Below, piece after piece: positions 1 through 64,000 of a stretch of 64,000 nucleotides of DNA. Source of the stretch: a virus (lineage: Duplodnaviria > Heunggongvirae > Uroviricota > Caudoviricetes); the IMG/VR virus record IMGVR_UViG_2823949316_000001, positions 5,531-69,530 of that record. One strand, given 5' to 3'. A model generated the notes under the pieces. It had not been told where the DNA came from. It searched no databases and saw only the letters and a list, made by a program, of their open reading frames with translations. How positions within the stretch are numbered: position 1 is the first letter of the stretch; every line of letters starts with the position of its first letter. A program made the position numbers and the translations under genes.

Positions 1-359
1 TCGACCTCGGACTTGCCGTCGCCGCGCGACAGCTCGCGGTGGCCGTACTGGAAGTTGCCGTAGACGCGGGCCACTTCCTCGGCAAAACGGATGCTCGGGC
101 CGCTGCCGCGGTTCGGTACGCTGTAGAAGGCCTGGGCAGCAAACGCCGGGCTCTTGCAGGCGGCCATCAGCTCGGCATGGGCGCCGTTCAGGTCGCGCGG
201 GAACTTCTTGGCCAGGATCAGCTGACCCTGGGCCTCGGCGATCGCGCGCTCCTGTTCGATCGCCACGGCGCCGGCGTTCACGCTCGTCGGCATCTGGCTG
301 CGACTGGCGAAAGCAGGAAGGTTAGGCTGCTGCTCGCGGGTAACCAATTCTTGAGACAT
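1..359 (-). CDS. Putative phage recombination (single-strand annealing) protein, C-terminus cut by window edge; N-term MSQELVTREQQPNLPAF...
   Basis: ATG at 359 (complement) preceded by GAGGA RBS about 8 nt upstream. Clean protein-like reading frame runs to position 1 with no stop, so it is absent from the ORF track. The SSAP role is inferred only from synteny with the exonuclease/ATPase operon. Confidence 0.4.
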   Translation of the reverse strand, partial: MSQELVTREQQPNLPAFASRSQMPTSVNAGAVAIEQERAIAEAQGQLILAKKFPRDLNGAHAELMAACKSPAFAAQAFYSVPNRGSGPSIRFAEEVARVYGNFQYGHRELSRGDGKSEV

Positions 360-398
360 CTTGCGTCCTCGTTGTGATGTTGCGTTGATTATAAATGA

Positions 399-1730
399 TT
401 AGTCTTCGGAAGTGGCAGTATTTACTGCGAATTCTTCGTCAGATACTCGGGTGATGAAGAGCTGCAGGCCAGACTCCAGCGCGCGATCGCGGAACGCCTC
501 GAACGCACCCTTGTCCAGCAGCTCCAGGCCGTCACAGCAGATCACGCCCAGCGATCCGGCGCGCAGCTTGGCGATCTCGACAGCGATATCGACCTGCTGC
601 GCAGTGTTGAGGCGATCGAACGGAACAGCGTCGCGGAACACTTCGCCGTCGACCACTTCCAGCCCTGGAATCGGGAGGCTGGCGAGCAGGTCGGACTTGT
701 ACTTGTCGATATCGGTGATGGCCTGGGACTGCGCGGCGGCATCCTGCGTCAGCTCTTCCAGCTCCGTCTCCATCTGCTTGATGGTGGCCTCGGCCTGCTC
801 GCGCTTGGCGTGGGCGCTACGGTTGGCGCTGATCGACGCAATGGCCTGGTTGAGCGGTGCCACGGTGTCGGTGTGCTTCTGGATGGCCTTCTCGCGCTGC
901 TGGCCGGCCAGGCCTTCGATGCGGCGCTCCTCGGTCTGGATGGCCTCAACCTCAGCGAGGGCCTTAGCCTTCAGCTCGTCGATCTGGCGCTGGGTCTCAG
1001 AGCGGATTGCGTCGACCTTGGTCTGATTCTCAGTCTTGATGCCATCCAGCTTGTTGCGGATGCGCTCCAGCTCCTTGTCCTTCTCAACGGTGGCCGCATC
1101 CACCTGGCTGCGCAGCTCGTCCTCGCTGCCTTCCACGCCGCCTGGAGCGTCCGGCATGGCCAGGCGCAGCTGGTTGATCGTCGCGTCCTTCTCCTTGATG
1201 GCGCGGTTGGTACCGGTGCGATCGTCGTACACCTGCTTGCGCACCGCCTCGATCACCTGCAGGCCATGGACATTGGTGTCGACCATCACCGGTGCGTTGG
1301 CGATCTGCTCCAGCTTCTTGGCGTCGACCACTATCGGCATCGACTCCAGCAGGACTTTGACGCGATCCTGCTTGCGGGCGGTCAGGAACTCGACCGGGTT
1401 CACGCTGATGCTGTCGATCAGCTCGCGCAGGGCATCGGTCGGCTTCTTCACCTTTTCGCCGTCACGGGTGACGCTGAGCGGGCTGGAGCTCTGGGTCACG
1501 CGCTTGCGGATCTCGGTGCTGTCGTCGAGCACCAGCACGACTTCGCCCTTCTCCTCACCCTTGCGCAGCAGGGTCGCGTCGTGGCCGCCTTGCAGCGCGG
1601 TCTTGATCGCTTCCAGGACGCTGGTTTTGCCTTCACCGTTGCGGCCGCTGATTTCGTTGAACGTGCCGGCTTCGAACTCCAGCTGCTTGATGCCGAGGAT
1701 GTTGCTGATAGAGAGCTTCGCGATTTTCAT
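399..1730 (-). CDS. SMC/SbcC/RecN-like AAA ATPase (Walker A GRNGEGKTS, long coiled coil, C-terminal D-loop LGVICCDGLELLD)
   Basis: 443-aa ORF-track protein with an N-terminal P-loop, a central Glu/Lys/Ala/Gln-rich coiled coil and a C-terminal Walker-B/D-loop. Same strand and tightly spaced with the exonuclease and SSAP-like genes. Confidence 0.75.
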   Translation of the reverse strand: MKIAKLSISNILGIKQLEFEAGTFNEISGRNGEGKTSVLEAIKTALQGGHDATLLRKGEEKGEVVLVLDDSTEIRKRVTQSSSPLSVTRDGEKVKKPTDALRELIDSISVNPVEFLTARKQDRVKVLLESMPIVVDAKKLEQIANAPVMVDTNVHGLQVIEAVRKQVYDDRTGTNRAIKEKDATINQLRLAMPDAPGGVEGSEDELRSQVDAATVEKDKELERIRNKLDGIKTENQTKVDAIRSETQRQIDELKAKALAEVEAIQTEERRIEGLAGQQREKAIQKHTDTVAPLNQAIASISANRSAHAKREQAEATIKQMETELEELTQDAAAQSQAITDIDKYKSDLLASLPIPGLEVVDGEVFRDAVPFDRLNTAQQVDIAVEIAKLRAGSLGVICCDGLELLDKGAFEAFRDRALESGLQLFITRVSDEEFAVNTATSED

Positions 1731-1760
1731 TCTGGTTTTCGTCCGTGTTGGCCTTTCGGT

Positions 1761-2339
1761 TTACTGTTGGGCGCTGGCGAAGATGCTCTTCATCAGCGCG
1801 TAGGTTTTTGGTGCGCTGCCGCGGCCTTCGCGCCAGTCGGGCGACTCCTCGTCCATCAGCGCGCAGAGCTCGTCCCAGCGCGGCACCAGGGCAGCCCATT
1901 CAGGCCCCGCGGCGGCGACGCGCGGCAGGCAGCTGACCAGCTCCGGGCACTGATCGAGCAGTTTGCGGCAGCGGCTCAGGTCGTCGGGATCGTGCGGGTG
2001 GCTGTAGCCCCAGTCGCCAGTGCAGTCGTGTCCGGTGGTCAGCGTGAACAGCGTCTCGCTGCTGGTGCCGCGCTCGCCGGTGGCCAGCCACATGATTGCG
2101 TTCTGGCTCAGGCCGCTGTCGGCCTGAGCTACCTTGGCCTCAAGCACGGCCCCGGCCTCTAGCCGCTCGCGCAGCTTCGCCAGCTCGGCAGGCGTGCCGG
2201 CGGCCAGGTTGGCGCCCGCCATGCGCGCCGTGTCCGGACACATCACCGCGGTCTTGCCGCACAGTTTCGCAGCCTTGCTGATGAAATCGATCGGTTGCGG
2301 GCCGAAGCCCAGAACCACCACCCCTTCCTGTTCACGCAT
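1761..2339 (-). CDS. Hypothetical protein (192 aa), translationally coupled to upstream exonuclease gene
   Basis: Start MREQEGVVVLGFGPQ... (ATG at 2339) overlaps the exonuclease stop in ATGCGTGA. It is the in-frame 3' part of the 407-aa ORF-track entry 1761..2984, whose 5' part overlaps the exonuclease gene in another frame. Confidence 0.55.
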   Translation of the reverse strand: MREQEGVVVLGFGPQPIDFISKAAKLCGKTAVMCPDTARMAGANLAAGTPAELAKLRERLEAGAVLEAKVAQADSGLSQNAIMWLATGERGTSSETLFTLTTGHDCTGDWGYSHPHDPDDLSRCRKLLDQCPELVSCLPRVAAAGPEWAALVPRWDELCALMDEESPDWREGRGSAPKTYALMKSIFASAQQ

Positions 2340-3339
2340 GATCAAACTCCCGGTCAGCCCAATAGGGCAGTTTCGCTTGCAGCAGGTCGCCACCATCGGC
2401 GCCCGGCCAGTAATTTTCCTCGCGGCAACGCACGATGCGCAGCAGGTCGCGCTGGTACAGGCGCCGGCCGCGCTCCAGTGCTGGGTGATCGGCCTGCATG
2501 TAGTGGACGGCCACGTCGTATGGGCGGGTCTTCTGCGCGGCGATGAACGCAAAGCCACGCGGTGCGTCACGGCCATACAGAGCCTTGAGGATGTCCAGGT
2601 ACCAGGCCGCCTGCACTTCGTAGCGGCGACGTGCGATTGTGGTGCCGAAGCCTGCCTCGCTGACATCGTCGGTGGTCTTGAGGTCGACCACCCATTGGCC
2701 GTCATGCGTGATGGCGTCCGTCCGGCATTTGCGCAGCACGCGAACGGTGACGACCTTGCCGGTGTCGTGGTCGATATAGTCCTGGTCGTTCTCGATGAAG
2801 AAGGACTGCTCGACCTCGGCGCCGGACAGCAGCCCGCCTGCGAACGGGTGCCGGTTGACCGCCTGAAGCATGCAGAGCATGTCTTTGTAGTCTTTCGCCG
2901 GGATGATGATCTTGTTGCCCAGCGTGGCGTTGTAGTCCTGCTCCAGGTACATGAGGATCTTGTCGCGCGGGTAGCCTTCCTCATCTACCAGACGGCGCGC
3001 CAGCTCAGGCTTGGTGCCGCTGGTCATCGCCATCTTCTTGGACAGCTCCTGCTTCATGTCGTCGACGGTGGCCAGTGCTTGCGGATATGCGCTCTTGTCG
3101 AAGCCGACCGCGTAGGTCTCCTCGAACGTGCCAGGCTCCAGCACCAGCTTGTGGGTGCCATCGCCGACCGCAAAGCAGTGTTTAAACACCTCCGGCTCGC
3201 GAGCAGGATTGATGCGCTTGTCCCAGTAGTTGAGCGGGCTGACGGCAATGTCGTCCAGGTGGCTTTTACTGATGCCAGGCCCTGAGTGATATTGCTCGTT
3301 GGTCAGCTCCACCAGCCCATGCAGCTGTTGTTCGCTCAC
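2332..3339 (-). CDS. YqaJ/lambda-exonuclease-like phage recombination exonuclease
   Basis: Start taken at GTG 3339 (GAGGAAAT RBS), internal to ORF 2332..3423. Sequence ...HSGPGISKSHLDDIAVSPLNYW..., ...VVDLKTT..., size and position fit YqaJ-type exonucleases paired with an SSAP. Confidence 0.7.
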   Translation of the reverse strand: MSEQQLHGLVELTNEQYHSGPGISKSHLDDIAVSPLNYWDKRINPAREPEVFKHCFAVGDGTHKLVLEPGTFEETYAVGFDKSAYPQALATVDDMKQELSKKMAMTSGTKPELARRLVDEEGYPRDKILMYLEQDYNATLGNKIIIPAKDYKDMLCMLQAVNRHPFAGGLLSGAEVEQSFFIENDQDYIDHDTGKVVTVRVLRKCRTDAITHDGQWVVDLKTTDDVSEAGFGTTIARRRYEVQAAWYLDILKALYGRDAPRGFAFIAAQKTRPYDVAVHYMQADHPALERGRRLYQRDLLRIVRCREENYWPGADGGDLLQAKLPYWADREFDHA

Positions 3340-3380
3340 AGAATTTCCTCGGTGGGTGGATTTGGTGAGCGAAGTGTAAG

Positions 3381-3497
3381 TGCAAATTTGAGCAACGCGC
3401 AAGCATTTCACCTGCAATTTCACGGCTTTTACTTATGTGTCATAGATTTGCACGCGGAACTATTGTGGTTGATTGCTCAAATACGATAAACTTGAGC
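3381..3497. promoter_or_regulatory. Divergent early control region with operator-like half-palindromes (TGCAAATTTGAGCAA 3381-3395; TTGCTCAAATACGATAAACTTGAGC 3473-3497)
   Basis: 186-bp non-coding gap between the leftward exonuclease operon and the rightward cro-like gene. The sequences are related to the perfect palindromes at 12670, 15686 and 16492. Confidence 0.45.
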
Positions 3498-3525
3498 TTC
3501 ATTTACTGACCACGAGGATGCCCCC

Positions 3526-3762
3526 ATGGGCAGCATCAAAGAGATCGACACCAATCAGCGCGCCTTCCTGGGCAAGCTCGACGAGCTTGAGAACCGCGCT
3601 CACGCGGTAGGCCACACGCTGACCAGCATTTGCGAGCTGTCCGGCGTTGCCCGGGCCACCCCTGATCGCTGGCGCAAGAGCACGCCCAACACCATCAAGC
3701 TCGTCGACAAGCTCGAGGCCGTGGTGGTCGAGGCGGAAAAGCAGGCGGCCAAGGCCCAATAG
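3526..3762 (+). CDS. Cro-like small HTH DNA-binding regulator (78 aa)
   Basis: ORF-track protein with putative HTH ...TLTSICELSGVARATPDRWRK... First gene of the rightward replication operon, divergent from the recombination operon. Confidence 0.5.
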   Translation: MGSIKEIDTNQRAFLGKLDELENRAHAVGHTLTSICELSGVARATPDRWRKSTPNTIKLVDKLEAVVVEAEKQAAKAQ

Positions 3763-3811
3763 CAACCCAATCAGCGGGGCCGCGACCTATCGATAAAGCG
3801 CGGCTTACTTA

Positions 3812-5413
3812 ATGAAAATCACTCCTCGCGACTATCAAGAAGCCTTGATGGCCAAGGCACTGGCAGCGTTCCAGTCAGGCAAGAAGCGACCTCTGGTCGT
3901 TGCTGCGACCGGTGCCGGCAAGACCGTGGTGTTCAGCTGCATTGCCCAGCGCGCCAGCGCCAAGGGCAACAAGGTGCTGATCCTGGCGCACCGTGACCAG
4001 CTGATTAAGCAGGCCAGCGGAAAGCTGCGCGACTACGAGGTGCAGCACGGCATCATCATGGCCGGCTTCACGCCGAACCCGAATGCGAAGGTTCAGGTGG
4101 CGTCCGTCCAGACGCTGGTGCGGCGCCTGAAGAAGATGCGCTTCATTCCTGACCTGATCATTATCGACGAGGCGCACCTGTCGGCCGCCAAGTCGTACAT
4201 CGACATCATCAACCACTTCTCGAAGGCTCGTGTGCTCGGATTCACCGGGTCGCCGTGCCGGCTGGATGGCAAGCCCCTGGGCGCCGATTCTGGCGGCATC
4301 TACGACGACCTGATCCAGGCCATCACCATTCGCCAGCTGATCGACCGCGGCTTCCTCGTGCAGCCCAAGGTCTACGGTGCACCCCAGGAGATCGACCTGA
4401 CGGGCATCAAAAAGTCGATGGGCGACTACAACACCGAGCAGCTGGCCGAGGCCGTCGACAAGCCGCGGATCACCGGTGACGCGATCGCCCAGTACAAGAA
4501 GATTTGCCCGGGCGCTCCGGCGGTGGCCTGGTGCGTGACTGTACAGCACGCCCAGCACGTGGCCGACGAGTTCAACGCCGCCGGCATCAAGGCGGTGATG
4601 CTCTGCGGCGAGCACGACACGGCCTACCGCGACGCAGCCCTGCGGGGGCTCGAAACCGGCGAGATCCAGGTCGTCACCTTCGTCGGCATCCTGGTCGAGG
4701 GCGTCGACTGCCCGGCGATCAGCGCCATCATCCTGCTGCGCCCGACGATGTCGCTGTCGAGCTACCTGCAGGTGATCGGCCGCGGCCTGCGCCCATACAC
4801 CAACGCGGCCGGGGTGAAGAAAGAGGTCTGCTACGTCCTCGACCACGCCAGCCTGTGGCGCAAGCACGGCTTCGCCGACGAGGAGCGCGAGTGGGATCTG
4901 AACGGCGAGGTGAAGCTGCCGGGCAAGAAGAAGGATAAGGAGAAGGGTGTCGACCTGATCCAGTGCGGCGGCTGCTTCGCCGTGTTCGAGCCGGCGCCCG
5001 TGTGCCCGAACTGCGGCAAGCCTGTCGAAACCAAGGCCCGCAAACTCGACCAGGTCGACGGCGAGCTCGTCGAGATCACCGCCGAGATGCGCGAGGCGGT
5101 GCGCAAGGACAAGCAGCGCGAAGTCAAGGGCGCCAAGACGCTGGAGGAGCTGCAGCGCATCGCGGCCCAGCGCGGGTACTCACCAGGCTGGGCGAAGGCG
5201 ACCTTCGAGGCCCGCAAGCGCACCCGCGAGAAGTACCGGCCGGCCAGGCCGAAGGAGCCGAGCATGGCGGAGCTGCAGAGCATGACCCTGGAGCAACTGG
5301 AGCGCGTGGCCAACGAGCAAGGCTGGCCTCGCGATTTCCCGAGCGAGTTTTTTTACACCAAAGGCGCCGGTGCCCAACCGGACAATAACCAACAGACCCT
5401 TGGAGGGTTCTAA
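3812..5413 (+). CDS. Superfamily-2 DEAD/DEAH-box DNA helicase with C-terminal CxxC...CxxC zinc ribbon
   Basis: Walker A AATGAGKT, DEAH-like IIIDEAH, motif III TGSP, motif VI QVIGRGLRP. Zinc ribbon CGGCFAVFEPAPVCPNCG. Confidence 0.85.
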   Translation: MKITPRDYQEALMAKALAAFQSGKKRPLVVAATGAGKTVVFSCIAQRASAKGNKVLILAHRDQLIKQASGKLRDYEVQHGIIMAGFTPNPNAKVQVASVQTLVRRLKKMRFIPDLIIIDEAHLSAAKSYIDIINHFSKARVLGFTGSPCRLDGKPLGADSGGIYDDLIQAITIRQLIDRGFLVQPKVYGAPQEIDLTGIKKSMGDYNTEQLAEAVDKPRITGDAIAQYKKICPGAPAVAWCVTVQHAQHVADEFNAAGIKAVMLCGEHDTAYRDAALRGLETGEIQVVTFVGILVEGVDCPAISAIILLRPTMSLSSYLQVIGRGLRPYTNAAGVKKEVCYVLDHASLWRKHGFADEEREWDLNGEVKLPGKKKDKEKGVDLIQCGGCFAVFEPAPVCPNCGKPVETKARKLDQVDGELVEITAEMREAVRKDKQREVKGAKTLEELQRIAAQRGYSPGWAKATFEARKRTREKYRPARPKEPSMAELQSMTLEQLERVANEQGWPRDFPSEFFYTKGAGAQPDNNQQTLGGF

Positions 5414-5416
5414 TCG

Positions 5417-5875
5417 ATGTCGTCTCTCAACCAAGTAAACCTGATCGGCCGCCTGGGGCAGGATCCCGAAGTGAAGTACCTGCCCAATGGCGACGCGGTC
5501 TGCAACCTGAGCCTGGCGACGTCCGAGCGCTGGAAGGACAAGCAGACCCAGGAGCAAAAGGAAAAAACCGAGTGGCATAAGGTGGTGGTGTTCGGCAAGC
5601 TCGCCGAGATCGCCGGCCAGTACCTGCGCAAGGGCGCCCTGGTCTACTTCCAGGGCAAGCTGGAAACTCGCCAGTGGGAGAAGGACGGCGAGAAGCGCTA
5701 CACCACCGAGATCCGTGCGAGCGAGATGAAGATGCTCGGCAACAAGGACGATGCCGGCGGTCGTGATGGCAACAATACCCAACAGCAGCCCCGCCAACAG
5801 ACGCCGCAGCGTACTGCCCCGCAGCAGCCGAAGGGCGGAGCGGCTGACCAATTCGACGATGACGTGCCGTTCTGA
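5417..5875 (+). CDS. ssb: Single-stranded DNA-binding protein
   Basis: OB-fold N-terminus ([21 protein letters not shown]...[12 protein letters not shown]...), Gln/Pro-rich linker, canonical acidic tail DDDVPF. Confidence 0.9.
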
Positions 5876-5896
5876 CACGGCAACATCGACAACAAC

Positions 5897-5920
5897 AAAG
5901 GGGCCTCTGGCCCCTTTCCT
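5897..5920 (+). terminator. Rho-independent terminator after ssb
   Basis: GGGGCC-TCT-GGCCCC stem-loop followed by TTTCCTT. Confidence 0.55.
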
Positions 5921-5936
5921 TCGACCCGAGGGACTT

Positions 5937-6167
5937 ATGAAAGAAAGGATTTTGCAGGCGTACCAGAAGATGCGCGCAGCCGCACGTGGCGCCAAGGGCG
6001 TGGCGCCCGAGCTGACCGACAGTGACCTTGCCGCGGCCGACGTCGCCGCCAAGCATCCCGAGCATGTGCTGCGCCAGGCTGTCGTCATGCGCGCCGCATT
6101 CGAGCGCGAGGCGCTGAAGAACCCGCCGAAGACTGTCGGCCTCGACCTTCCGGTGGTGCCAGCATGA
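5937..6167 (+). CDS. Hypothetical protein (76 aa, MKERILQAYQKMRAAARG...)
   Basis: In-frame ATG inside ORF 5751..6167, after the terminator and with a GGGAC RBS. Stop overlaps the next start (ATGA). Confidence 0.45.
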   Translation: MKERILQAYQKMRAAARGAKGVAPELTDSDLAAADVAAKHPEHVLRQAVVMRAAFEREALKNPPKTVGLDLPVVPA

Positions 6168-6616
6168 GCGATCAAAAACCGACCAACCCCAAGGACATCA
6201 TCGGCAGCACCAAGCTGCCGCTCCACCTCTGGCCAACCACGGCGACCGCCATGGGCTGCATCGGCCTGCTCGAGGGCATGCTGAAGTACGGCCGCCAGAA
6301 CTGGCGCGAGGCAGGCGTGCGCGCGTCGATCTACGTCGATGCCTGCAAGCGCCACCTGGACGCCTGGTTCGAGGGCGAGGAGTGCGCGCCGGACAGCGGC
6401 TCGCCGCACCTGGCCAACGCCATCGCCTGCCTGGCCATCATTATCGACGCCAAGGCTGCCGGCAAGCTGGTGGATGATCGCGCCTACAACGGCGAGGGCT
6501 ATCGCAAGCTCGTCGAGGAGCTGACGCCGCAGGTGGCGCACCTGCAGGAGCTGTTCAAGGACAAGACCCCGCACCACTACACCATCGCCGACAAGGATGC
6601 CGCCAGTGGCCAGTGA
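6164..6616 (+). CDS. Hypothetical phage protein (150 aa); resembles dATP/dGTP diphosphohydrolase N-terminal domain proteins
   Basis: ORF-track protein, ATGA-coupled to the upstream gene. The motif LPLHLWP...KYGRQNWREAG is recalled from phage DUF proteins; the functional assignment is weak. Confidence 0.5.
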   Translation: MSDQKPTNPKDIIGSTKLPLHLWPTTATAMGCIGLLEGMLKYGRQNWREAGVRASIYVDACKRHLDAWFEGEECAPDSGSPHLANAIACLAIIIDAKAAGKLVDDRAYNGEGYRKLVEELTPQVAHLQELFKDKTPHHYTIADKDAASGQ

Positions 6617-7052
6617 AGGTACAACCCAGCGCCAAATCTGGCTCGCCCTGGGTCGAGTGTCCCGCCTGTTCCGGCTCAACACCGGTCGTGGCTGGATCTC
6701 GAACCTTGGGCCGAATGGCGTGACCCGCCTGCAGGACGGCTCGGTGCTGGTGAAGGCTGCGCGATCGATCTCGCTCGGCCTGGCCATGCCGAATGGCGAC
6801 CCGGTGAAGGGCGCATGTGACTTGCCCGGCTGGACGACCGTCGAAGTAACGCCTGAGATGGTTGGCAAGAAGATTGCTGTGTTCACGTCCGTCGAGGCCA
6901 AGGCGTCAAAAGGTGGTCGGGTGTCGCCTGATCAGAAGAACTGGCTCGACCAAGTAAAAGCCGCTGGCGGTATCGCCGGCGTTGCCAACTCGCCAGAATC
7001 CGCACGCGAAATTATTTCCGAGTGGGCTGCGCAGGTCGGTGCAAATTTGTAG
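6597..7052 (+). CDS. VRR-NUC domain nuclease
   Basis: ...QIWLALGRVSRLFRLNTGRGW... followed by D/E/K catalytic residues. Size (about 150 aa) is typical of VRR-NUC. The start is ATG 6597 or in-frame GTG 6606. Confidence 0.6.
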   Translation: MPPVASEGTTQRQIWLALGRVSRLFRLNTGRGWISNLGPNGVTRLQDGSVLVKAARSISLGLAMPNGDPVKGACDLPGWTTVEVTPEMVGKKIAVFTSVEAKASKGGRVSPDQKNWLDQVKAAGGIAGVANSPESAREIISEWAAQVGANL

Positions 7053-7267
7053 TAGCATTGTGACTTGTTGGATCAGCCGGGTGGCAGCCCGGCTAATTAC
7101 AGCTTCATCCCAGATATTCACGGCTTCATTGCTGCGACTCCCGCGGCCATAGGCCACTGTAGGTTAAGGGCTAGACACCGGTTAGCTCCCGGTGTCGAAG
7201 AGCGCTTTCTGCTGAGCGCCTGCCCGCTTTTTATTTACCAGCGGATAGACCCCGGGCAGAGGGACAA

Positions 7268-10150
7268 ATGGCTCAAGTACCAGCATCAACAATAGAAAGG
7301 GCAAAAGCTGACATCGTCGGTACGATTTCCAAGTACCTTGAACTCAAGAAAGTAGGCCAGGAATACGAGGCCTGCTGTCCATTCCATTCCGAGAAGACTC
7401 CGTCTTTCCGTGTCGTACCGGAAAAGCGCTTCTTCTACTGTTTCGGCTGCGGAGCTGGCGGTGATGCCACTGACTTCGTCCAAGACTTCGAAAGCATCGG
7501 CTTTCGTGATGCCATAGCGCGCATTGTTAATGACCAGTCCATTGGTGACGCCGTTCCCAAGGCCCGACAGACGGTCAAAAAAGAGGTCGAGGCCGAGTGG
7601 GAGCCAGTCGTTCCAGTGCCGGCCAATATCAAGCAGCGGCCCATGGATACCTTCAACCGTCGCAAGGGCGGTGAGTGGGAGAGGCTGGTCAGCAGCAAGC
7701 GCTGGGAGTACCGCGACGCCAATGGCGGACTGATCGGCTACATCTGCCGCTTCGAGCTGCCCGGTGGTGGCAAAGACGTCATCCCTCAGACCTACTGCGT
7801 TAACAAGCAGACCGGCGAGATGCGCTGGAAGTGGCTGTCGTTCGCGAAGCCGCGCCCGATCTATGGTCTCGACAAGCTGGCGAAGCATCCGCTCGCCCAG
7901 GTGATCCTCGCTGAGGGCGAGAAGGCGGCAGACGCCGCCCAGGCGCTGTACGAGGCGGCTGGCATCTCGCGTGACAAGCTGGTGGTGGTCTCCTGGCCGG
8001 GCGGCGGCAAGGCCGTGCCTCACGTCGACTGGTCACCCCTGGCGGGCCGCAACGTGGGCCTGTGGCCCGATGCCGACCAGAAGCCTTACGTCGACACGCA
8101 CCCCAAGGCCGGCCAGCTCATGCCCTTCATCGAGCAGCCGGGCGCCGTGTGCATGCTCGACATCGCCGAGCGCATCGAGGGTCAGGTCAACTCCCTGAAA
8201 TTCATCATGCCGCCGGAAGGTGTCGAGGATGGCTGGGATCTGGCCGACGCGCTGCCGGCCGGCTTCAACCTGCTGGCTCACACCCGGGCAGCAGCCATGC
8301 CGATCGCCGACTTCCGTGAGAAGCACGTTCCGGCCGCTGAGCCAGAGCAGATCATGCCCTGGGACGACGAGCCGGACGCTGATGACATCGCGCTGGCCTG
8401 TGGGGTCGATCCTGCGCCGGTCGCCGAGCAGCAGGCCCAGGCCCCAGCACCAGCCGCCCCGCAGCCGAAGCCGGCGCCGGGTGATGACTGGGAAGACCCG
8501 CTGATCAAGAACGGGCACTTCACCATCCTGGGCTACGACCGCGGCAAGTATTACTTCTTCGTCCACGAGAAGCGTCAGGTCATGGCCTACCAGAAGGGCG
8601 ACTTCAGCGACGCGGGCATGCTCGAGCTGGCTGAGATCAACTGGTGGGAGGAGCACTTCCCGGGCGAGCGGGGCAGCATGAACAAGAAGATGGCCCTGAA
8701 CTGGATCTTCCGCACCGCCAACCGCCGCGGCGTCTACGACCCGGAGCGCGTGCGCGGCCGCGGCGCCTGGACGGACAACAAGCGGGCCGTGTTCCACCAT
8801 GGCGGCCATCTCACCGTCGACGGCGTCTACACCGACATCACGGCCATGCGCTCTGCCTACGTCTACCAGGTCGAGCGGAGCATCCCGGCTCCAGCCGTCG
8901 AGCCCATGACCGACGAGGAGGGTTCCTGGCTGGTCAGCGTCGCCGAGATGGCCCGCTGGAGCATGGCCGGCAGTGCTGCCCTGCTCGCTGGCTTCGTCAT
9001 GCTCGCGCCGATCTGTGGCGCGCTGCCGTGGCGCTCGCACATCTGGCTGACCGGCGGCGCCGGGTCGGGCAAGTCCACCCTGCAGAGCAAATACGCGGCC
9101 TCGCTGCTGCGCGGCGTGTCGGTGTACGCCACCGGCGACAGTACCGAGCCCGGCATCCGCCAGAGCCTGCAAGCTGACTCCCTGCCGGTGCTGATCGACG
9201 AGATCGAGTCGAACAACGACAACGACAAGCGCCGCGTCGAGAACATCATCGGCATGATCCGCAAGACCTCGACCGAGAGCCAGGCCCAGACGCTGAAAGG
9301 CACTGTGTCCGGAGACGGCCAGAGCTTCCACGTCCGCTCCATGTTCTGCCTGGCGTCGATCAACGTGAACATGCCCAGCAAGGCCGACACCGACCGCCTG
9401 ACCAAGCTGGTGCTGCGCCCGCCGATCGCCGACAGCCGCGACCACTGGGACAAGCTCGAGGCCGAGCTGAACAAGATCGAGGAAGACGAGGACATTTCAA
9501 GCCGCCTGCTGGCGCGCGCCCTGGGCATGATGCCGGTCATCCTGGAGACCGTGAAGGTGTTCCGCCGGGCTGCCGCCAAGCACTTCGGCACCCAGCGCCA
9601 GGGCGACCAGTTCGGCACCCTGCTCGCCGGCTCCTGGTGCTTGCAGAAGAGTACCGTGCCTTCCGAGGAGGAGGCCATGGTGCTGATCCGCGGCTACAAC
9701 TGGAATGAGCACGTCGAGGACAACGACCAGGACGACGCGGCCCGCGCTGTCGAGGCCCTGCTGGGCGCCAAGCTGCGCGCCAAGAGCCTCGGCGGTAGCA
9801 CCGACGAGTACAGCGTCTACGAGCTGATCCGCGAGTGCTCTCCGATGCACCGCCACAACGTCATTGATGTCGGGGTCGCAGACGCGACCCTGAAGCGCCA
9901 CGGCATCCGCGTCGAGCACGCCACCGGCGAGCTGTGGTTCGGTACCAGCGTGACCAACCTGGTGCAGATGGCCAGCGGCATGTCCTTCGTCACCGACCTG
10001 CGCGGCCAGCTGCTCAGGGTCAAGGGCGCCAAGCGCATCAGCGGCAGCAAGAAGTTCAACGGCTCGGACAGCAAGGTGGTGAGCATCCCGCTGGATCCGA
10101 TCCTGGGCGATGAGAAGGAGGCGGGCAGCAGCGACGATCTGCCGATCTAG
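7268..10150 (+). CDS. Phage DNA primase (CHC2 zinc finger, DnaG-like) fused to a P-loop NTPase (helicase/origin-binding-like) domain, 960 aa
   Basis: N-terminal CCPFHSEKTPSFRV...FYCFGCGAGGD zinc finger. Central acidic, Pro-rich linker. C-terminal Walker A LTGGAGSGKST and Walker B VLIDEIE. Confidence 0.85.
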   Translation: MAQVPASTIERAKADIVGTISKYLELKKVGQEYEACCPFHSEKTPSFRVVPEKRFFYCFGCGAGGDATDFVQDFESIGFRDAIARIVNDQSIGDAVPKARQTVKKEVEAEWEPVVPVPANIKQRPMDTFNRRKGGEWERLVSSKRWEYRDANGGLIGYICRFELPGGGKDVIPQTYCVNKQTGEMRWKWLSFAKPRPIYGLDKLAKHPLAQVILAEGEKAADAAQALYEAAGISRDKLVVVSWPGGGKAVPHVDWSPLAGRNVGLWPDADQKPYVDTHPKAGQLMPFIEQPGAVCMLDIAERIEGQVNSLKFIMPPEGVEDGWDLADALPAGFNLLAHTRAAAMPIADFREKHVPAAEPEQIMPWDDEPDADDIALACGVDPAPVAEQQAQAPAPAAPQPKPAPGDDWEDPLIKNGHFTILGYDRGKYYFFVHEKRQVMAYQKGDFSDAGMLELAEINWWEEHFPGERGSMNKKMALNWIFRTANRRGVYDPERVRGRGAWTDNKRAVFHHGGHLTVDGVYTDITAMRSAYVYQVERSIPAPAVEPMTDEEGSWLVSVAEMARWSMAGSAALLAGFVMLAPICGALPWRSHIWLTGGAGSGKSTLQSKYAASLLRGVSVYATGDSTEPGIRQSLQADSLPVLIDEIESNNDNDKRRVENIIGMIRKTSTESQAQTLKGTVSGDGQSFHVRSMFCLASINVNMPSKADTDRLTKLVLRPPIADSRDHWDKLEAELNKIEEDEDISSRLLARALGMMPVILETVKVFRRAAAKHFGTQRQGDQFGTLLAGSWCLQKSTVPSEEEAMVLIRGYNWNEHVEDNDQDDAARAVEALLGAKLRAKSLGGSTDEYSVYELIRECSPMHRHNVIDVGVADATLKRHGIRVEHATGELWFGTSVTNLVQMASGMSFVTDLRGQLLRVKGAKRISGSKKFNGSDSKVVSIPLDPILGDEKEAGSSDDLPI

Positions 10151-10164
10151 AGATCAGGGGTAGA

Positions 10165-10192
10165 GAAAAGCCGGCGCTAAGCCGGCTTTTTC
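10165..10192 (+). terminator. Rho-independent terminator after primase gene (A-run on the 5' side as well, so possibly bidirectional)
   Basis: AAAAGCCGGC-GCTAA-GCCGGCTTTTTC. Confidence 0.6.
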
Positions 10193-10355
10193 TTGCCCCG
10201 CAACATCCCAAAGTCTGCCCATAGATCCTCGCTCGCGCCGCAGTCGCAGCATTCCCTGATTCTCCGGCTGTGGTAGTAGATCCAAGCGTGTTTGCCGCGG
10301 CAGGCAGGCCCTGTCGGCCGCCAATCCCAGACGTCTTTCATCGTTGCTCCAGGTA

Positions 10356-10378
10356 TAAAAAAGCCGCCTTTCGGCGGC
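10356..10378 (-). terminator. Rho-independent terminator ending the leftward 12629->10393 operon
   Basis: On the minus strand: CAGCCGCC-GAAA-GGCGGCTTTTTT. Confidence 0.55.
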
Positions 10379-10392
10379 TGTGGTTGGTGGGA

Positions 10393-10614
10393 CTATTGTG
10401 CCCGATTTCGCGGTGGCGGCATACCCAGTCGGATGGCCAGGTCATCGCAGACCCGGGCGACCCGCTCCCGCATTGCGCGGGCCTCGGCGTCGCGCTGGGC
10501 GGCCGCGGCTCGCCAGTCGAAGGTGGATGCCGCCGCCGGCGCCTGACGCAGCGTGTCACCGGCCCGCGCCTGGGCGCTGTCGGCGTAGAGGTCGAGCTGG
10601 TCAGTCACTGGCAT
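10393..10614 (-). CDS. Hypothetical small protein (73 aa, MPVTDQLDLYADSAQARAG...)
   Basis: Its ATG overlaps the upstream stop within CCATGCCAGTGA. It is the in-frame 3' part of ORF 10393..10779. Confidence 0.4.
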   Translation of the reverse strand: MPVTDQLDLYADSAQARAGDTLRQAPAAASTFDWRAAAAQRDAEARAMRERVARVCDDLAIRLGMPPPRNRAQ

Positions 10615-10772
10615 GGCTCCTTGGCGATGACGGCAATGGCCTGCAGCAGGCGGAGTTTCGCCGCCAGCGTCTCCTGCTTGCGAGTCGAGCGCTGAGCTTT
10701 TGGGCAGCGGTACTCCATGCGCACCGCGCGCTCCAGGCCGTCGACCAGGCCGCGCAGGCGGGGAGGGGTCAT
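10605..10772 (-). CDS. Hypothetical small protein (55 aa, MTPPRLRGLVDGLERAVRMEY...)
   Basis: ATGA overlap with the stop of the upstream 159-aa gene, and its stop overlaps the downstream start. Too short to appear in the ORF track. Confidence 0.35.
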   Translation of the reverse strand: MTPPRLRGLVDGLERAVRMEYRCPKAQRSTRKQETLAAKLRLLQAIAVIAKEPCQ

Positions 10773-11248
10773 GCGGCACCTTCCTGCTGGGCGCGGTGGG
10801 CGGCGAGGGCTGCGCGCGCTACGTTGCCGTAATTTCCTCGGCTGGTAGACTCGTAGAACTCCAGCGCAGAAACCAGCCCGCTCATGTCCTGCGCTGCTGG
10901 CTGCTCACCGCTTACAGGGTGCGGGGCGGCGGCGAGCAATCTCTCAAGCACGCTACTCAGGTAGGAAGATGACGCCGCTATGTCCTCCATGTAGCCAAGC
11001 GCACTGCGCCCCGCCTCGTAATCGACAGCGGCCTTATCAACCAGGCGGTACACCTTCCTAGCTGCGTGCAGCATAGTGGTCAGCTCAAGCCGACTTGGAT
11101 TGCTCGACGCCTCCCCGCCTGCCGGCAACTGGGCGCGGGCTTGCCAGATACGCCATGCAACTTCTCGGACAGTTGTGCTCTGGCTACCGCAAGCTGTTTC
11201 GTATGCCGCCTCGAACAGCGCGCGCTCTTGATCGTTGTGGTTACTCAT
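10769..11248 (-). CDS. Hypothetical protein (159 aa, MSNHNDQERALFEAAYETACGS...)
   Basis: In-frame ATG within ORF 10769..11533. Start/stop overlap ATGAGTAA with the upstream Cys-rich gene. Confidence 0.5.
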   Translation of the reverse strand: MSNHNDQERALFEAAYETACGSQSTTVREVAWRIWQARAQLPAGGEASSNPSRLELTTMLHAARKVYRLVDKAAVDYEAGRSALGYMEDIAASSSYLSSVLERLLAAAPHPVSGEQPAAQDMSGLVSALEFYESTSRGNYGNVARAALAAHRAQQEGAA

Positions 11249-12302
11249 GGCGCTGGGCCTCGGTAGGATAGGCCCACGGCCCGGTGTAGTCGCTGAAGTG
11301 GGTGCAGCACTCACGGCGGAAGCAGCGCGTCTTGCAGTCGTGGTGGCATGTGCCGCCGTCAATGCAGCGCTCACCAAGCACCTCCCCATCGCCGACGTTG
11401 GTGGGCTCTGCGCTGGCGGATAGCAGATAATCCGTCTTGCGCCGCAGGTTGTTGATGGCAGGTGATGACTTGCCAAGGTCGGTGTCCAGCCAGTCACGCA
11501 ATATAGCGAACGCCGCATCGCGCTTTCGCTCAATGCCGTTTAGCTCTACGAGCGAATTACGCAGATCGGCCGCATGACGCTCAGCCGCATCGGCGCGCTG
11601 GATTGCGGCTTCGAGTTGACCTTCAAGTTCAGCGGCCTTTTTGAGCACTTTCAGACAGTTGCTGGCCCACCTTTCTTTGTCGGCCAGCAGCCGCTCCCCC
11701 TCGGACGGGTCGGCGTGGGTGAAGAGCGGCCCCAGCTTGGCTATCTCGTCAAGACATTGATTCCAAGTACCATGCCCGTGCTCAGCTATCTCTTGAGTGT
11801 CTTTGCGTTTTGGCAGCGTCACCGGCTGCTGCTCGGACAACGGCTCCCCGTCTTTCAAGCGTTCAATCTCCGGCTCTGTCAACCCTTTGGTGCCACGCCC
11901 AGGAAAACCGCAGTCACGGTTGGGGCAGTAGATGGTACATACGCCGGTAACGCACAATTTCGTACCGCAAAGGCGGCAGAATGTGCCGCCTTTTACCCAC
12001 GCCACCGGCTCCTGCTCAGGCGCGGCGCCAACCTGCTTACATGAGCATGGCAAGCGCCCTTGGTTGCAATCACACGTTTTTGCTTGCTCCGGCGCGGCGC
12101 TGGCCTGGGCCTGCTTCACCTGGTGCAGCTCCTCAGCCAGACGAGCGTTGCGGCCAGCCATGTCGACCGCGGCCCACTCCATGCCGGCGAGGATGGTCTG
12201 CTGCAGCCGGGCGGTGGCCTGGGCGCTAGGTCGGCCAGGATCTTGGGCCAAGCCCTGCGCCAGCTCGAAGGCCTTCAAATCCATTTCAGCGCGCGTGTTC
12301 AT
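11241..12302 (-). CDS. Cys-rich (putative metal-binding) protein, 353 aa, with coiled-coil middle region
   Basis: In-frame ATG (MNTRAEMDLKAFELAQ...) within ORF 11241..12383. Three Cys clusters: CDCNQGRLPCSCKQ, CRLCGTKLCVTGVCTIYCPNRDCGF, CIDGGTCHHDCKTRCFRRECCTHF. The start overlaps the stop of the 37-aa gene (ATGA). Confidence 0.6.
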   Translation of the reverse strand: MNTRAEMDLKAFELAQGLAQDPGRPSAQATARLQQTILAGMEWAAVDMAGRNARLAEELHQVKQAQASAAPEQAKTCDCNQGRLPCSCKQVGAAPEQEPVAWVKGGTFCRLCGTKLCVTGVCTIYCPNRDCGFPGRGTKGLTEPEIERLKDGEPLSEQQPVTLPKRKDTQEIAEHGHGTWNQCLDEIAKLGPLFTHADPSEGERLLADKERWASNCLKVLKKAAELEGQLEAAIQRADAAERHAADLRNSLVELNGIERKRDAAFAILRDWLDTDLGKSSPAINNLRRKTDYLLSASAEPTNVGDGEVLGERCIDGGTCHHDCKTRCFRRECCTHFSDYTGPWAYPTEAQRHE

Positions 12303-12412
12303 GCCAGCCACCCCGCGACGTCCAGCAGGTTGACGGTGATCACCGCCGCAAGGCTGACGGCCATGAAGGTGATGATCTTCCACTTTGCGATTTGCGTCTC
12401 TGCGTTGCGCAT
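12299..12412 (-). CDS. Small hydrophobic protein (37 aa, MRNAETQIAKWKIITFMAVSLAAVITVNLLDVAGWLA)
   Basis: RBS GGAAAGGAAG immediately 5' of the ATG. One predicted TM helix. Coupled to the downstream Cys-rich gene. Confidence 0.4.
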   Translation of the reverse strand: MRNAETQIAKWKIITFMAVSLAAVITVNLLDVAGWLA

Positions 12413-12422
12413 CTTCCTTTCC

Positions 12423-12629
12423 TCACTGAGCGTGTTGTTGAGCGCACCGGTCGACGGTGCGCGTGAAGGTCTTGAGGTCTTTCCCGACGCCGTGCTGAGT
12501 GTACGGCGCCGGGCAATTGTGAGGGGGCTCCGCCATCGGTACCGGGCCGGCGATGATCGGGGCGAGTAATGCCCAGGTCAGCCAGGTGGTACATATGGCC
12601 ATGACATGGCCGGCGATGAGTTTCGGCAT
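12423..12629 (-). CDS. Small membrane protein (68 aa, MPKLIAGHVMAICTTWLTWALLAPIIAGPVPM...)
   Basis: In-frame ATG in ORF 12423..12860 with an AAGGGGCAACG RBS. N-terminal TM helix. First gene downstream of the operator/promoter at 12670. Confidence 0.45.
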   Translation of the reverse strand: MPKLIAGHVMAICTTWLTWALLAPIIAGPVPMAEPPHNCPAPYTQHGVGKDLKTFTRTVDRCAQQHAQ

Positions 12630-12668
12630 TGCGTTGCCCCTTGTATTTGTTGGGGCAATACTACGCCA

Positions 12669-12685
12669 TTGCTCAAATTTGAGCA
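12669..12685. promoter_or_regulatory. Perfect 16-bp palindromic operator TGCTCAAATTTGAGCA with minus-strand -10-like TAGTAT 5 bp downstream
   Basis: Lies between the end of a 62-aa gene and the start of the leftward operon at 12629. Same family as the sites at 15686 and 16492. Confidence 0.6.
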
Positions 12686-12709
12686 CGAGAACGCTTAGAA
12701 TGTTTTCTT

Positions 12710-12898
12710 CTATGCGTTGCTGTGAGCTGCGGTAAAAGTATTGATCTCGTTCGCCAGCTTCTGCGCACCGATGGTCGGATGGCGGCTGACGATGATCTTG
12801 GCCTGGCGCAGGAGGCGCATGGCTTCGTCGGTGTCGAAGGGAGCAGACGCACCAGCGCACTGGGCTTCGATGCGGCGTTGAGCAGCTGACTTGTCCAT
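12710..12898 (-). CDS. Hypothetical small protein (62 aa, MDKSAAQRRIEAQCAGASAPFDTDEAMRLLRQAK...)
   Basis: In-frame ATG in ORF 12710..13117. Weak call. Confidence 0.3.
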   Translation of the reverse strand: MDKSAAQRRIEAQCAGASAPFDTDEAMRLLRQAKIIVSRHPTIGAQKLANEINTFTAAHSNA

Positions 12899-12947
12899 GG
12901 CGGGAACTCGGCAGGAGGTGGGCTCACTGCCGAGTTTGGTGTCACGA

Positions 12948-14036
12948 TCAGTCGGGGCGCTTGCCCAGGGCGACGATCTGGTTCGGGGCCTTGGCCCAGC
13001 CCTGCAGCTCGGCGCGAGTGAATTTCCCGGCGTCCATCTGCTCGGCGGCGTACCCACTGAAGCCTGCGCAGTGATAGAGCTTGTGCTCGGTATGCCATAG
13101 GCAGAACACCGGCTCACCTGGCGGCCAGATCAGGTCGCGCAGCACCTCGGCGCGGCGGTAGTCCATTCGCGCCACGGCGGCGTTCAGCTCGCTCTCCAGG
13201 CGCTTGCGACGCAGAGACTTGTTGCGCTTGCAGCGCAGGTCGCCTGGGTTGTCGACATAAAGCTCGAAGCTGGCTTCGTTGGTGACAGCATACTTGCCGC
13301 TGACCACCCACCACATGTTGTTGATGTTGTAGTGGGCGATGCCGGTCTGCGCGCGACCCTTCCGGTCGAAGAAGTAGACGGGCTGGCCATGCTCGAGCAG
13401 CTTGCCATCGGCTGACTTGCGGTTGCTGTTGAAGCAGCTGGAGAGGCCAGGGCTGCTATTGGCGTCGCGGTAGGCCTGCCAGTCTCCCTTGAAGTGCCAG
13501 CTCTCGGAATAGCAGCCATTCAGGTATTCCATAGCCGTTGGCGGCTTGAGTCCGCGCCGCCGTGAACCTCGTCCAGGGCTCTGCTCTTCGAAGGTATAGC
13601 CGATGAACACGTTACAGAGGTAATCGCGGATCCGGCGCCGGGTTCGCTCCATCTCCAGGCGCAGAAGGTAAGGTGCGACGGCTTCTTTGTTCGACTCGTA
13701 GCGGCCCTTGTGATCTGGCCTGGTCGGGGTATTAGCCGACTGCCACATTTCCAGCCTGATGCAGCGCCCACTGAGATCCAGCAGGGCGTGCAGGTGTTCA
13801 CCCTTGCTGCATGTGCGATGGTTGTTGGCGATGATTTTATATTGATCAGCTTCATCCCACGGGCCGACAGTCCAGCCGATGCGGTTCAGTTGCTGGATGA
13901 TCCGAGCGAAAACTTCCCGCTTGAACTTCTTCCCCCAAGCGGTGCGCTCTTCCCAGCTCCCGCCCAGGCCTTCCTCCGAGATATACAGGGCGGCATCGCC
14001 GAAGCGGACAGTGCCCTGTCGATTGATTTGTGGCAT
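12948..14036 (-). CDS. Hypothetical protein (362 aa)
   Basis: ORF-track protein with balanced composition. Its start is preceded by TAAGGAAAGGAAATG and an upstream GCGCCCC-AGC-GGGGCGC hairpin. Confidence 0.7.
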   Translation of the reverse strand: MPQINRQGTVRFGDAALYISEEGLGGSWEERTAWGKKFKREVFARIIQQLNRIGWTVGPWDEADQYKIIANNHRTCSKGEHLHALLDLSGRCIRLEMWQSANTPTRPDHKGRYESNKEAVAPYLLRLEMERTRRRIRDYLCNVFIGYTFEEQSPGRGSRRRGLKPPTAMEYLNGCYSESWHFKGDWQAYRDANSSPGLSSCFNSNRKSADGKLLEHGQPVYFFDRKGRAQTGIAHYNINNMWWVVSGKYAVTNEASFELYVDNPGDLRCKRNKSLRRKRLESELNAAVARMDYRRAEVLRDLIWPPGEPVFCLWHTEHKLYHCAGFSGYAAEQMDAGKFTRAELQGWAKAPNQIVALGKRPD

Positions 14037-14074
14037 TTCCTTTCCTTAGCGCCCCAGCGGGGCGCGGTAGTTGA

Positions 14075-14686
14075 TCAGGACGCGGCCTGCAGCGCGTCGT
14101 TGTGCTTCTTGATTTCAGCGTGCAGGGCTCGCTCCGTCACCTCGACGAACCCGTCTGGGATGACAACCGGGGCGGCTTCCGTCGAGTCGTCATCGCGGTA
14201 TGGCAGGCTGCATGCGACCATCGTCTTTCCGTGGAGCAGGTAGGTCGATGCGTAATTGATCGAGCGGCCACTGAACACGCCGTCTGGCAGGCCAAGGCGA
14301 GCCGCGAAAACCGTGTCGATGGTCGGCCGACGGTATGAATTGGCGCCCTTCAGCTCATCGGGAATCGCGGGGGCACCCTCGCACAGGGTGTCGTAGAACT
14401 TCTTGCCGCGGCCCCGGACGGTGTACTTGAAGTAGTAGACCCCGTTCTCGCAGATGCGCTCGCCGCCCTTGAAGTCAGCGAGCGACGGGCCTACGCGCGG
14501 CGGGTTCTCTTCCTGGCAACGCTTGCAGAAGAACATGGGCACGCTGAATGGGTGCATGCCGAGCTCGTCGAATCCGAGCGCTTCGACCTTCTCCTTGAAG
14601 AACCGATAGCGGTTGGCGGCCTGGGCAGTGATTTCCTTGAGCACTTCAACGTGACGCGGGTCTGTCGAGGTGATGTAGTAGCGCAT
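14075..14686 (-). CDS. Hypothetical protein (203 aa, MRYYITSTDPRHVEVLKEITAQ...)
   Basis: Real start is an in-frame ATG at 14686, preceded by TAAGGAAAGGAAATG and a GCGGCC-AGC-GGCCGC hairpin. The upstream 224 codons of ORF 14075..15358 are Pro/Arg/His-rich read-through of other genes. Confidence 0.7.
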   Translation of the reverse strand: MRYYITSTDPRHVEVLKEITAQAANRYRFFKEKVEALGFDELGMHPFSVPMFFCKRCQEENPPRVGPSLADFKGGERICENGVYYFKYTVRGRGKKFYDTLCEGAPAIPDELKGANSYRRPTIDTVFAARLGLPDGVFSGRSINYASTYLLHGKTMVACSLPYRDDDSTEAAPVVIPDGFVEVTERALHAEIKKHNDALQAAS

Positions 14687-14727
14687 TTCCTTTCCTAAGC
14701 GGCCAGCGGCCGCGGTGTTGGTGGTCG

Positions 14728-15027
14728 TTATGCTGCTGCGAAGTGATGGCTGCCGACGCTGACGGCGACGATGCGGCGCCCGGCGCGGTACTCGGTTGCG
14801 GTGGTGGCGGTGTTGTAGCGGGTGCGCAGCCGGCCTGCGGTGGTCAGCGGCAGCAGGATCTTGTCCAGCTGTTCGGTGGTGACGGCGATGATCTTGCGCT
14901 TCATGGTGCGTTCCTTGATGTAGGAGGAGGCTTCCGCTTCCGTGGTGAATACAGCGAGCAGGCGGCCAGTGGTCACGCGGGTGACGCGGTGCAGGCCAGC
15001 GCAGTCGACGGTGATGGCGAGGGTCAC
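14728..15027 (-). CDS. Hypothetical protein (about 99 aa, ...TLAITVDCAGLHRVTRVTTGRLLAVFTTEAEASSYIKERTMKRKIIAV...)
   Basis: GTG start overlapping the upstream stop (GTGA). An alternative in-frame GTG lies at 15036. It is the 3' part of ORF 14728..15171. Confidence 0.4.
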   Translation of the reverse strand: MTLAITVDCAGLHRVTRVTTGRLLAVFTTEAEASSYIKERTMKRKIIAVTTEQLDKILLPLTTAGRLRTRYNTATTATEYRAGRRIVAVSVGSHHFAAA

Positions 15028-15383
15028 AGCTTGCACCCTGCAGCCAGGACAGCAGAGGTGCGGTGCACGTCGCCTTGGGTGCCCAGGCCAACCAGGGCAG
15101 AGCGGGCGGCGCGCTCGCTGTCGAAGGTATTGCCCTCGACGCCGGCCTCCTCGTCCGCCAGCTCGAACCAAGCCTTGCCGAAGCGGCCGTGGTGGAGCTT
15201 GCCGATAATGAAGGGTTTGGTTGGCAGCAATTTGCCTTCGGCCTGCAGCTCGGCGATGGTCGGGCCGGTGGCGACCAGGGCGTCGAAGTCGACGGTGGTG
15301 GCGGGTGCCTGGCCGGCGTTGACGCGCACGATGGCGCCCGCGTCTTCCAGCTGCTCAAGCATGAGTTGGGTTTGCGTATTCAT
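15024..15383 (-). CDS. Hypothetical protein (119 aa, MNTQTQLMLEQLEDAGAIVRVNAG...)
   Basis: ORF-track protein. GAGGATCAACCCGCC RBS. A GCCCC-TTAACT-GGGGC hairpin lies upstream. Confidence 0.55.
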   Translation of the reverse strand: MNTQTQLMLEQLEDAGAIVRVNAGQAPATTVDFDALVATGPTIAELQAEGKLLPTKPFIIGKLHHGRFGKAWFELADEEAGVEGNTFDSERAARSALVGLGTQGDVHRTSAVLAAGCKL

Positions 15384-15460
15384 GGCGGGTTGATCCTCGC
15401 TCGTGTGTTGGCTGGTACTGCCAAAGCCCCAGTTAAGGGGCGTGTGGGTGGCGGGGTTGG

Positions 15461-15634
15461 TTACTCAGCGAGCATGTAACCTTCGCCGTCAACAACAAAG
15501 CGGCTTCCATCCTTGAGCAGATAGATGCGGCTGCCGTCTTCAGCATCGATAATTTGATTGCTGAGCATGCGCGCCTGAATACGTGCACCAGTAACGCTTT
15601 TTGCGGTCTCGAGGATGTCTTGTGCGTCGGTCAT
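15461..15634 (-). CDS. Hypothetical small protein (57 aa, MTDAQDILETAKSVTGARIQARMLSNQIIDAEDG...)
   Basis: In-frame ATG with strong CTGGAGGGCAAGACG RBS. First gene downstream of the promoter/operator at 15686. Confidence 0.45.
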   Translation of the reverse strand: MTDAQDILETAKSVTGARIQARMLSNQIIDAEDGSRIYLLKDGSRFVVDGEGYMLAE

Positions 15635-15685
15635 CGTCTTGCCCTCCAGGGCGTTGTTCGTTTCGATGGGGCAATTATGCTTGAG

Positions 15686-15703
15686 TTGATCAAATTTGAT
15701 CAA
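15686..15703. promoter_or_regulatory. Perfect 18-bp palindrome TTGATCAAATTTGATCAA overlapping a leftward sigma70-like promoter (-35 TTGATC, 18-nt spacer, -10 CATAAT)
   Basis: Read on the minus strand: TTGATCAAATTTGATCAACTCAAGCATAAT, then a GGAGGG RBS and the start of the gene at 15634. Confidence 0.65.
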
Positions 15704-15826
15704 GCAACGCATTAGATCAGTTTGGCATAAGAGCGTGCGAATACTGGCTTGCCATCATCAGCGGGCGGGTAGCCATCCCGGCCCGGACAACCCCAGCTCG
15801 GTGCAAGCCTGGGGCGGTTTCGGCGG

Positions 15827-16087
15827 TTACGCGATGTCGTAGCGGGCGTGCCTCTGCTTGATGTCGCTGAGGCGGATGTTCAACGAGGCCATCATCGCTT
15901 TCTGGAAGCCTTCCCAGGTGGCCTGGGTCTCCGGATCGAAGTAGCGATCGAACTGACCGTTCACAGTGATGGTGCCGAGCGGGAGGACGGGTGTCAGGGT
16001 CGACGTCCAAGCCTCGAAATGCTTCTGGGTCATGCGGCCGGCCGCATTGGTGATCTCGACCGGCAGGTGGCTGGCGATGATGGTCAT
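15827..16087 (-). CDS. Hypothetical protein (86 aa)
   Basis: ORF-track protein MTIIASHLPVEITNAAGRMTQKHFEAW..., downstream of the 95-aa gene in the same leftward unit. Confidence 0.5.
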   Translation of the reverse strand: MTIIASHLPVEITNAAGRMTQKHFEAWTSTLTPVLPLGTITVNGQFDRYFDPETQATWEGFQKAMMASLNIRLSDIKQRHARYDIA

Positions 16088-16135
16088 GTCAGTTCCTTGT
16101 GGTGGTTGGCCCGGCTGCCCGGGCGTGATGGTCGG

Positions 16136-16423
16136 TTATGGCTTGTAGTGGGTGGCCAGCTCGAAGCTGCGCGCCAGGTCTTTCTTCAGCGCCTCGATCG
16201 TTTCATGGCTCAGGCCGTCGCGGATCACCACCGGCTTGATGATCTCGCGGCCGCCCAGCACGGTGAGCTGCAGCAGGACACCGGAGGCCATCAGGTGGTC
16301 GGTGGATGCCTTGGCGATGTCCTTCGAAGCGAACGCATAGACGTAGGCCAGCTGACCATTCAGCTCCATGACCTTGCGCTCGAGGTCGCGGTAGGTCGGT
16401 TTTTTGGTGGTGTTGCGAGCCAT
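16136..16423 (-). CDS. Hypothetical protein (95 aa, MARNTTKKPTYRDLERKVMELNGQ...)
   Basis: ORF-track protein. GAGGGGGG RBS. First gene downstream of the operator/promoter at 16492. Confidence 0.55.
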   Translation of the reverse strand: MARNTTKKPTYRDLERKVMELNGQLAYVYAFASKDIAKASTDHLMASGVLLQLTVLGGREIIKPVVIRDGLSHETIEALKKDLARSFELATHYKP

Positions 16424-16491
16424 GGTGATTGCCCCCCTCGGTCGGTTGCTGTCCGGAGTGTGTCTCCGTGTTGGGTTGCATTGTGCCTGCG

Positions 16492-16513
16492 TTGCTCAAA
16501 TTTGATCAAGCAA
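16492..16513. promoter_or_regulatory. Palindromic operator TTGCTCAAATTTGATCAAGCAA overlapping a leftward promoter (-35 TTGATC, 18-nt spacer, -10 CACAAT)
   Basis: Same family as the sites at 12670 and 15686. Lies in the 117-bp gap between the Rha-like gene and the 95-aa gene. Confidence 0.6.
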
Positions 16514-16540
16514 TTGCGATGACCGTTCGTCGGGTTTCCC

Positions 16541-17224
16541 TTAAAACAAACGCTCTTCCGCGCTACCTACCAATGCCTCAAGCAGCAGGTCGGCTTGCAC
16601 AGACACGACCTTCGACGAGTGCCCGCCAAAGCTCTTGGTGCCGTGGCGCTCGGCGCCATCAATGGCGCAGAACATCTGGCCCAGGCTGGCGGTCTCGACG
16701 CCGGCGCGCTGTGCCAGGCCGACCATCGCTGGCGTGGACATGCCGAGCCAGATCCGATCGCCGACCTTGCGCAGTCCGAACTCCTTGACGATTTCGCGTC
16801 GTTCGCCGGTGCCGTCTGCCAGCTTCTCTATGGCGGCCACGAACCCCATCTGACTGCCGACCGAGGCACGCAGCTCTGTGTGATCGACGTATGTCCTGAC
16901 CAGCGGGACAGCCGGCTGTATGCGGTTGAACACTGCGCCGATGCTGTCGCACTGGGCTTTCTTCAGGTTCAAGTGAACGGCCAGCGCCATCAAGTCGCCG
17001 ACCCGCAGCCGCGTATCCTTCTCATAAGCGAGCGAACCATCACGCTGCGGCAGCACGTCTTTGTCGAGTGTTCCGGCCGTCACCATGTCGCAGAGGTGGC
17101 GGATAAAGGCGCGGTGATCCATGCCGAGTTTATCGGCGACGATTTTGCTGTTGATGCTTGCTGCCATGGCGAGCCCCATAAAGTGGTTGTGGTTGTTGCG
17201 GTTGGAATTGTCCCATGCCCACAA
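16541..17224 (-). CDS. Phage regulatory protein, Rha-family-like N-terminus (antirepressor-like), about 227 aa
   Basis: N-terminal ...SINSKIVADKLGMDHRAFIRHLCDM... matches the Rha pattern S.LIAE.FGK.H.NVLR.I recalled from phage Rha proteins. The start codon is ambiguous (17224, 17179 or 17167). Confidence 0.5.
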   Translation of the reverse strand: MWAWDNSNRNNHNHFMGLAMAASINSKIVADKLGMDHRAFIRHLCDMVTAGTLDKDVLPQRDGSLAYEKDTRLRVGDLMALAVHLNLKKAQCDSIGAVFNRIQPAVPLVRTYVDHTELRASVGSQMGFVAAIEKLADGTGERREIVKEFGLRKVGDRIWLGMSTPAMVGLAQRAGVETASLGQMFCAIDGAERHGTKSFGGHSSKVVSVQADLLLEALVGSAEERLF

Positions 17225-17269
17225 CCTTGTCGCAACCGTTGCAACCTAGTTGACGGGCAGGGCGCGCAG

Positions 17270-17740
17270 CCAGAAAGCAGGGGCGACCGACCGCAAAAAC
17301 TGCGGAAACTGCTTTTTCGCCTGTATTTGCTGGCTGTTTGATCGAGGGGCGACCGACAAATGCAGTCTGGTCGCTCTTTTGGTCGCGCCCAGTGCCGCGA
17401 CTAATGCCCAAAAGGCGACCGGGCCGCGTCTCCCGTTTCTGCCAATGAATACAGGGCATTTGGCGGGGAGCGTCCAAAGCGACCGCTCCAGCCGGAAAAA
17501 GGTATAAGTAGGAATATACGGTTGTGCTGGTTGTGAATTGATAACACAACTATCACAACCAAGTTTAAGTCCTATAGGGGGCTTATATATATGGTTTCTT
17601 GGTTTCTCTTATTATTATTATTTAAATAAGTTATTGTTTTTATTATTATTATAGGGCCTTTTATGGGGCAACCAGAGGGGCAACCAAGGAGCAACCAGCA
17701 GCAGCGACCGGTCGCCCTAGTGACCGTCCGTCAACTTCTC
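17270..17740. repeat. Iteron-rich, AT-rich island (candidate replication origin / regulatory hub)
   Basis: At least 7 copies of GCGACC(G/A) in both orientations (17283, 17345, 17367-17390, 17412, 17479, 17708). About 100 bp of very AT-rich DNA (17560-17660) carries two (TTA)3-4 runs in a 63% GC genome. Three direct GGGCAACCA-like repeats at 17665-17700. TTGTG...CACAA dyad at 17531-17560. Confidence 0.5.
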
Positions 17741-17820
17741 GCAAATTACTCGGAATTATTTACCACCAGGCCAAGTCACCTGTAGAATTGCCCGCAGCAC
17801 TTACCGCTGGGGCAGCAGCA

Positions 17821-18345
17821 ATGGTCGAATACTTCACGCTGGAAGAACTACCGGACAGACCCATGTTCCGGTGCGAACGCAGGAACGCCACGCTACAGGT
17901 CTCGGCATGCGCCGGGATGTGGAGCGAAGCCAACGGCAAAGCCGCACCCGAACGTCTCGACCGTTGCAAGAATTGCCCACTGGGCGCAAAGCATGCCGGG
18001 GTCGGTGAAATCTCACTGTCACCGCTCAGGGGCATGAGCATCTGCGCTCGCTGTCACCAGGGCACCACCCGGCTCATTCGCAAGCACCTGTGCGTCAGCT
18101 GCTACAACCGCGAACGCGAGTTCAACCTGGGCCGCAATGCCAAGGGCTCAGCACCCGTCAAGCATCCTCCGCTGCACAACATCGAGATCCGCTACCAGGC
18201 CGGGGAAGTTCTCCAGCGCCTGGCGATGCCTGTTGTGTCGAGCGAGGAACTGGTGGTCGCAGCGCTCAGGGATACGAGCAAACAAGTTACATTCGCATTC
18301 AGCGGTAAGCGGCCAGAGATGCCGCAGGGAGAGTTGTTTGTATGA
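17821..18345 (+). CDS. Hypothetical Cys-rich protein (174 aa)
   Basis: In-frame ATG (MVEYFTLEELPDRP...) in ORF 17788..18345. First gene of the long rightward gene string. Several CxxC-type pairs. Confidence 0.5.
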   Translation: MVEYFTLEELPDRPMFRCERRNATLQVSACAGMWSEANGKAAPERLDRCKNCPLGAKHAGVGEISLSPLRGMSICARCHQGTTRLIRKHLCVSCYNREREFNLGRNAKGSAPVKHPPLHNIEIRYQAGEVLQRLAMPVVSSEELVVAALRDTSKQVTFAFSGKRPEMPQGELFV

Positions 18346-18728
18346 GCGCGCAGAATTCACAGGGTCGGCCGGCTGATAGCGTTATCATCGGGCAAAATCA
18401 CGTGCGCGCGATAGAGAGGGAAAACACCTCCGGTTGGCGCCTCGAGCAGCACTGCTGCCGGAACTGCTTCGGGCGCATCGCCTCGATCAAGCATCCTGAC
18501 GGCGGTCGCACGTACCAGTGCACCAACTGCGGCCTGGAAGGCCACGGCCACAAGCCTGACGTGGTGTGCTCGTGCGGCACCAAGCTGCGCAAGTACAAGG
18601 GCGACGGCCGCACCGGCGTGGTCATGGTCGACGCGGGCATCCGCTGCCACCCGAACAAGCGGGTCTCGCCTGAGTTCCCGTCGCTGATCGTGGCCAGCTA
18701 TGGCGGCGCCCAAGCGGAGGGTGTGTGA
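18342..18728 (+). CDS. Zinc-ribbon protein (128 aa; CCRNC...CTNCG...CSCG)
   Basis: ORF-track protein. ATGA-coupled to the upstream gene. Confidence 0.5.
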   Translation: MSAQNSQGRPADSVIIGQNHVRAIERENTSGWRLEQHCCRNCFGRIASIKHPDGGRTYQCTNCGLEGHGHKPDVVCSCGTKLRKYKGDGRTGVVMVDAGIRCHPNKRVSPEFPSLIVASYGGAQAEGV

Positions 18729-18934
18729 TGCGGACTGCTCGCTCTTTGCTGTTCGGTGCACGTGTCGCGCTGGCCGCCTGGTGCTTTCCGTTCCTGATCG
18801 GGCCAAGAACGCCTGAGAGAAGCGCCGCGATGGCCAAGTGCGGGCGCTGGGCAGCGCGATAACCAGATGACCAATCAGGGTTTCAAGACGCCAGAACCCT
18901 TGCGCCACAAGGCTTTCAGCCTAACGCCAAGGTT

Positions 18935-18954
18935 TTCGGGCGCACATAGGGCTC
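18935..18954 (+). repeat. TTCGGGCGC-N5-GGGCGC family motif, copy 1 (TTCGGGCGCACATAGGGCTC)
   Basis: Intergenic. Followed by an extended -10 TGgTACAAT at 19005-19014 and the gene at 19049. Confidence 0.55.
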
Positions 18955-19048
18955 AGATCGCCAAAAGTGATCAAGTGTAAAGCCCGGGCATTGATCAGAA
19001 ATGATTGGTACAATTCAGGCTCAACCCCAACACATCGCAGAGGCTCAC

Positions 19049-19282
19049 ATGAGCGAATTCCAACCGGTCACCACCGTGCGCGACCTGGCGACCATCGACG
19101 AGAACGAGTGCATGGCCGGCTACCTGGCTGGCCTGCGTGGCGCGCCTGAGCCTGGCAACACCGCGACGCGCTCCGCGTGGCATGGCTGGCGCAACGGCAT
19201 GGTCGACGGCGGTCACCGCGAGAAGGACTGGCACCAGTCCGTGCTGGCTGCTGACGTCTGCCTGCGGATGCCGCTGCAGTGA
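19049..19282 (+). CDS. Rmf/CrpP-like small protein (78 aa; ...CMAGYLAGLRG...SAWHGWRNGM...)
   Basis: In-frame ATG with AGAGG RBS downstream of the promoter-like TGgTACAAT. The pattern GY.AG..G......W.GWR resembles ribosome modulation factor / CrpP-like domains. Confidence 0.45.
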   Translation: MSEFQPVTTVRDLATIDENECMAGYLAGLRGAPEPGNTATRSAWHGWRNGMVDGGHREKDWHQSVLAADVCLRMPLQ

Positions 19283-19461
19283 GGTCTTTCTGGTGGCTGA
19301 TGGCCGGGCTTGGGTGCTGCGGCCTCGCGCTGGTGGCGATGATCGCCGGCGTCGCGGTCGACGCTACTCCGCGCTGGCTGGCCGGATGCACGATGGGGGC
19401 TGTCGCCGCGTCCATGGTCTGCGCGCTGCTGGCCTTGTCGGCCGATAGGGTGTCGGCATGA
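19279..19461 (+). CDS. Small membrane protein (60 aa)
   Basis: GTGA overlap with the upstream stop. Two hydrophobic segments. Confidence 0.4.
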   Translation: MRSFWWLMAGLGCCGLALVAMIAGVAVDATPRWLAGCTMGAVAASMVCALLALSADRVSA

Positions 19462-19832
19462 ACGTCTGCACCTGGAAGGCGCCCATGGTCACCCTGTACA
19501 CCGGCGAGCAGGTGCCCAGCGACAGCGAGGCCTGGCGCGCTGAGTGTGAGGCGCGCCACATCCTGACCATGACCCAGGCCCAGCGCATGGAGTTCTTCAC
19601 CATGGTCGAGAAGCGCCGCGGCACCGACGCAGCCAAGGCCCTCAAGATGCGCTGCTACGAGCTCGAGCCGCACTACGTGCTCAACCTGCCGAACAAGCAG
19701 CAGCGGCAGCACTACCTGGACGCCGTCGAGCTGCGCTTCGGCAAGAACCCATGCGACACCCTGAAGGCCAAACTGCTCGCCCTGCACGCCGCGCGACAAC
19801 CAGTTGCAGCGCAGGTTCAACAAAGCGCATAA
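19458..19832 (+). CDS. Hypothetical protein (124 aa)
   Basis: ORF-track protein. ATGA coupling. Confidence 0.5.
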   Translation: MNVCTWKAPMVTLYTGEQVPSDSEAWRAECEARHILTMTQAQRMEFFTMVEKRRGTDAAKALKMRCYELEPHYVLNLPNKQQRQHYLDAVELRFGKNPCDTLKAKLLALHAARQPVAAQVQQSA

Positions 19833-19876
19833 TTGCTCAAATACAACGCACCGGCGGAGCCGGTAAGGGGAAAGGG

Positions 19877-20128
19877 GTGAGCAAACTTCTCAGGCTGCTG
19901 GATATCATCGTCCCGCGCTTCATTTCCGAGGACACGGCAGTTCGCCGCGTCGGAAAATCGTCGATGTACGAGCCAGTGTGCTCGATGAAAGACATCGACC
20001 CAGGTGAGCGTTTCGATGGGATCGCCACCTACGTGATGTTCAACCTGTTCGGCCAGGGCCTGTTCCCTCGCCAGGTGGGCAGCATCCGCCCCTGGGTGAA
20101 CCCGCACGACGCGCAGGTGGCATCGTGA
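19877..20128 (+). CDS. Hypothetical protein (83 aa, MSKLLRLLDIIVPRFISEDTAV...)
   Basis: GTG start after an ACCGGC-GGA-GCCGGT hairpin and the AAGGGGAAAGGGGTG cassette. In-frame 3' part of ORF 19751..20128. Confidence 0.45.
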   Translation: MSKLLRLLDIIVPRFISEDTAVRRVGKSSMYEPVCSMKDIDPGERFDGIATYVMFNLFGQGLFPRQVGSIRPWVNPHDAQVAS

Positions 20129-20541
20129 TCCGCGCCGCGGCATTGGCCGCTGCACTGGTGGTGCTGGGTGGGTGCGACGGTGGCAGCCCCTCATACGGCG
20201 AGCTGAAGCCATACGATCAACCTGTCGGCCTGAAGGCTCGCGACGCTGATCGCTACGACCTTCTGGTTCTGCGCGACCCAGAGCGCGGGGTTACCTGCTG
20301 GCGACCCAGCAACGACAATCGAGCGCTGTCCTGCTTGCCAGACTGGATGCTCCAGGCCCAAGGGCCATCGGAAGCCATTGCCCATCAGCCGACCTGGGGC
20401 GATGGTCGCCCTTGCGCTGGGCACAAGGTGTGCGAGGGGTTCAGCAACCGTCGTGAGGCCCTGGCCTGCGCCGAAGGCCGACTGACCGGCCCAGCGTGCG
20501 ATGCTTGGGCTGAGCGCCAGCGTGAGGATCGTGGCCTATGA
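20125..20541 (+). CDS. Predicted lipoprotein (138 aa; signal peptide + lipobox LGGC)
   Basis: MIRAAALAAALVVLGGCDGG... GTGA-coupled. 6 Cys in the mature part. Confidence 0.5.
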   Translation: MIRAAALAAALVVLGGCDGGSPSYGELKPYDQPVGLKARDADRYDLLVLRDPERGVTCWRPSNDNRALSCLPDWMLQAQGPSEAIAHQPTWGDGRPCAGHKVCEGFSNRREALACAEGRLTGPACDAWAERQREDRGL

Positions 20542-20762
20542 TCCGCGCAACCACTCTCCTGCTCGCCGTGGCGGCCGCCGGCCTCCTGGCCAAAGCGCCC
20601 GCTGCAATCATGCCGACGCGCCGCCCTGAGTGGCAGCCTGGCTACGACATGAACGCGCTGCTTGACGATGCCGGCCGCCGGGCCGAGCGCGCGCTGCGCA
20701 AGGTGGCGCGCCGTTCCAAGCTCCAGCAGCTGCAGGCCCAGGCAGCAGGCGGTGCCGCATGA
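20538..20762 (+). CDS. Small secreted/membrane-anchored protein (74 aa)
   Basis: ATGA-coupled. N-terminal hydrophobic signal-like segment. Confidence 0.4.
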   Translation: MIRATTLLLAVAAAGLLAKAPAAIMPTRRPEWQPGYDMNALLDDAGRRAERALRKVARRSKLQQLQAQAAGGAA

Positions 20763-21043
20763 GGATCGCCTACAGCGCAGTATGCCGCGGCTACGCCAAG
20801 ACCGACCACACCGCCACCGCGGCGAAGAGCAAGGCCACCGGCAAGATCCGCGGCAATGCCCCGCTGATGACCGACGAGCAGATCCTGGAATGCCGGGCGC
20901 TCGACCAGTTCGCTGGCTGGGGCACCGAGCAGCTGCAGCGCCGCTACGGCGTCGACGCGGCCATGATTCAGCGCGTGCTGTCGGGCATCACCCGCTCGCG
21001 CCTGGTGGCCACCCGCAAGCACCTTCCAGCGGTGGCAGCATGA
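20759..21043 (+). CDS. Hypothetical protein (94 aa)
   Basis: ATGA-coupled ORF-track protein. Confidence 0.45.
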   Translation: MRIAYSAVCRGYAKTDHTATAAKSKATGKIRGNAPLMTDEQILECRALDQFAGWGTEQLQRRYGVDAAMIQRVLSGITRSRLVATRKHLPAVAA

Positions 21044-21171
21044 GCGCCGGGCAGTTTGTGGCGCTCTGCGCTGGCGTGTGGGTTCTGGCGGCGCTCGGCC
21101 TGCTCGCGTTCTTCCATGCTGCCACGCGCAATGACCCGGCCAGCATCATCGACGAGGAGGATGCCCTGTGA
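21040..21171 (+). CDS. Small membrane protein (43 aa, MSAGQFVALCAGVWVLAALGLLAFF...)
   Basis: ATGA overlap with the upstream stop. Single TM helix. Below the ORF-track size cutoff. Confidence 0.35.
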   Translation: MSAGQFVALCAGVWVLAALGLLAFFHAATRNDPASIIDEEDAL

Positions 21172-21566
21172 ACATCCAGCAACGCACCGAGGAGCGCTGG
21201 GGCATGCCGTTCTGGGATCTGGTCGGCGACTTCGCTGACCAGGGCCTGACCCGCAAGGACACGGCACGGGCGCTGGGCGTCGACTACTGCAACTTCCAGA
21301 AGAAGCTCGCTGACAACCCAAACAGTGACCCGTTCGATGCCTCGAACGTGGTCGCGCGCTACGTCGCCGAGACCGGCGAGCCGTTCCGTGATGCGGTGAT
21401 CAGGCTGGCCAAGACGCACACGGCCCAGGCCGCTGCGCTCGCGATCGGCTACTCGCACCGCAACCCATTCCTGCACGCCCTGCGCGCTCGCGGCATCGAG
21501 GTGCAGTTCCAGCGCCGCACGGCGCCAGATGCCCTTCACCAACTCTACGGAGATCACTCGAAATGA
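21168..21566 (+). CDS. Hypothetical HTH-containing protein (132 aa)
   Basis: GTGA-coupled. ...LTRKDTARALGVDYCNFQKKL... is HTH-like. Confidence 0.45.
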   Translation: MNIQQRTEERWGMPFWDLVGDFADQGLTRKDTARALGVDYCNFQKKLADNPNSDPFDASNVVARYVAETGEPFRDAVIRLAKTHTAQAAALAIGYSHRNPFLHALRARGIEVQFQRRTAPDALHQLYGDHSK

Positions 21567-21736
21567 ACGAGAACTACACCCACACGGAGCTCGTCGAGCT
21601 CGCAGCCATCCAGAAGCGCGCCGAGAAGCGCCTGCGCAAGTCTGTCCGCAAGCTGATCCGCGCCGACCTGCAGCGCCGGGCGATCACCGGCGAGCCGTCG
21701 CAGTTCAAGCGCGCTGCCTACGGCGCCCAGCTGTGA
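21563..21736 (+). CDS. Hypothetical small basic protein (57 aa)
   Basis: ATGA-coupled. MNENYTHTELVELAAIQKRAEKRLRK... Confidence 0.35.
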   Translation: MNENYTHTELVELAAIQKRAEKRLRKSVRKLIRADLQRRAITGEPSQFKRAAYGAQL

Positions 21737-21963
21737 GCAAGACCGCTCAGCGCCGGCGATCGGCCTACCAGAACGGCTATCGCGTGGGTCGCTACGGCTG
21801 GCCCGAAGGCGTGAAGAGCTACCGCGTGGGCGTGATCGGCGATGCAGCCTACGAGCGTGGCCTGCGCGATGGCCGCAAAGACCGCCGCGCCGCCCAGGAT
21901 CTGGGGCAGTCCATGCCGCGCCGCGTGCTCGCCTGGCTCAGCGGCCTGATGACCAAGCCCTGA
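21733..21963 (+). CDS. Second Rmf/CrpP-like small protein (76 aa; ...SAYQNGYRVGRYGWPEG...)
   Basis: GTGA-coupled. It is the 3' in-frame part of ORF 21529..21963. Confidence 0.4.
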   Translation: MSKTAQRRRSAYQNGYRVGRYGWPEGVKSYRVGVIGDAAYERGLRDGRKDRRAAQDLGQSMPRRVLAWLSGLMTKP

Positions 21964-22030
21964 CTAGCAATCTGGTGCTCTGGGTCGCCGGCCCCAGGGA
22001 ATACGCCACTTCCAGCCGGTATAAACCATC

Positions 22031-22051
22031 ATCGGGCGCCATTAGGGCGCC
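22031..22051 (+). repeat. TTCGGGCGC-N5-GGGCGC family motif, copy 2 (ATCGGGCGCCATTAGGGCGCC), fused to the ACAAGGGGAAAGGAAATG cassette
   Basis: Immediately upstream of the ACP gene. Confidence 0.55.
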
Positions 22052-22066
22052 ACAAGGGGAAAGGAA

Positions 22067-22309
22067 ATGGGCAAGACCGTAGAGCAGCGCGTCATCGAGA
22101 TCGTCGAGCAGCAGCTGGGCCTGGGCGGCAATGAGCCAGTGACCGCCGAGCAGCACATCCTGAACGACCTGGGCGGCGATAGCCTCGACTTCATCGAGAT
22201 TGTCATGGCCATCGAGGAGGAGTTCGAGATCGAGATCAGTGACGACGCCGCCGAAGGTGCGCAGACCGTTCAAGAAGCCATCGATCTGGTCAAGCGCCTG
22301 GTCGACTGA
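22067..22309 (+). CDS. Acyl carrier protein-like (80 aa; DSL phosphopantetheine-attachment motif LGGDSLDFIE)
   Basis: Acidic 4-helix-sized protein with Ser in the DSL motif. Preceded by motif copy 2 and a strong RBS, followed by a GGCGCC-TGCG-GGCGCC hairpin. Confidence 0.7.
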   Translation: MGKTVEQRVIEIVEQQLGLGGNEPVTAEQHILNDLGGDSLDFIEIVMAIEEEFEIEISDDAAEGAQTVQEAIDLVKRLVD

Positions 22310-22355
22310 TCACCACCACGGCGCCTGCGGGCGCCAACCTACCGAGGAAAGGAAA

Positions 22356-22781
22356 TTGAAACCACGTATCTTCGCGTACCTGTTCTTCATCGCCGTCATG
22401 TCCATGCTCATTGGCTCGGTGCGGCTCGACAGCCCAGGCCTGGCAAACATGGCCGCCGTCAGCCTTTGGGCGTTCTCCGCGCTCGGCATCTTCGGGGGTG
22501 TGATGGCCGCCGTAATGGGGCTCGGCGTCACGCACGCCACCGGCGAAGCGCGCGACAAGATCATTGCGCAAGCGCGCGACCTGATCGGAAAGACCACCTA
22601 CGGCCCTGTTCGCAAGACCATCTCCTGGCTGATGACGCTCGCCATCGTGCTGATGTCCGCATACGTCGGCTTGATCGCCACCGCGGTCATGTACTGCCTG
22701 GCGGTAGCTGCGACCCAGTTTGGCAAAGCCATGATCAAGTCAGCCTTGGCCGACTACGACGCCGAGGCATCCGCCGCCTAA
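22356..22781 (+). CDS. Integral membrane protein (141 aa, 4 predicted TM segments), TTG start
   Basis: TTG at 22356 after the hairpin + GAGGAAAGGAAATTG cassette. In-frame part of ORF 22200..22781. Confidence 0.5.
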   Translation: MKPRIFAYLFFIAVMSMLIGSVRLDSPGLANMAAVSLWAFSALGIFGGVMAAVMGLGVTHATGEARDKIIAQARDLIGKTTYGPVRKTISWLMTLAIVLMSAYVGLIATAVMYCLAVAATQFGKAMIKSALADYDAEASAA

Positions 22782-22822
22782 CCACCCCGCGCCACGGACG
22801 GCGCACCTATCGAGAATTGAGC

Positions 22823-23107
22823 ATGAACCTCGAAGACCACCGCAACCCCAACGGCACCTACGACGGCGTTGGCGTGATGGCTGAGCTGACCAGCCTACCG
22901 CGCGACGAGATTCGCGCGATCGCCGAGCAGGTGAAGGCGAACAGCGCGAAGCTGCGCGCCTGTCCTTGGCACGAGTTCGAGCAGCTGATCACCGCCCCGC
23001 CCGGCAATGGCAAGTACCGCTGCCGGCACTGCCAGGGTGAGGTCAGCGCGAGCGCCTACCACTGGCACCAGCAGGGGCGCCGGCCGATGCCGGTGGGCGA
23101 GCCATGA
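22823..23107 (+). CDS. Zinc-ribbon-containing hypothetical protein (94 aa)
   Basis: In-frame ATG in ORF 22466..23107. ...CPWHEF...CRHCQG... Confidence 0.45.
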   Translation: MNLEDHRNPNGTYDGVGVMAELTSLPRDEIRAIAEQVKANSAKLRACPWHEFEQLITAPPGNGKYRCRHCQGEVSASAYHWHQQGRRPMPVGEP

Positions 23108-23265
23108 GCGGCTGGACGATGATCGGCTTCGTGCTGATCGCCCACCACATTGGTCGGCCAGAGCTCGGCCTGGGCGCGTTCCTGATCTGGTGCCTGGTCG
23201 ATACGCCACGCCAGCGCTGCGAGAAGCTGGAGAAGCGGATTGCGGAGCTGGAGGGCAGACCGTGA
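23104..23265 (+). CDS. Small membrane protein (53 aa)
   Basis: ATGA-coupled. MSGWTMIGFVLIAHHIGRPELGLGAFLIWCLV... Confidence 0.35.
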   Translation: MSGWTMIGFVLIAHHIGRPELGLGAFLIWCLVDTPRQRCEKLEKRIAELEGRP

Positions 23266-23510
23266 GCAGGTCAATTACCGGAAGCAAAGGCCCAGGCTAC
23301 GACTTCTGGTCGCGCAGGCCATTCAGCGGTCGAGGGCATGGCGCGGTGGTCAAGCACTTCTGCCACAAGGCGGAGCGGCAGCAGGGTCGCCGCGCACCTG
23401 CCCAAGCGTTGCGCGCGGAGCACAAAGCCGATGCGGCTGACGATGCATTTGAGGTATGGGAGTGCGATCAGATTGATCGGCTTTACGGGCTTCGCGAACT
23501 ACAACCCTGA
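23262..23510 (+). CDS. Hypothetical protein (82 aa)
   Basis: GTGA-coupled. In-frame 3' part of ORF 23007..23510. Confidence 0.4.
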   Translation: MSRSITGSKGPGYDFWSRRPFSGRGHGAVVKHFCHKAERQQGRRAPAQALRAEHKADAADDAFEVWECDQIDRLYGLRELQP

Positions 23511-23576
23511 TACACCATCAGGGCATCAACGCTCGCCACGCCAGACGCTGCAAGGGCTGGCGAGCACACCGCACAC

Positions 23577-23600
23577 CTTCGGGCGCCATTCGGGCGCACC
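23577..23600 (+). repeat. TTCGGGCGC-N5-GGGCGC family motif, copy 3 (CTTCGGGCGCCATTCGGGCGCACC)
   Basis: Intergenic, upstream of the HTH protein / ParB-MTase pair. Confidence 0.5.
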
Positions 23601-23736
23601 AGCCCCGCAGCAAGGCACCTTTCGTCGTGACGGCACACTGGCGCCATCGCAACCGCCAGATGATGCAAGTGTGACCGACGACTCCTTCCACCACCGACTG
23701 GGCGATGCCCGGGCCATCTACGAAGGCACCCATGGC

Positions 23737-24189
23737 ATGACCATGGCGGAGCTGACCGAGGTGACCGGCATCCCGTCGCGCGTGCTCGCCGCGCAAAAGC
23801 GTGCAGAGGGCTGGGCCAAGGTGGTCAAGTCCGGCCAAACCGAAGAGGCCGCAGAGGCGGTGATCCGCTTCAACGAGTGGAAGATGCAGGTCGCCGAGGT
23901 CAACGCCCGCGATGGCGAGGCCATGCCGAACCTGGCCGTGCCCCTGCACGAGGACGCCGTGCACAAGCTGCTCGAGCGCCACAAGGCCGAACTGATCGCG
24001 CCGCGCGTCCTGTCGCAGGAGGCGATCAAGATCCGGCACAGCGACCCGAACATGGCGTTCCAGAAGGCGAAGCTGGCCAAGATCACGGCCGAGACGCTGG
24101 ACATCCTGCATCGGGCCGAGCGCCGGGCCTTTGGCGTGAAGGACGACGAGAAGCCGGGCGGCGGCGTGGTGGTGGTGGAGCGGACATGA
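23737..24189 (+). CDS. HTH DNA-binding protein (about 150 aa); possibly a small-terminase-like or regulatory protein
   Basis: ATG 23737 (alternative in-frame GTG at 23671) in ORF 23338..24189. N-terminal ...MAELTEVTGIPSRVLAAQKRAEGW... Stop overlaps the ParB-MTase start (ATGA). Confidence 0.4.
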   Translation: MTMAELTEVTGIPSRVLAAQKRAEGWAKVVKSGQTEEAAEAVIRFNEWKMQVAEVNARDGEAMPNLAVPLHEDAVHKLLERHKAELIAPRVLSQEAIKIRHSDPNMAFQKAKLAKITAETLDILHRAERRAFGVKDDEKPGGGVVVVERT

Positions 24190-25694
24190 GCGACCTGAGC
24201 AAGATGATGGGCCTCGACCCGGACGTGCCGCAGATCAAACTGCGCCCGCTCGACAGCCTGGTGGCCTACGCCCGCAACAGCCGCACGCACTCGCCGGCCC
24301 AGGTCGAGCAGCTGCAGGCCCTCCTGCTGGAATACGGCTGGACGAACAGCGTCCTGATCGACGACATGGGCATCGTCGCCGGGCACGGGCGCTGCATGGC
24401 CGCTGAGGCGATCTACAAGCGCGGCGAGCAGATCAAGTTCCCGAATGGCACGCCGATCCCGATCGGCATGGTGCCGACCATGGACGTCACCGGCTGGAGC
24501 GCGCAGCAGCGCCGGGCGTACATCATCGCCGACAACCGCTCCGCCCTGTCCGCGGGCTGGGACGACGAAATGCTGAAGCTGGAGCTGGCCGAGCTGAAGG
24601 AAGCCGACTTCGACCTGTCGCTGACCGCCTTCGACGAGGACGAGCTGGCGGCGCTGCTGGCGCCGGAGATCGAGCTGCCCGAAGACAAGGATCCGGACGC
24701 AGCACCTGCAGCACCCGATGAGCCCGTCAGCGTGCCGGGCGACGTGTGGGTGATGGGCGCGCACCGGCTGTGCGTCGGTGATGCCACCAGCGTCGATGCC
24801 TGGGATCGCCTGCTGGGCACCGAGCAGGTCGATATCGTCTGGACAGATCCACCCTACAACGTCGACCAGGGCCGCAAGAACCGCGAGCAGGACAAGTGGG
24901 ACGGCGGCAACCGCGCGGACACGGGCGCGATCGCCAACGACAAGATGTCGCCGGCCGAGTTTTCCGAGTTCCTGCAGACCACCTTCGCCACCCTGTTCGG
25001 CGTGATGAAGCCAGGGGCGCCGATCTACGTGGCGCACTCCGACCTCGAGGGCCAGACCTTCCGCAACGCCTTCGCCGACGCCGGCCTGCACCTGCAGTCC
25101 TGCCTGGTCTGGAAGAAAGACCGGATGGTGCTGGGGCGCATGGACTGGCAGAGCATCCACGAGCCGATCCTGTACGGCTGGAAGAAGGGCAGCGCGCACC
25201 GCTGGTACGGCGGCCGCAAGAACACCAGCGTGATCGACCTGGGCGACGGCTCGCCGTTCACCCGCATGGAGGATGGCCGGTACCAGGTGCGCATCGGCGA
25301 GAGCGTGCTGGTGGTGTCGGCGGATGCCATGGTCGAGCAGCATCCGTCGTCGATGTTGTTCGAGCCCAAGCCGGCGAGCAGTGGCCTGCATCCGACGCAG
25401 AAGCCCGTTGCCCTTGTCGAGCGGATGCTGAAGCAGTCCGCACGTGCCGGCGACCTGGTGGCCGATGCCTTCGGCGGATCCGGCAGCACGCTGATCGCCG
25501 CCGATCGCCTGGGCATGTCGGCACGCCTGATGGAGCTCAGCCCGAAGTTCGCCGACGTGATCGTGCGGCGCTGGGAGCACTACAGCGGGCGCAAGGCGGT
25601 GCACGCGGTGACCGGCGAGGAGTTCCCGGGCGAGGGCGAGGCCCGCGCGCTACCGCCGCAGGTTGATGACCTTGACGACGAAGCGTTGTTCTGA
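24186..25694 (+). CDS. ParB-like nuclease domain fused to beta-class N6A/N4C DNA methyltransferase
   Basis: In-frame ATG (MSDLSKMMGL...) in ORF 23877..25694. ParB-like N-terminus (KLRPLDSLVAYARNSRTHSPAQVEQL). Motif IV VWTDPPYN followed by C-terminal motif I DAFGGSGST. Confidence 0.85.
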   Translation: MSDLSKMMGLDPDVPQIKLRPLDSLVAYARNSRTHSPAQVEQLQALLLEYGWTNSVLIDDMGIVAGHGRCMAAEAIYKRGEQIKFPNGTPIPIGMVPTMDVTGWSAQQRRAYIIADNRSALSAGWDDEMLKLELAELKEADFDLSLTAFDEDELAALLAPEIELPEDKDPDAAPAAPDEPVSVPGDVWVMGAHRLCVGDATSVDAWDRLLGTEQVDIVWTDPPYNVDQGRKNREQDKWDGGNRADTGAIANDKMSPAEFSEFLQTTFATLFGVMKPGAPIYVAHSDLEGQTFRNAFADAGLHLQSCLVWKKDRMVLGRMDWQSIHEPILYGWKKGSAHRWYGGRKNTSVIDLGDGSPFTRMEDGRYQVRIGESVLVVSADAMVEQHPSSMLFEPKPASSGLHPTQKPVALVERMLKQSARAGDLVADAFGGSGSTLIAADRLGMSARLMELSPKFADVIVRRWEHYSGRKAVHAVTGEEFPGEGEARALPPQVDDLDDEALF

Positions 25695-25776
25695 TTGTGC
25701 AAACCCAGATCACCAGTCTGGGAATCCAAGCCTATAAAGCTGAGTCCTTTCAACAACTTACGCCAAATAGCAAGGG

Positions 25777-25798
25777 TCTCGGGCGCGTATAGGGCTCA
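25777..25798 (+). repeat. TTCGGGCGC-N5-GGGCGC family motif, copy 4 (TCTCGGGCGCGTATAGGGCTCA)
   Basis: Intergenic, in a lower-GC stretch upstream of the AraC-family gene. Confidence 0.5.
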
Positions 25799-25907
25799 AA
25801 TTAGCGTTATCTCTGGATAGCGGGGATATGTAATAAGATTCGTTCTAATCTGGACTTAACCTAGGTTATTGCGCTGCCCAGATTTTCATCTTTGGCAGTA
25901 ACCCATT

Positions 25908-26888
25908 GTGGCAGGACTTCCCGCAACCCCCGGCATCGAGATCCAGCATTTCGAAAACGCGGGCATCCGGATATTCACCGGCAAGTACACTGGACAGATA
26001 GACAATTTTACCGTGCCTGAGCACGTCGTGGTTCTGTCGCACTCGGATTACAAGCCGATCAGTTATGCTCCGGTAGAGCGCTGGAAGGTGAACGATGTCT
26101 GCTTCCTCCCCAAGGGATACACGCAGACCGGGCACCTGGCTGAGCTCGCCGAGCTGACTGCTATCAGGATGAGCGACGACCTCTTCACCAAGGTGGCCGA
26201 GGATCACGTCGACCACTCCCGCATCGAATTCCGCTATGCCGACATCACCGGGCCGACGACGCAGTCTCTGTCCGGAGCGCTTCGGCACATGTCCATGACC
26301 GAAGGATTCCGCGAGTGGCCGCTGCTGATCGAGAGCACGGCGATTGCCCTGGCTGTCGCTGCCGTGCGCAAGCTGTCGCCCAAGGCGTCGGTTGCATTCG
26401 ACAAGCAGAGCGAGCTCAGCGCGGCCAGGCGCCGGCGGGTGATGGACTTCATCGACGACAACATCCACCGGCAGATCACCCTGGCTGAGTTGGCAGCAGC
26501 GGCCAACCTGAGCGCCTTCCACTTCGCGCGCCGGTTCAAGGCTGCGACCGGCCAGACGCCGCTGCGGTTCATCGCCGAGCGGCGGGTGGTGGAGGCCAAG
26601 AAGCGCCTGCGTTCAGGGGTGATGCCGCTGGCACAGGTCGCACTGGAATGCGGCTACACCGGCCAGAGCCACTTCACCACAGCGTTCAAGGCCGTTACCG
26701 GCGTCACCCCGGGCATCTACCGCCGGGGAGCTCAGGCGGTGCTGATCGCCGGCCTGCTCTGCTTTTCCCTCATGTACAACGTCGCGACCCAGGCGGGCGC
26801 CATGGATGTCCTGATGGCCGCTATGCATGAGTTCGGCCACGAAGTCGTCGAGTTCGCGGTCGATCTGGATGACTTTCTTGAGCCGTAG
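25908..26888 (+). CDS. AraC/XylS-family transcriptional regulator (326 aa)
   Basis: C-terminal double HTH (...ITLAELAAAANLSAFHFARRFKAATGQTPLRFIAERRVVEAKKRL...ALECGYTGQSHFTTAFKAVTGVTPGIYRR). N-terminal sensor domain. The GTG start at 25908 has no clear SD, so the start is uncertain. Confidence 0.75.
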   Translation: MAGLPATPGIEIQHFENAGIRIFTGKYTGQIDNFTVPEHVVVLSHSDYKPISYAPVERWKVNDVCFLPKGYTQTGHLAELAELTAIRMSDDLFTKVAEDHVDHSRIEFRYADITGPTTQSLSGALRHMSMTEGFREWPLLIESTAIALAVAAVRKLSPKASVAFDKQSELSAARRRRVMDFIDDNIHRQITLAELAAAANLSAFHFARRFKAATGQTPLRFIAERRVVEAKKRLRSGVMPLAQVALECGYTGQSHFTTAFKAVTGVTPGIYRRGAQAVLIAGLLCFSLMYNVATQAGAMDVLMAAMHEFGHEVVEFAVDLDDFLEP

Positions 26889-26955
26889 TTCTGCTGCGCC
26901 ATCATTCGTGACGCGACAATCCTGATCAGGGTTAGTTCTGATCAGGAAAGGCACA

Positions 26956-28134
26956 TTGAAAAAGTCCAATGATTTGCAGCGTGCTGAGTACCAGCACCCG
27001 TTCAAGAAAGCGACTGACGAGCAAGTCATGGAGTGCATACGTGCAAACCTGACCGGCAAGCAGGCGGCCGCCAAACTGGGTATCCATGAGCGCGTCTACT
27101 TCTCCCGCAAAGCTGCGTTGGTGAAGAAGGGCTTCAGCCCTGAGCACGACATGGTGCACACGGTGCCTGACGGCTTCCTGGTGAAGGGCGTCAGCACCTA
27201 CTACGACGTGGATGGCAAGCCGCGCGGCCAGTGGGTCAAGAGCCAGGTCGACCGCGAGCGCCAGATCGAGCTGCTGCGCGAGGCCTGCGAGGCCATGGTC
27301 GAAGAGCTGCCCAAGCTCAAGCCGCGCAAGGATAACGGCCAGTACCTGTCGCACCTGATGGCAACCTACCCGATCGGCGATGCCCACATCGGCATGCGCG
27401 CCTGGGCCGAGGAGACGCAGGGCCAGAACTGGGATCTTGAGATCGGTGAGCGGATTCAGTGCGGCGCGATGGCCGCCCTCGTCGAGATGTCGCCGCCAGC
27501 CGAGAAGGCGGTCATCATCAACCTTGGGGATTGGTTCCACGCCGACAACATGGAAGGCACGACCAGCCGTAGCGGGCACATCCTGGACATGGACGGCCGC
27601 TACGCCAAGATGATCCGCGTCGGCATCAAGGTCATGCGCCAGTGCATCGAGTCAGCCCTGGGCAAGCACCGCACCGTGCGCGTCATCAACGTGATCGGCA
27701 ACCACGACGACACCGGCGCCATCTGGCTGGGCATCGCCCTGGGCCACATCTACGCCAACGAGCCGCGCGTCGAGATCGACAACAGCCCGGCGCCGTTCAT
27801 GTACGTCGAGCACGGCAAGGTGCTGATCGGCATGCACCACGGCCACACCTGCAAGCCCGACCGCCTGCCTGGCGTGATGGCTGCAGACCAGGCCAAGGCC
27901 TGGGGCCGCACCGAGTACCGCTACTGGTTCCTGGGCCACGTCCACCACCAGAGCGTCAAGGAATACGCCGGTGTCACCGTCGAGTCGTTCAACACGCTGA
28001 CCGCCAAGGACGCGTATGCTGCCTGGGGCGGCTACCGCGCGCAGCAGAACATGAAGTGCATCGTCATGCATTCGGAGTTCGGCGAAGTCGCGCGCCACAT
28101 CGTCAACCCGGCCATGCTCGAAGGCGCGGCCTGA
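26956..28134 (+). CDS. Calcineurin-like metallophosphoesterase with N-terminal HTH-like region (392 aa)
   Basis: Motifs GDAHIG, GDWFH, GNHDD, GMHHGH, GHVHH in canonical order. The 5' end of the gene is lower GC. Confidence 0.7.
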   Translation: MKKSNDLQRAEYQHPFKKATDEQVMECIRANLTGKQAAAKLGIHERVYFSRKAALVKKGFSPEHDMVHTVPDGFLVKGVSTYYDVDGKPRGQWVKSQVDRERQIELLREACEAMVEELPKLKPRKDNGQYLSHLMATYPIGDAHIGMRAWAEETQGQNWDLEIGERIQCGAMAALVEMSPPAEKAVIINLGDWFHADNMEGTTSRSGHILDMDGRYAKMIRVGIKVMRQCIESALGKHRTVRVINVIGNHDDTGAIWLGIALGHIYANEPRVEIDNSPAPFMYVEHGKVLIGMHHGHTCKPDRLPGVMAADQAKAWGRTEYRYWFLGHVHHQSVKEYAGVTVESFNTLTAKDAYAAWGGYRAQQNMKCIVMHSEFGEVARHIVNPAMLEGAA

Positions 28135-28156
28135 TCAACCATCACAAGGAGCACCC

Positions 28157-28432
28157 ATGAAGTATTTCGAACTGCCCGTAGGCGTCGTCCTGACCGGCCT
28201 GGGCAACGCCCGCCTGATCCACCAGGGCGGTGGCGTCTTCGTCTGTTCTGACGCACACGCGCCGAAGGTATTCGAGGTGGCTGCGCCGGAGGGCGAGGCC
28301 CTGGACACCAGTGCGGTGCCGGAGCTCGAGTCGATCGCCGACTACGGCGGTGTGTGGCAGCTGGGCAAGCGCGACATCGAGCAGCCAGCGCCGGCCGAGG
28401 AGCCTGAGCCCGTCGAGGAGCCTGCCGAGTGA
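28157..28432 (+). CDS. Hypothetical acidic protein (91 aa)
   Basis: ORF-track protein with good RBS AGGAGCACCC. Confidence 0.45.
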   Translation: MKYFELPVGVVLTGLGNARLIHQGGGVFVCSDAHAPKVFEVAAPEGEALDTSAVPELESIADYGGVWQLGKRDIEQPAPAEEPEPVEEPAE

Positions 28433-28728
28433 GCCTCGTTCTCTGGTTCCTGCTCCTGGTCGTCCAGAACGCCGCCTTCACCTGGGTTAGCCGCGCGCGT
28501 AACTCCGGCAGCTACGGCTACCACGCGATCGCCGCGGTGTTCAGCAACGGCATCTGGTTCGTATCGCAGTTCCTCCTGATCGGCATGGTGGTGCGCCCGG
28601 GCATGCAGCTGAGCGACGCCTACCACCTGGGCGCGGTCTACATCGCCGGCACGGTCACCGGTTCGGTGCTGATGCACTGGGTGTCGGTGCGCTGGCTGGA
28701 GCAGGGCAAGCGCAAGGTGGGCGGGTAG
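28429..28728 (+). CDS. Membrane protein, 3 predicted TM segments (99 aa); holin-like topology
   Basis: GTGA-coupled. MSLVLWFLLLVVQNAAFTWV... No endolysin gene was seen nearby, so a lysis role is speculative. Confidence 0.45.
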   Translation: MSLVLWFLLLVVQNAAFTWVSRARNSGSYGYHAIAAVFSNGIWFVSQFLLIGMVVRPGMQLSDAYHLGAVYIAGTVTGSVLMHWVSVRWLEQGKRKVGG

Positions 28729-28768
28729 CCAGACTGCGAGTCTGGGTGTCACCACCTGCAACACCAGC

Positions 28769-28800
28769 AGCGGCGCGCCATCTGAGCGCGCCGCTCTGTT
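28769..28800 (+). terminator. Terminator-like hairpin (AGCGGCGCGC-7nt-GCGCGCCGCT) followed by motif copy 5
   Basis: 10-bp perfect stem followed by a weak T tract (TCTGTTTC). Confidence 0.45.
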
Positions 28801-28820
28801 TCGGGCGCGTATCGGGCGCC
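28799..28820 (+). repeat. TTCGGGCGC-N5-GGGCGC family motif, copy 5 (TTTCGGGCGCGTATCGGGCGCC)
   Basis: Upstream of the higBA-like pair. Confidence 0.5.
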
Positions 28821-28872
28821 TCGGCATGGATTCACACTTGACCGCTATACCGCCTCACGGTATAGGCTGATC

Positions 28873-29163
28873 ATGATATCGAGCTTCCGAGATGCCTGGC
28901 TGCATGAGTTCTACGTCAACGGTACCGGGCACCGGCTGATCCCTGGCGCTATGGAAGGGGCTCTGGCCAGGAAGCTGGACATCATCCGCTTCGCCACGAC
29001 CGAGGGCGATCTGCGGGTACCGCCCGGGAACCGGTTCGAGCACCTGCACGGCAAGCTGGCCGCCTACTGCTCGATCCGGGTCAACAAGCAGTACCGCCTG
29101 ATCTTCCGCTGGAACGACGGCAAAGCGAGCGACGTATACCTGGATCCGCACACGTACCGGTGA
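28873..29163 (+). CDS. higB: HigB-like (RelE/ParE superfamily) toxin
   Basis: 96 aa. C-terminal ...RVNKQYRLIFRWNDGKASDVYLDPHTY matches the HigB/killer-protein pattern (..WRITF.F.NGDAY.L.Y.DYH). Confidence 0.7.
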   Translation: MISSFRDAWLHEFYVNGTGHRLIPGAMEGALARKLDIIRFATTEGDLRVPPGNRFEHLHGKLAAYCSIRVNKQYRLIFRWNDGKASDVYLDPHTYR

Positions 29164-29168
29164 GAGAC

Positions 29169-29474
29169 ATGATCGAGACCAACCGCAAGCCCACGACTGT
29201 CGGCGAGATCCTGACCGCCGAGTTCCTGGAGCCGATGGAGCTGACCCAGACCGACCTGGCCCGGGCCATGGGCGTGCAGACGCGCCTGGTCAACGAGCTG
29301 TGCCGCGATCGCCGGGCCGTGACCGCGGACACCGCCCTGATGCTGGCCGGCGTGTTCGGCACGTCGCCTGAATTCTGGCTCAACGCCCAGCAGGCCACCG
29401 ACCTGTGGGAGGCCATGCACGACGAGAAGCGCCGGCAGCGTATTGCCCGGGCGCGGCCGCTGCAGGCTGCCTGA
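29169..29474 (+). CDS. higA: HigA-like XRE-family HTH antitoxin
   Basis: ...ELTQTDLARAMGVQTRLVNELCRDRRAVTADTALMLAGVFGTSPEFWLNAQ... Overlaps the higB stop (GTG at 29160 or ATG at 29169). Confidence 0.7.
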   Translation: MIETNRKPTTVGEILTAEFLEPMELTQTDLARAMGVQTRLVNELCRDRRAVTADTALMLAGVFGTSPEFWLNAQQATDLWEAMHDEKRRQRIARARPLQAA

Positions 29475-29572
29475 TAGGTTCACGCTGTCTCCCGTGATTG
29501 CACGCAATATCGTTACTCAGATATGATGCGTGAAATCACGATCAAGCCAGGAAACAACCTGGCGGGAGACTT

Positions 29573-30787
29573 ATGGAAGCGCCGTACCAGCTTCACCTGG
29601 GCGACTGCCTGGCAGTGCTCAAAACCCTACCTGACAACTCCGTCGACAGCATCGTCACCGACCCTCCCTATGGCCTGAGCAAAGAGCCCGACATGCTCGA
29701 GGTGTTGCGCCACTGGATGGCCGGCGACGACTACCAGCACAAGGGCGGCGGTTTCATGGGCAAGACCTGGGACAGCTTCGTGCCCGGGCCGAGCGTGTGG
29801 CGCGAGAGCCTGCGCGTGCTCAAGCCTGGCGGCCACCTGCTGGCGTTCTTCGGCACGCGGACGCAGGACATGGGCACGCTGGCTATTCGTTTGGCTGGCT
29901 TCGAGATCCGCGACAGCATCGCCTGGGTGTACGGGTCGGGTTTCCCGAAGTCGCACAATCTTGAGGGCGAGTGGGAAGGCTGGGGTACTGCGCTCAAGCC
30001 GGCGCTGGAGCCGATCGCGGTGGCGCGCAAGCCATTCCGCGGCACCGTGGCGACCAACGTGCTGGCGCACGGCACTGGGGCGCTGAATATCGATGGGTGC
30101 CGGGTCGGTACGACGGTCGAGACATGGCCAAAGTCGAAAAGTTACACTCGACAGGAGCCTGGCGGTCGAGGCGAGAAGGAGTACCAGCTTACAGGAGAGG
30201 CGCCCGCCGGCCGCTGGCCCGCCAACCTGATCCACGACGGCAGCGACGAGGTGGTGGAGCTTTTCCCTGCGCAGGCCGGCGCAGCTGCTCCGGTGCGAGG
30301 CACTGAGGACAGCAAGGCCAGCGTCGGCAATGTGACTGGCGAGCGTGAGCGTGTTCCTGGCGCCTTCCACGCCGACAACGGCAGCGCTGCCCGCTTCTTC
30401 TACTGCGCCAAGGCCAGCCGCAAGGATCGCCACGAGGGCCTGGATGATCCTGGCGCTCAATTCAAGCGCGGCACCACCCTGCGCCAGGTCGAGAACACCG
30501 CGACAACCGGCAACAACCACCCGACCGTCAAGCCCACCGACCTGATGGCCTACCTGTGTCGGCTGGTGACGCCGCCGGGCGGTGTGGTGCTTGACCCGTT
30601 CATGGGTAGCGGCAGTACCGGCAAGGCCGCCATGCGCGAGGGCTTCCGCTTCATCGGCTGCGAGCTGTCGCCGGAGTACCTGGCGATCGCCGAGGCGCGC
30701 ATCGAGCACGAGCTGGTGAAGCGCGCGCCTGAGCCAGCGGTCGTGCAGGCGGTGCAGCAGGATATGTTCGCCCAGGAGGCCGTGTGA
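29573..30787 (+). CDS. Beta-class N6-adenine/N4-cytosine DNA methyltransferase (404 aa)
   Basis: Motif IV SIVTDPPYGL near the N-terminus and motif I DPFMGSGSTGKAA near the C-terminus. Confidence 0.85.
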   Translation: MEAPYQLHLGDCLAVLKTLPDNSVDSIVTDPPYGLSKEPDMLEVLRHWMAGDDYQHKGGGFMGKTWDSFVPGPSVWRESLRVLKPGGHLLAFFGTRTQDMGTLAIRLAGFEIRDSIAWVYGSGFPKSHNLEGEWEGWGTALKPALEPIAVARKPFRGTVATNVLAHGTGALNIDGCRVGTTVETWPKSKSYTRQEPGGRGEKEYQLTGEAPAGRWPANLIHDGSDEVVELFPAQAGAAAPVRGTEDSKASVGNVTGERERVPGAFHADNGSAARFFYCAKASRKDRHEGLDDPGAQFKRGTTLRQVENTATTGNNHPTVKPTDLMAYLCRLVTPPGGVVLDPFMGSGSTGKAAMREGFRFIGCELSPEYLAIAEARIEHELVKRAPEPAVVQAVQQDMFAQEAV

Positions 30788-31434
30788 GCCTCCTTATCCC
30801 GATGTCGCACGCCGACCTGTGCGCCACCGCGGTGAAGTGGCTGAAGCGGGCGAACTCGGCCGGCGGCCCGGGCTGCCACGTGGCGGTCAGCGAGTGCCGG
30901 TCGGGCTGGACTGGTGAGGTGCCGGACGCGATCGGGTTCCGCGCTGCTGGCAGCTACGACGACGGGTCGGTCGTGGTCGAGTGCAAGACCAGCCGTGCCG
31001 ACTTCCTGGCCGATCGCAAGAAGGCGCACCGCACCACCGGCGGCTGCGGCAACTGGCGGTATTTCATGGCGCCAGAGGGGCTGATCAGCCCTGACGAGCT
31101 GCCGCCAGGCTGGGGCCTGCTCACGGTGAACAGCCGCGGGCACGTGAAGGCAGTGGCCGGCCCTGCGGCGCACTACGGCGGGCGGTACGACGCCAGGCTC
31201 GAGGCCATCGAGGCCTTCCGCCACGTCGCCGATCGCGACCGCGAGCAGTTCCTGCTGACGAAGTTGCTGCACCGTGTCGGCGATGCCGAGGAGATGAACC
31301 GGAAGATCAAGGCTGTCTACGCGGAGCAGACCAGGCTGATCAATCGCGTGAACTCGCAGATCAGGGAACTCGACGAGCTGCGCAACGAGAACTGGCGCCT
31401 GAAGCACGCGCTTGAGCAGGCTCAATCCAGATAG
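30784..31434 (+). CDS. Putative PD-(D/E)xK-type nuclease with C-terminal coiled coil (216 aa), GTGA-coupled to the methyltransferase
   Basis: ...GEVPDAIGFRAAGSYDDGSVVVECKTSRADF... gives a D ... E-x-K arrangement. The nuclease assignment is a motif-level inference. Confidence 0.45.
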   Translation: MSLLIPMSHADLCATAVKWLKRANSAGGPGCHVAVSECRSGWTGEVPDAIGFRAAGSYDDGSVVVECKTSRADFLADRKKAHRTTGGCGNWRYFMAPEGLISPDELPPGWGLLTVNSRGHVKAVAGPAAHYGGRYDARLEAIEAFRHVADRDREQFLLTKLLHRVGDAEEMNRKIKAVYAEQTRLINRVNSQIRELDELRNENWRLKHALEQAQSR

Positions 31435-31467
31435 ATAATCAGGGCGTCACAGCTCAGGAACACAAGG

Positions 31468-31498
31468 ACGGCGCGGCCTGCGAGGGTTGCGCCGTTTT
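31468..31498 (+). terminator. Rho-independent terminator-like hairpin + TTTT
   Basis: ACGGCGC-14nt-GCGCCGT then TTTTCATT. Immediately followed by motif copy 6. Confidence 0.5.
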
Positions 31499-31519
31499 CA
31501 TTGGGCGCACATAGGGCGC
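31498..31519 (+). repeat. TTCGGGCGC-N5-GGGCGC family motif, copy 6 (CATTGGGCGCACATAGGGCGCA)
   Basis: Upstream of the SPFH gene. Confidence 0.5.
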
Positions 31520-31603
31520 AGGTGTTGCAATTGATCAGAAAAGAGTAATAGAATTGCGTCACTGCCGAGGCATGAGCCAGGCAGAACTCCAGAGGAAAGG
31601 AAT

Positions 31604-32470
31604 GTGGAAAGTAACGTTCGCGGTTATGCGGTAAAAGGTCTTGTGGCAGTGGCGGCTCTGCTTCTGTTTGTGGCAGCCATTCTGAGCTTCTACACCGTCG
31701 ACGAGAAGGAACGTGGCGTGGTGCTGCGTAACGGTGCGTTCGTCGAGGTGGCGGATCCCGGCCTGCACTGGAAGATCCCCTTCATTGACACGGTGAAGAC
31801 CATCTCGGTGCAGAACAACGCCAACAACTGGAACGGTCTGCAGGCCTACAGCCGCGACCAGCAAGCCGCATCGCTGGTGGTGTCGGTCAGCTGGCACGTT
31901 CCACCAGGCGAAGTCGCTGCCGTGTACCGTGGCTACGGCGACCTGGAAGGTCTGCTGGCCCGAGCCATTGCCCGCCACGTGCCGACCCAGGTCGAGAACG
32001 TGTTCGGCCAGTACACCGCCGTCAACGCTGTGCAGCAGCGCGGCAAGCTCGTCACGGACATTGCTTCGGCGATCAAGGGCGCCATTACCGGCCCAGTGGT
32101 GATCGACAGCGTCCAGGTCGAGAACATCGACTTCAGTGATGCCTACGAGAAGTCGATCGAAGAGCGCATGCGGGCCGAAGTCGCCGTGAAAACCCGCGAG
32201 CAACAGCTGGCCACCGAGCAGATCCAGGCGCAGATCGTGGTCACCCAGGCCCAGGCCACGGCTGACTCAGCGCTCGCTGCCTCCCGTGCCAAGGCTGAAG
32301 GTATCGCGCTGCTGGGTGCCGCGGAAGCCGAGGCGATCAAGGCTCGTGCTCAGGCCCTGGGCAGCAACCCGGAGCTGGTGGAGCTGACCAAGGCAGAGCG
32401 TTGGAACGGTGCCCTGCCTTCGACCATGCTGCCGAACCAGGCGCTGCCGTTCATCGAAGCCAAGAAGTAA
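31604..32470 (+). CDS. SPFH/Band-7 (prohibitin/HflK/C-like) membrane protein, GTG start
   Basis: N-terminal TM helix, then ...VDEKERGVVLRNGAFVEVADPGLHWKIPFIDTV... and a long Ala/Glu/Gln-rich coiled coil. Start GTG 31604 after GAGGAAAGGAAT. Confidence 0.75.
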   Translation: MESNVRGYAVKGLVAVAALLLFVAAILSFYTVDEKERGVVLRNGAFVEVADPGLHWKIPFIDTVKTISVQNNANNWNGLQAYSRDQQAASLVVSVSWHVPPGEVAAVYRGYGDLEGLLARAIARHVPTQVENVFGQYTAVNAVQQRGKLVTDIASAIKGAITGPVVIDSVQVENIDFSDAYEKSIEERMRAEVAVKTREQQLATEQIQAQIVVTQAQATADSALAASRAKAEGIALLGAAEAEAIKARAQALGSNPELVELTKAERWNGALPSTMLPNQALPFIEAKK

Positions 32471-32537
32471 TGCAATCGGGCGCCCCGGCGCCCAACCCTT
32501 AGAACAACAGCAGGCGCGGCCTGCAGGGGAAAGGAAG

Positions 32538-32831
32538 GTGAGCAAACAGAACGAGCTGGAGCTGAACAGTACCAGCACTCTCGCCCTAACGGGCAACGCC
32601 CTGGGCCACGAGTTCGGGCATCAGGACTACGGCACGCTGCAACTGAATGGCGTGCGCCTGGTGAATGAGGCCTGGCTGCTCGGCATGATTGAGCAGCGCG
32701 ACCAGCTCCTGGCGGCGCTGGAGAATGCGGAGGAGTGCCTGGCCGGCGTCGATGCAACGGACTACCCGGTCAGCGAAGAGCTTGCGCAGGTGCGCGCCGC
32801 CATCGCCGCGGTGAAGGGTGGTGCCCAATGA
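32538..32831 (+). CDS. Hypothetical protein (97 aa) ending ...KGGAQ
   Basis: GTG start after two GC hairpins + AGGGGAAAGGAAGGTG. In-frame 3' part of ORF 32409..32831. Confidence 0.5.
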   Translation: MSKQNELELNSTSTLALTGNALGHEFGHQDYGTLQLNGVRLVNEAWLLGMIEQRDQLLAALENAEECLAGVDATDYPVSEELAQVRAAIAAVKGGAQ

Positions 32832-33442
32832 GCGCCAAACCAGTGAAGGCCTTCATCATCGAGACCGATGATCCGGAAGAATCCACAATCCAATTCGCTA
32901 CCACCAACGTGGCGGCCCGCCGGCAGGGCGCCGATGAGATAGGTACCGACTTCGAGGCTGTGTCCTGCAAGCGCCTGCCGTGGGCCGATCAGTATGTGGA
33001 CAGCGGCATCCCGGCGCTGGCCTACATCGAGAACGACTGGCATGTCAGCTGCGCCAACTGCGGCGCCATGGTGCACAAGGAGTCGGGTTCGACCGACGAT
33101 GACGGCAACTACGAACCGCACGAACCTGTGTATCGCGGCGAGCATGTGTTCTGCAGTCCTGGCTGCGAGACTTCGCACGACTCCAAGGTGGCTGAGCAAA
33201 ACGCGAAGTTCGCCGCCTTCGAGAGCCGTGTGCGCGAGCTGCGGCCCGACCTGCAGTACAAGTCGTTTCGCGGTGCCTATCCGTACATCACCATGACCGG
33301 CGAGTTCATGTTCGATGGCGCCAAGTACGGCGGCTCAGTGCGTGACGAAGGTGACGGCGCGCTGTTGTGGTTCGTGGCCAATGGTGACAAGGCCGCATGG
33401 GATCAATACGAGGCCGACCAGGCCAAGTCAGGTGCCCAATGA
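32828..33442 (+). CDS. Hypothetical Cys-containing protein (204 aa) ending ...KSGAQ
   Basis: ATGA-coupled in-frame ATG in ORF 32735..33442. CANCG...CSPGC zinc-ribbon-like pairs. Confidence 0.5.
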   Translation: MSAKPVKAFIIETDDPEESTIQFATTNVAARRQGADEIGTDFEAVSCKRLPWADQYVDSGIPALAYIENDWHVSCANCGAMVHKESGSTDDDGNYEPHEPVYRGEHVFCSPGCETSHDSKVAEQNAKFAAFESRVRELRPDLQYKSFRGAYPYITMTGEFMFDGAKYGGSVRDEGDGALLWFVANGDKAAWDQYEADQAKSGAQ

Positions 33443-33657
33443 AGCCCATCCCAATCTCCGCCGCCGAGCGCATCGCGAAAGAGTTCGGCTACGACCAGGT
33501 GATCATCGTCGCCCGCAAGGTCGGCGACGATCCTGATCCGCATGGCGAGCACGTGACCACCTTCGGCGTCACCAAGGCGCATTGCGCCGTGGCGGCCAGG
33601 GCCGGTGACTTCCTCAAGTACAAGGTGATGGGCTGGGTTAAGGACGGTGAGAAATGA
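33439..33657 (+). CDS. Hypothetical protein (72 aa)
   Basis: ATGA-coupled. MKPIPISAAERIAKEFGYDQVIIVARK... Confidence 0.45.
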   Translation: MKPIPISAAERIAKEFGYDQVIIVARKVGDDPDPHGEHVTTFGVTKAHCAVAARAGDFLKYKVMGWVKDGEK

Positions 33658-34052
33658 CGCGCATGATCGAGGTGAAGGTCGCCGAGCTGAGTGGGCGCGC
33701 GCTGGACTGGGCTGTCGACGCGGTTGTTTCTGGCAGGCCGCTGGAGGTGCGCCACCACAAGAGCGGTAACGGCGAGTGGGCGTTCTTCCACGAGGACATC
33801 CCGTACCAGCAGGGGCCGGCGCCGTACTCGACCGACTGGGCGAAGGGCGGGCCGCTGATCCAGAAGTACCGTATCAGCGTGACAGGCCCAGGCCATTCGC
33901 TCGGGTTCTGGTCAGCACACATGCTCGGAAGCGAGGTCATGAGCTCCTGCCAGGGGCTCAACGCCTTGCAGGCCGCGTGCCGCCGCTTGGTCTACGAGCG
34001 CCTGGGCGACACCGTCAGCGTGCCGGCTGAGCTGGTGGGAGGTGGCGTGTGA
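33654..34052 (+). CDS. Hypothetical protein (132 aa)
   Basis: ORF-track protein. ATGA-coupled. Confidence 0.5.
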   Translation: MTRMIEVKVAELSGRALDWAVDAVVSGRPLEVRHHKSGNGEWAFFHEDIPYQQGPAPYSTDWAKGGPLIQKYRISVTGPGHSLGFWSAHMLGSEVMSSCQGLNALQAACRRLVYERLGDTVSVPAELVGGGV

Positions 34053-34243
34053 GTAGCACTCGCGTGTCATCACGCCAGATCCCATGCTGGCCTACGCCGT
34101 GCAGTAAAGAGGGATGCGTTTACCTCAATGCTGACGGCGTTTGCGGCGAGCCCAGAATTAACCGAGGGAATAGCGATGCCGCGTGCCATCGAATGAATCC
34201 GAAGGACGTCCTGGCGGCTCTGTCGATCACTCCCAGACACTGA
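34049..34243 (+). CDS. Small Cys-rich protein (64 aa)
   Basis: GTGA-coupled. 6 Cys. Confidence 0.35.
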   Translation: MSSTRVSSRQIPCWPTPCSKEGCVYLNADGVCGEPRINRGNSDAACHRMNPKDVLAALSITPRH

Positions 34244-34275
34244 ATCAGGGTGTCACAGTATCAAGATCAAGCAGC

Positions 34276-34305
34276 GGCGCGGCCTTAAAGGCTGCGCCAT
34301 TTTTC
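34276..34305 (+). terminator. Rho-independent terminator (GGCGCGGCC-TTAAA-GGCTGCGCC + ATTTTTC)
   Basis: 9-bp stem with one mismatch, followed by a T-run and then motif copy 7. Confidence 0.55.
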
Positions 34306-34326
34306 TAGGGCGCCAATAGGGCGCAA
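34305..34326 (+). repeat. TTCGGGCGC-N5-GGGCGC family motif, copy 7 (TCTAGGGCGCCAATAGGGCGCA)
   Basis: Followed by GAGGAAAGGACATG and the gene at 34345. Confidence 0.5.
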
Positions 34327-34344
34327 AATATTTGAGGAAAGGAC

Positions 34345-34761
34345 ATGTCATTCCCGAACAAAGCAGGCGATCACCAAGACACCGACGACATTCTGCGTGC
34401 CGAGCTGAAGGCGGCCGGCATCCCGACCATTCAGGAAGCGGATGGAAAAGGCCCTGAGCACATGGCCGAGCTGCTGCGCAAGATGTCGGGCGAGGTCAAA
34501 ACCTCCGTAATCGGCATCCTGCACGGCTGGAAGTTCACTCGTGCCTGGTACTACTGGGTCTGCGAAGGCCCGGGCATCGAGGTTGCGGCTGCAGAGGAAC
34601 TGCACGCCTCACATGGTCGTTCGGTTCGCGTTGACGGCCACTGCGGCTGCCCTAGCCCTCGCGAGCAGTACAAGGGGCTGGCTGTCGGTCTCTACCATGT
34701 AGACGACGCGGACGGCCTCAAGGCCCTGGCCGACACCATCCGCAAATTGGTCGGTGAATAG
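34345..34761 (+). CDS. Hypothetical protein (138 aa)
   Basis: ORF-track protein with strong RBS. Confidence 0.55.
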   Translation: MSFPNKAGDHQDTDDILRAELKAAGIPTIQEADGKGPEHMAELLRKMSGEVKTSVIGILHGWKFTRAWYYWVCEGPGIEVAAAEELHASHGRSVRVDGHCGCPSPREQYKGLAVGLYHVDDADGLKALADTIRKLVGE

Positions 34762-34846
34762 CGCAGGCGTTGCGCATATTTGAGCAAGTAAGTTACACTC
34801 GCCACAAGACAAACAACCGCCGGCATGACCGGCCAAGGAAAGGAAG

Positions 34847-35434
34847 GTGGAAGACAATATTCAGTGGGAGGAATGCGCTATTGGCGCCTTCGCTAACGTG
34901 AGCGGCATGTTCCGTTCATTCCAGGTATCCACGAAAGTCCGTGACGACAACTGCGTTCAGCCAGGTCGCGCAGGTTTTGTTGGCAAGAAGGTCGATGGTG
35001 CTGAGTACCACGTTTTCTCCGACATCTGGCTCTGGATTCCGCGCCCCGTGAAATGGAACGGCGAAGGCCTTCCACCGGTTGGGGCTGAACTCGAGTGCGG
35101 ATTTGCATGCGAAGGCTTCAAGGCCTGGCACAAAGGTGTCTGTGTCGCTATCGGCATTGATCCGGAAGACCGTGAAGAAATCTGCGTCGTGAAGAGCGGC
35201 GAGAAGATCGCCATGTACACGACCTATGGCGGCAGGATGCGCCCCATCCGCACCGCCGAGCAGATCGCGGCCGAGGAGCGCAATGAACGCATTGCAGCCA
35301 TGTGCAAGCTGGTGCAGGCGCATCCAACGTATCCAGTTCACAATCTTGACATCTCCCACTCTGCCGCCATGCGCCTCACTGTCGAAGCCCTGCACGACGC
35401 CGGCTACCGCCGTGTCGAAGGCGGTGCGCAATGA
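34847..35434 (+). CDS. Hypothetical protein (195 aa) ending ...EGGAQ
   Basis: GTG start after a GCCGG-CATGA-CCGGC hairpin + CAAGGAAAGGAAGGTG. Confidence 0.5.
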   Translation: MEDNIQWEECAIGAFANVSGMFRSFQVSTKVRDDNCVQPGRAGFVGKKVDGAEYHVFSDIWLWIPRPVKWNGEGLPPVGAELECGFACEGFKAWHKGVCVAIGIDPEDREEICVVKSGEKIAMYTTYGGRMRPIRTAEQIAAEERNERIAAMCKLVQAHPTYPVHNLDISHSAAMRLTVEALHDAGYRRVEGGAQ

Positions 35435-35721
35435 GCCTGGTCGAGCAGCGGCGCGATGCGTTCGAGCAGGCAGTCATCGAGCGCTTCAAGGAGAGCGGGT
35501 TCCTCGAGGTCGAGATCCGCGTCGAGTGTCTGGGCCGCAGCGGCGATGGCTACGCCGACAGCTCGGTCGATGCGTACTGGGCGTTCTGGAACAAGGCGCT
35601 GGACAGCGTGGTGATCGAGCTGCCGATGGTCTGGGCCGGCGGCTCCTTCAAGGAAGGCGCGATGAGCGCTGTCGGTGTGCGTGACGCAATCGAGGCCGCC
35701 GGCCTGAAGGTGGCGTCATGA
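35431..35721 (+). CDS. Hypothetical protein (96 aa)
   Basis: ATGA-coupled ORF-track protein. Confidence 0.45.
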   Translation: MSLVEQRRDAFEQAVIERFKESGFLEVEIRVECLGRSGDGYADSSVDAYWAFWNKALDSVVIELPMVWAGGSFKEGAMSAVGVRDAIEAAGLKVAS

Positions 35722-35876
35722 ACTACCTCATTGCCTTCCTGGTCGTGGTGATTGGCCAGGTCGTCATGCACCTCATCTTCCCGGACAGCCCGGTGAGCCG
35801 AATGGACGTCGTATTCGGCGCATTCTTCGGGTTACTGATGCTCTGGGGTGTGACGTGGGCGAGGGCTAAGCCATGA
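35718..35876 (+). CDS. Small membrane protein (52 aa, MNYLIAFLVVVIGQVVMHLIFP...)
   Basis: ATGA overlap at both ends. Two hydrophobic helices. Confidence 0.35.
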   Translation: MNYLIAFLVVVIGQVVMHLIFPDSPVSRMDVVFGAFFGLLMLWGVTWARAKP

Positions 35877-36139
35877 CCATCACCCGCATCACCATCACCG
35901 CAAGCCGGCCGCGCAAGCAGCCCAAGGCCGGTGACGAACGCTTCCTGAAGGGGCGCCAGGTCACGCAGATCCGCCAGCAGGAGATGCACGTCTACCCGGG
36001 CGGCAACGGGCGCATGGCCGGCGTGGTCAGCAATGGCCGCCCGGTCTGGGAGTGGGTCGATAAGGGCAGCGACCGCGACCGCACGTCCGCTGCGTGGAAG
36101 GCCAAGCGCGCCGCTGAGCTCGCGGAGCGTGCGCCATGA
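35873..36139 (+). CDS. Hypothetical protein (88 aa)
   Basis: ATGA-coupled. Confidence 0.4.
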   Translation: MTITRITITASRPRKQPKAGDERFLKGRQVTQIRQQEMHVYPGGNGRMAGVVSNGRPVWEWVDKGSDRDRTSAAWKAKRAAELAERAP

Positions 36140-36438
36140 ACCTCGACATCACTGGAGATCGCTACGGCATGCTGGTAGCCGTCCGCCGCAATCCTGACGG
36201 CCAGGGCCAGGGCGCGCAGTGGTACTTCGCCTGCGATTGCGGGCGCGAGGCCTCGCTGAGGCTCAAGGACGTGCGCCACGGCAACACGCTGTCCTGCGGC
36301 TGCATGAAGAATGCGCGAGGATACCGCTATGGCGCGCCAAAGCTGATGCAGCCAAGGCCTTGGCGCGACACGCCGACCACGTTCGCCAAGAGCTTCGAGG
36401 CGGAGTGTGCTGGTGCGCGGATTGGGGTGGCGCCATGA
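36136..36438 (+). CDS. Hypothetical zinc-finger-like protein (100 aa; CDCG...CGC)
   Basis: ATGA-coupled. Confidence 0.45.
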   Translation: MNLDITGDRYGMLVAVRRNPDGQGQGAQWYFACDCGREASLRLKDVRHGNTLSCGCMKNARGYRYGAPKLMQPRPWRDTPTTFAKSFEAECAGARIGVAP

Positions 36439-36704
36439 CCCGCGACCTCTGCATCATGGCCTGCATCTTCTGCCGGGATCCGCAGTTCCACCAGTGGGCA
36501 GGCGCCACTGCTCGCGCTCAGCGCTGGCTGTTCATCGGTGACGTCGACATGAAGGTTGACGATGGCCGGTTGGCCAAGCGCTTCATCCTGAGCCAGTGCC
36601 AGGTGAAGTCCCGCAACGAGCTGGACACCAACCCAGACGCAGCCCAGCGCTTCCACGAGCTGGTGCGCAAGCCGTTTCTGGAGTGGAAGGAGGGGAGGAC
36701 GTGA
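36435..36704 (+). CDS. Hypothetical protein (89 aa)
   Basis: ATGA-coupled in-frame ATG in ORF 36219..36704. Confidence 0.4.
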   Translation: MTRDLCIMACIFCRDPQFHQWAGATARAQRWLFIGDVDMKVDDGRLAKRFILSQCQVKSRNELDTNPDAAQRFHELVRKPFLEWKEGRT

Positions 36705-36928
36705 GCGGGACAAGGGTGTTAATTGTCGATGGATGTTCGGCCGCATACCTCGCACGCCTGATCGGCGATCTTACGGAACGTGAAGTAGGGTTCGTGCACG
36801 GCAGCAAATCGGCGCCCGCGCCTCGTCCTGGCGGCATGCTTGGCCTCGCCCCGCTTGATCAGGTTGCCGAAGTGCGGCCTCCGAGTGGATCAGCCGGCCC
36901 GCGCGACCGCTGGGGCAAGGTTCGCTGA
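36701..36928 (+). CDS. Hypothetical protein (75 aa)
   Basis: GTGA-coupled. 3' part of ORF 36596..36928. Confidence 0.35.
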   Translation: MSGTRVLIVDGCSAAYLARLIGDLTEREVGFVHGSKSAPAPRPGGMLGLAPLDQVAEVRPPSGSAGPRDRWGKVR

Positions 36929-37260
36929 TGGCCGTCCTCAACAAGCACCATCACGGCGGCCAGATCCCGCAAGGCGCGGTCAACATCATGCGCGGGACGC
37001 TGTTCGGCAACCCGTTCGTGATCGGCCGCGACGGCGATCGCACCGAGGTGGTCGAGAAGTACCGGCAGTATCTGTGGAAGCGGATTCGCGAGGACTACAC
37101 CTTCATGAATGCCGTCTACAAGCTGCACGGCCGCGACCTGTGTTGCTGCTGCGCACCGGCGGCCTGCCACGGGCACGTACTCGAGCGGGCCGCTGCCTGG
37201 CTGGAGCTGCGTTCGCGCCCAGCCGAAGAAAATCAATCAGACGCGCCCGCCGGGCGCTAG
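36928..37260 (+). CDS. Hypothetical protein (110 aa) with GNPF...C..C..CH motif (DUF4326-like)
   Basis: TGATG-coupled. ...LFGNPFVIGRDGDRTEVVEKYRQYLW...CCCCAPAACHGH... Confidence 0.5.
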   Translation: MAVLNKHHHGGQIPQGAVNIMRGTLFGNPFVIGRDGDRTEVVEKYRQYLWKRIREDYTFMNAVYKLHGRDLCCCCAPAACHGHVLERAAAWLELRSRPAEENQSDAPAGR

Positions 37261-37270
37261 GGGAAAGGAA

Positions 37271-37723
37271 GTGAGCGAACTGATGGATCACGGCATCATC
37301 GGGATGCCGTTCGATATGGCAATGGGCGACGAGCTATCGCGCCAGCAGTTCTATGCCCGGGCTCAGGCGATACTTGCCGAGCGCGACCAGCTGCGCGCCG
37401 AGGTCGAGGCTTTGCGCGAAGATGTCGAGGCGGGCGAGCAGTGGCGCGCACTGGCGCTTCAGTTTGACCGGCACCGCATGTCAGCGATTTGGCACCTGAA
37501 AGCACTGCTGGGCAGCGCCGAGCACGCAGGCGCTGCCCATGATTTCCTCGATGCGCCACCGGTGCAGGGAAATGTGTTGTGGGCTGAGATCGAGGCGCTG
37601 CGGAAGGATGCGGCGCGCTGGAATTGGTATGCGCCGCAGGTAGGCAAGTATGTCGGCGAAGGCATTGATGCCGTGAACGCAGAAGTAGACGCCGCCATGG
37701 CTGCGAAGGAGGGTGACCTGTGA
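37271..37723 (+). CDS. Hypothetical coiled-coil protein (150 aa)
   Basis: GTG start after a GCGCCC-GCC-GGGCGC hairpin + TAGGGGAAAGGAAGTG. Confidence 0.45.
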   Translation: MSELMDHGIIGMPFDMAMGDELSRQQFYARAQAILAERDQLRAEVEALREDVEAGEQWRALALQFDRHRMSAIWHLKALLGSAEHAGAAHDFLDAPPVQGNVLWAEIEALRKDAARWNWYAPQVGKYVGEGIDAVNAEVDAAMAAKEGDL

Positions 37724-37968
37724 GCTACCAACTCGAAGAAGCTGCTGCACTGCTGGATAAGGAGCTGCCAGACTGGTCGTGGTCATTCACGCGCATCCGC
37801 AACCCTGGCCACGCGGTAAGCCCGTTCGGCGAAGGGGTCGGGCTCGATCTGCTTGGCCCTGATGGAAAGCTGCGCGTGTACCAGAAGCACGGAACCTCAG
37901 CATTGGAGGCTGCGCGGCGGGCCATACCGCGCGCTCGTGCGCGCCTTGCTGGCGACTCCGGTGCTTGA
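37720..37968 (+). CDS. Hypothetical protein (82 aa)
   Basis: GTGA-coupled ORF-track protein. Confidence 0.4.
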   Translation: MSYQLEEAAALLDKELPDWSWSFTRIRNPGHAVSPFGEGVGLDLLGPDGKLRVYQKHGTSALEAARRAIPRARARLAGDSGA

Positions 37969-38016
37969 TGACCAGATGCCAAGTCAGGGGCTCAGCCTCC
38001 TGATCGCCTACTGACG

Positions 38017-38045
38017 CGCCGCCTACAAGGGCGGCGTTGTCGTTT
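38017..38045 (+). terminator. Rho-independent terminator (GCGCCGCC-TACAAG-GGCGGCG + TTGTCGTTT)
   Basis: Follows the gene at 37968 and directly abuts motif copy 8. Confidence 0.55.
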
Positions 38046-38063
38046 CGGGCGCTGGTAGGGCGC
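38041..38063 (+). repeat. TTCGGGCGC-N5-GGGCGC family motif, copy 8 (GTTTCGGGCGCTGGTAGGGCGCG)
   Basis: Heads the 240-nt structured leader of the 1295-aa gene. Confidence 0.5.
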
Positions 38064-38215
38064 GCGAGATGTTGTTGCGCGCAGGCTCAGCGGGACGTTA
38101 TGATGAGTTCTCTTTTTTGAATAACCATTGCTTTGGAGGGTCGCATCATGAAGCGCGATGAACACGATGACTTGTAGCAAGCTCGACACCGGCTTCGGTG
38201 AAAGCTGACTCCACT

Positions 38216-38246
38216 CAAAAAGCCCGCCGATGCGCGGGCTTTTTCA
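38216..38246 (+). terminator. Intrinsic terminator/attenuator hairpin inside the leader of the 1295-aa gene (AAAAAGCCCGC-CGAT-GCGGGCTTTTTCAT)
   Basis: Perfect stem + T5, 40 nt upstream of the ATG at 38286. Preceded by a 9-codon ORF (MKRDEHDDL, 38150-38179) and a CACCG-GCTT-CGGTG hairpin in a lower-GC leader. Confidence 0.55.
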
Positions 38247-38285
38247 TGGGCGGCGCGCCACCCGTCGTGATTCCACAATGGGCAC

Positions 38286-41200
38286 ATGACCACTATCGTG
38301 CCCACGTCTATGCATCGCCAAGTCCTGCTGATCAAAGCCCAGGGTGATTTCAAGCACTCTGGAAAATACTTCCTGCAGAACGGGCGGTGGCATAAATTGC
38401 ACCCGGACAAGCCGGCGCCGAAGGGCGCGCCAGTGGCGGCCCACCCGAAGGCCGCCGGTAACCACGCGCCTGTGGCGCACTTCACCGACGACGAGTGGCA
38501 GAAGCTCAAGCTGCCAGCCGAGAACAGCAACGCCGGCACCTTCAACAAGCAGCTCGAACAGCTCAAGCAGCTGAGCGACGCCGGCGACGTGACCGGCATC
38601 CTCGGCATGCAGCTCGGCACGAATACCTACGGAAAAAAGCTCTCGACGATCGCCAACCACCTGCTCGGCCTGCACGGCAGCGAGCACAAGGTCGCGCCCG
38701 GGCAGAAGGCTGGCGAGCATGCGGCTGTGCAGCAGGCGCCGGCTGAGCACAGCGCAGCGTCACCGGCCACCGAGCCCAAGGCGGAGGAGAAGCCAGCCGC
38801 CCCGGCCGAGAAGCCAGCGGCGAGCAAGCCTGACGCCATCGCCAAGTTCCAGGCCTCGCATGCGAAGCAAGGCACACCATCGACAACGGTCGATGGCAAA
38901 GACTGGTTCGTGGTCGGCACTGGCACCACCAATGACGAAGGCAAGGTCTACGCGCACCTGGCGAGCAAGACCGAAGGCCAGGTTCAGAAAAACGGCTTCG
39001 TACCGAAACAGATGGCCGACTGGATCGACCCGGCGACGATCAGCGACCCGAAGAAGACGGCAGCTGCTGCAGCATCGAAGGCGACCGGCTTGCCCATGCC
39101 CGCCTTCGTGGAAGGCAAGACCACCACTGGGGTGGTCAGCTACTACGAGGCCCAGGCCCAGAAAATCCTCGACATGGCCGCCGCCGGCGACGTGGAAGGC
39201 CTGGCGGCCATGAAGGAAGACGGCCTGAAGCCGAACAGCAAAGGCAAGGTCAGCAACACCTTCAAGGGCAAGACCGAGAACAGCAAAACGCTGCTGGCGC
39301 TGCATGCGCAGGCGGTCGTGCATGCCAAGGGTGGCGCCACCGCGGAACAGCCGGCACCAGCGGCCGAGGCCAGCACCCCTGCGCCGGCCGAGCCTTCGCC
39401 GGCCGAGAAAGTGAAGCAGGCCACGCAGGCAGCCACCGCTGCCGTGGCGCAGACGCCAGAGCACCAGGAGGCGGTCGCGATCGCCACTGCCAGCCTGGCC
39501 GGCTCGAAGGTCTCCCAGATCCCGTGGGACAGCCAGCTGCTGCCGGACAGCAACAAGAACGCAAAGAGCCACAACAAGCAGGTCGCGAAGATCCAGGCGA
39601 TGGCCGAGGCCGGTGACCTGGCTGGGCTGGAGGCGCTGAAATTCGGCACCAACACCTACGGCAAGAAGCAGGAGAAGCTGAAGCAGCTGGCGATCGCCGC
39701 GCTGCAGGAGGACGCCGCAGCGCCTGTACCTGCTGCCGCACCTGCGCCTGCCGAGAAGAAGGGCTACGACAAGTACGGCATCTTCGACAGCCTCACGAGC
39801 GACATCGACACTGCCGCCAGCGGCGGCGATGCGTCCACGCTGAAGGACATCGAATCCTACCTGAATACGCCGGCCCACAAGAACGAGCCCGGGCTGGACG
39901 CGATCAAAAAATATCTGGATAGGGCAAAGGCGTCCGTGGCGACACCGGCGGCTCCTGCCGCAGAGCAAGGCCCCAAGGAAGGCGACACCAAGCAAGGCGC
40001 CGATGGCATGCTCGTGTTCAAGGACGGCCGCTGGCACAAGCAGGCCGAGCCGGCAGCAGCCGCTCCTGAGCCTGCCCCAGCCCATCCGATCGACGCAGTC
40101 CCGATGCCGGAGCTCACCTTCTCGAGCGCCGCCAGCAACGCGAAGGTGGCGGCCGCCCTGGAGAAGCTGAAGGAACAGATCAAGGCGGAAGGGCCTGGCG
40201 CGCTCAAGGGCGTAACCAAGCACATGAAGAGCAAGGGCAAGTACATCGTCAGCCTGCCCGGCACATACGGCAGCCTGAAGGTGTACGGCTACGAGCACGC
40301 GCCCGACCATGCTGGCACCAAGGTGCACGCCTACATCGAGGCACTGAAAGCTGCAGCAGGCAAGCCCAGCAAGGCCCCCGCGAAAGCCAAGGCCAAAAAT
40401 CCTGTCGTTGACGCCGATGGCATCCAGTCCATGGACAGCTGGAAGAAGACCGGGGAGCAGGCCGGCTCGAACCCAGGCGGCAAGTTCAAGGACGAGAACG
40501 GCGTCGAGTGGTACTGCAAATTCCCGTCCGACGAGGATGTCGCCAAGTCCGAGGTGCTGGCCGCGAAGCTCTACGCTGTCGCCGGCGTGATCGGCCAGGA
40601 CGCGAAGCTGATCAAGAAGGACGGCAAGCTGGGCATCGCTTCCCGCTGGACGACCGTGAGCAAGGCTGCGCCAAAGGATCTGGCCAAGGCCGCGGGCGCG
40701 CAGTCCGGGTTCGCCGTCGACGCGTGGCTCGCGAACTGGGACGTCGTCGGCATGGGCTTCGACAACCTGCAGGTCGGGCCGGATGGCAAGGCCGTCCGCG
40801 TCGATGCCGGCGGCTCACTCACCTACCGCGCCCAGGGCGGCAAGAAGGCGTTCGGCGCCACCGTCGCCGAGATCGACAGCATGCGCGACGCGAAGGTCAA
40901 CGCCCAGTCGGCGGCCGTGTTCGGCAGCATGACCCAGGCCGACCTGACGGCATCCGTGGCGAAGGTGGCGGCGATCCCTGATTCCGCCATCAAGAACCTG
41001 GTGGAGCTGCACGGCCCAGGCGATGCGGCAGAGCGCAAGGCGCTGGCTGACACTCTGATCGCCCGCAAGAACGACCTGATCGCCAAGTATCCCAAGGCTG
41101 CCAAGACGCCGAAAAAGCGCCTTGACCCGAACAGCCTGCCGGTCGATCCGGATCGCCTGCCGAAGGCGCACGACTTCAACAACTGGCTGGGCGCCGGCAA

Positions 41201-42173
41201 GCCTCTGTCGTCGCAGCCGCACGTCAACGCCGCGAACATGGCGGTTGAGCAGGAGCTGCTGGCGCTCGCCAAGACCGGCAACCTGACCAAGCTGAAAGAC
41301 TTCCAGTTCCACGCCATCGACAAGGCCACGGGCAACCAGACCGGCCAGCTGATCCCGATCGCCGAGCATCCGTCAAAGCACGTCGTTCAGCTGCACGCCG
41401 ACCTGGTGATGGCCCTGGACGAGATCGCCAACCCGCCGCAGCCCCTGAAGGTCTTCCAGGAGACCGACGTCGGCACGATCGACCAGCTGGCCGCGGCGCT
41501 GCCGTCGAAGAAGTTCGGCACCACCGTCACCTCGGTGCACTCGAACGAGAAGCTGGGCTTCTGGGTGGTGCTGGGCACGGCGCACGGCGCAGCGAAGTTC
41601 AAACCGTCCAAGGTGATGGACTATTCGAGCGCGGCGATCGCGGCGGCGAAAGAGAAGTTCCAGCAGGCCAGCCACCTGGCCAAGCACTTCATCTACTCGG
41701 TGCAGGCATCCGGCAGCTACAACGACCTGTTCCGCGCCGGCAAGTCGCACGATCACGCCGGCAACAAGCTGTCGGACGTGGCCAAGGCCGCGCTCGAGCA
41801 CGCGACCACCATGCCGGAAGGCACCAGCTTGTACCGCTGGCAGTCGATACCTGACGACATGGTGAAGAAGATCCTGGACGCGCCGGACGGCACTGTCTTC
41901 CAGGCCACCGGCCCTATGTGCACCTCGTACCACCCAACCGGTACGGCAGGGTTCGGCAAGCACCGCGTGACCGTGCGCTACGCCAATGGCGCCAAGGCGG
42001 TAGAGAGCTTCGCATCCGGGAAGTTTTCCGGTGAAAAAGAGGTGACCACGCTGCCGAACTCGCGCTTCGTGATCCTCAAGAAGGAGATGGTGCCTGACGT
42101 CGAGCACGGGAACCCGGGCGGCAAGCGCCTGGAGCTGGAGGTGCTGATGTTACCTCCCGATATGGGCCTGTGA
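38286..42173 (+). CDS. 1295-aa polyvalent protein: N-terminal tandem repeats (GTNTYGKK-type), Ala/Pro-rich linkers, central atypical-kinase-like domain, C-terminal R-S-ExE mono-ADP-ribosyltransferase-like domain
   Basis: Uninterrupted 3.9-kb ORF. About 45-aa repeats ...AGDVTGILGMQLGTNTYGKK... / ...AGDLAGLEALKFGTNTYGKK..., plus degenerate copies. Kinase-like motifs GSNPGGKFKDENGVEWYCKF (Gly-rich loop + Lys), DAWLANWD (D-x4-N), VRVDAGG (DFG-like). C-terminal LYRW (Arg), CTSY (STS-like), SGEKEV (ExE) at ART-typical spacings. Confidence 0.8.
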   Translation: MTTIVPTSMHRQVLLIKAQGDFKHSGKYFLQNGRWHKLHPDKPAPKGAPVAAHPKAAGNHAPVAHFTDDEWQKLKLPAENSNAGTFNKQLEQLKQLSDAGDVTGILGMQLGTNTYGKKLSTIANHLLGLHGSEHKVAPGQKAGEHAAVQQAPAEHSAASPATEPKAEEKPAAPAEKPAASKPDAIAKFQASHAKQGTPSTTVDGKDWFVVGTGTTNDEGKVYAHLASKTEGQVQKNGFVPKQMADWIDPATISDPKKTAAAAASKATGLPMPAFVEGKTTTGVVSYYEAQAQKILDMAAAGDVEGLAAMKEDGLKPNSKGKVSNTFKGKTENSKTLLALHAQAVVHAKGGATAEQPAPAAEASTPAPAEPSPAEKVKQATQAATAAVAQTPEHQEAVAIATASLAGSKVSQIPWDSQLLPDSNKNAKSHNKQVAKIQAMAEAGDLAGLEALKFGTNTYGKKQEKLKQLAIAALQEDAAAPVPAAAPAPAEKKGYDKYGIFDSLTSDIDTAASGGDASTLKDIESYLNTPAHKNEPGLDAIKKYLDRAKASVATPAAPAAEQGPKEGDTKQGADGMLVFKDGRWHKQAEPAAAAPEPAPAHPIDAVPMPELTFSSAASNAKVAAALEKLKEQIKAEGPGALKGVTKHMKSKGKYIVSLPGTYGSLKVYGYEHAPDHAGTKVHAYIEALKAAAGKPSKAPAKAKAKNPVVDADGIQSMDSWKKTGEQAGSNPGGKFKDENGVEWYCKFPSDEDVAKSEVLAAKLYAVAGVIGQDAKLIKKDGKLGIASRWTTVSKAAPKDLAKAAGAQSGFAVDAWLANWDVVGMGFDNLQVGPDGKAVRVDAGGSLTYRAQGGKKAFGATVAEIDSMRDAKVNAQSAAVFGSMTQADLTASVAKVAAIPDSAIKNLVELHGPGDAAERKALADTLIARKNDLIAKYPKAAKTPKKRLDPNSLPVDPDRLPKAHDFNNWLGAGKPLSSQPHVNAANMAVEQELLALAKTGNLTKLKDFQFHAIDKATGNQTGQLIPIAEHPSKHVVQLHADLVMALDEIANPPQPLKVFQETDVGTIDQLAAALPSKKFGTTVTSVHSNEKLGFWVVLGTAHGAAKFKPSKVMDYSSAAIAAAKEKFQQASHLAKHFIYSVQASGSYNDLFRAGKSHDHAGNKLSDVAKAALEHATTMPEGTSLYRWQSIPDDMVKKILDAPDGTVFQATGPMCTSYHPTGTAGFGKHRVTVRYANGAKAVESFASGKFSGEKEVTTLPNSRFVILKKEMVPDVEHGNPGGKRLELEVLMLPPDMGL

Positions 42174-42207
42174 TGCTACAATACCTGCAAATCAGTGAGA
42201 TGCGACC

Positions 42208-42705
42208 ATGACCGACCCACGTGAAATCGAAGGCAGCCCCGAGCGGGCAGCCGATCGCGGCCGAGCCGAAGACCTCGGCTTCAGCATGGATCCGCGCCCG
42301 TCCCTGGGGAACGTGGACGTGGTTCGCGGCCTGGTGTCCGAATTCGGCTCGGCGATCGTGGGTGTGCGCAAGGACTACCACGAGGACAAGCTGACCGGCG
42401 AGCAGGCCCAGGAGCGCGTTCGCGAGCTCGCCCGCGAGTACGGCGACATCATCCTCGGCCGCAGCGAGAAATACTTCGCGCTGCCCTGGAATGACCCTTC
42501 GCGCCTTGGTCGACGCATCAAGCTCGTAGTGCCGGCAGCCGAAGGCGTCAGCGACCCGGGCGAGCTGCTGTTCGTGACGATCGGCACAAGCCTGATGGCC
42601 ATCGGCAAGGCGCACGAGGAAGAGCGCCTGTCCGACGCAGATGCCGAGCGCCACACCAAGGACATGCTCGAAGACACGGCCAGCCTGATCCTGGGGCATC
42701 GCTGA
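42208..42705 (+). CDS. Hypothetical protein (165 aa) immediately downstream of the polyvalent protein; candidate immunity/chaperone partner
   Basis: ORF-track protein 35 nt after the 1295-aa gene. Stop overlaps the NUDIX gene start (TGATG). Confidence 0.55.
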   Translation: MTDPREIEGSPERAADRGRAEDLGFSMDPRPSLGNVDVVRGLVSEFGSAIVGVRKDYHEDKLTGEQAQERVRELAREYGDIILGRSEKYFALPWNDPSRLGRRIKLVVPAAEGVSDPGELLFVTIGTSLMAIGKAHEEERLSDADAERHTKDMLEDTASLILGHR

Positions 42706-43499
42706 TGGTGCAGGTACTGGCCAAGGCCCGGGTGAAGGGCTACGCGAAAAAGGACGGCACCTACGTCAAGCCGCATGACCGGAAGGAGGCGCCGGCCGCG
42801 GCGCGCCCCGAGCAGAAGCAGCTGCGCCTGCCTACCGAGACGGACGAGATTTTGCATCATCACCCCAAGGCCGGGGAGAACGGAGCCCAGGTCGTGTTGA
42901 AGAAGCCCAGCCACCCGAGCGCGCCCAGCACCTGGCACAGCCCGACCGCCGTGGCGACCTTCGTACCTGACGGCGACGTGCCGCTGTCGATCAACGGCGT
43001 CCGGCTCAGCCCCTGGAAGGATCACCCGACCACCAATGAGGGCTGGGATTACGTCGACGGCGTCAACGACGACCTCTGGGAGCCGGCATTCATCCTGCCA
43101 CCCGGTAAGAAGGCGGCCAGCGGCGTGGTCATCGAAGAGCCTGATGGGCGTGTGTGGTTGATCCACCCGACCAACCAGTTCGGCGGGTACCACGCCAGTT
43201 TCCCCAAGGGCACGGCCGAGCCGGAGCTGTCGCTGCAGGCGAACGCCATCAAGGAGGCGTTCGAGGAGTCAGGCCTGAAGGTCGAGATCACCGGCTTGCT
43301 GGGGGACTACGAAAGGACAACGTCTGTAGCTCGAATTTACACAGCCAGGCGCGTAGGCGGAACGCCAATTGCGATGGGCTGGGAGTCGCAAGCTGTCAGC
43401 CTTTGCCCTGTCGAACACCTCTATGAGCTGCTGAATGTTTGGGCTGATCACGGAATAGCTGAAGCGATCGGCGCCGGGCCGATACCGAAAGTAAAATGA
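42705..43499 (+). CDS. NUDIX hydrolase with basic N-terminal extension (264 aa)
   Basis: Nudix box GGYHASFPKGTAEPELSLQANAIKEAFEESGLKVEI (GX5EX7[RK]EuXEEXGu pattern, Lys in place of Arg). Confidence 0.7.
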   Translation: MVQVLAKARVKGYAKKDGTYVKPHDRKEAPAAARPEQKQLRLPTETDEILHHHPKAGENGAQVVLKKPSHPSAPSTWHSPTAVATFVPDGDVPLSINGVRLSPWKDHPTTNEGWDYVDGVNDDLWEPAFILPPGKKAASGVVIEEPDGRVWLIHPTNQFGGYHASFPKGTAEPELSLQANAIKEAFEESGLKVEITGLLGDYERTTSVARIYTARRVGGTPIAMGWESQAVSLCPVEHLYELLNVWADHGIAEAIGAGPIPKVK

Positions 43500-44137
43500 A
43501 CGTAGTCAGCCGAGCAGAAGCACGCGAGCAGGGCCTAAAGCGCTACTTTACTGGGGCGCCTTGCAAGCGCGGACACATCGATGAACGCTTCACTGCCTCT
43601 ACGAGATGCGTCTCGTGCAACGCGATCATCTGTGCCGGATGGAAAGCCGGGAACAAAGACCTGAAGGATGAGCTTGATCGCGAGTACCGGAGCAACAATC
43701 GCGAGAGGCAGAAGAAAAATTCGTCCGATTGGTACAGCCGGAACCGCGACCTCACCATTGAGAGAGCCCGCCAGCATGCCCAGAAGTCGCCGGAGGCTCA
43801 GGCAAAGAAGAAGCGGGAGTGGAAATTCAGGAATCCTGATAGCTCCACGTTTCACTCCGCACTGCGTCGAGCCAGGAAAAGCGCGGCAATGCCAGCCTGG
43901 TTCGGCGAGCTTGACGAGTTCGTATGGGATGAGGCTGCTGAGCTCGCCATCCTGAGACGCGCTGCTACTGACATCAGCTGGGCGGCTGATCACATGATCC
44001 CGCTAGCTTGCAAAAAGGCCTGTGGGCTGCACGTCTGGAATAACTGCCAGGTGATCCCTGCGTACCTGAATGGACGCAAGGGCAACAAGCTGATCCTCAC
44101 TGAGCCGGACGAATGGCTTGCACGTATAAGCAAGTAA
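43496..44137 (+). CDS. HNH endonuclease (213 aa)
   Basis: Cys-rich N-terminus. C-terminal ...AADHMIPLACKKACGLHVWNNCQVIPAYLNGRKGN (H-N-H/N). ATGA-coupled. GC content is lower than neighbours. Confidence 0.7.
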   Translation: MNVVSRAEAREQGLKRYFTGAPCKRGHIDERFTASTRCVSCNAIICAGWKAGNKDLKDELDREYRSNNRERQKKNSSDWYSRNRDLTIERARQHAQKSPEAQAKKKREWKFRNPDSSTFHSALRRARKSAAMPAWFGELDEFVWDEAAELAILRRAATDISWAADHMIPLACKKACGLHVWNNCQVIPAYLNGRKGNKLILTEPDEWLARISK

Positions 44138-44186
44138 ATAGCAAGTATTCACAAGTAATGGCGTGATGCAGTTGCCTACTTGCGCA

Positions 44187-44204
44187 ATTAATCAAATTTG
44201 ATAT
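44187..44204 (+). promoter_or_regulatory. Degenerate operator-family palindrome TTAATCAAATTTGATATA with flanking -35 TTGCGC / -10 TATACG-like elements
   Basis: Intergenic between the HNH gene and the gene at 44247. Same core (TCAAATTTGA) as the leftward operators. Confidence 0.4.
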
Positions 44205-44246
44205 ACGCTAGCCTCATTCCGCTCAACAACGAATGAGGCTTTCTGT

Positions 44247-44600
44247 ATGTGGATCTGTTTAAACAATGCTTTCCTGTCGATCATCGAGCCCGTCAAGGGC
44301 GGCGACAAGCTGCGCGTTCGCGCTCGCCGCAAGGGTGACATCGAGGCGGTCTTCCCGGGCGCCAAGGTCGAGCGCACCCCGGGCCGTGACTATCTCTACC
44401 GCGCCGAGCTGCCGCGCGAGCAGGTGGTCGCGGCCATCGCCAGCCAGGTGGCCGGCATCAGCTACCCGAACTTCAAGGACAGCGTGAAGAACAAGCCCCT
44501 GCACGATGCCTATGCCCGCTTCTGGGGCATCATGGCCAACCTGCAGGAGCTGCGCCCTTACTCGACCACCAAGCGCCGCGGCCAGGGAGCGTTCCTGTGA
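44247..44600 (+). CDS. Hypothetical protein (117 aa)
   Basis: ORF-track protein with GAGG RBS. Stop overlaps the MTase start (GTGA). Confidence 0.5.
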   Translation: MWICLNNAFLSIIEPVKGGDKLRVRARRKGDIEAVFPGAKVERTPGRDYLYRAELPREQVVAAIASQVAGISYPNFKDSVKNKPLHDAYARFWGIMANLQELRPYSTTKRRGQGAFL

Positions 44601-46246
44601 ACGCCGTCGTAGGCCAGGTGACTGGCGAAATCATCGAGGACGTGTCCGAGTTCTTCGCGCCGATGTCGGCTGACTTGGTGGACAGCCTGATCGGCCAGTA
44701 CAACGCCGCCCGCGGCAACGTCGAGGCCCTGGCGGCTGCCGTGCGCGCCGGCCAGAACGCCTCGGTGCTGCACTACTTTGTCGAGGGCAACGTGCGCGAA
44801 GAGCGCTACACCCTGCCGAAGACGGTCGAGGCCCTGTTCCGCACCGAGGGCGCCATCGCTCAGCTCAACGCCGACTTCTGGAACCGTGCGCTGCGCCTGA
44901 CCGACGTGCTCGACTACATGCCGCAGAAGCGCCGCGACGAGTGGTTCGAGCAGATCCGCAACCCGGAAGGGCGCAAGGCCGGCCGGCACACCAGCGACAC
45001 GGAGCTGCCGCCGCTGCCTGAGTTCGAGGAAGCCACTGTGCGCTCGACCCTGGCCGGCCTGCTGCACAACCGTGCCCAGTTCCTGGCCGAGCGTGTCGAC
45101 GGCATCTTCCGCGCGCTGAGCCGTGCCCACGTGACCAACCAGCCCCAGGGCTTTGGCAAGCGCATGATCATCGCCAACGTGTTCGGCTACCAGACCCACG
45201 GCCACATCAACGACCTGCGCTGCGTGATCGCCAAGTTCATGGGGCGCGACGAGCCGAAGCACGGTGCCACTGACCCAGTGATCAAGGCCGCCCGCCGCCA
45301 GAACGGCCAGTGGATGAACGTCGACGGTGGGGCTCTCCGGATCCGTGTTTATGGCGGCGTCGGTACCGCGCACCTCGAGGTGCACCCGGACATGGCCTGG
45401 CGCCTGAATGCCATCCTGGCCAGCCTGCACCCCCTCGCTATCCCGGCCGAGTTCCGCACCAAGCCGAAGCGCGTGAAGAAGATCAAGGACTTCGAGCTCT
45501 TCGACCGTCCGCTGCCGTTCGCGGTGATCCATCTGCTGGCAGGCATGCGCCAGGTTCGTGAGCGCATCGAACCAGCCTATCCGGAGCGCTACCGCGACGT
45601 GCCGAACGCGCTCAGCTGGGACTACGGCCAGCACGAGAAAGCGGCAATGGCGGAAGCCGAGAAGGTGCTGATGTCCATCGGCGCGGTGAAGGAGAAGCAC
45701 TACTGGCAGTTCGACTACAACCCGCAAGAGGTGCTTGATCAGGTGGTGTGCTCCGGCTGCATCCCCGACCACAAGTCGCACCAGTTCTACCCGACCCCGG
45801 CGTCAGTGGCCGAGAAGGCGATCGAGCTGGCCGAGATCCAGCCAGGGCATCAAGTGCTGGAGCCGAGCGCCGGCCAGGGTGGTCTGGCTGACCTGATCCC
45901 TGAACTTGCCTTCACCAGCTGCGTCGAGATCAGCCCGCTGCACTGCCAGATCCTCAAGGCCAAGGGCCACAACGTGATCGAGGCCGACTTCCTCAAGTGG
46001 CGCGGGATCGGCGCGTTCCACCGGGTGGTGATGAACCCGCCTTTCAGCGAGGGCCGCTGGCAGGCGCACCTGCAGCACGCCGCGACCATGCTCTACCCGG
46101 GCGGCCGTCTCGTCGCCATCCTGCCTGCCAGCGCCAAGGGCAAGCAGGTGCTGGAAGGCTTCGACCTGCAGTGGTCGCCGGTGATGGAGAACCAGTTCGC
46201 CGGAACGAGCGTGGACGTGGTGATCCTGACCGCTACCCGCCTGTAA
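44597..46246 (+). CDS. Gamma-class N6-adenine DNA methyltransferase fused to an N-terminal ~350-aa domain of unknown function (549 aa)
   Basis: C-terminal FYPTP ... VLEPSAGQGGL (motif I) ... VVMNPPFSEG (motif IV, NPPF) in gamma-class order. Confidence 0.8.
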   Translation: MNAVVGQVTGEIIEDVSEFFAPMSADLVDSLIGQYNAARGNVEALAAAVRAGQNASVLHYFVEGNVREERYTLPKTVEALFRTEGAIAQLNADFWNRALRLTDVLDYMPQKRRDEWFEQIRNPEGRKAGRHTSDTELPPLPEFEEATVRSTLAGLLHNRAQFLAERVDGIFRALSRAHVTNQPQGFGKRMIIANVFGYQTHGHINDLRCVIAKFMGRDEPKHGATDPVIKAARRQNGQWMNVDGGALRIRVYGGVGTAHLEVHPDMAWRLNAILASLHPLAIPAEFRTKPKRVKKIKDFELFDRPLPFAVIHLLAGMRQVRERIEPAYPERYRDVPNALSWDYGQHEKAAMAEAEKVLMSIGAVKEKHYWQFDYNPQEVLDQVVCSGCIPDHKSHQFYPTPASVAEKAIELAEIQPGHQVLEPSAGQGGLADLIPELAFTSCVEISPLHCQILKAKGHNVIEADFLKWRGIGAFHRVVMNPPFSEGRWQAHLQHAATMLYPGGRLVAILPASAKGKQVLEGFDLQWSPVMENQFAGTSVDVVILTATRL

Positions 46247-46249
46247 TGC

Positions 46250-46279
46250 TTGCTCATATCTGAGCAACACAGGTACAAT
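46250..46279 (+). promoter_or_regulatory. Sigma70-like promoter (-35 TTGCTC, 18-nt spacer, -10 TACAAT) overlapping the palindrome TTGCTCATATCTGAGCAA
   Basis: Directly after the MTase stop. Followed by a GCCGGGC-AAC-GCCCGGC hairpin, AGGGGAAAGGAAGGTG and the gene at 46327. Confidence 0.55.
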
Positions 46280-46326
46280 TCAGCCAACACAACAGAGCCG
46301 GGCAACGCCCGGCAGGGGAAAGGAAG

Positions 46327-46845
46327 GTGAAATTAGTAGAGTTGCTGGCACGGAAGCTGGGCGAGTGGCCTGATAGCTGCATGGTTATCGCCCAGGACTT
46401 AAGCGGCATAGTATTTCTTTGGAAGTATCAAGACATCGAGTTCGAGGGTAATGGGTGGCGTCACCGAACGAACATGGGTCTTTGTGATTTCGAGTATGAA
46501 ATCGGCCAGCACGAGACTTGCACTGACCACGCCACCGCCATCGTCACCCGCGAGCAGTGGCAGGCCGAGCGTGATCGACTGATCGCCAGCGGCGAAGAGC
46601 TGCCCACCCATCGCATCGTCGGTGACGCCAACGATGCCGAGGGCGCGCTGGCCGGCGCCCAGGCCGAGGCCGACACCTGGGAGCAGCGCGCCGTCAAAGA
46701 GGCAACCCGCGTCGTCGAGCTGGAGGCGGAGCGAGCCGATCTCGTAGCGGCACTGGAAGCCATTATCACCATTTCCGACCGCAAGCACGACGCATGGGAT
46801 CACGCCAAGGCGCTGATTGCCCGCGTCAAGGGCGGTGCGCAATGA
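46327..46845 (+). CDS. Hypothetical protein (172 aa) with a low-GC N-terminal domain and a C-terminal coiled coil ending ...VKGGAQ
   Basis: GTG start. The first ~200 nt are markedly AT-richer than the rest, suggesting a chimeric gene. Confidence 0.5.
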   Translation: MKLVELLARKLGEWPDSCMVIAQDLSGIVFLWKYQDIEFEGNGWRHRTNMGLCDFEYEIGQHETCTDHATAIVTREQWQAERDRLIASGEELPTHRIVGDANDAEGALAGAQAEADTWEQRAVKEATRVVELEAERADLVAALEAIITISDRKHDAWDHAKALIARVKGGAQ

Positions 46846-47138
46846 ACCATCATCTCCTGATCGGGCAGAAGCTCCAGCAGCTGCTGGATCTTGCCGAGCG
46901 CGCGCGGCAGAACACCGACCTGCTCAGCAACCACTTCGAGAGCAAAGTCCCGCAACGCCTGACCGACCACTTGGCAGCGCTGCTTGATCACCAGCAGAAG
47001 ATCATGGCAGCGGACGGTGGCGAGAGCGCCGGCGCCGACTACATGACGTCAATCGATGCTGATATCCGCAAGGTAAAGCACGCCCTCACCGCGTATGTTC
47101 CTGAAGCGGCGGGCCTGGTGAGCGGAGGTGCGCAATGA
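46842..47138 (+). CDS. Hypothetical protein (98 aa) ending ...SGGAQ
   Basis: ATGA-coupled in-frame ATG in ORF 46794..47138. Confidence 0.45.
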   Translation: MNHHLLIGQKLQQLLDLAERARQNTDLLSNHFESKVPQRLTDHLAALLDHQQKIMAADGGESAGADYMTSIDADIRKVKHALTAYVPEAAGLVSGGAQ

Positions 47139-47356
47139 GCATCATCGAGCAGATCGCCGGGCGACTGTTCGCCATCGAAATGCTGCGCAGCGTAGACGGC
47201 ATGCCGAAGTCGATGTTTGCCGATGGTGGCGGCCTGGACACCGTGGCGCGCAATCTGGAAGCCACTGCAGCGCGCTATCCCGCTGACTACGCCGCCGGCA
47301 TCCGCCAGGTGACCGGCCAGGTGCTCGCCAAGCTGGCGGCTGGGGGTGGGAAGTGA
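47135..47356 (+). CDS. Hypothetical protein (73 aa)
   Basis: ATGA-coupled. Confidence 0.4.
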   Translation: MSIIEQIAGRLFAIEMLRSVDGMPKSMFADGGGLDTVARNLEATAARYPADYAAGIRQVTGQVLAKLAAGGGK

Positions 47357-47712
47357 GCATCGTCAAGGTCAAAAAGGCTTTGGTCATCACCCTTGGTGCC
47401 GGGAGCGTGCTGGTCGGGCAGGCCGTCACGCGCCACCAGGCGGCACTGTGCTTCGTCCGGCCAGCAGAGTCGAAGGCGCCAGGAACGCCTGCGCCTGAGC
47501 TGGACAACACCATGCAGGTTGAGGATGTCGACGCAGCCATCGCCTTCCCGGACGTCCTGGCGATCGATCGCATGATCAACAACCTCACCCAGCTGCGCGC
47601 CGCCTTCGCGGAAGCCAGGAAGCAGCCGGCCAAATGCGTCGAGTGCGACGACGGCATGTGCGGCGGCACCGGCATCTACGAAGGCCGCAAGTGCGATGGG
47701 ATACCGTTCTGA
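47353..47712 (+). CDS. Hypothetical protein (119 aa) with C-terminal CVECDDGMCGG...C zinc-binding-like motif
   Basis: GTGA-coupled. Confidence 0.4.
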   Translation: MSIVKVKKALVITLGAGSVLVGQAVTRHQAALCFVRPAESKAPGTPAPELDNTMQVEDVDAAIAFPDVLAIDRMINNLTQLRAAFAEARKQPAKCVECDDGMCGGTGIYEGRKCDGIPF

Positions 47713-48089
47713 TGGGCTGTGTCATCGAAGGGGAGCGCTGTACTCGATGCTGCGAAGCAATCACTCTGAAAATGAGCCGGTCGCAACTTCTGGCTCATCC
47801 ATCTTCAGATGCCCAGTTCATCCGCGAGCACTGGAAGCCGATCAGTAAGCGTAGGGCGAAGAAGAAAAACCCTTACCTGTTTCAGCGGCACCCGCGCCTG
47901 CAATCTGCAAAGGCATGGCGCCTGTACCACTGCACGGCTCTGACAAGTGAGGGATGCGGAAAGTACGAGGATCGTCCGGCGGTGTGCAGCGGTTACCCTC
48001 TGTATGGGGCGGGCGGCCTGCACAGCAGGCCTGACTATCACCCGCAGTGCGTGGAGTGGAAAATGATCGACGTGGTGCAGAATCCCTGA
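47712..48089 (+). CDS. YkgJ-like cysteine-cluster protein (125 aa; CTRCCEAI...C...C)
   Basis: TGATG-coupled in-frame ATG in ORF 47634..48089. The 5' half is lower GC. Confidence 0.45.
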   Translation: MGCVIEGERCTRCCEAITLKMSRSQLLAHPSSDAQFIREHWKPISKRRAKKKNPYLFQRHPRLQSAKAWRLYHCTALTSEGCGKYEDRPAVCSGYPLYGAGGLHSRPDYHPQCVEWKMIDVVQNP

Positions 48090-48154
48090 TCCCAAAGCAG
48101 GGCATCAACACCGCCTCACCCTCGGTGCAGTAAGGCTGCAGTGGTGAGGCGAAA

Positions 48155-48178
48155 ACTTCGGGCGCGTATAGGGCGCTC
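48155..48178 (+). repeat. TTCGGGCGC-N5-GGGCGC family motif, copy 9 (ACTTCGGGCGCGTATAGGGCGCTC)
   Basis: Follows a long CGCCTCACC...GGTGAGGCG hairpin (48112-48151). Upstream of the phosphatase gene. Confidence 0.5.
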
Positions 48179-48206
48179 CAGCAAACAGCCCGGGAGGGCA
48201 GAAAGG

Positions 48207-48932
48207 ATGTCGGCTCCACCACTTCTCAAGCGTTTCCCCGCCAACACAGTCGGTCGCGATTTCGCGGTCGGCGATATCCACGGCCATTTCACCCGCCTGC
48301 AGGCCGCCCTGGACGCAATCGGCTTCGACCCTGCCGTCGATCGCCTGTTCTCGGTCGGCGACCTGGTCGACCGCGGGCCAGAGTGCGAGGAGGTGATCAA
48401 GTGGCTGAACAAGCCCTGGTTCCACCCCGTGCGCGGCAACCATGACGACTACGTGTGCCGGTACGACACGTGCGACATCGGCAACTGGCTGCACAACGGC
48501 GGCTCCTGGTTCCTGGGTCTGCCCAGCCTGGAGCAGGCCAACTACCAAGTCATGTTCAACGAGCTGCCGATCGCCATCGAGGTCGAGACGCCGGAAGGCC
48601 TGGTCGGCCTGTTGCATGCCGACTGCCCATTCCCATCCTGGTTCGAGCTCCAGTTCGAGCTGACTGGTGCGACCGAGCACAAGCGCCTCAAGTTGGTGAA
48701 GAACACCTGCATGTGGTCGCGCAACCGCATCGAGTTCGGCGATGCCAGCGGCGTTGCGGACGTCCGCGCGGTAGTCTGCGGCCACACGCCAGTGCGGCAG
48801 CCTGTTGTTCTCGGCAACGTGTACCACATCGACACCGGCGGCTGGTTCCCGGACGAGAGCGGGCACTTCACGCTGCTCGACCTGCAGACGCTGGCGGCAA
48901 CACCACCGATCCCTGCGAAGCTGGAGTGGTGA
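48207..48932 (+). CDS. Lambda-type Ser/Thr protein phosphatase (PPP family), 241 aa
   Basis: GDIHGHF, GDLVDRGPE, RGNHDD, GHT motifs in order. In-frame ATG (MSAPPLLKRF...) in ORF 48141..48932 with GGCAGAAAGG RBS. Confidence 0.8.
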   Translation: MSAPPLLKRFPANTVGRDFAVGDIHGHFTRLQAALDAIGFDPAVDRLFSVGDLVDRGPECEEVIKWLNKPWFHPVRGNHDDYVCRYDTCDIGNWLHNGGSWFLGLPSLEQANYQVMFNELPIAIEVETPEGLVGLLHADCPFPSWFELQFELTGATEHKRLKLVKNTCMWSRNRIEFGDASGVADVRAVVCGHTPVRQPVVLGNVYHIDTGGWFPDESGHFTLLDLQTLAATPPIPAKLEW

Positions 48933-48938
48933 CACCAA

Positions 48939-48958
48939 CCCCGCTACGGCGGGGTTTT
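48939..48958 (+). terminator. Rho-independent terminator (CCCCGC-TACG-GCGGGG + TTTTCC) directly upstream of the terminase gene
   Basis: Perfect 6-bp GC stem + T4. Confidence 0.55.
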
Positions 48959-48970
48959 CCGTTGTCGTGA

Positions 48971-48984
48971 CTGCAAAATTGCAG
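48971..48984 (+). promoter_or_regulatory. Perfect 14-bp palindrome CTGCAAAATTGCAG occupying the RBS position 1 nt upstream of the terminase ATG
   Basis: No recognisable SD; the palindrome lies where the SD would be expected. Confidence 0.4.
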
Positions 48985-48985
48985 C

Positions 48986-51589
48986 ATGAGCGAAGTCAAA
49001 ATCCGCCTCCCGGCGCCCCATCCTGTCCAAAAGAAAATCCTCAGTCGCCCGACCCGCTTCAATGCCATCTGCATGGGCGAGAAGGGCGGCAAGACCACGC
49101 TCGGCATCGAGGTGCTGATCATGTCAGCCCGCGGCGCATTGGCCGGCAATGCGCCGGTAGCCTGGTTCGCCGCCACCAAGGAAGAGCTCGTCGAGGTCAA
49201 GCGCATCGTCCGGCGCGCCATCGACCAGGTCATCAAGCGGCAGCCCAACGCGCGCCGCATCGAGCTCGCCAACGGCAACGCCATCGACTTCTACTCGCTC
49301 GACGAGATGCCTAAGAGTTTCCCGCAGTACGGCCTGATCGTGGTCGACGACGTGTGCCAGGTGCCCCTGTTCCTCGATACCTGGGAGGACGTGCTGAGCG
49401 AGTGCCTGCGCGAGCACCAGGGCGAGGGCTGGTTCCTGTCGAACGCCTACGGCAAGCGCAACGACTTCTACCGCCTGTACCAGATCGGCAACCTGGATCC
49501 GGACTGGTCTTGCTGGCAGTTCCCGTCCGACTGCAACCCGTTCCTGCCCGAAGACGCGAAGGCCGAAATGGCCGAGGTCACCGAGCTCGAGCTGCGGCAG
49601 CGGTTCGGCGCCGAGTTTCTGGATGTCGCCGTCGAGCTGACGGCTGCGCAGCGCGTGCTGAAGCAGGGCGAGACCTTCATCCAGTGGTGCGAGCGCCTGG
49701 AGCAGGATGGCCTGAAGGTGGACGGCGTCCCGTTCACGCTGTCCGACCGCCCCGCCATGCGCTTCATCTACGAGCTGATCCCGTCCACCAGGGAGGAGGC
49801 CTTCGAGCGCGTCGACGTGATCATGAAGTGCACCCAGGTGGGATTCACGGTGATGGAGATGCTGGCGGCCATCTACCTGGCCCTGCGGTTCGCCCCGGCC
49901 AAGATCGGCATGTTCATGCCGTCGACGTCCCTGGCGTCGGGCAAGTCCTCTGAGCGCTTCCTGCCGATCGCGCGCACCGTGCCGGCCGTGCACCGCCTGA
50001 TGACCGAGAAGAACGCCTCTGGCGGCCGCGGTGGCGAGGGTAACGTTCTGATCAGGAACCTGGGGCCGTCGCGCTTCCACTTCCTCTGGACGTCCGGCGC
50101 GACCGCGACCGAGTCGTTCCCGATGGACGTCATCTCCTTCGACGAGGTGCAGGAGATGCTGATCGCCGACATGGAGAAGGTGGTCGAGCGTCTGTCGGCG
50201 TCCAAGCTGAAATACACCCTCATGGGCAGCACGGCCAACTGGCCAGACAGCGACATCCACTGGTGGTACCAGCGCGGCACCCAGCACCAGTTCCACACCG
50301 AGTGCCCGCACTGCGGCCTGGGCCAGGTGCTCGACGAGCACTTCCCGGAGTGCATCCAGTTCGACCCGCAGCACCCGAAGCGCAAGCAGCGCGGCGACAC
50401 CATCCTGCTCGGCGAGTACCGCTACCAGTGCCACTCGTGCAAGGGCTGGATCGACGACCCGCAGCAGGGCGAGTGGATCGCCAAGAACCCGGCGGCCGAC
50501 ATCCGGTCGGTGCACTTCCCGCAGTTCCTGTCGCCGACGATCAGCCCGCGCAACATCATCGAGGCGTTCCGCAACAACGACAGCATGAAGGGCTTCTACA
50601 ACCGGAAGCTGGGCAAGCCGTACACCGACCCGTCGCAGGTGCCGGTGAACCTGGAGATGCTGAACCAGTGCGCCGCGGAAGGCATGCGCCGGGGCGTGGT
50701 CTGGAAGGATCGGGCGCGCAACACCTTCATGGGCATCGACCAGATGGGCGCCTACAACGTGGCGATCATCAAAGAGCGCATGGACAGCGGTCACCAGGCC
50801 GTGATCCACCTCGAGTACATCTTCGACGCAGACCCGTTCATGCGCTGCAGCAAGCTCATGGAGCTCTACGGCGTGCAGTGCTGCGTGGTCGAGACGCTGC
50901 CTAACTACAACGATGCGAAGCGCTTCGCCCAGCGCCACTCCGGCAAGGTGTTCCTGGCCGGCTACGGCAACATGGACAATGAGATGCTGATCTGGGGCGA
51001 CACCCCGAAAAGCAACTCATCCGATCGCCGCACGGACGAAGAAGCGCTCGACCGCTACACGGTTCGCCTCGACCAGTACAAGTGCATGCAGGTTTCGATG
51101 GCCCGCTTTGCGACGCAGAGCTGCCTGTTCCCGGATCCTACCGCGCTGGTGCAGATGTATGCCGAGAAGGGCGAGAAGGCGCTGACGCCGGTCTGCAAGG
51201 ACGTGGCATTCTTCCACTTCACGCGCACGGCGCTGGTGGTCGAGAAGGACGAGGACGAGAAGAAGTACAAGCGCAAGGTGGTCAAGGTCGGCATCGACCC
51301 GCACACCAGCTATGCCAACATGCTCTGCGACGTGGCCTGGTCGCGCGCGCACGGCACGAGCACGTTCATCCTGCCGAGCGGCGGCACCGATCACCAGAAG
51401 GCCCTGGAGCCCGGGCAGATCGATATTCCTGACCAGATCGCGGCAGTGATGTCTCAGCTGCAGATTTCGAGGGACGAGGTGTGCGGGAACTGCGTCAACC
51501 GCGACGAGGAGACCGGCCTGTGCTCTGAGCAGCGGGTGCTCACCGCGAAGGCCGATCCTGGGTGCTGGGCGTTCATTGCCAAAGGCTGA
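48986..51589 (+). CDS. Putative terminase large subunit (GpA-like: N-terminal ATPase, internal zinc ribbon, C-terminal nuclease), 867 aa
   Basis: Walker A-like MGEKGGKTT. Acidic Walker-B-like IVVDDV and ISFDEVQEM. CPHCG...CHSCKG zinc ribbon. The portal gene follows after an inserted leftward cluster. No small-subunit gene was identified directly upstream. Confidence 0.55.
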   Translation: MSEVKIRLPAPHPVQKKILSRPTRFNAICMGEKGGKTTLGIEVLIMSARGALAGNAPVAWFAATKEELVEVKRIVRRAIDQVIKRQPNARRIELANGNAIDFYSLDEMPKSFPQYGLIVVDDVCQVPLFLDTWEDVLSECLREHQGEGWFLSNAYGKRNDFYRLYQIGNLDPDWSCWQFPSDCNPFLPEDAKAEMAEVTELELRQRFGAEFLDVAVELTAAQRVLKQGETFIQWCERLEQDGLKVDGVPFTLSDRPAMRFIYELIPSTREEAFERVDVIMKCTQVGFTVMEMLAAIYLALRFAPAKIGMFMPSTSLASGKSSERFLPIARTVPAVHRLMTEKNASGGRGGEGNVLIRNLGPSRFHFLWTSGATATESFPMDVISFDEVQEMLIADMEKVVERLSASKLKYTLMGSTANWPDSDIHWWYQRGTQHQFHTECPHCGLGQVLDEHFPECIQFDPQHPKRKQRGDTILLGEYRYQCHSCKGWIDDPQQGEWIAKNPAADIRSVHFPQFLSPTISPRNIIEAFRNNDSMKGFYNRKLGKPYTDPSQVPVNLEMLNQCAAEGMRRGVVWKDRARNTFMGIDQMGAYNVAIIKERMDSGHQAVIHLEYIFDADPFMRCSKLMELYGVQCCVVETLPNYNDAKRFAQRHSGKVFLAGYGNMDNEMLIWGDTPKSNSSDRRTDEEALDRYTVRLDQYKCMQVSMARFATQSCLFPDPTALVQMYAEKGEKALTPVCKDVAFFHFTRTALVVEKDEDEKKYKRKVVKVGIDPHTSYANMLCDVAWSRAHGTSTFILPSGGTDHQKALEPGQIDIPDQIAAVMSQLQISRDEVCGNCVNRDEETGLCSEQRVLTAKADPGCWAFIAKG

Positions 51590-52243
51590 TCAGTCGTAGT
51601 CGAACGAGCTGACAGAGTAGCTGCGCAGGATCGCAGGTGCGCCTGGGTTGTTGATCAGTACGTCTACGGTGTCGCCATTGTCGATCCAGCAGCCCTTGAC
51701 GCCGAATGCGTCCTGCCCGGGCTTGCTCAGGCGGATGTCAGCGGCCTTGCCGGGCACGCCGTGGCAGCTCATGTGGGTGTCCAGGTCGAGACGCACTTCC
51801 ATCTGCCCGTTGGCGCCGAAGGTGTCGCGCAGTACAGGGCGCACCTTCGGCCGCGGCTGGGTGGCTGACACCGGCGACATGTTCCAGTCGGTGAAGTGCT
51901 CGGTCTTCACAAAATCGTTGATGTTGCGGATGAACTCCGCCGGCGCGCCGGTCTCGTTGCTGCGCATGAACAGGGTCACGGTGCCGTCACCGTTCGGCCA
52001 CCAGCAGCCGATGCCCAGGCGATGGATCAGCTTGGGGGCGTTCGGCGACATGCCACCGATCACCGCCGCCGGGTAGCCCGTGCGGCCCTTGCAGGCGCGA
52101 GGCTCGGCCTCGTGGTCGTGCAGCTCCAGGGCGTACATGACCGAGCTGGATGACTTGGTGAGTGCGGCCGCCACGACTTCGGCATGGGCGGAGGTGGTGG
52201 CCAGGACAGCGGCCAGGGCGATGGCATAACGGATCATGGGCAT
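51590..52243 (-). CDS. Secreted/periplasmic protein with cleavable signal peptide (217 aa)
   Basis: MPMIRYAIALAAVLATTSAHA/EVV... GAGGAG RBS. Convergent with and abutting the terminase stop. Confidence 0.6.
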   Translation of the reverse strand: MPMIRYAIALAAVLATTSAHAEVVAAALTKSSSSVMYALELHDHEAEPRACKGRTGYPAAVIGGMSPNAPKLIHRLGIGCWWPNGDGTVTLFMRSNETGAPAEFIRNINDFVKTEHFTDWNMSPVSATQPRPKVRPVLRDTFGANGQMEVRLDLDTHMSCHGVPGKAADIRLSKPGQDAFGVKGCWIDNGDTVDVLINNPGAPAILRSYSVSSFDYD

Positions 52244-52392
52244 ATACTCCTCAGCTTATCGACTACCGGACGTTGAGTCCGGCGTCGACGCACCAGTGGT
52301 TGAGTGAGGCGCCTGGCGCTGTTCTGGTGTGGATGGCTGCTCCTGCAGCTCGCCCCAGGCCTGGCGGCGGCGCTGGGCCGCCCGGGCTTGTG

Positions 52393-53073
52393 TCATTCGT
52401 CGCATTCTTCTTCCTCGGCAGCCATCGGCCCGTGATCTGGGCAGTGTGGCGGCCCTACTTCATCCAGCCATTTGCGCGAGACGCGCGCCACGTAACCGCA
52501 ATCTGCGCAGAGCACCTTCATCAGGCGGGTGGTCTGCTTCTTCGGAGCGTTGGTGATCAGCTCCTGCAGCTTGTCGCCCGCCAGGCCTTCCCGGATGCCC
52601 TTGGCGATCAGGCCGGCGCCTTGTGGGCGTTTGCCGGACGGGAACAGGCCCTCTGGGCGCCACTGCAGCTTGCCGTGTGGCAGTTGGCCCAGCTCGTCGA
52701 TGAAGGGCTGCACCCATGCCTCGAACACTGGTGTCGGCACCGTGCAGGTGAATGGCTTGGTCATGCCGATCAGCATCATGAGCCGTTTGAAATTGCCCTT
52801 GTGGCCCTCCTGGAGCCCGACCGCCACGTGGCAGAGCTCGTGCGCCAGATAGGCGGTCACCATCATCGGGCGATCCTCATCCGGACGGATCAGGATCTCG
52901 AACTTGCCGTCAGCGCTGGCCACGTCCGACCAGACCTCGGCGGCCGCGCGGGCGTTCTGCCCGCCGGAGGTGAAGCCGATCGAGACGCGGAATGGCTTGA
53001 GGGGGAAGCCGAGCTCGGCGAAGCGCGGAGCCATACGCTCCGCGATCGCGTTCAACCATGTTTCCCTGTTCAC
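52393..53073 (-). CDS. SprT-like zinc metalloprotease domain protein with C-terminal zinc ribbon (226 aa)
   Basis: HExxH motif AYLAHELCHVAV. C-terminal CADCGY...CPDHG. Confidence 0.7.
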   Translation of the reverse strand: MNRETWLNAIAERMAPRFAELGFPLKPFRVSIGFTSGGQNARAAAEVWSDVASADGKFEILIRPDEDRPMMVTAYLAHELCHVAVGLQEGHKGNFKRLMMLIGMTKPFTCTVPTPVFEAWVQPFIDELGQLPHGKLQWRPEGLFPSGKRPQGAGLIAKGIREGLAGDKLQELITNAPKKQTTRLMKVLCADCGYVARVSRKWLDEVGPPHCPDHGPMAAEEEECDE

Positions 53074-53789
53074 GGCTTGGCCTGATCAGGTACGCCCTTG
53101 TTCAGCATGCTGCGCACACTCTCGACCAGCTCTACAGGCGCCAGGGCCTGGGTTTTCTTCGCTGGCTGAGGCAGAAGCTTGCCGGCTTCAGGAAAAATAT
53201 CGATCAACTGACGGGATGTGCGGCAAGAGCTGATGACGTTAGTTGCCTTCGCATGGAATTCGACGGCCGCCCTCAAGATATCCAGCAGCTGTTCTTTGAC
53301 TGCGCTGGCCTGTTTGGCGATCTTGCTGCCAGCCTCTACCTCTCCCATGCCGTTCAGACGAGGGACTGAACCATTGGTCGACGTGAACTGGAGCTCGTAG
53401 TTATCGTAGTAGCCTTCCTTGCGAACGAAGCTGGCAACCTGTGCGTACTCAGGTGTTTTGAGGATGGTTTTAAAAATATCGAGACGCGCGCTCTCGTCGC
53501 TGCGGTGGCGGGAGAAGGCGATCCGCAGAGGGTTCCCTTGTCCGGGCACCGAAAGGCTCTCCCGCGTGGTTGCCGCCACGACACCGGCGGCGATCAATTC
53601 TGGGTAGCGCTTCGGATCGATCTGCAGAACCTTCCCGACCGCGGCAGCGTGATCGGCCCAAAACTGCTCGTTCAGCTTGGTAAGAGTTGCACCGATGCGC
53701 TTGCCATGCTTCGCGACAGCCTGCTGTGTGAGTTGGTCTACAACGCGCTCGCGCATCTCTTTGGATAGCGCAAAAGATTGAGTGGTCAT
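53070..53789 (-). CDS. Hypothetical protein (239 aa)
   Basis: ORF-track protein. RBS AGAAGGAAAGGAAATG. ATGA-coupled to the SprT-like gene. Confidence 0.55.
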   Translation of the reverse strand: MTTQSFALSKEMRERVVDQLTQQAVAKHGKRIGATLTKLNEQFWADHAAAVGKVLQIDPKRYPELIAAGVVAATTRESLSVPGQGNPLRIAFSRHRSDESARLDIFKTILKTPEYAQVASFVRKEGYYDNYELQFTSTNGSVPRLNGMGEVEAGSKIAKQASAVKEQLLDILRAAVEFHAKATNVISSCRTSRQLIDIFPEAGKLLPQPAKKTQALAPVELVESVRSMLNKGVPDQAKP

Positions 53790-53848
53790 TTCCTTTCCTT
53801 CTAGAGTAATCGTCAGTATTTAAAGGCCATTTGCTGCGGCCTGGATGA

Positions 53849-53878
53849 ATCATACTTGATCAAAAATAAGTAATGCAA
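53849..53878 (-). promoter_or_regulatory. Strong sigma70-like leftward promoter (-35 TTGCAT, 18-nt spacer containing TTGATCAAG, -10 TATGAT)
   Basis: Read on the minus strand: TTGCATTACTTATTTTTGATCAAGTATGAT. Upstream of the 239-aa/SprT unit. Confidence 0.55.
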
Positions 53879-53890
53879 GCATTTGGTCAA

Positions 53891-53916
53891 AGAAAACCCG
53901 CCGAAGCGGGTCTTTT
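53891..53916. terminator. Bidirectional-looking intrinsic terminator (ACCCGC-CGAA-GCGGGT flanked by A- and T-runs)
   Basis: AAAGAAAACCCGCCGAAGCGGGTCTTTTG. Confidence 0.5.
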
Positions 53917-53928
53917 GCATGGTGCAGG

Positions 53929-54141
53929 TCAAAGCAGAACGAGCGGCTGCTTCGGCACCAACTGATCAGCCAGCATGCGGCGCAGGATACGCTCATGCGG
54001 TGACTGGCTGACCTGCTCGTTCGCCCAAGCTTCCCAGTCGCTGCGCTTGCCGTACTCGGCGATGATGCGCCCGGCCTCGCCGCGGGCGGCCAGCCAGGTG
54101 TCCAGGCTCTTCTGGCGTTGTTGAGCGATGAGGGTCATCAA
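53929..54141 (-). CDS. Hypothetical protein (70 aa)
   Basis: ATGA-coupled to the MazG-like gene. Confidence 0.4.
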   Translation of the reverse strand: MMTLIAQQRQKSLDTWLAARGEAGRIIAEYGKRSDWEAWANEQVSQSPHERILRRMLADQLVPKQPLVLL

Positions 54142-54608
54142 TAGGCCTTCCCGCCGGCCAGCTGCCGGGTTTCCAGCTTGTGATCGGCGCGACGCTGGTT
54201 GTAGGCCAGCTTCTCGATGGCAGCGCTGGTAATGTCGAGCTCGAGGAAGCCACCCAGGTCAAGAATGCGGATCAAGGCGTCCGCCAGCTCAACCTCGATC
54301 ATCTGACGGTGAGGCAGGTGGTCGTCCATCAGCTTTTTGCGATCGCCTTCCATCGCCTCGCTGATTTCCGAGTGGATCAGGCACAGTTTCTCGGCGACGT
54401 TGACCTGCTCCAGGGTCTTGCGCTCCCCAGTCGCTTTGTCAGTCCACCAGCCGCTGAGGCAGGCCAGCGAGTGGCAGAGATCCTGAAGGATATCCAGGCC
54501 CTCGACCGCGCGCTCAATGCCACGGGTATGTTGGATGCCGCCGATGTATGGAGTGGTCGCCATGATGGCTTCGAGTTCTTGTGCTGCCTGGTTGAGTGGA
54601 GTGGTCAC
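54138..54608 (-). CDS. MazG-like nucleoside-triphosphate pyrophosphohydrolase (156 aa)
   Basis: ...EISEAMEG... and ...EVELADALIRILDLG... helices typical of all-alpha NTP-PPase (MazG) proteins. Confidence 0.6.
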   Translation of the reverse strand: MTTPLNQAAQELEAIMATTPYIGGIQHTRGIERAVEGLDILQDLCHSLACLSGWWTDKATGERKTLEQVNVAEKLCLIHSEISEAMEGDRKKLMDDHLPHRQMIEVELADALIRILDLGGFLELDITSAAIEKLAYNQRRADHKLETRQLAGGKAY

Positions 54609-54632
54609 GTTCCTTTCCTCGTTGGTGGTTGG

Positions 54633-54830
54633 TCATGCTGCCGCGCGCCTGGCGGCTGTCTGTTCGGCCCTGCAGGCCTTGCATTCTGAGTGGTAGTGCC
54701 CGCGCGTGGTAATGAAGCTGAAGAATTCGTCAGTCTGCGGCCACCACTCTTCGCAGTGCCCGCACAGCTTTTCTATCTCGCCGTCAATTTTTCTGAGTAC
54801 AGGCCTACCAGCGTAGCGTCGGATTACCAT
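54633..54830 (-). CDS. Small zinc-finger protein (65 aa; CGHCEE...CKAC)
   Basis: ORF-track protein. First gene of the leftward cluster, divergent from the portal gene. Confidence 0.45.
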   Translation of the reverse strand: MVIRRYAGRPVLRKIDGEIEKLCGHCEEWWPQTDEFFSFITTRGHYHSECKACRAEQTAARRAAA

Positions 54831-54922
54831 CGCTTGACTGCTCTGTGGGTGCTGGCGTGCTGATGATACTCAAAAATGAACAAGCAGCGCAACAGCACCC
54901 GTCGTGACGTGAAACTAGCGCC

Positions 54923-56587
54923 ATGAGCGATAAAGCGATCGAAGTAGCACACAACCCAGCAGCGCCTGCCGACGAGCAGCGCGATGCCATGCGCGTCGCT
55001 CAGAAAGACGCGATGCCGTCCACCGTGCGCGATATGCTGCCGGTGGTCGAGTTCATGCAGCGCCAGATCGAAGAGCAGGACATGCACAAGGCTCTGTCGA
55101 AGCCGAATGTGATCCCGTTCCCGTCGACCGCTATCGAGAAGAAGCGCGACGGCATGCAGTCGGTCTTCCTGGACGATCGCCGGATCCAGATGCTTGGCGA
55201 CTACTACGAGCCGCCCGGCAATTTCGGCTTCGACATGATGCGCGCGATGGTCGACCAGACGCCGATCCTGTCGTCGGTGATCTTGACCCGCCAGCGCCAG
55301 ATCAAGCGCTTCTGCCGCGTGCAGGAGAGTGGCAAGGGGCCAGGGTTCGCCATCAAGCTCAAGGACACCTCTGCAAAGCAGGGCGATTCCGAGCGCCAGT
55401 CCATCCAGCTGCTGGAAGGGTTCTTCACCAACTGCGGGTGGGAGGCGAGCCCCAGGGTGCGCAAGCGCCTGCGCCGGGATAACTTCTCCGGCTTCATGAT
55501 GAAGCAGGTACGGGACAGCCTGATCCTGGACAGCGCGCCGATCGAGACCGAGTGGAAGCGCGACCGCAAGCTCGGCATCGACGGGTTCTACGCCGTGGAC
55601 GGCGCGACCATCCGCCTGTGCAGCGAGGAAGGCTACCAGGGCGACGACGAGATTTTTGCCCTGCAGGTCGTCCAGGGCAACCTGCGGGCAGCCTACACCT
55701 ACGACGACCTGATCTACGAGCCGCGCAACCCGCGCACTGACGTGATGGTTGGCGGCTACGGCATGTCCGAGACCGAGCTGCTTATCAAGGTGGTCACCGG
55801 CCTGCTCAATGCCATGACCTACAACCTGAAATTCTTCGACAGCAACAACATCCCGAAAGGGATGCTGCACCTGTCCGGCGACTACTCCGAAAGCGACCTG
55901 AATTCGTTTAAACGCTACTGGAACGCCATGGTGAAGGGTATCAACAATGCCTGGAGCCTGCCGGTGATGGTCTCCAAGAACCAGGAGTCCAAGGCGTCGT
56001 TCGAGAAGTTCGGCGTCGACATCGATGACGTGATGTTCGCCAAGTGGATGACCTTTCTCACGTCGATCGTCTGCGCGATCTACGGCATGGCCCCGGACGA
56101 GATCAACTTCGAGTCGTTCACGGCCGGCAATACCTCGGCGCTGTCCGGCAGCGACACCGAAGAGAAGCTGATCAACTCCAAGGACAAAGGTCTTCGCCCG
56201 CTGCTCAGCCACTTCGAGGACGTCTTCAGCGATTTCATCGTCGCCGAGTTCGGCGACAAGTACGTGTTCCGCTGGACTGGCCTGGACGAGATGAATCCGG
56301 AGCAGGCCTGGAAGGAAGAGGAGGCCCTGAGCACGCTGAACGAGGCGCGCAAGGCCCGCGGCTGGGACGAGATCAAGGACGAGATCCTGGGCAACGCGCC
56401 ACTGAACCCGAACCTGATGGGCGCGTACATGCAGGCCCATGCGCCGGCAGGCGATGAGCCCGAACAGTCGGCGGCACCCCAGGGCAAGCCTGCTCCCAAG
56501 GCCGATCGCAACCCGGAAGACGACGCCGAGGATGGCGAGGATCTGGCGAAGTCGTTCGGCCTGCCAGTTTTCAGGGTCGACCCATGA
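54923..56587 (+). CDS. Putative portal protein (554 aa)
   Basis: Size, position between the terminase and head genes, and a highly acidic C-terminus. Assignment by synteny only. Confidence 0.55.
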   Translation: MSDKAIEVAHNPAAPADEQRDAMRVAQKDAMPSTVRDMLPVVEFMQRQIEEQDMHKALSKPNVIPFPSTAIEKKRDGMQSVFLDDRRIQMLGDYYEPPGNFGFDMMRAMVDQTPILSSVILTRQRQIKRFCRVQESGKGPGFAIKLKDTSAKQGDSERQSIQLLEGFFTNCGWEASPRVRKRLRRDNFSGFMMKQVRDSLILDSAPIETEWKRDRKLGIDGFYAVDGATIRLCSEEGYQGDDEIFALQVVQGNLRAAYTYDDLIYEPRNPRTDVMVGGYGMSETELLIKVVTGLLNAMTYNLKFFDSNNIPKGMLHLSGDYSESDLNSFKRYWNAMVKGINNAWSLPVMVSKNQESKASFEKFGVDIDDVMFAKWMTFLTSIVCAIYGMAPDEINFESFTAGNTSALSGSDTEEKLINSKDKGLRPLLSHFEDVFSDFIVAEFGDKYVFRWTGLDEMNPEQAWKEEEALSTLNEARKARGWDEIKDEILGNAPLNPNLMGAYMQAHAPAGDEPEQSAAPQGKPAPKADRNPEDDAEDGEDLAKSFGLPVFRVDP

Positions 56588-56831
56588 ATCAAGCCCAAGC
56601 ATAACCCTGAATCCTGACAGGGCCTGGCCGGGGCTAAGCGGCCGGGGCATTTTCTACCTCTCGCGGTCGGAGGTCTGCCCATCAGTGATGGTGGTCGGCA
56701 GGAACGACTGAGAAGCGCAGCCCTCTGCTCGGTTCGCCGGGTTCGTCGCTAAGGGGGAAGTTCCAGCCGCCGGCGCAGCGCTAACTGCCCGGCGGCCGGG
56801 GCGCCACCACTCCAGCTGCGAGCCAAGGCCA

Positions 56832-57989
56832 ATGTCCAACCTCTTTCTCGACATCTACCCCCTCTCCGAGCGCGCCACCAACGACGCGCTCGAGTACATT
56901 TTCAAGGCGCACGACCACGGCGGCGACGGCATCTGGTCGCCTCACGAGTCGCCGCTGATCCGGCGCCTGGTCGAGCTGTTCACCAAGCGCGGTCTCGACC
57001 GCCTGGACGCCGTCCAGAAGCAGATCCTGGCCTGGGAGGCAGGTGATCACCACAAGCCCAGCGAGGCGCCGGTGGCCCGCCCTGGCATGATGGAGCGCTG
57101 GAACGAGGCCGAGCTGTCTCTGGTGAAGCTTTACCTGGAGAGCCTGCCGCCCGAGCAATGGGGACTGGATGACCATATGATGGCCGTCGACTACGTCGTG
57201 CAGCGCTACCTGCCGGCCGACGAGCTCAAGACCGAAGCCGAGTGGCTGTCGACCCGCGCCGGCATGATGGGCAAGGTGCAGGCAAACCTCGATGCCGCCG
57301 CCGTAGCAACCATGACGGGCAAGGGCGCCGACGCGATCCTGGCGGCTCTGCCCAGCACGGTTGCCCAGGCCGTCAGCCAGTTCAACCTGCCAGCGCAGCA
57401 GCGCGCCACCCTGGAGTTCGCCCGGGTGCGCACCGCTGAGAACGTGCGGGCGCTGACGGATTCCGTGCGGCACCGCATGCGCAACACCATCGTGCAGCAC
57501 CTGGAGGAGCAACAGACCACCGCCGCAGGCGTGCCTGGCCAGGCCCTGCAGTCGAAGCTGTTCGACCAGTTCGCCATGCTCAACCGGGACTGGCGTCGCA
57601 TCGCCGTGACCGAGGCTGGCGAGGCACAGACGCAGGGTTATATCGCCAGCCTCAAGCCGGGCACGAAGGTGAAGCGGGTCGAGCAATACGCAACCGCCTG
57701 CGGGTTCTGCAAGAAGATCGACGGCGTGATCGCTACCGTGGTGGCCGCCGACGCGCCGGACAAAGACCCGGAGACCCAGATTTGGCCAGGCAAGAACAAC
57801 GTCGGTCGCTCCGCCTCGCCGCGCAAGCGCGTTGGCGACCAGCTGGTGGCGCGTGATCCGGACGAGATGTGGCAGTTGCCGGCAGGCCTGGCGCATCCGC
57901 ACTGTCGCGGGCGCTGGGTGCCGGTGATCGAGGACGAGCCAGGTGACGATCCTGAGTTCGCCGACATGTTGCGCGAGCTGCTGGCGTAG
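56832..57989 (+). CDS. Putative MuF-like minor head (morphogenesis) protein (385 aa)
   Basis: Position directly after the portal in the head module. No motif-level support. Confidence 0.4.
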   Translation: MSNLFLDIYPLSERATNDALEYIFKAHDHGGDGIWSPHESPLIRRLVELFTKRGLDRLDAVQKQILAWEAGDHHKPSEAPVARPGMMERWNEAELSLVKLYLESLPPEQWGLDDHMMAVDYVVQRYLPADELKTEAEWLSTRAGMMGKVQANLDAAAVATMTGKGADAILAALPSTVAQAVSQFNLPAQQRATLEFARVRTAENVRALTDSVRHRMRNTIVQHLEEQQTTAAGVPGQALQSKLFDQFAMLNRDWRRIAVTEAGEAQTQGYIASLKPGTKVKRVEQYATACGFCKKIDGVIATVVAADAPDKDPETQIWPGKNNVGRSASPRKRVGDQLVARDPDEMWQLPAGLAHPHCRGRWVPVIEDEPGDDPEFADMLRELLA

Positions 57990-58042
57990 CGCCACCGCTC
58001 AGCTTGCGCTAAAATGATCAAACCTGACCCGGAGCCAACCAC

Positions 58043-58258
58043 ATGAAAAAGCTGCTGCTGTCCCTGTACATCGCCACCGCCACTGCCTGCATGGCCGGCG
58101 GCCCTGTGTTCGCCGCCGATGCCGGCAGCTGCTATGCGATCGCTGACGCGGATGCGCGGGCCTACTGCCTGGCGAAGGCGCGCGGCGACAGCGGCACCTG
58201 TTACACGATTCAGTCGAGCGGCCTGCGCTCGCAGTGCCTGGCCGAGGTGCGGAAGTAG
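58043..58258 (+). CDS. Small lipoprotein (71 aa) with two tandem CY-x13-C-L-A-x-xR repeats
   Basis: Signal peptide MKKLLLSLYIATATAC (lipobox ATAC). 6 Cys. Own terminator downstream. A strong -10-like TAAAAT lies upstream. Confidence 0.55.
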   Translation: MKKLLLSLYIATATACMAGGPVFAADAGSCYAIADADARAYCLAKARGDSGTCYTIQSSGLRSQCLAEVRK

Positions 58259-58317
58259 TTGCAGGCGCGATAGCTCTGCGCGCATACTACCCGGGCACTT
58301 CCTTTCCTTCCCCAATT

Positions 58318-58341
58318 GCCGCTCCCTGGAGCGGCTTTTTT
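58318..58341 (+). terminator. Rho-independent terminator (GCCGCTCC-CTG-GAGCGGC + TTTTTT)
   Basis: Perfect stem + T6 after the lipoprotein gene. Confidence 0.65.
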
Positions 58342-58387
58342 ATGCCTGCGCTCCCAGCTGAAATCGTCGTGACAGCAAACTGACTTC

Positions 58388-59287
58388 ATGAACGAAGCAG
58401 AGCGCATCGGCGCGAACCCAGAATACCTGAGCATTGGCACCATGCTCAAAGCTCGCCCCTCCGAGGAGGGTGGCGAGCGCTTTATCTATCTGGAAGCCGC
58501 CCGCGAAGGCGTTGACCAGCAGAACGAGTGCGTCCTGGCCAAAGCGCTTGGCGACTCTGCAGAACACTTCCTCAAGTTCGGCAACATCGACATCGATCAC
58601 AAGACCATGCCGGTGATCGCCAAGGCTTACGGTTTGACCCTGGCCGAGGCCCAGTCCCATGAGATCGGCACGCCGGAAGACGTGCAGGTCGACGGCAAGT
58701 CCGTGCTGGTGAAGGCCCGCCTGTACCGTGGCGACACGCCGCTGGCAGCGAACGCGAACATGGTCTGGGACAGCATGACCAAGCTGAACCCGCCGAAGCG
58801 CTGGTATGCGTCCGTGGGCGGCGCGACTCTGGCGAAAGCCGCCGGCATCGACCCGGCCACCAAGAACCGCGTCGAATTCGTGACGAAGGTGCGCTGGTCG
58901 AATCTCGCGATCAGCCAGCAGCCTGTGAACCAGCATGTCTCCCCGGTCAGCACCATTCCATTTGGTGCCCTGGCCAAGTGCTGGACGGCTGAAGGCTTCA
59001 ACATGGCCAAGGCCCTGGAGGCGAGCTTCGCCACCGACGCCGCGGCAAAGACCGGCGGCGCCGCGCTCGGCATGCAGTCGCTCGATACCGGCAGCAACCA
59101 GCCGGTCAGCTACTACGACTTCCGCAACAAATTGGCCGATGCGCTGCAGGGCAGCCTGGTCGGCCAGAACATGCACGCGATGATCGATCACGCGGTGCAA
59201 GAATTCAGTCTGTCGCCAGATGAGGCGGCGGAGTGGGTGGATCGCTTCCTGAGCGATTTGAAATCTAGTCTATCCAAACGGAGCTAA
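58388..59287 (+). CDS. Head-module protein (299 aa), possibly prohead protease or head accessory protein
   Basis: Position between the MuF-like gene and the scaffold. No catalytic motif recognised. Confidence 0.45.
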   Translation: MNEAERIGANPEYLSIGTMLKARPSEEGGERFIYLEAAREGVDQQNECVLAKALGDSAEHFLKFGNIDIDHKTMPVIAKAYGLTLAEAQSHEIGTPEDVQVDGKSVLVKARLYRGDTPLAANANMVWDSMTKLNPPKRWYASVGGATLAKAAGIDPATKNRVEFVTKVRWSNLAISQQPVNQHVSPVSTIPFGALAKCWTAEGFNMAKALEASFATDAAAKTGGAALGMQSLDTGSNQPVSYYDFRNKLADALQGSLVGQNMHAMIDHAVQEFSLSPDEAAEWVDRFLSDLKSSLSKRS

Positions 59288-59289
59288 AC

Positions 59290-59919
59290 ATGAGCACTGG
59301 CAAATTCGATGAATTGCTCGCTCAGCTCAATGCTGAGCAAGAAGAGCAATCCACCCTGGCCAAGGCCCTTCCGGCGGATGGCGGTGAGGACGACAAGGCG
59401 ATCCAAACTGCTTCCGCTGAAGGTGCCGAAGGCGAGAACACCAATCCCGAGGACGAAGGCGAAGAGGGCAAGCAGCCCCTGGCCAAGTCCATGACCACCG
59501 CCGAAGGCGAAGAGCTGGAAATCGTCGACGCAGGTGAGCTGATCAAGTCGCTGCACGACCTGACCGGCCGCACCACCGTGGTCGAGGAAACCCTGACCAA
59601 GGGCCTGGAAGCCGCTCTCGGTCTGATCAAGGGCCAAGGCGACATGATCAAGTCCCTGCAGGGCCAGATCAGCAAGCTGGGTGGCCAAGGCGCTGGTCGC
59701 AAGACCGTGCTGGCTGTGCACGAGCGCGCCGCTCCTGCCGCCGAAACCCTGGCCAAGTCCCAAGCCGAAGAAGGCATGACCAAGGAACAGTTCCTGGCCA
59801 AGTCCGAAGCTGCCTGGCAGGCCAACAAGATCACCGGCATCGAATTCTCCGCAGTGGACGCAGCTTTGCGCACCGGCGGCAAGCTCGACCCGTCGCTGAT
59901 CCAACGCATCGTTCAGTAA
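59290..59919 (+). CDS. Putative scaffolding protein (209 aa, acidic, coiled coil)
   Basis: Highly acidic N-terminus (EGENTNPEDEGEEG), heptad-like middle. Immediately precedes the major capsid gene. Confidence 0.5.
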   Translation: MSTGKFDELLAQLNAEQEEQSTLAKALPADGGEDDKAIQTASAEGAEGENTNPEDEGEEGKQPLAKSMTTAEGEELEIVDAGELIKSLHDLTGRTTVVEETLTKGLEAALGLIKGQGDMIKSLQGQISKLGGQGAGRKTVLAVHERAAPAAETLAKSQAEEGMTKEQFLAKSEAAWQANKITGIEFSAVDAALRTGGKLDPSLIQRIVQ

Positions 59920-59961
59920 CCCGCCGCACTGGCAAAACCATCCACTGAGGATACCAAATCG

Positions 59962-61470
59962 ATGGACGCAAACTCCCTACTCGCTCAGCTTGCCAGCAGC
60001 GCAACTGCTACGAGCGGCGGCAACTCCCAGCTCGGCGGCTCGATGGGCGGCGCAGGCGCTGACCTGCTGAAAGCCCTCGAGGCCAGCAACTACCAGACCG
60101 ACGTCGCCACCCTGGACGGCGGTGGTGCTCTCGGCATCCAGTCGCTGGACACCGCGATGAAGACCGTTGTTCAGGAAGAGAAGCACTTCACCCTGTTCAA
60201 CCGCCTGCAGCGCACCAACGCCACCAACATCGTCGACGAGTACACCCGTCAGAACAACATCGGCGGCTTCCTGGGCGGCTCGACCAACACCCAGATGGGT
60301 CAGGTTCGCGCGGCTACCGGCGAATACAAGCGCGAAGTTGGCTTCGTGAAGTTCCTGATGACCCTGCGTCAGGTCGGTTACGTGCTGAACGTCGGCAACA
60401 ACCTGGCCCAGCCGCTGGCTGTCGAAGAGCGCAACGGTGCCAAGCAGCTGCTCACCGACGCCAACTACCTGCTGTATCACGGCAACGCTGATGCCAGCCC
60501 GACCCAGTACGACGGCATCATCAAGCAGATCGAAGACGGCGTTTCCAAGGGCGAGATCGCTCCGGAAAACGTCATCGACATGCAGGGCAAGAAGCTCGAC
60601 AGCGTCGAGGCCTTCAGCCAGGTCAACGTTTCCGTGGGCAACTACGGTTCGTGGGGCCGCAGCACCGACGTGTTCCTGCCGATGAGCGTGCAGAACGACC
60701 TCAACCAGGGTCTGGATCCTGCCTTCCGCTGGACTCCGCAGGGCATGAACACCCCGATGGTCGGTGGCCATGTCGAAGGCATCCGTCTGCAGGGTGGCGT
60801 TCTGCGCACCAACGAAGACACCTTCATCCATAACGAGTACCACCCGATGGTGTCGCCGTTCGAGGTGACTCAGCCGGTCGTGGCCGCTGCCAACGCCGCA
60901 TTCAAGCCTGCCAGCATCGCCGGCGTGGCTGCTGCCGACGCATCGTCCCAGTTCACCAGCACTCGTGCCGGTAACTACTTCTACGCTGTCGCCGGTATCG
61001 GCGCCAACGGTGAAGGCCTGACTGCTGTCGTGAAGTCGGCCCAGGTCGCAGTTGCTGCGGGCAACAAGGTCACCCTGACCATCACCCCGTCTGCCGCGAA
61101 CTCCGAAACTGGCTACGCGATCTATCGCAGCCGCCAGAACGGCAGCAACGACACCGCCGACATGCGTCTGGTGAAGGTCATCGCGAAGGCCCAGGGTGCC
61201 AACACCGTGTTCGTCGACCTGAACCGCGACATCCCGGGCACCGTCACTGTGCCGCTGCTGAACATGGACACCGGCGCCGATGCCATCGGCTGGCGTCAGT
61301 TCCAGCCGATGACCAAGATCCCGCTGCCCTTCGGTGTCGGTGGTGTCCCGGTTCATTCCTGGTTCCAGTTTCTATTCGGTTACCTCCGCGTGACCAAGCC
61401 GAAGCACCACGGCATGATCAAAAATATCTTGCCCTCAAACTCGAAGTGGCGCCCGCACCAAGGGGAGTAA
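59962..61470 (+). CDS. Putative major capsid protein (502 aa)
   Basis: Large Gly/Ala/Thr-rich structural-looking protein following the scaffold. Very high codon adaptation (third-position G/C). Assignment by synteny. Confidence 0.55.
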   Translation: MDANSLLAQLASSATATSGGNSQLGGSMGGAGADLLKALEASNYQTDVATLDGGGALGIQSLDTAMKTVVQEEKHFTLFNRLQRTNATNIVDEYTRQNNIGGFLGGSTNTQMGQVRAATGEYKREVGFVKFLMTLRQVGYVLNVGNNLAQPLAVEERNGAKQLLTDANYLLYHGNADASPTQYDGIIKQIEDGVSKGEIAPENVIDMQGKKLDSVEAFSQVNVSVGNYGSWGRSTDVFLPMSVQNDLNQGLDPAFRWTPQGMNTPMVGGHVEGIRLQGGVLRTNEDTFIHNEYHPMVSPFEVTQPVVAAANAAFKPASIAGVAAADASSQFTSTRAGNYFYAVAGIGANGEGLTAVVKSAQVAVAAGNKVTLTITPSAANSETGYAIYRSRQNGSNDTADMRLVKVIAKAQGANTVFVDLNRDIPGTVTVPLLNMDTGADAIGWRQFQPMTKIPLPFGVGGVPVHSWFQFLFGYLRVTKPKHHGMIKNILPSNSKWRPHQGE

Positions 61471-61498
61471 TGGCGTCCACACGCTAGAGTGAGTTAGA

Positions 61499-61522
61499 AT
61501 GGCGGCCTTTATAGGCCGCCAT
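61499..61522 (+). terminator. Perfect 9-bp-arm hairpin ATGGCGGCC-TTTATA-GGCCGCCAT + TTCTATTT after the capsid gene
   Basis: Strong stem-loop 29 nt after the capsid stop. The ORF-track start at 61499 runs through it, so the real downstream start is taken at 61535. Confidence 0.6.
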
Positions 61523-61534
61523 TTCTATTTGACC

Positions 61535-62437
61535 ATGCCAAAATTTACGATCGACGAATGCTTTGAAGAGGCAAAAAAATACAGCGCGAGAGTTGATTTT
61601 TTCAAAGGAAGCCCGGCCGCATACGCCGCTCTTCAGAAAAGAAAACTGCTTTCTGATGCTTGCTCCCACATGACGCTTTCTCCCAGGTATTCGTACACGC
61701 GCTGGGACGTTGCATCGGCATTCGCTGAGGCAGCGAAATACAAAAATCGAGCTGAGTTCAAGCGCAAATGTCCTGGCGCCTACGAGTTCGCGCTGGCCAA
61801 CGAAATCCTAGACCAGGCATGCTCAACAATGCGTAGTGGGCATCGCTTTTGGCACCTGTTTGAGCTTATGGCGGTCGCGCTGAAGTATGATGACTGGGGT
61901 CAATTTCAAAGGCATGAGCGTCAAGCCTACACTTACGCTACGAAATACAAGCTGCAGGCTCTAGCTAGCTCTCACATGAAAAAGTTGCGCATCACCTGGA
62001 CAAAGGATTTGGCAATGGCCGAGGCCGCCAAGCACCAGTCGCGCGGACTATTCCAGGCAGCAGCCTCCGGCGCCTACAAGCACGCCGATCAATATGGTTA
62101 CCTCGACGAGGCGTGTGCCCACATGCCGCCACCGGAGTATGGGTTCTCGAAGGAAAAGCCGTCCGTGCTTTACCATCTCCGCATCACCACCCCTAGCGTC
62201 GTGCTCTACAAAATCGGCATTACAAACCGAGATCCTGCCGCAAGGGTGAAAGGCATGGGAGTGCCGGCGGGCACTGATGTCGAGGTTCTGGACATGATCA
62301 AATTTGAATCTGGTCGTGATGCCAGAATCGCAGAGAAGCGTTTGCATCGGCGGCATGCCGAGCATCGCTACACTGGAGCGCCGGTGTTGAAGAACGGAAA
62401 TACCGAGCTTTTCACCGTCAACGTTCTCGAAATTTAG
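61535..62437 (+). CDS. T5orf172/GIY-YIG-superfamily domain protein with four ~60-aa N-terminal tandem repeats, encoded in a low-GC insertion
   Basis: C-terminal ...VLYKIGITNRDPAARVKGM...DARIAEKRLHRRH...GNTELF (T5orf172-like). Repeats KYxxRxxFxxxxxGAYxxAxxxxLLDEACxHM x4. GC content is clearly below flanking genes. Confidence 0.55.
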   Translation: MPKFTIDECFEEAKKYSARVDFFKGSPAAYAALQKRKLLSDACSHMTLSPRYSYTRWDVASAFAEAAKYKNRAEFKRKCPGAYEFALANEILDQACSTMRSGHRFWHLFELMAVALKYDDWGQFQRHERQAYTYATKYKLQALASSHMKKLRITWTKDLAMAEAAKHQSRGLFQAAASGAYKHADQYGYLDEACAHMPPPEYGFSKEKPSVLYHLRITTPSVVLYKIGITNRDPAARVKGMGVPAGTDVEVLDMIKFESGRDARIAEKRLHRRHAEHRYTGAPVLKNGNTELFTVNVLEI

Positions 62438-62455
62438 CGATCAGAGGATCCTTCC

Positions 62456-62884
62456 ATGCCCCGCGTAATTTGTGACCTGCCGTTCGCCAGCGATCTGATC
62501 AACGGCGTTGCATTCCATCCGCTCGACCAGGGCGGCAAGATTTCCGACGACATCGAGACCGAGCTGGCCGAGTGGTTCGCCACCATCCCCGGCTACAAGC
62601 TGGACGAGGAAGGCACCGAGCCCGAGGCGCCGGTAGTGACCCCGCCCCCGAAGCTGACCAAGGCCCAGCAGAAGGCTGCCGATAAGGCTGCCGCGCAGAA
62701 GGCCGCGGAAGAAGCGGCAGCCAAGGCGAAGCCCGAGGCTCCGGCGACCACCGAGACCGCTGCAACCGAGTCCCAGGCCGAGACCCAGTCTGAGGGCGAC
62801 ACCCAGACCGAAACCCAGTCCGAAACCGAAACTGAGACCGAAGCCACGGCCTCGGAAGAAGGTTCGCAGGACGCAGTGTTCTAA
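62456..62884 (+). CDS. Hypothetical protein (142 aa) with Ala/Lys-rich and Thr/Glu-rich low-complexity tail
   Basis: ORF-track protein. RBS GAGGATCC. Confidence 0.45.
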   Translation: MPRVICDLPFASDLINGVAFHPLDQGGKISDDIETELAEWFATIPGYKLDEEGTEPEAPVVTPPPKLTKAQQKAADKAAAQKAAEEAAAKAKPEAPATTETAATESQAETQSEGDTQTETQSETETETEATASEEGSQDAVF

Positions 62885-62893
62885 GGAGGACAC

Positions 62894-63037
62894 ATGAAGG
62901 AGACCATCCGCAAGCTGTTGAACAACCTCAACATCGGCACCAACAAGGCGAAGGTCGGCGACTATGTTGCCAGCCTGGAAGACCGCATCAAGACCCTGGA
63001 GACCAAGGTCGCCGCTCTGGAATCTGCCGCCGCCTGA
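62894..63037 (+). CDS. Small coiled-coil protein (47 aa, MKETIRKLLNNLNIGTNKAKVGDYVASLEDRIKTLETKVAALESAAA)
   Basis: AAGGAGGA RBS 6 nt upstream. Followed by a terminator. Confidence 0.4.
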   Translation: MKETIRKLLNNLNIGTNKAKVGDYVASLEDRIKTLETKVAALESAAA

Positions 63038-63055
63038 CCGGCGTGATGTCACACT

Positions 63056-63081
63056 AAAGGCCGCCGCGTGCGGCCTTTTTC
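63056..63081 (+). terminator. Rho-independent terminator (GGCCGC-CGCGT-GCGGCC + TTTTTCTT)
   Basis: Perfect GC stem + T-run. Confidence 0.6.
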
Positions 63082-63094
63082 TTGAGGATTTTTC

Positions 63095-63969
63095 ATGACC
63101 ACGATCATCGCCGGCAGCCCGGCCAGCTTCTCCGTAACCGTCCAGGCGAACGGCCAGCCTGTGCCGATCACGGGCGGCGTCGAGGCCCGTGTCTTCTCCA
63201 TGGACGGCAAGCAGGAGTTCGTGCCGGCCTTCCCGGCCCAGGGCGACGCATCCGGTGCTGTCGCGGTCGAGCTCGACGATACCCAGACCGGCACGCTGCC
63301 AGCCGGCGACGTCATGCTCGTGCTGTCGGGCGGCTTCGGGATCAAGCGGTTCAAGCTGACAGTGGAGACGCTGTTCGAGCCCACTCGCACATCCCTGTTC
63401 ATCAAAGACATCATCATCGAGGAGCTGCGCAACGATCGCCTGATGGCGGCCGCTGCCGGCGTGCTGCAGGACGTGGTGGTGAGCGACGACTACCTGTGGG
63501 ACAAGATTCGGGCCGCAGAATCCGAGCTGTCGCACACCCTGCGCGTGCCGTTGGTGCCCACCCGCTTTTTCCCGAACCAGCCCACCCAGGAGCAGATCGA
63601 CGCACTGGACGGCATGGCCTGGGCGGTCGAGGTCGGCAACGACTACGACCCGACCATGTGGCAGGGCGACAAGTGGGGCTTCATCGTTACCCGCGAGCGC
63701 CCGATCATCTCGATTGATGACCTGGTGTTCCGGTACCCGGGCGGCAGCTTCGGTGTGGTGAACATCCCGCCGCAGTGGATCAACGTCGACGCGAAGTACG
63801 GTCACGTGCGCATCGTGCCGACCACCAGCGTGGTCTACAACGGCATGGCCGGCGCCGTGATGATGGCCGGCGTCAGCGGGCGGATCATTCCGTCCATGAT
63901 CCAGATGACCTACACCGCGGGCCTGACCGACGTTGCCAACACCTACCCGGAGCTGCTGGACGCCATTAA
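63095..63969 (+). CDS. Phage structural-module protein, 3'-truncated by window edge (MTTIIAGSPASFSVTVQANGQ...)
   Basis: ATG at 63095 (GAGGATTTTTC upstream). Clean frame to the window end with no stop, so it is absent from the ORF track. The overlapping ORF-track entry 63082..63717 is in another frame and is Arg/Pro-rich. Confidence 0.5.
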
Positions 63970-64000
63970 GAAGAAGGCCGTGCTCAAGGTCGTCGGCGAC

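Follow-up and report, generated by a model that had tools for sequence, protein, structure and literature searches.

What is the role of a long intergenic gap, rich in short repeats and in AT, at the point where the genes of a prophage diverge, and, if it is a replication origin, which protein acts there? The gap lies in a 64,000-nucleotide stretch of DNA (IMGVR_UViG_2823949316_000001:5531-69530; here called the window). It measures 654 bp between a leftward gene (16541..17167, minus strand) and a rightward gene (17821..18345, plus strand) and houses the island of repeats considered here (17185..17715). The primase-helicase encoded in the window and the product of the rightward gene match, at 100% identity, proteins that Microvirga lupini encodes on a 1.44-Mb contig, and the window is therefore an integrated prophage. 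All parts of the window that were examined are phage-like. Recombination and replication genes (399-10150) are followed by a block of small leftward genes, the island, and a rightward block that includes genes for DNA methylases and for a regulator of the AraC type, and then by the genes for terminase (48986..51589) and portal (54923..56587). This gene order is that of the 86- to 96-kb phages Jeremy, Dolphis, Touem01, PHB04, ST4, and Mecenats66. An integrase is annotated in Jeremy, Touem01, PHB04, and ST4, and the phage family is temperate. Neither Jeremy nor those halves of the relatives' genomes that were examined have an annotated DNA polymerase. Likewise, no Rep- or O-type initiator was found among the window ORFs scanned, and no neighbor of the island matched a Rep or O family.

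As the first-pass annotation had observed, the region parts the leftward from the rightward transcription domain: ORFs with coding-like codon-position GC diverge at the gap, and none was detected within it (17225-17787). Indels among the relatives are not multiples of three. An RNA gene was considered and dismissed, as an Rfam scan of 16500-18500 returned nothing near significance. Cumulative GC skew has no turning point at the island, in a measure that is confounded here by gene orientation in any case.

Comparison with related phages reduced the repeats of the island to a single unit. At least seven GCGACC(G/A) repeats in both orientations had been reported previously, and eight matches to GCGACCR were indeed found between 17283 and 17715 (plus strand, 17283, 17349, 17415, 17479, and 17704; minus strand, 17368, 17380, and 17709), versus 45 in the other 63.5 kb. 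However, GCGACC proved to be only one variant of a 6-bp unit, GGTYKY, which unites the GCGACC, GCAACC, ACAACC, and GAAACC repeats and is represented in the window by GGTCGC, GGTTGC, GGTTGT, and GGTTTC. Between 17170 and 17820, 21 copies of GGTYKY were counted against 3.3 expected (Poisson p = 7e-11); for the longer form YGGTYKY, the count is 19 and the expectation 1.75 (p = 6e-14). Elsewhere in the window, the copy number never exceeds 14 per 650 bp, so that the island is the densest stretch. Measured in 600-bp segments, the best contains 19 iterons versus at most 6 elsewhere in the 64 kb, and the window has this single iteron cluster. The 21 units of the island are found in both orientations, spread over 530 bp.

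From left to right, the island begins beside the leftward gene with a promoter-proximal cluster in which GGTTG occurs three times, followed by three copies of CAACC (17185..17247). A distal array (17283..17485) carries GCGACCG at 17283, 17349, 17415, and 17479, at spacings of 66, 66, and 64 bp, and includes an inverted tandem pair, GGTCGC-N6-GGTCGC (17369 and 17381), whose sequence TGGTCGCTCTTTTGGTCGC is kept in the related locus L185. Next comes a dyad composed of two copies of GGTTGTG and two of CACAAC(C) (17520..17561; GGTTGTGCTGGTTGTG at 17520-17535 and CACAACTATCACAACC at 17545-17560). This inverted repeat is 88% complementary and could form a 15-bp stem, a potential cruciform; the DNA fold of 17505-17725 has a z score of -3.2 relative to shuffles. 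The dyad had been noted before as TTGTG/CACAA, together with three direct repeats that were located at 17665, 17677, and 17688. At the right end, the palindrome GCGACCGGTCGC consists of two iterons head to head (17704/17710) and sits between the right iteron triple described below and a rightward promoter-like site. It had been placed at 17707, which was approximate, as it occupies 17704-17715.

The AT-rich core of the island, a putative DNA-unwinding element, spans 80 bp at 17.5% GC (17583..17662), in a window with a mean GC content of ∼0.63. It is the lowest 80-bp GC value in the 64 kb, the next lowest being 33.8%; GC content is 15.5% across 17585-17655 and 24.8% across 17560-17660. The very AT-rich stretch of the first-pass annotation is thus confirmed, along with the TATATATAT element (17584-17592) and two (TTA)4 runs (17609-17620 and 17640-17651) that it contains. 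The further claim that the GCGACC repeats flank this stretch required revision: six of the eight copies lie 100 to 300 bp to the left, so the GCGACC copies are not symmetric about the core. The flanking elements are instead other variants of the unit, GGTTTC (two copies) on the left and GCAACC (three copies) on the right. The left pair, GGTTTC-TT-GGTTTC (17593..17606, plus strand; starts at 17593 and 17601, 8 bp apart), points at the core and has positional counterparts in ST4 (CTTGGTAGCTTGGTAGC), Jeremy (CGGTTACCTTGGTTAC), and PHB04 (CTTGGTATCTTGGTATC). The right triple, of the form GG(G/A)GCAACCA (17665..17697, minus strand), comprises GGGGCAACCA at 17665 and 17677 and GGAGCAACCA at 17688, 11 to 12 bp apart, with GCAACC at 17668, 17680, and 17691 in the orientation opposite to that of the left pair. 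The triple is conserved en bloc in L185 and L187, two close relatives, and its counterpart in Jeremy is a triple of GGTAACC. The order of orientations is therefore two iterons pointing right (17593 and 17601), the AT core (17605-17660), three pointing left (17668, 17680, and 17691), and one pointing each way (17704 to the left, 17710 to the right). The array as a whole is not centered on the core, with 16 iterons to its left and 5 to its right.

The first-pass annotation had also suggested that the region might hold promoters. A promoter scan identified four promoter-like sites in the region, where 0.8 are expected. The candidate sigma-70-like promoter of the rightward gene (TTTACC, 18 nt, TAGAAT; 17759..17788, plus strand; 9 of 12 matches) lies downstream of the island rather than in it. 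A weak candidate leftward promoter, TTGCGA (17235-17230), 17 nt, GACAAT (17212-17207), was read by eye; it has 8 of 12 consensus matches, is below the scan threshold, and is overlapped by the iteron cluster at 17185..17247. No DnaA box (TTATCCACA, allowing at most one mismatch) was found in the island of the window, and none is conserved across the relatives. A strict IHF consensus beside the core is absent from the window and present in a subset of the relatives, many of which add a long alternating purine-pyrimidine tract together with the IHF-consensus site.

If the iterons are binding sites, their layout should be recognizable in other phages. Scans with an alignment of the protein encoded by 17821..18345 (hereafter Cys1) yielded 80 viral and 51 genomic loci. 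At ∼47 of these, mostly from 85- to 98-kb temperate myophages, a GGTNNC-type hexamer is enriched beside an AT valley upstream of the Cys1 homologue, with 7 to 22 copies versus at most ∼1.2 expected. The isolated relatives inspected have a divergent gap of 590 to 850 bp at this position, and the common layout is TATATA, an iteron pair, AT-rich trinucleotide repeats, and an inverted iteron triple, with more iterons upstream. By a strict automatic test, at least two opposed iterons are present on each side of the AT core in 18 of 44 nonidentical related loci, and 5 more carry the mirror image; at three loci (L092, L093, and L100) the module is inverted relative to Cys1. The iteron sequence itself differs between phages: ten types were seen besides that of the window, among them GGTTACC/GGTAACC in Jeremy and Touem01, GGTATC in PHB04, GGTAGC in ST4, and TGTAAC in Mecenats66. 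In the complete 95.5-kb genome of Jeremy, 17 of 36 GGTTAC/GTAACC hexamers fall in one 600-bp segment and at most 2 in any other, so the iteron site is unique in that genome.

Closer relatives show both conservation and wholesale replacement of the iterons. L185 and L187, the latter from a prophage of Kaistia sp. 32K, carry the same mix of GGTCGC and GGTTGC as the window, and alignment of the three loci shows the iterons as conserved blocks separated by diverged DNA. The 98-kb contigs L048 and L051 are ∼85 to 89% identical, and all ∼12 aligned iteron sites have changed between GGTTTT and GGTAAC, whereas the AT spacer and the flanks are unchanged. This comparison points to a single sequence-specific binding protein, which would be expected to impose just such a concerted change.

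Several genes beside the island were considered as the source of that protein. Cys1 is a conserved, zinc-rich protein of 174 amino acids with eight conserved cysteines (seven invariant, one conserved in at least 90%) and one invariant histidine; its fold has no match in the PDB. Cys1 was rejected as the initiator, as the protein shows 82% identity between the window and Jeremy, whose iterons differ, and 96% identity between L048 and L051, which are separated by the full iteron switch. Between these two contigs, the three nearest neighbors of the island are 90 to 98% identical. Cys1 and Cys2, the product of the next rightward gene (18342..18728), are 96 to 98% identical, and Cys2 differs by one internal change (R25K) plus the annotated start codon. 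The left neighbor differs at 22 residues, mostly conservatively. In the window, the left neighbor (16541..17167, 208 amino acids) had been labeled Rha-like. That label was dropped, as the product has no Pfam, PHROG, NCBIfam, or PDB sequence match. It is unrelated to the left neighbor in L185, which has the same iterons, and 28% identical to that in L187. Given the lack of a family match and of conservation among loci with the same iterons, a role for it as a repressor or Rha protein was rejected.

To identify what the island travels with, we turned to four phages of ∼44 kb that share only a homologue of the primase-helicase with the window and are not among the Cys1 matches. In each genome we recorded the most overrepresented hexamer in any 500-bp segment, an unbiased genome-wide scan. 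In all four, the top cluster is a GTAAC-type iteron island at or near the genome GC minimum, with opposed iteron clusters on either side of an AT core. In Acjo_20, 12 copies of TGTAAC (0.16 expected) lie directly upstream of the helicase gene at 14% GC, the genome minimum. phi1422 has 11 copies of TGTTAC (0.12 expected) at a local GC of 20%, directly downstream of the primase gene gp23; the helicase gene ends at 13996 and the island occupies 13997-14333. In MQ-4, eight copies of TGTTAC (0.09 expected) are found 1.6 kb downstream of the helicase gene (21% GC, the genome minimum), and in PY223, seven copies of CGTAAC (0.18 expected) are found 12 kb from it (24% GC, the genome minimum). MQ-4 and Acjo_20 share with the window the arrangement of pair, AT core, and inverted triple. 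The Acjo_20 helicase is 43% identical to that of the window (E = 6e-153), whereas its terminase has no similarity to that of the window. Judged from these sequence comparisons, the island travels with the helicase and not with Cys1 or the terminase, since it is found in four phages in which the helicase is the only common element.

The primase-helicase of the window (7268..10150, plus strand; 960 amino acids; phrog_35358) is accordingly the proposed initiator, and the end of its gene lies 7.0 kb from the start of the island at 17185. It consists of an N-terminal DnaG-type zinc ribbon, a P-loop ATPase at residues ∼584 to 680, and a C-terminal helix/beta-hairpin region. In the homologues of Touem01, PHB04, and ST4, a Toprim domain containing an EGYATGA motif stands in place of the zinc ribbon; we take this motif to be that of P4-alpha-type primases. 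An AlphaFold model of residues 401 to 960 (pLDDT 85) places helix/beta-hairpin modules at the C terminus. The best fold match of this model in the PDB is the SCCmec Cch protein (5dgk; E = 1e-7, TM 0.47), and further matches are to the NrS-1 C-terminal region, poxvirus D5/E5, PriRep1 with DNA (7pds), and the SaPI5 primase-helicase (7ola). As far as the modeled fold is a guide, the matches of the helicase half are all initiator or self-loading helicases, and the C-terminal modules would be expected to bind DNA.

Which part of the helicase reads the iterons is suggested by where it varies. Between L048 and L051, the C terminus is 65 to 80% identical and the ATPase core 90 to 95%, making the C terminus the most diverged part. 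The window helicase is 80% and 77% identical to those of the relatives with the same iterons (L185 and L187) and 64% identical to that of Jeremy, unlike Cys1, which is about equally close in all three. These differences hint that the helicase C terminus may determine iteron specificity, in a comparison that is confounded by phylogeny. In a search of Cys1, Cys2, and the C-terminal half of the helicase (±6 kb per island, plus 15 paired helicases), no alignment column separated loci with GGTAACC-type iterons from the others.

Taking the architecture of the island together with its relatives and its association with the helicase, we consider it probable that the island is the replication origin of the prophage, of the SaPI/P4 type. 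The comparative evidence supports this reading as far as computation can, and the concerted iteron switch and the co-occurrence with the helicase lend indirect support to binding by a specific initiator. Literature searches found no published description of this candidate origin. We infer that the iterons are bound, the core melted, and the island active as an origin, in the following manner. The 960-residue primase-helicase would recognize the 6-bp iterons through its C-terminal region and assemble on both sides of the 80-bp AT core, on two iterons (17593 and 17601) facing at least three opposed ones (17668-17715). The core would then be melted without DnaA, and the enzyme would load itself as the replicative helicase and prime, with synthesis carried out by a host polymerase. 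The other 16 iterons, on the left (17185-17561), would raise the local concentration of the initiator. Because iterons overlap the leftward promoter region, occupancy by the initiator could also be coupled to early transcription.

That overlap is also the basis of another explanation, in which the repeats are the operator array of a lysis-lysogeny or early-gene switch, and a phage regulator bound to them times the divergent promoters with no part in replication. The leftward and rightward gene blocks of this phage, which is from a temperate family, part exactly at the island, the iterons overlap the candidate leftward promoter, and the palindrome is 44 bp upstream of the rightward -35 element; moreover, the operators of heteroimmune phages also vary by lineage. 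We nevertheless regard an operator as unlikely. A regulator encoded nearby should change with its sites, yet no neighboring regulator covaries with the iterons: the window and L185 have the same iterons beside unrelated left neighbors, and Cys1 and Cys2 are nearly identical in L048 and L051, where every iteron differs. The island adjoins the helicase gene in phages whose gene order is quite different, and 21 sites around a core of 17.5% GC go far beyond what known operators need. The window has, in addition, a separate divergent control region at 3424-3811; its small gene carries a repressor annotation in relatives. A site for partition, or a nucleoprotein scaffold on which a ParB-like or ribbon-helix-helix protein would maintain the phage as an episome, is extremely unlikely. 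Short repeats in both orientations do resemble type Ib centromeres, ATP-binding proteins adjoin the integrases, and Touem01 has been reported to encode a ParA-like protein (PMC11256456). However, the ATP-binding and ParA-like genes are ∼25 kb from the island, which tracks the helicase and not any par gene; the copy in the window is integrated in a 1.44-Mb contig; and a ParB-like domain occurs in the window only once, as part of a fusion with a DNA methylase. An attP site was excluded, as integration of the prophage has left the island whole, with phage genes syntenic with Jeremy on both sides; in the relatives, the integrase is ∼25 kb away.

Packaging deserves separate consideration, since the family is cut close by. 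In Mecenats66, the headful pac cut has been verified experimentally and precedes the end of the Cys1 homologue (ORF123, 85704..14) by 14 bp, and the PhageTerm-ordered record of Touem01 ends 12 bp past the Cys1 stop codon; the pac cut of the family therefore maps to the Cys1/Cys2 junction. The small terminase might assemble on the repeats, as in the hexamers of P1 pac or the R sites of lambda cosB, and direct the first headful cut nearby. Consistent with this, the cuts in Mecenats66 and Touem01 fall 0.7 to 1.1 kb to the right of the island, and the equivalent position in the window (∼18330-18360, by homology) is only ∼0.7 kb from the AT core, on the same side. An IHF-consensus site adjoins the core in some relatives, and in PY223 the island precedes the terminase gene by 1.6 kb. 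However, the two cuts occupy matching positions at the Cys1 stop codon but stand at different distances from the island (∼0.75 kb in Mecenats66 and ∼1.1 kb in Touem01), and packaging begins with the DNA on the other side of the cut from the island. L092, L093, and L100 carry the module in inverted form, and the iteron type occurs with unrelated terminases (that of Acjo_20 lacks similarity, and the terminase genes of phi1422 are 7 kb away). For these reasons, pac recognition by the repeats is very unlikely.

A replication origin remains our preferred reading. Confirmation would give an origin to a large set of phages that have received little study, among them Phabquatrovirus, Toucanavirus, Dolphis/Jeremy-like phages, and numerous prophages and contigs from metagenomes, and also to smaller phages with the same primase-helicase (phrog_35358). 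An SaPI/P4-style start, in which the helicase finds short iterons and loads itself, would then be common in phages of Proteobacteria. The switched sets of L048 and L051, together with a dozen iteron variants, offer a ready system for studying how initiator and site change specificity together, and the combination of an AT minimum with 6-mer enrichment provides a simple rule for annotating origins in such genomes. A more far-reaching proposal, which we think improbable, is that the island is the core of a conserved replication-packaging hub in ∼90-kb temperate myophages. Firing of the origin by the self-loading primase-helicase, the two zinc proteins of novel fold that always follow, and the headful pac cut at the junction between their genes would be functionally coupled, and a switching iteron code (GGT plus three to four variable bases) would set replicon-specificity groups. 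If so, these groups would let related phages coexist or exclude each other.

Comparison with known systems places the candidate origin more precisely. In P1 pac, clusters of hexamers flank the cut, which is stimulated by IHF. The island resembles it in having two clusters of 6-bp repeats around a center and, in some relatives, an IHF-consensus site; however, the P1 cut falls between the clusters, whereas the cuts of Mecenats66 and Touem01 are 0.7 to 1.1 kb away at the Cys1/Cys2 junction. Classical iteron origins of plasmids (pSC101, pPS10, RK2, and R6K) and the lambda origin have iterons of 17 to 22 bp and a winged-helix Rep or O protein that recruits the host DnaB, and DnaA boxes are usual. 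Repeated initiator sites beside an AT-rich unwinding element are common to these and the island, and an inverted repeat between the iterons and a downstream promoter recalls classical rep promoters. The window differs in its units of 6 to 7 bp, in having no DnaA box, and in having no Rep- or O-like neighboring protein. On the strength of the unit length and the missing DnaA boxes, the candidate origin is closest to the SaPI/P4 type and not to the classical theta plasmid type. The first-pass annotation had proposed a theta-type iteron origin, with the C-terminal domain of the primase as a possible binder; the origin is supported by comparison, and it is the choice of model that has changed.

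The alpha protein of P4 combines a primase, a helicase, and a C-terminal origin-binding domain, and the P4 origin has 8-bp iterons in both orientations. The window has similarly short iterons in both orientations and a multifunctional primase-helicase as the proposed initiator. It differs from P4 in lacking a second cis cluster like crr (a single cluster is present in both the Jeremy genome and the 64-kb window) and in its primase domain, which is DnaG-type and not alpha-type. The origin-binding domain of alpha was not retrieved by PDB sequence and profile searches with the helicase, nor was it among the top 50 fold matches.

The Rep proteins of SaPIs are self-loading initiator helicases whose C-terminal winged-helix domain binds 5- to 6-bp iterons, and an SaPI origin has 6 to 12 iterons and an AT-rich center flanked on each side by two or more iterons that are opposed in orientation (PMC9371898). 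Relative to these, the island of the window is larger and lopsided, with its 21 iterons (16 left, 5 right) over 530 bp, and many relatives of the window add the alternating purine-pyrimidine tract and the IHF-consensus site. SaPIs are 15-kb satellites of Gram-positive hosts, whereas the window belongs to a 90-kb temperate myophage family, among phages of Proteobacteria. An SaPI origin lies directly downstream of the helicase gene and the island of the window is 7 kb away, although the islands of phi1422 (downstream) and Acjo_20 (upstream) adjoin the helicase gene in an SaPI-like manner. The similarities are nonetheless extensive: the iterons are short (5 to 6 bp in SaPIs and 6 to 7 bp in the window), the center is AT rich with at least two opposed iterons per side, DnaA boxes are absent from the island of the window, and iteron sequence varies between related elements. 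In both, the initiator helicase (proposed, for the window) is fused or adjacent to a primase, and the helicase half of the window protein matches the structures of Cch, PriRep1, and SaPI5 PriRep by predicted fold.

Four plus-strand copies of GCGACCG in the window, at 17283, 17349, 17415 and 17479, were separated by intervals of 66, 66 and 64 bp, or approximately six helical turns each. The intervals between these copies (17283-17479) were otherwise dissimilar to one another. Two related loci, L048 and L051, are 98-kb phage contigs that are ∼85 to 89% identical. When positions 5500-5850 of L048 were aligned with 5500-5850 of L051 (alignment A3), all ∼12 aligned iteron sites differed, reading GGTTTT in one versus GGTAAC in the other, with the spacers retained. 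The pair is a specificity-switch experiment made by nature.

In relatives of the window, we observed additional elements beside the AT-rich core of the proposed replication origin. Alternating purine-pyrimidine tracts of the CACACA or GCGTGC type are prone to form Z-DNA; unbroken tracts of this kind, 17 to 73 nt long, adjoined the core in ∼12 relatives. The tract lay ∼85 nt to the left of the AT minimum in L019, L043, L050, L068, L034, L016, and L003, and on the right side in L092, L093, and L100, which carry the module inverted. The island in the window has no long alternating tract beside its core. In a subset of relatives, the IHF consensus WATCAANNNNTTR was matched (e.g., AATCAATGACTTAGG) between the core and the right-hand iterons, at +21 to +28 nt relative to the AT minimum in L022, L047, L088, L094, and L101 and at 25535-25548 in L188. 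No match to this consensus was detected between the core and the right-hand iterons of the window.

The C-terminal 550 aa of the helicase are common to the window and to the isolated phages Jeremy, Dolphis, Touem01, PHB04, and ST4. In alignment A2 (window 7268..8470 versus L139 from 30097, L140, and L141), the primase domain of the window, Jeremy, and Dolphis is a CHC2 zinc ribbon of the DnaG type; Touem01, PHB04, and ST4 instead carry a Toprim domain that contains the motif EGYATGA. The primase domain has been swapped within one helicase family. Two methylase genes were found in the window. The first (23877..25694) encodes an N6/N4 DNA methylase that is fused to an N-terminal ParB-like domain, and the second (29573..30787), not far away, encodes a methylase on its own; relatives encode as many as four methylases.

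Another divergent gap, at 3424-3811, lies between an exonuclease gene (minus strand) and a helicase gene (plus strand), with GC content of 35% at ∼3426. Within it is a gene of 78 aa (3526..3762); the gene at the equivalent position in Jeremy and ST4 is annotated as a "SaPI-like transcriptional repressor." This gap could be the real lysis-lysogeny switch.

The headful packaging start of the family probably lies at the junction of the zinc-rich genes 17821..18345 and 18342..18728, with a predicted position of ∼18330-18360 in the window. In Mecenats66 (L183/L184), the experimentally verified pac cut is 14 bp ahead of the end of the 17821..18345 homologue, and in Touem01 (L002 4497-4509), the PhageTerm-ordered genome ends 12 bp past the stop codon of that homologue.

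Follow-up and report, generated by a model that had tools for sequence, protein, structure and literature searches.

The accessory gene blocks of this phage are bordered by nine copies of a module of approximately 92 bp that repeats sequences found at the attP of its family and whose layout is that of a putative attL site: core, bend, and P′-arm sites. The core-type site copies the tRNA anticodon stem-loop, the predicted crossover site of the phage's P4-type tyrosine integrase. The sequences suggest that the integrase, rather than a promoter factor, acts at accessory-block borders. No published account of these modules was found in the literature searched.

The GGGCGC repeat is one end of a composite module

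The DNA analyzed (the window, 64,000 nt) belongs to a relative of Pseudomonas phage Dolphis, a temperate myovirus of ~93 kb. The original prediction described nine same-strand copies of a 20-bp motif, TTCGGGCGC-N5-GGGCGC. A scan of the whole window for TTCGGGCGCNNNNNGGGCGC at up to 2 mismatches returned 9 matches, all on the + strand, starting at 18935, 22031, 23578, 25778, 28800, 31500, 34305, 38044, and 48157; the predicted number was correct, but six of the predicted positions were off by 1 to 3 nt. Shuffled windows contained a mean of 1.14 matches, and none of 100 reached 9, so the repeat is real, with about one copy expected by chance. The GGGCGC direct repeat with its 11-bp period and the location of all nine copies between genes were likewise as predicted.

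The 20-bp repeat is not free-standing, however. An inverted repeat (IR), CCWGAY-N5-RTCWGG, lies 72 ± 1 bp upstream of the GGGCGC direct repeat (DR) in 9/9 window copies, and the IR, spacer, and DR together form the ~92-bp module. The window holds 8 exact copies of CCWGA-N7-TCWGG, against 0.27 expected by chance, and a ninth, at 48085, with 1 mismatch. The earlier finding was thus real but incomplete. The nine modules, all on the + strand, are as follows.

18863..18954, +, module 1: IR 18863-18879 (CCAGATGACCAATCAGG); spacer, 55 nt; DR 18935-18954, + (TTCGGGCGCACATAGGGCTC); extended −10 promoter-like ATTGATCAgaaatGATTGgTACAAT about 50 nt past the DR
21959..22050, +, module 2: IR 21959-21975 (CCTGACTAGCAATCTGG), its TGA being the stop codon of the upstream ORF ending at 21963; DR 22031-22050; ACP gene (PF00550) starting at 22067, 16 nt after the DR
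23506..23597, +, module 3: IR 23506-23522 (CCTGATACACCATCAGG), its TGA being the stop of the ORF ending at 23510; DR 23578-23597; upstream of a 605-aa DNA methylase gene (23877-25694)
25705..25797, +, module 4: IR 25705-25721 (CCAGATCACCAGTCTGG); DR 25778-25797; upstream of an AraC-family gene (25908-26888)
28729..28819, +, module 5: IR 28729-28745 (CCAGACTGCGAGTCTGG); GC-rich hairpin inside the spacer; DR 28800-28819; promoter-like TTGACC-17-TATAGG downstream, then higBA (28873-29474)
31427..31519, +, module 6: IR 31427-31443 (CCAGATAGATAATCAGG), its 7-nt spacer containing the upstream stop codon TAG; 55-nt spacer with a hairpin plus TTTTC; DR 31500-31519; sigma70-like TTGCAA-18-TAGAAT downstream (31525-31554), then the SPFH gene; orthologous to the Dolphis module at L001 24650
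34233..34324, +, module 7: IR 34233-34249 (CCAGACACTGAATCAGG); hairpin at 34276-34298, then ATTTTT, the only clean intrinsic-terminator-like spacer; DR 34305-34324; RBS and ATG at 34345, 20 nt on; right part paralogous to that of module 6
37972..38063, +, module 8: IR 37972-37988 (CCAGATGCCAAGTCAGG); hairpin at 38016-38037; DR 38044-38063; upstream of a 1295-aa gene (homologues in relatives carry the annotation ADP-ribosyltransferase)
48085..48176, +, module 9: IR 48085-48101 (CCTGATCCCAAAGCAGG, 1 mismatch), its TGA being the stop of the ORF ending at 48089; DR 48157-48176; metallophosphatase gene from 48207 and terminase gene from 48986

Pfam matches bore out the cargo named earlier for the ACP, N6/N4 methylase, AraC, HigB/HigA, SPFH, and metallophosphatase genes, but the "Rmf-like" gene and the 1295-aa protein had no Pfam match.

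Dolphis and about 20 viral contigs together hold 76 unique modules with this same layout, 91 to 94 bp in total length. The half-sites CCWGAY and RTCWGG are inverted around a 7-bp (5+2) spacer, and the DR consists of two tandem T(C/A)GGGCGC boxes 11 bp apart, with TCGGGC as frequent as TAGGGC in the second box and GGGCCCC in Touem01. Across the 76 modules the IR arms do not covary: positions 3/15 (Fisher p = 0.15) and 6/12 (odds ratio, 1.06; p = 1.0) vary independently, and the central pair is A·A or T·T in 30. Because of this absence of covariation, the IR behaves as a putative double-stranded protein site, not a hairpin.

The long spacer is constant in length (55 to 58 bp) and free in sequence; where orthologous modules share both flanking genes, their spacers are unrelated yet of equal length. 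An IHF-like CAA-N4-TT is often present at a fixed offset, and the IHF consensus score peaks at spacer offset +26 (4.4 of 9, versus a background of about 2.7). A strong match occurs in just 14/76 modules, which counts against a role for integrase and IHF. Folding with z < −2 was found for 5/9 spacers in the window and 19/76 family-wide. The claim that the repeats usually follow a terminator-like hairpin therefore holds for some copies but not as a rule (2/9 in a consensus scan); its author mistook the IR for part of the "hairpins."

The modules match the attP of this phage family

In relatives, the site beside the P4-type integrase has the same parts as the modules: a tRNA anticodon stem-loop core that matches the IR, and identical GGGCGC boxes on both arms. 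The Dolphis attP reads AAAGA-CTACGAA-TCTGG-GGGTCA, runs on as the 3′ part of tRNA-Arg(ACG), and carries TTCGGGCGCAGGTCGGGCGC on both arms among at least 11 boxes. In PHB04, attP combines a tRNA-His core that contains TCTGG with a DR and a perfect IHF site. ST4 has a complete module, with a spacing of 74, beside int, and its 7-nt spacer is the tRNA-Lys anticodon loop. The contig from which the window derives begins within the 3′ part of tRNA-Arg, followed by at least 9 boxes.

Both PF00589 and an arm-binding domain (PF13356, Arm-DNA-bind_3) are present in the integrases. The integrase of one relative, L067, is 62% identical to that of Dolphis outside the N terminus, with an arm domain unrelated in sequence; its attP keeps the tRNA-Arg core but is free of GGGCGC boxes.

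The three IR classes and the two classes of box vary in step between attP and the modules. The Pseudomonas phages have TCWGG-G as the right half-site, whereas ST4 has TCWGA-C and UViG_3300022743_000002 (attP at tRNA-Gly; arm modules in L171) has GCTGT; this GCTG class was predicted from the attP first, and a scan then found the modules. In Touem01, GGGCCCC boxes occur at attP and in modules alike. The IR classes are almost never mixed within one locus. The PHB04 modules, which mix TCWGG, TCWGA, and TCTGT right half-sites, count against the involvement of integrase.

All four complete integrase-bearing phages (Dolphis, ST4, PHB04, and Touem01) have modules, and the integrase-less relatives ECML-606-1 and Mecenats66 have zero. 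Genes for AraC-like, TraR-like, and HTH_17 (excisionase-type) proteins show the same pattern of presence and absence as int, and any of these proteins could be the DR binder. A host REP element, a further possibility to be checked, does not account for the repeat: 185,579 species genomes yielded only 19 scattered loci, all but one with a single match, and the modules are missing from host genomes. These results support the predicted protein-binding element, specific to a phage family and fixed in orientation at the borders of accessory units, with binding inferred from sequence.

Gene blocks change at module ends

Homology blocks between genomes begin at the IR and stop at the DR. In one case the module alone is common to two genomes, at 97% identity, between unrelated flanks. 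Breakpoints are spread from IR position −11 to +12 and also occur at the DR end, with no single nucleotide favored; homologous recombination at short conserved sequences would also give such breakpoints. Three further results count against the integrase model: a half-site linkage test gave no clean left/right partition, the 7-bp spacers of orthologues were no better conserved than the long spacer, and the arm-less orphan core sites predicted by serial insertion were not found in the window.

Regulatory and other explanations

The modules are probably recombination sites and possibly transcriptional insulators. A role of the second kind, which we consider rather unlikely, would have the same proteins (Int with or without the RDF, and IHF/HU) bind as a roadblock between cassettes, sometimes reinforced by an embedded terminator, so that moron promoters active in the lysogen would be kept from downstream early genes or terminase. 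Or else the levels of Int and the RDF would govern how strongly accessory genes are expressed, much as the P4 and KplE1 integrases repress their own promoters (see PMC2951348). The modules lie exactly at gene ends, with the upstream stop codon supplied by the TGA of CCTGA in 28/67; a quarter of the spacers form stable hairpins, some followed by T runs; and in PHB04 and L039 the modules are oriented as the genes are, which fits a transcriptional role too. Moreover, the module-bearing arm leads straight into the terminase gene, and lytic integrase-less relatives keep the same arm without modules. A roadblock, however, needs neither two inverted half-sites at exactly 7 bp nor arm boxes at a fixed 72 bp, a geometry that is that of a strand-exchange site, and in about one-third of modules the RBS of the next gene is no more than 20 nt away, so that its transcription has to pass through the module.

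The original prediction took the repeat for a dedicated promoter or activator-binding element that co-regulates morons. On this reading, which we now find improbable, the DR would be the site of a dedicated transcription factor co-regulating morons and int, and the IR would be a separate operator. Candidate binders are the AraC-family protein (two HTH motifs, ~20 bp, one DNA face) and the HTH_17 RDF. The AraC-like gene is in every module-bearing phage, always adjoins a module, and is missing from the two module-less phages; DR boxes also occur upstream of int, and some DRs are followed by sigma70-like or extended −10 promoters. Those promoters stand behind some copies only, at variable distances. 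The promoter or sigma site proposed earlier is not supported: nothing downstream is conserved, and the DR keeps no fixed distance from a −10 or a start codon, the latter being 6 to about 400 nt away. In 18/55 cases the start codon is <20 nt away, leaving no room for a downstream promoter. At attP, the boxes flank the core on both sides, several hundred base pairs from int, and some are inverted; they vanish when only the integrase arm domain is swapped; and the IR matches the tRNA-derived crossover core and shifts with the tRNA target, which would be unexpected of a transcription factor.

We give little credence to the possibility that the modules are terminator-plus-promoter cassettes like the PeSL, with ends that provide short homologies for RecET/Red-type recombination, a role of general recombination proposed for T4-type phages (PMC2839356, PMC4122927). 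Mosaic breakpoints do occur at either end of the modules, a hairpin and a downstream promoter are found together in some of them, and the phage encodes an exonuclease VIII/recombinase system; however, only 19/76 spacers are significantly structured, no promoter has a fixed position, and attP identity and co-variation with tRNA target and arm boxes are left unexplained. An RNA-level element (a processing site, put/nut-like antitermination, or tRNA-like punctuation) or a promoter for a phage-specific RNA polymerase or sigma factor is most improbable: the IR has the geometry of an anticodon arm (5-bp stem, 7-nt loop), and TATAGGG resembles a T7-type promoter start region, but covariation is absent from the arms, no Rfam match was credible, ARAGORN found no tRNA, no relative has an annotated phage RNA polymerase or sigma factor, and the second box varies.

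Comparison with known systems

Lambda-type attL consists of the core BOC′, the IHF site H′, and the arm sites P′1-P′3, and is bound by heterobivalent tyrosine integrases; a "bent-L" pathway of attL × attL recombination was reportedly described by Segall in 1998 (J Biol Chem 273:24258, cited in PMC1807965). The modules share with it two inverted core half-sites around a 7-bp overlap, a ~55-bp spacer with an IHF-like consensus, tandem arm-type boxes with a period of ~11 bp, a separate arm-binding integrase domain (PF13356), and the same sequences at the real attP. A normal prophage, in contrast, has one attL, at the host junction; here the phage genome itself holds 5 to 9 copies at gene borders, and each copy has a 7-bp spacer of its own and no P arm or RDF side. 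The integrase also differs from that of lambda in being P4-type and targeting tRNA anticodon loops.

Like integron attC arrays, the modules separate same-orientation accessory genes, including toxin-antitoxin pairs, by recombinase-type sites whose ends are conserved and whose middle varies, and module boundaries are points of gene gain and loss between relatives. However, attC acts in folded, single-stranded form, with its R/L boxes paired and bases left extrahelical, whereas the module arms do not covary; there is no IntI or attI, arm-type boxes are present, and the units comprise 1 to 10 genes, often with their own promoters. In the pdif modules of Acinetobacter plasmids, 11-6-11 XerC/D sites alternate in orientation and have no arm sites, and ICE/CIME accretion arrays at tRNA genes have complete internal att sites, each block being an element. 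Both resemble the present arrangement in that copies of a chromosomal target (dif or a tRNA 3′ end) bound cargo blocks and the recombinase acts in trans, but the modules mimic an anticodon arm, point in one direction, and are viral. The PeSL of T4-type phages, an early sigma70 promoter plus stem-loop with no recombinase, is likewise a short, conserved cassette between the genes of hyperplastic regions; mosaic breakpoints lie within it, and it is proposed to drive modular shuffling (PMC2839356, PMC4122927). Unlike the PeSL, the modules lack a fixed promoter, usually lack a stable stem-loop, and replicate the architecture of attP.

A model for exchange of accessory blocks

Our best explanation, which we hold tentatively, is that the modules may be attL-like sites for integrase and IHF at cassette junctions that recombine accessory blocks. 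Binding by Int and by IHF/HU is likely. Two integrase protomers would bind each module bivalently, using their catalytic and core-binding domains to contact the half-sites and their PF13356 arm domains to contact the boxes, while host IHF or the phage's own HU-family protein would bend the spacer. Strand exchange is the speculative part: two modules with the same 7-bp overlap could come together in a full tetrameric synapse, in which strands would be exchanged. Such a pair could be equivalent modules from related genomes, or a circular cassette could pair with a module already resident. If the model is correct, accessory gene blocks would be added, removed, or swapped exactly at gene borders.

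RESULTS

A composite module recurs in the accessory arm of a Dolphis-like phage

The window belongs to a phage related to Pseudomonas phage Dolphis (MT711888), a temperate myovirus of 93.5 kb, and protein synteny matches it to Dolphis from approximately 44.5 kb, across the genome end, to 12.4 kb. Its gene order runs from replication genes through a minus-strand block and a plus-strand accessory arm of approximately 30 kb to the terminase, portal, and capsid genes. A search of the window for TTCGGGCGCNNNNNGGGCGC, allowing up to 2 mismatches, returned nine matches, in agreement with the original prediction of nine same-strand copies of a 20-mer. All nine are on the plus strand, and none of 100 dinucleotide-preserving shuffles reached this count (mean, 1.14). 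Allowing a third mismatch added matches only at the level expected by chance. The claimed direct repeat of GGGCGC with an 11-bp period is real. Three of the predicted coordinates were right, and the other six were wrong by 1 to 3 nt.

Copies of the 20-mer in the window (TTCGGGCGCNNNNNGGGCGC, up to 2 mismatches)
18935, plus strand, first copy
22031, plus strand, second copy
23578, plus strand, third copy
25778, plus strand, fourth copy
28800, plus strand, fifth copy
31500, plus strand, sixth copy
34305, plus strand, seventh copy
38044, plus strand, eighth copy
48157, plus strand, ninth copy

Printing out the flanks revealed an inverted repeat (IR), CCWGA-N7-TCWGG, upstream of each of the nine 20-mers, which had been overlooked in the original prediction. 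The window contains eight exact copies of this pattern, compared with 0.27 expected by chance, and the ninth IR, at 48085, has one mismatch. Since the IR and the 20-mer start a constant distance apart (71 to 73 bp in all nine cases), the unit is a module of approximately 92 bp, composed of the 17-bp IR, a spacer of 55 to 58 bp, and the 20-bp direct repeat (DR). Every module of the window lies inside the accessory arm, and the same arm of Dolphis contains seven. No orphan core-only sites, which would be expected from serial insertion, were found between genes in the window.

Most of the cargo listed in the original prediction is backed by Pfam, namely ACP, N6/N4 methylases, AraC, HigB/HigA, SPFH, and metallophosphatase, and Pfam also shows NUDIX. 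The 1,295-amino-acid protein that had been called a kinase/ART giant (38286 to 42173) has no Pfam match at an E value of ≤0.001, although its homologs in Dolphis and Aeromonas phage ST4 are annotated as ADP-ribosyltransferases. It is kept even in integrase-less relatives, at 37 to 38% identity; most arm cargo is not. The higBA promoter region (28838 to 28872) contains a perfect palindrome, TATACCGCCTCACGGTATA, that overlaps a −10-like TATAGG. Because this is a typical antitoxin operator, the higBA cassette is apparently self-regulated, independently of the module. Modules 6 (31427 to 31519) and 7 (34233 to 34324), which flank the SPFH block, are approximately 75% identical from IR position 10 to the DR end, and the likeness extends to a terminator-like hairpin, so the block is bounded by direct repeats of approximately 80 bp. 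Dolphis has one orthologous module at this position, compared with two in the window. The divergent control region that opens the arm (17270 to 17730) contains a GCGACCG-type motif at least seven times (such as GGGGCGACCGACCGC, GAGGGGCGACCGACAA, and CAGCGACCGGTCGCC) and a very AT-rich block of approximately 100 bp (17560 to 17660). These look like iterons and an unwinding element and may mark a replication origin or partition site.

The IR behaves like a protein site in duplex DNA

We gathered 76 unique modules from Dolphis and approximately 20 viral contigs. The IR consensus is aCCWGAY-NNNN-ARTCWGGg, followed by G..TCA, and the DR consensus is tT(C/A)GGGCGC-nnaT(A/C)GGGCGCa; outside the module, no conservation was found upstream or downstream. 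Two inverted core-type half-sites surround a 7-bp spacer in all nine window modules and in the 76 family modules, and IR positions 1, 2, 4, 5, 13, 14, 16, and 17 are conserved in at least 74 of the 76. Variable positions showed no covariation: positions 3 and 15 are complementary in 46 modules and noncomplementary in 30 (Fisher P = 0.15), and positions 6 and 12 gave an odds ratio of 1.06 (P = 1.0). On this evidence, the IR behaves like a protein site with two-fold symmetry in double-stranded DNA rather than like a stem, and an RNA or single-stranded DNA hairpin was rejected because its arms vary independently. A known structured RNA or tRNA was likewise rejected, as Rfam (E-value mode) returned one spurious long noncoding RNA match and ARAGORN found no genes.

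In five genomes, orthologous modules between the same two genes have long spacers of equal length and unrelated sequence, so that the constraint falls on length rather than on sequence. The 7-bp spacers of orthologous modules showed no extra conservation (loop identity, 0.50 versus a background of 0.26, about the relative excess of the long spacers). Only two weak signals are present in the long spacer, AA.CCC at +15 to +20 and CAA-N4-TT at +29 to +37. The best score for the IHF consensus WATCAANNNNTTR falls at a fixed offset of +26 (4.4 of 9 positions versus approximately 2.7), with at least 7 of 9 positions matched in only 14 of the 76 modules.

Modules are a phage-family element

Searching IMG/VR for the complete composite pattern gave 34 loci, mostly on contigs of 90 to 95 kb and often with several modules per contig. 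The same search of representative genomes, one per species for 185,579 species (596 Gb), found only 19 loci, all but one of them single matches, scattered across GC-rich taxa. A host REP/BIME-like repeat, named in the original prediction as a finding that would count against it, would be expected at high copy throughout bacterial chromosomes and was rejected; these counts indicate that the module is an element of a phage family. In a search for modules traveling with cargo in other replicons, a homolog of the SPFH gene on a plasmid had no module close by. Two facing modules approximately 440 bp apart surround one small reversed gene in the MAG contig JAEWKH010000001.1 (3986 to 4605 of the retrieved sequence, L039), with the minus-strand module just upstream of the enclosed gene, and may form an inverted or invertible single-gene cassette. 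Another retrieved sequence, L005, also has a convergent pair.

Module IRs match the attachment sites of their own genomes

The region between int and gp43 of Dolphis reads aaAGA-CTACGAA-TCTGG-GGGTC-AGAGGTTCGAATCCTTT-CGGGCGC-G-CCA. This segment corresponds to the anticodon loop, 3′ anticodon stem, variable loop, T arm, acceptor strand, and CCA of tRNA-Arg(ACG), which is the usual signature of a phage attachment site (attP) that has its crossover in the anticodon loop. Base pairing requires that the anticodon arm of the host tRNA be CCAGA-CTACGAA-TCTGG, followed by GGGTCA, and this deduced arm agrees with all conserved positions of the module IR. The 20-mer TTCGGGCGCAGGTCGGGCGC lies on either side of the core, among at least 11 boxes. 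Other attachment sites share this layout, as follows.

Attachment sites of relatives
L070 (contig), attP: same core as the Dolphis tRNA-Arg core; same boxes
PHB04, attP: 3′ part of tRNA-His, again with TCTGG; perfect IHF site AATCAACGATTTG; DR TTAGGGCGCAGGTAGGGCAC
Touem01, attP: tRNA-Arg core; GGGCCCC boxes
L071 (UViG_3300022743_000002), attP: tRNA-Gly(CCC), CCAGC-TTGGGAA-GCTGT; GGGCGC boxes
L072 (relative), attP: tRNA-Gly(UCC), GCTGC; GGGCGC boxes
ST4, complete module beside int: TGAGA-CTTTTAA-TCAGA; IR-to-DR spacing of 74; 7-nt spacer equal to the anticodon loop of the adjacent phage tRNA-Lys

In Dolphis, Touem01, L070, PHB04, ST4, and L071, the attP core is a tRNA anticodon stem-loop whose right half-site is that of the module IR in its own genome, and three classes of right half-site covary between attP and modules. 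TCWGG-G occurs in the modules of Pseudomonas phages and in their attP, TCWGA-C in all five arm modules of ST4 and in its int-adjacent site, and GCTGT in both arm modules (L171) of the contig with the tRNA-Gly attP (L071). A CAGC/GCTG class of modules was predicted from the tRNA-Gly attP cores, and a scan found approximately 14 clear examples with the usual spacing and DR. Arm-type boxes, GGGCGC or in Touem01 GGGCCCC, are present on both attP arms and in modules; in Touem01, the variant box is found at attP and in both modules. A single IR class is present in 12 of the 13 module-bearing loci anchored at the terminase.

The source contig of the window (Logan SRR10143751_117; 92,590 bp) begins inside the same 3′ part of tRNA-Arg, followed by at least nine GGGCGC boxes (15388 to 15660 of the retrieved contig sequence, L176; record positions 1 to 273, 3.7 to 3.9 kb before the window start). 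This start suggests that the source was probably an integrated prophage, or else that the att repeat broke the assembly. We expect the integrase and core IR at the opposite end of the contig.

The att-like site of ST4 (L057, 32895 to 33120) has only the anticodon loop and one stem in common with tRNA-Lys(UUU) and is followed, 48 nt downstream, by a full phage tRNA-Lys gene. In mycobacteriophages, this arrangement has been described under the name of tRNA-dependent lysogeny (PMC10865867), and by analogy ST4 may be an example in a Gram-negative myovirus.

Boxes follow the arm domain of the integrase

The integrases of Dolphis, ST4, Touem01, and PHB04 contain an Arm DNA-binding domain (PF13356) and PF00589. 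The integrase of another relative, L067, is 62% identical to that of Dolphis over residues 68 to 412, but the two proteins have unrelated N termini (approximately 67 residues); at the L067 attP, the tRNA-Arg core is the same and GGGCGC boxes are absent. Thus, the boxes follow the arm domain. When arm-domain residues were compared with box sequences among the four integrases, Touem01 was found to have C where the others have W, before IWD, a correlation that is suggestive only. A phage-encoded HU/IHF-family protein and an HTH_17 (excisionase-type) protein are encoded near attP. The integrase-less relatives ECML-606-1 and Mecenats66 retain the accessory arm and have no modules. They also lack the AraC-like, TraR-like, and HTH_17 genes, so the phyletic pattern alone cannot single out the integrase.

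Modules mark gene borders and lack promoter architecture

As a rule, the upstream gene terminates within the IR or a few bases ahead of it, and its stop codon is the TGA of CCTGA in 28 of 67 modules. The next start codon lies 6 to 400 nt past the DR, at distances that are bimodally distributed (<20 nt in 18 of 55 cases, otherwise up to approximately 400 nt). This variability, together with the lack of conservation downstream of the DR, does not fit the promoter or sigma site that the original prediction had proposed, and the promoter reading fails on spacing and conservation. A promoter scan of the window modules found one site, after module 6 only. A sigma70 or activator-dependent promoter would have a fixed −10/start spacing and conserved hexamers, neither of which was found; a T7-like or sigma-type promoter was rejected because spacing is variable, the downstream region is not conserved, and the annotations list neither an RNA polymerase nor a sigma factor. 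An immunity-repressor operator was rejected because neither the IR nor the DR occurs within the divergent switch region (3423 to 3526).

The predicted association with terminator hairpins held in part: a consensus scan found terminator-like sites at two of the nine window modules, but only 19 of the 76 spacers folded better than shuffles at z < −2 (mean z, −1.0). A constant intrinsic terminator or a PeSL-type terminator-promoter cassette was rejected because most spacers have no stable stem-loop.

A second recurrent element contains TGATCA and is found at 18990 to 19015 and 31525 to 31554 of the window, at 40228 to 40248 of the retrieved sequence L002, and in the attP P arms of Touem01, PHB04, L071, and L072. 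In the form ATTGATCA-N5-GATTGnTAnAnT (extended −10-like), it follows several DRs. The palindrome (T)TGATCA-N4-TGATCA(A) is present in the P arm of every attP examined. The element may be an operator or RDF site common to int and some cassette promoters.

Module flanks are mosaic

Pairwise comparison of 75 modules and their flanks revealed many discordant cases. Local alignments begin at IR positions −11 to +12 and end 0 to 2 nt past the DR. In two pairs, unrelated upstream genes join a shared right side inside or just past the IR; in one pair, the module alone is in common (97% identity), with unrelated genes on both sides. The breakpoints are spread rather than falling at one nucleotide, and a test for linkage of the left half-site with the upstream gene and of the right half-site with the downstream block gave no clean signal. 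Given the spread and the lack of a clear half-site or 7-bp-spacer signal, the mosaicism is explained equally well by short-homology recombination at the conserved ends, and site-specific exchange is a candidate.

DISCUSSION

The best-supported reading of these sequences is that each module would be an attL-like site, with core, bend, and arm boxes, for the heterobivalent integrase of the phage, and we consider it fairly probable that the integrase binds the module in this way. The module would combine a mimic of the tRNA anticodon arm with arm boxes. Its two core half-sites and two arm boxes would engage two bivalent integrase protomers across a bent spacer, and two modules together would complete a tetramer, as in the lambda attL×attL "bent-L" reaction, a known recombination pathway. 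Binding of the AraC activator at the DR alone is possible. However, it would leave unexplained the IR, the tRNA-linked covariation, and the arm-domain swap. For the putative integrase sites, we favor recombination, that is, capture and exchange of cassettes, over insulation or regulation, because every module keeps the geometry of strand exchange, two inverted half-sites exactly 7 bp apart.

The nearest functional analogs are integron attC arrays, pdif modules, and T4 PeSLs (PMC2839356), and the modules belong to none of these. Integron attC sites fold as single strands with paired R″/L″ and L′/R′ boxes recognized by IntI. In contrast, the arms of the module IR vary independently, the module has an IR at one end and a DR at the other rather than mutually inverted boxes, and the integrase is P4 type with an arm domain; on these grounds, membership in the attC class was rejected. 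Neither these repeats nor internal att-like arrays in phages turned up in a literature search. The components are classical; their deployment as a recurring junction element within a viral genome is apparently undescribed.

How morons and anti-defense genes enter phage genomes precisely at gene borders is a long-standing question, and the usual answer is "illegitimate recombination plus selection." We advance as a tentative possibility, less probable than integrase binding itself, that this family of temperate tailed phages has an integron-like cassette system run by an ordinary lambda/P4-type integrase. The modules would then be live sites at which accessory and anti-defense blocks are captured, deleted, or swapped at gene-exact junctions, through attL×attL-type synapsis and a shared 7-bp overlap. 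If so, a heterobivalent integrase would be able to serve many internal sites besides attP, and the modules would be natural orthogonal att-like sites, with one protein and different 7-bp overlaps, that might prove useful in genome engineering. Should the modules instead be regulatory, the integrase would be serving as a genome-wide insulator, which would be unusual. If they are active integrase sites, they would provide a virus with dedicated, enzyme-driven cassette turnover by means of the integrase that it already carries.
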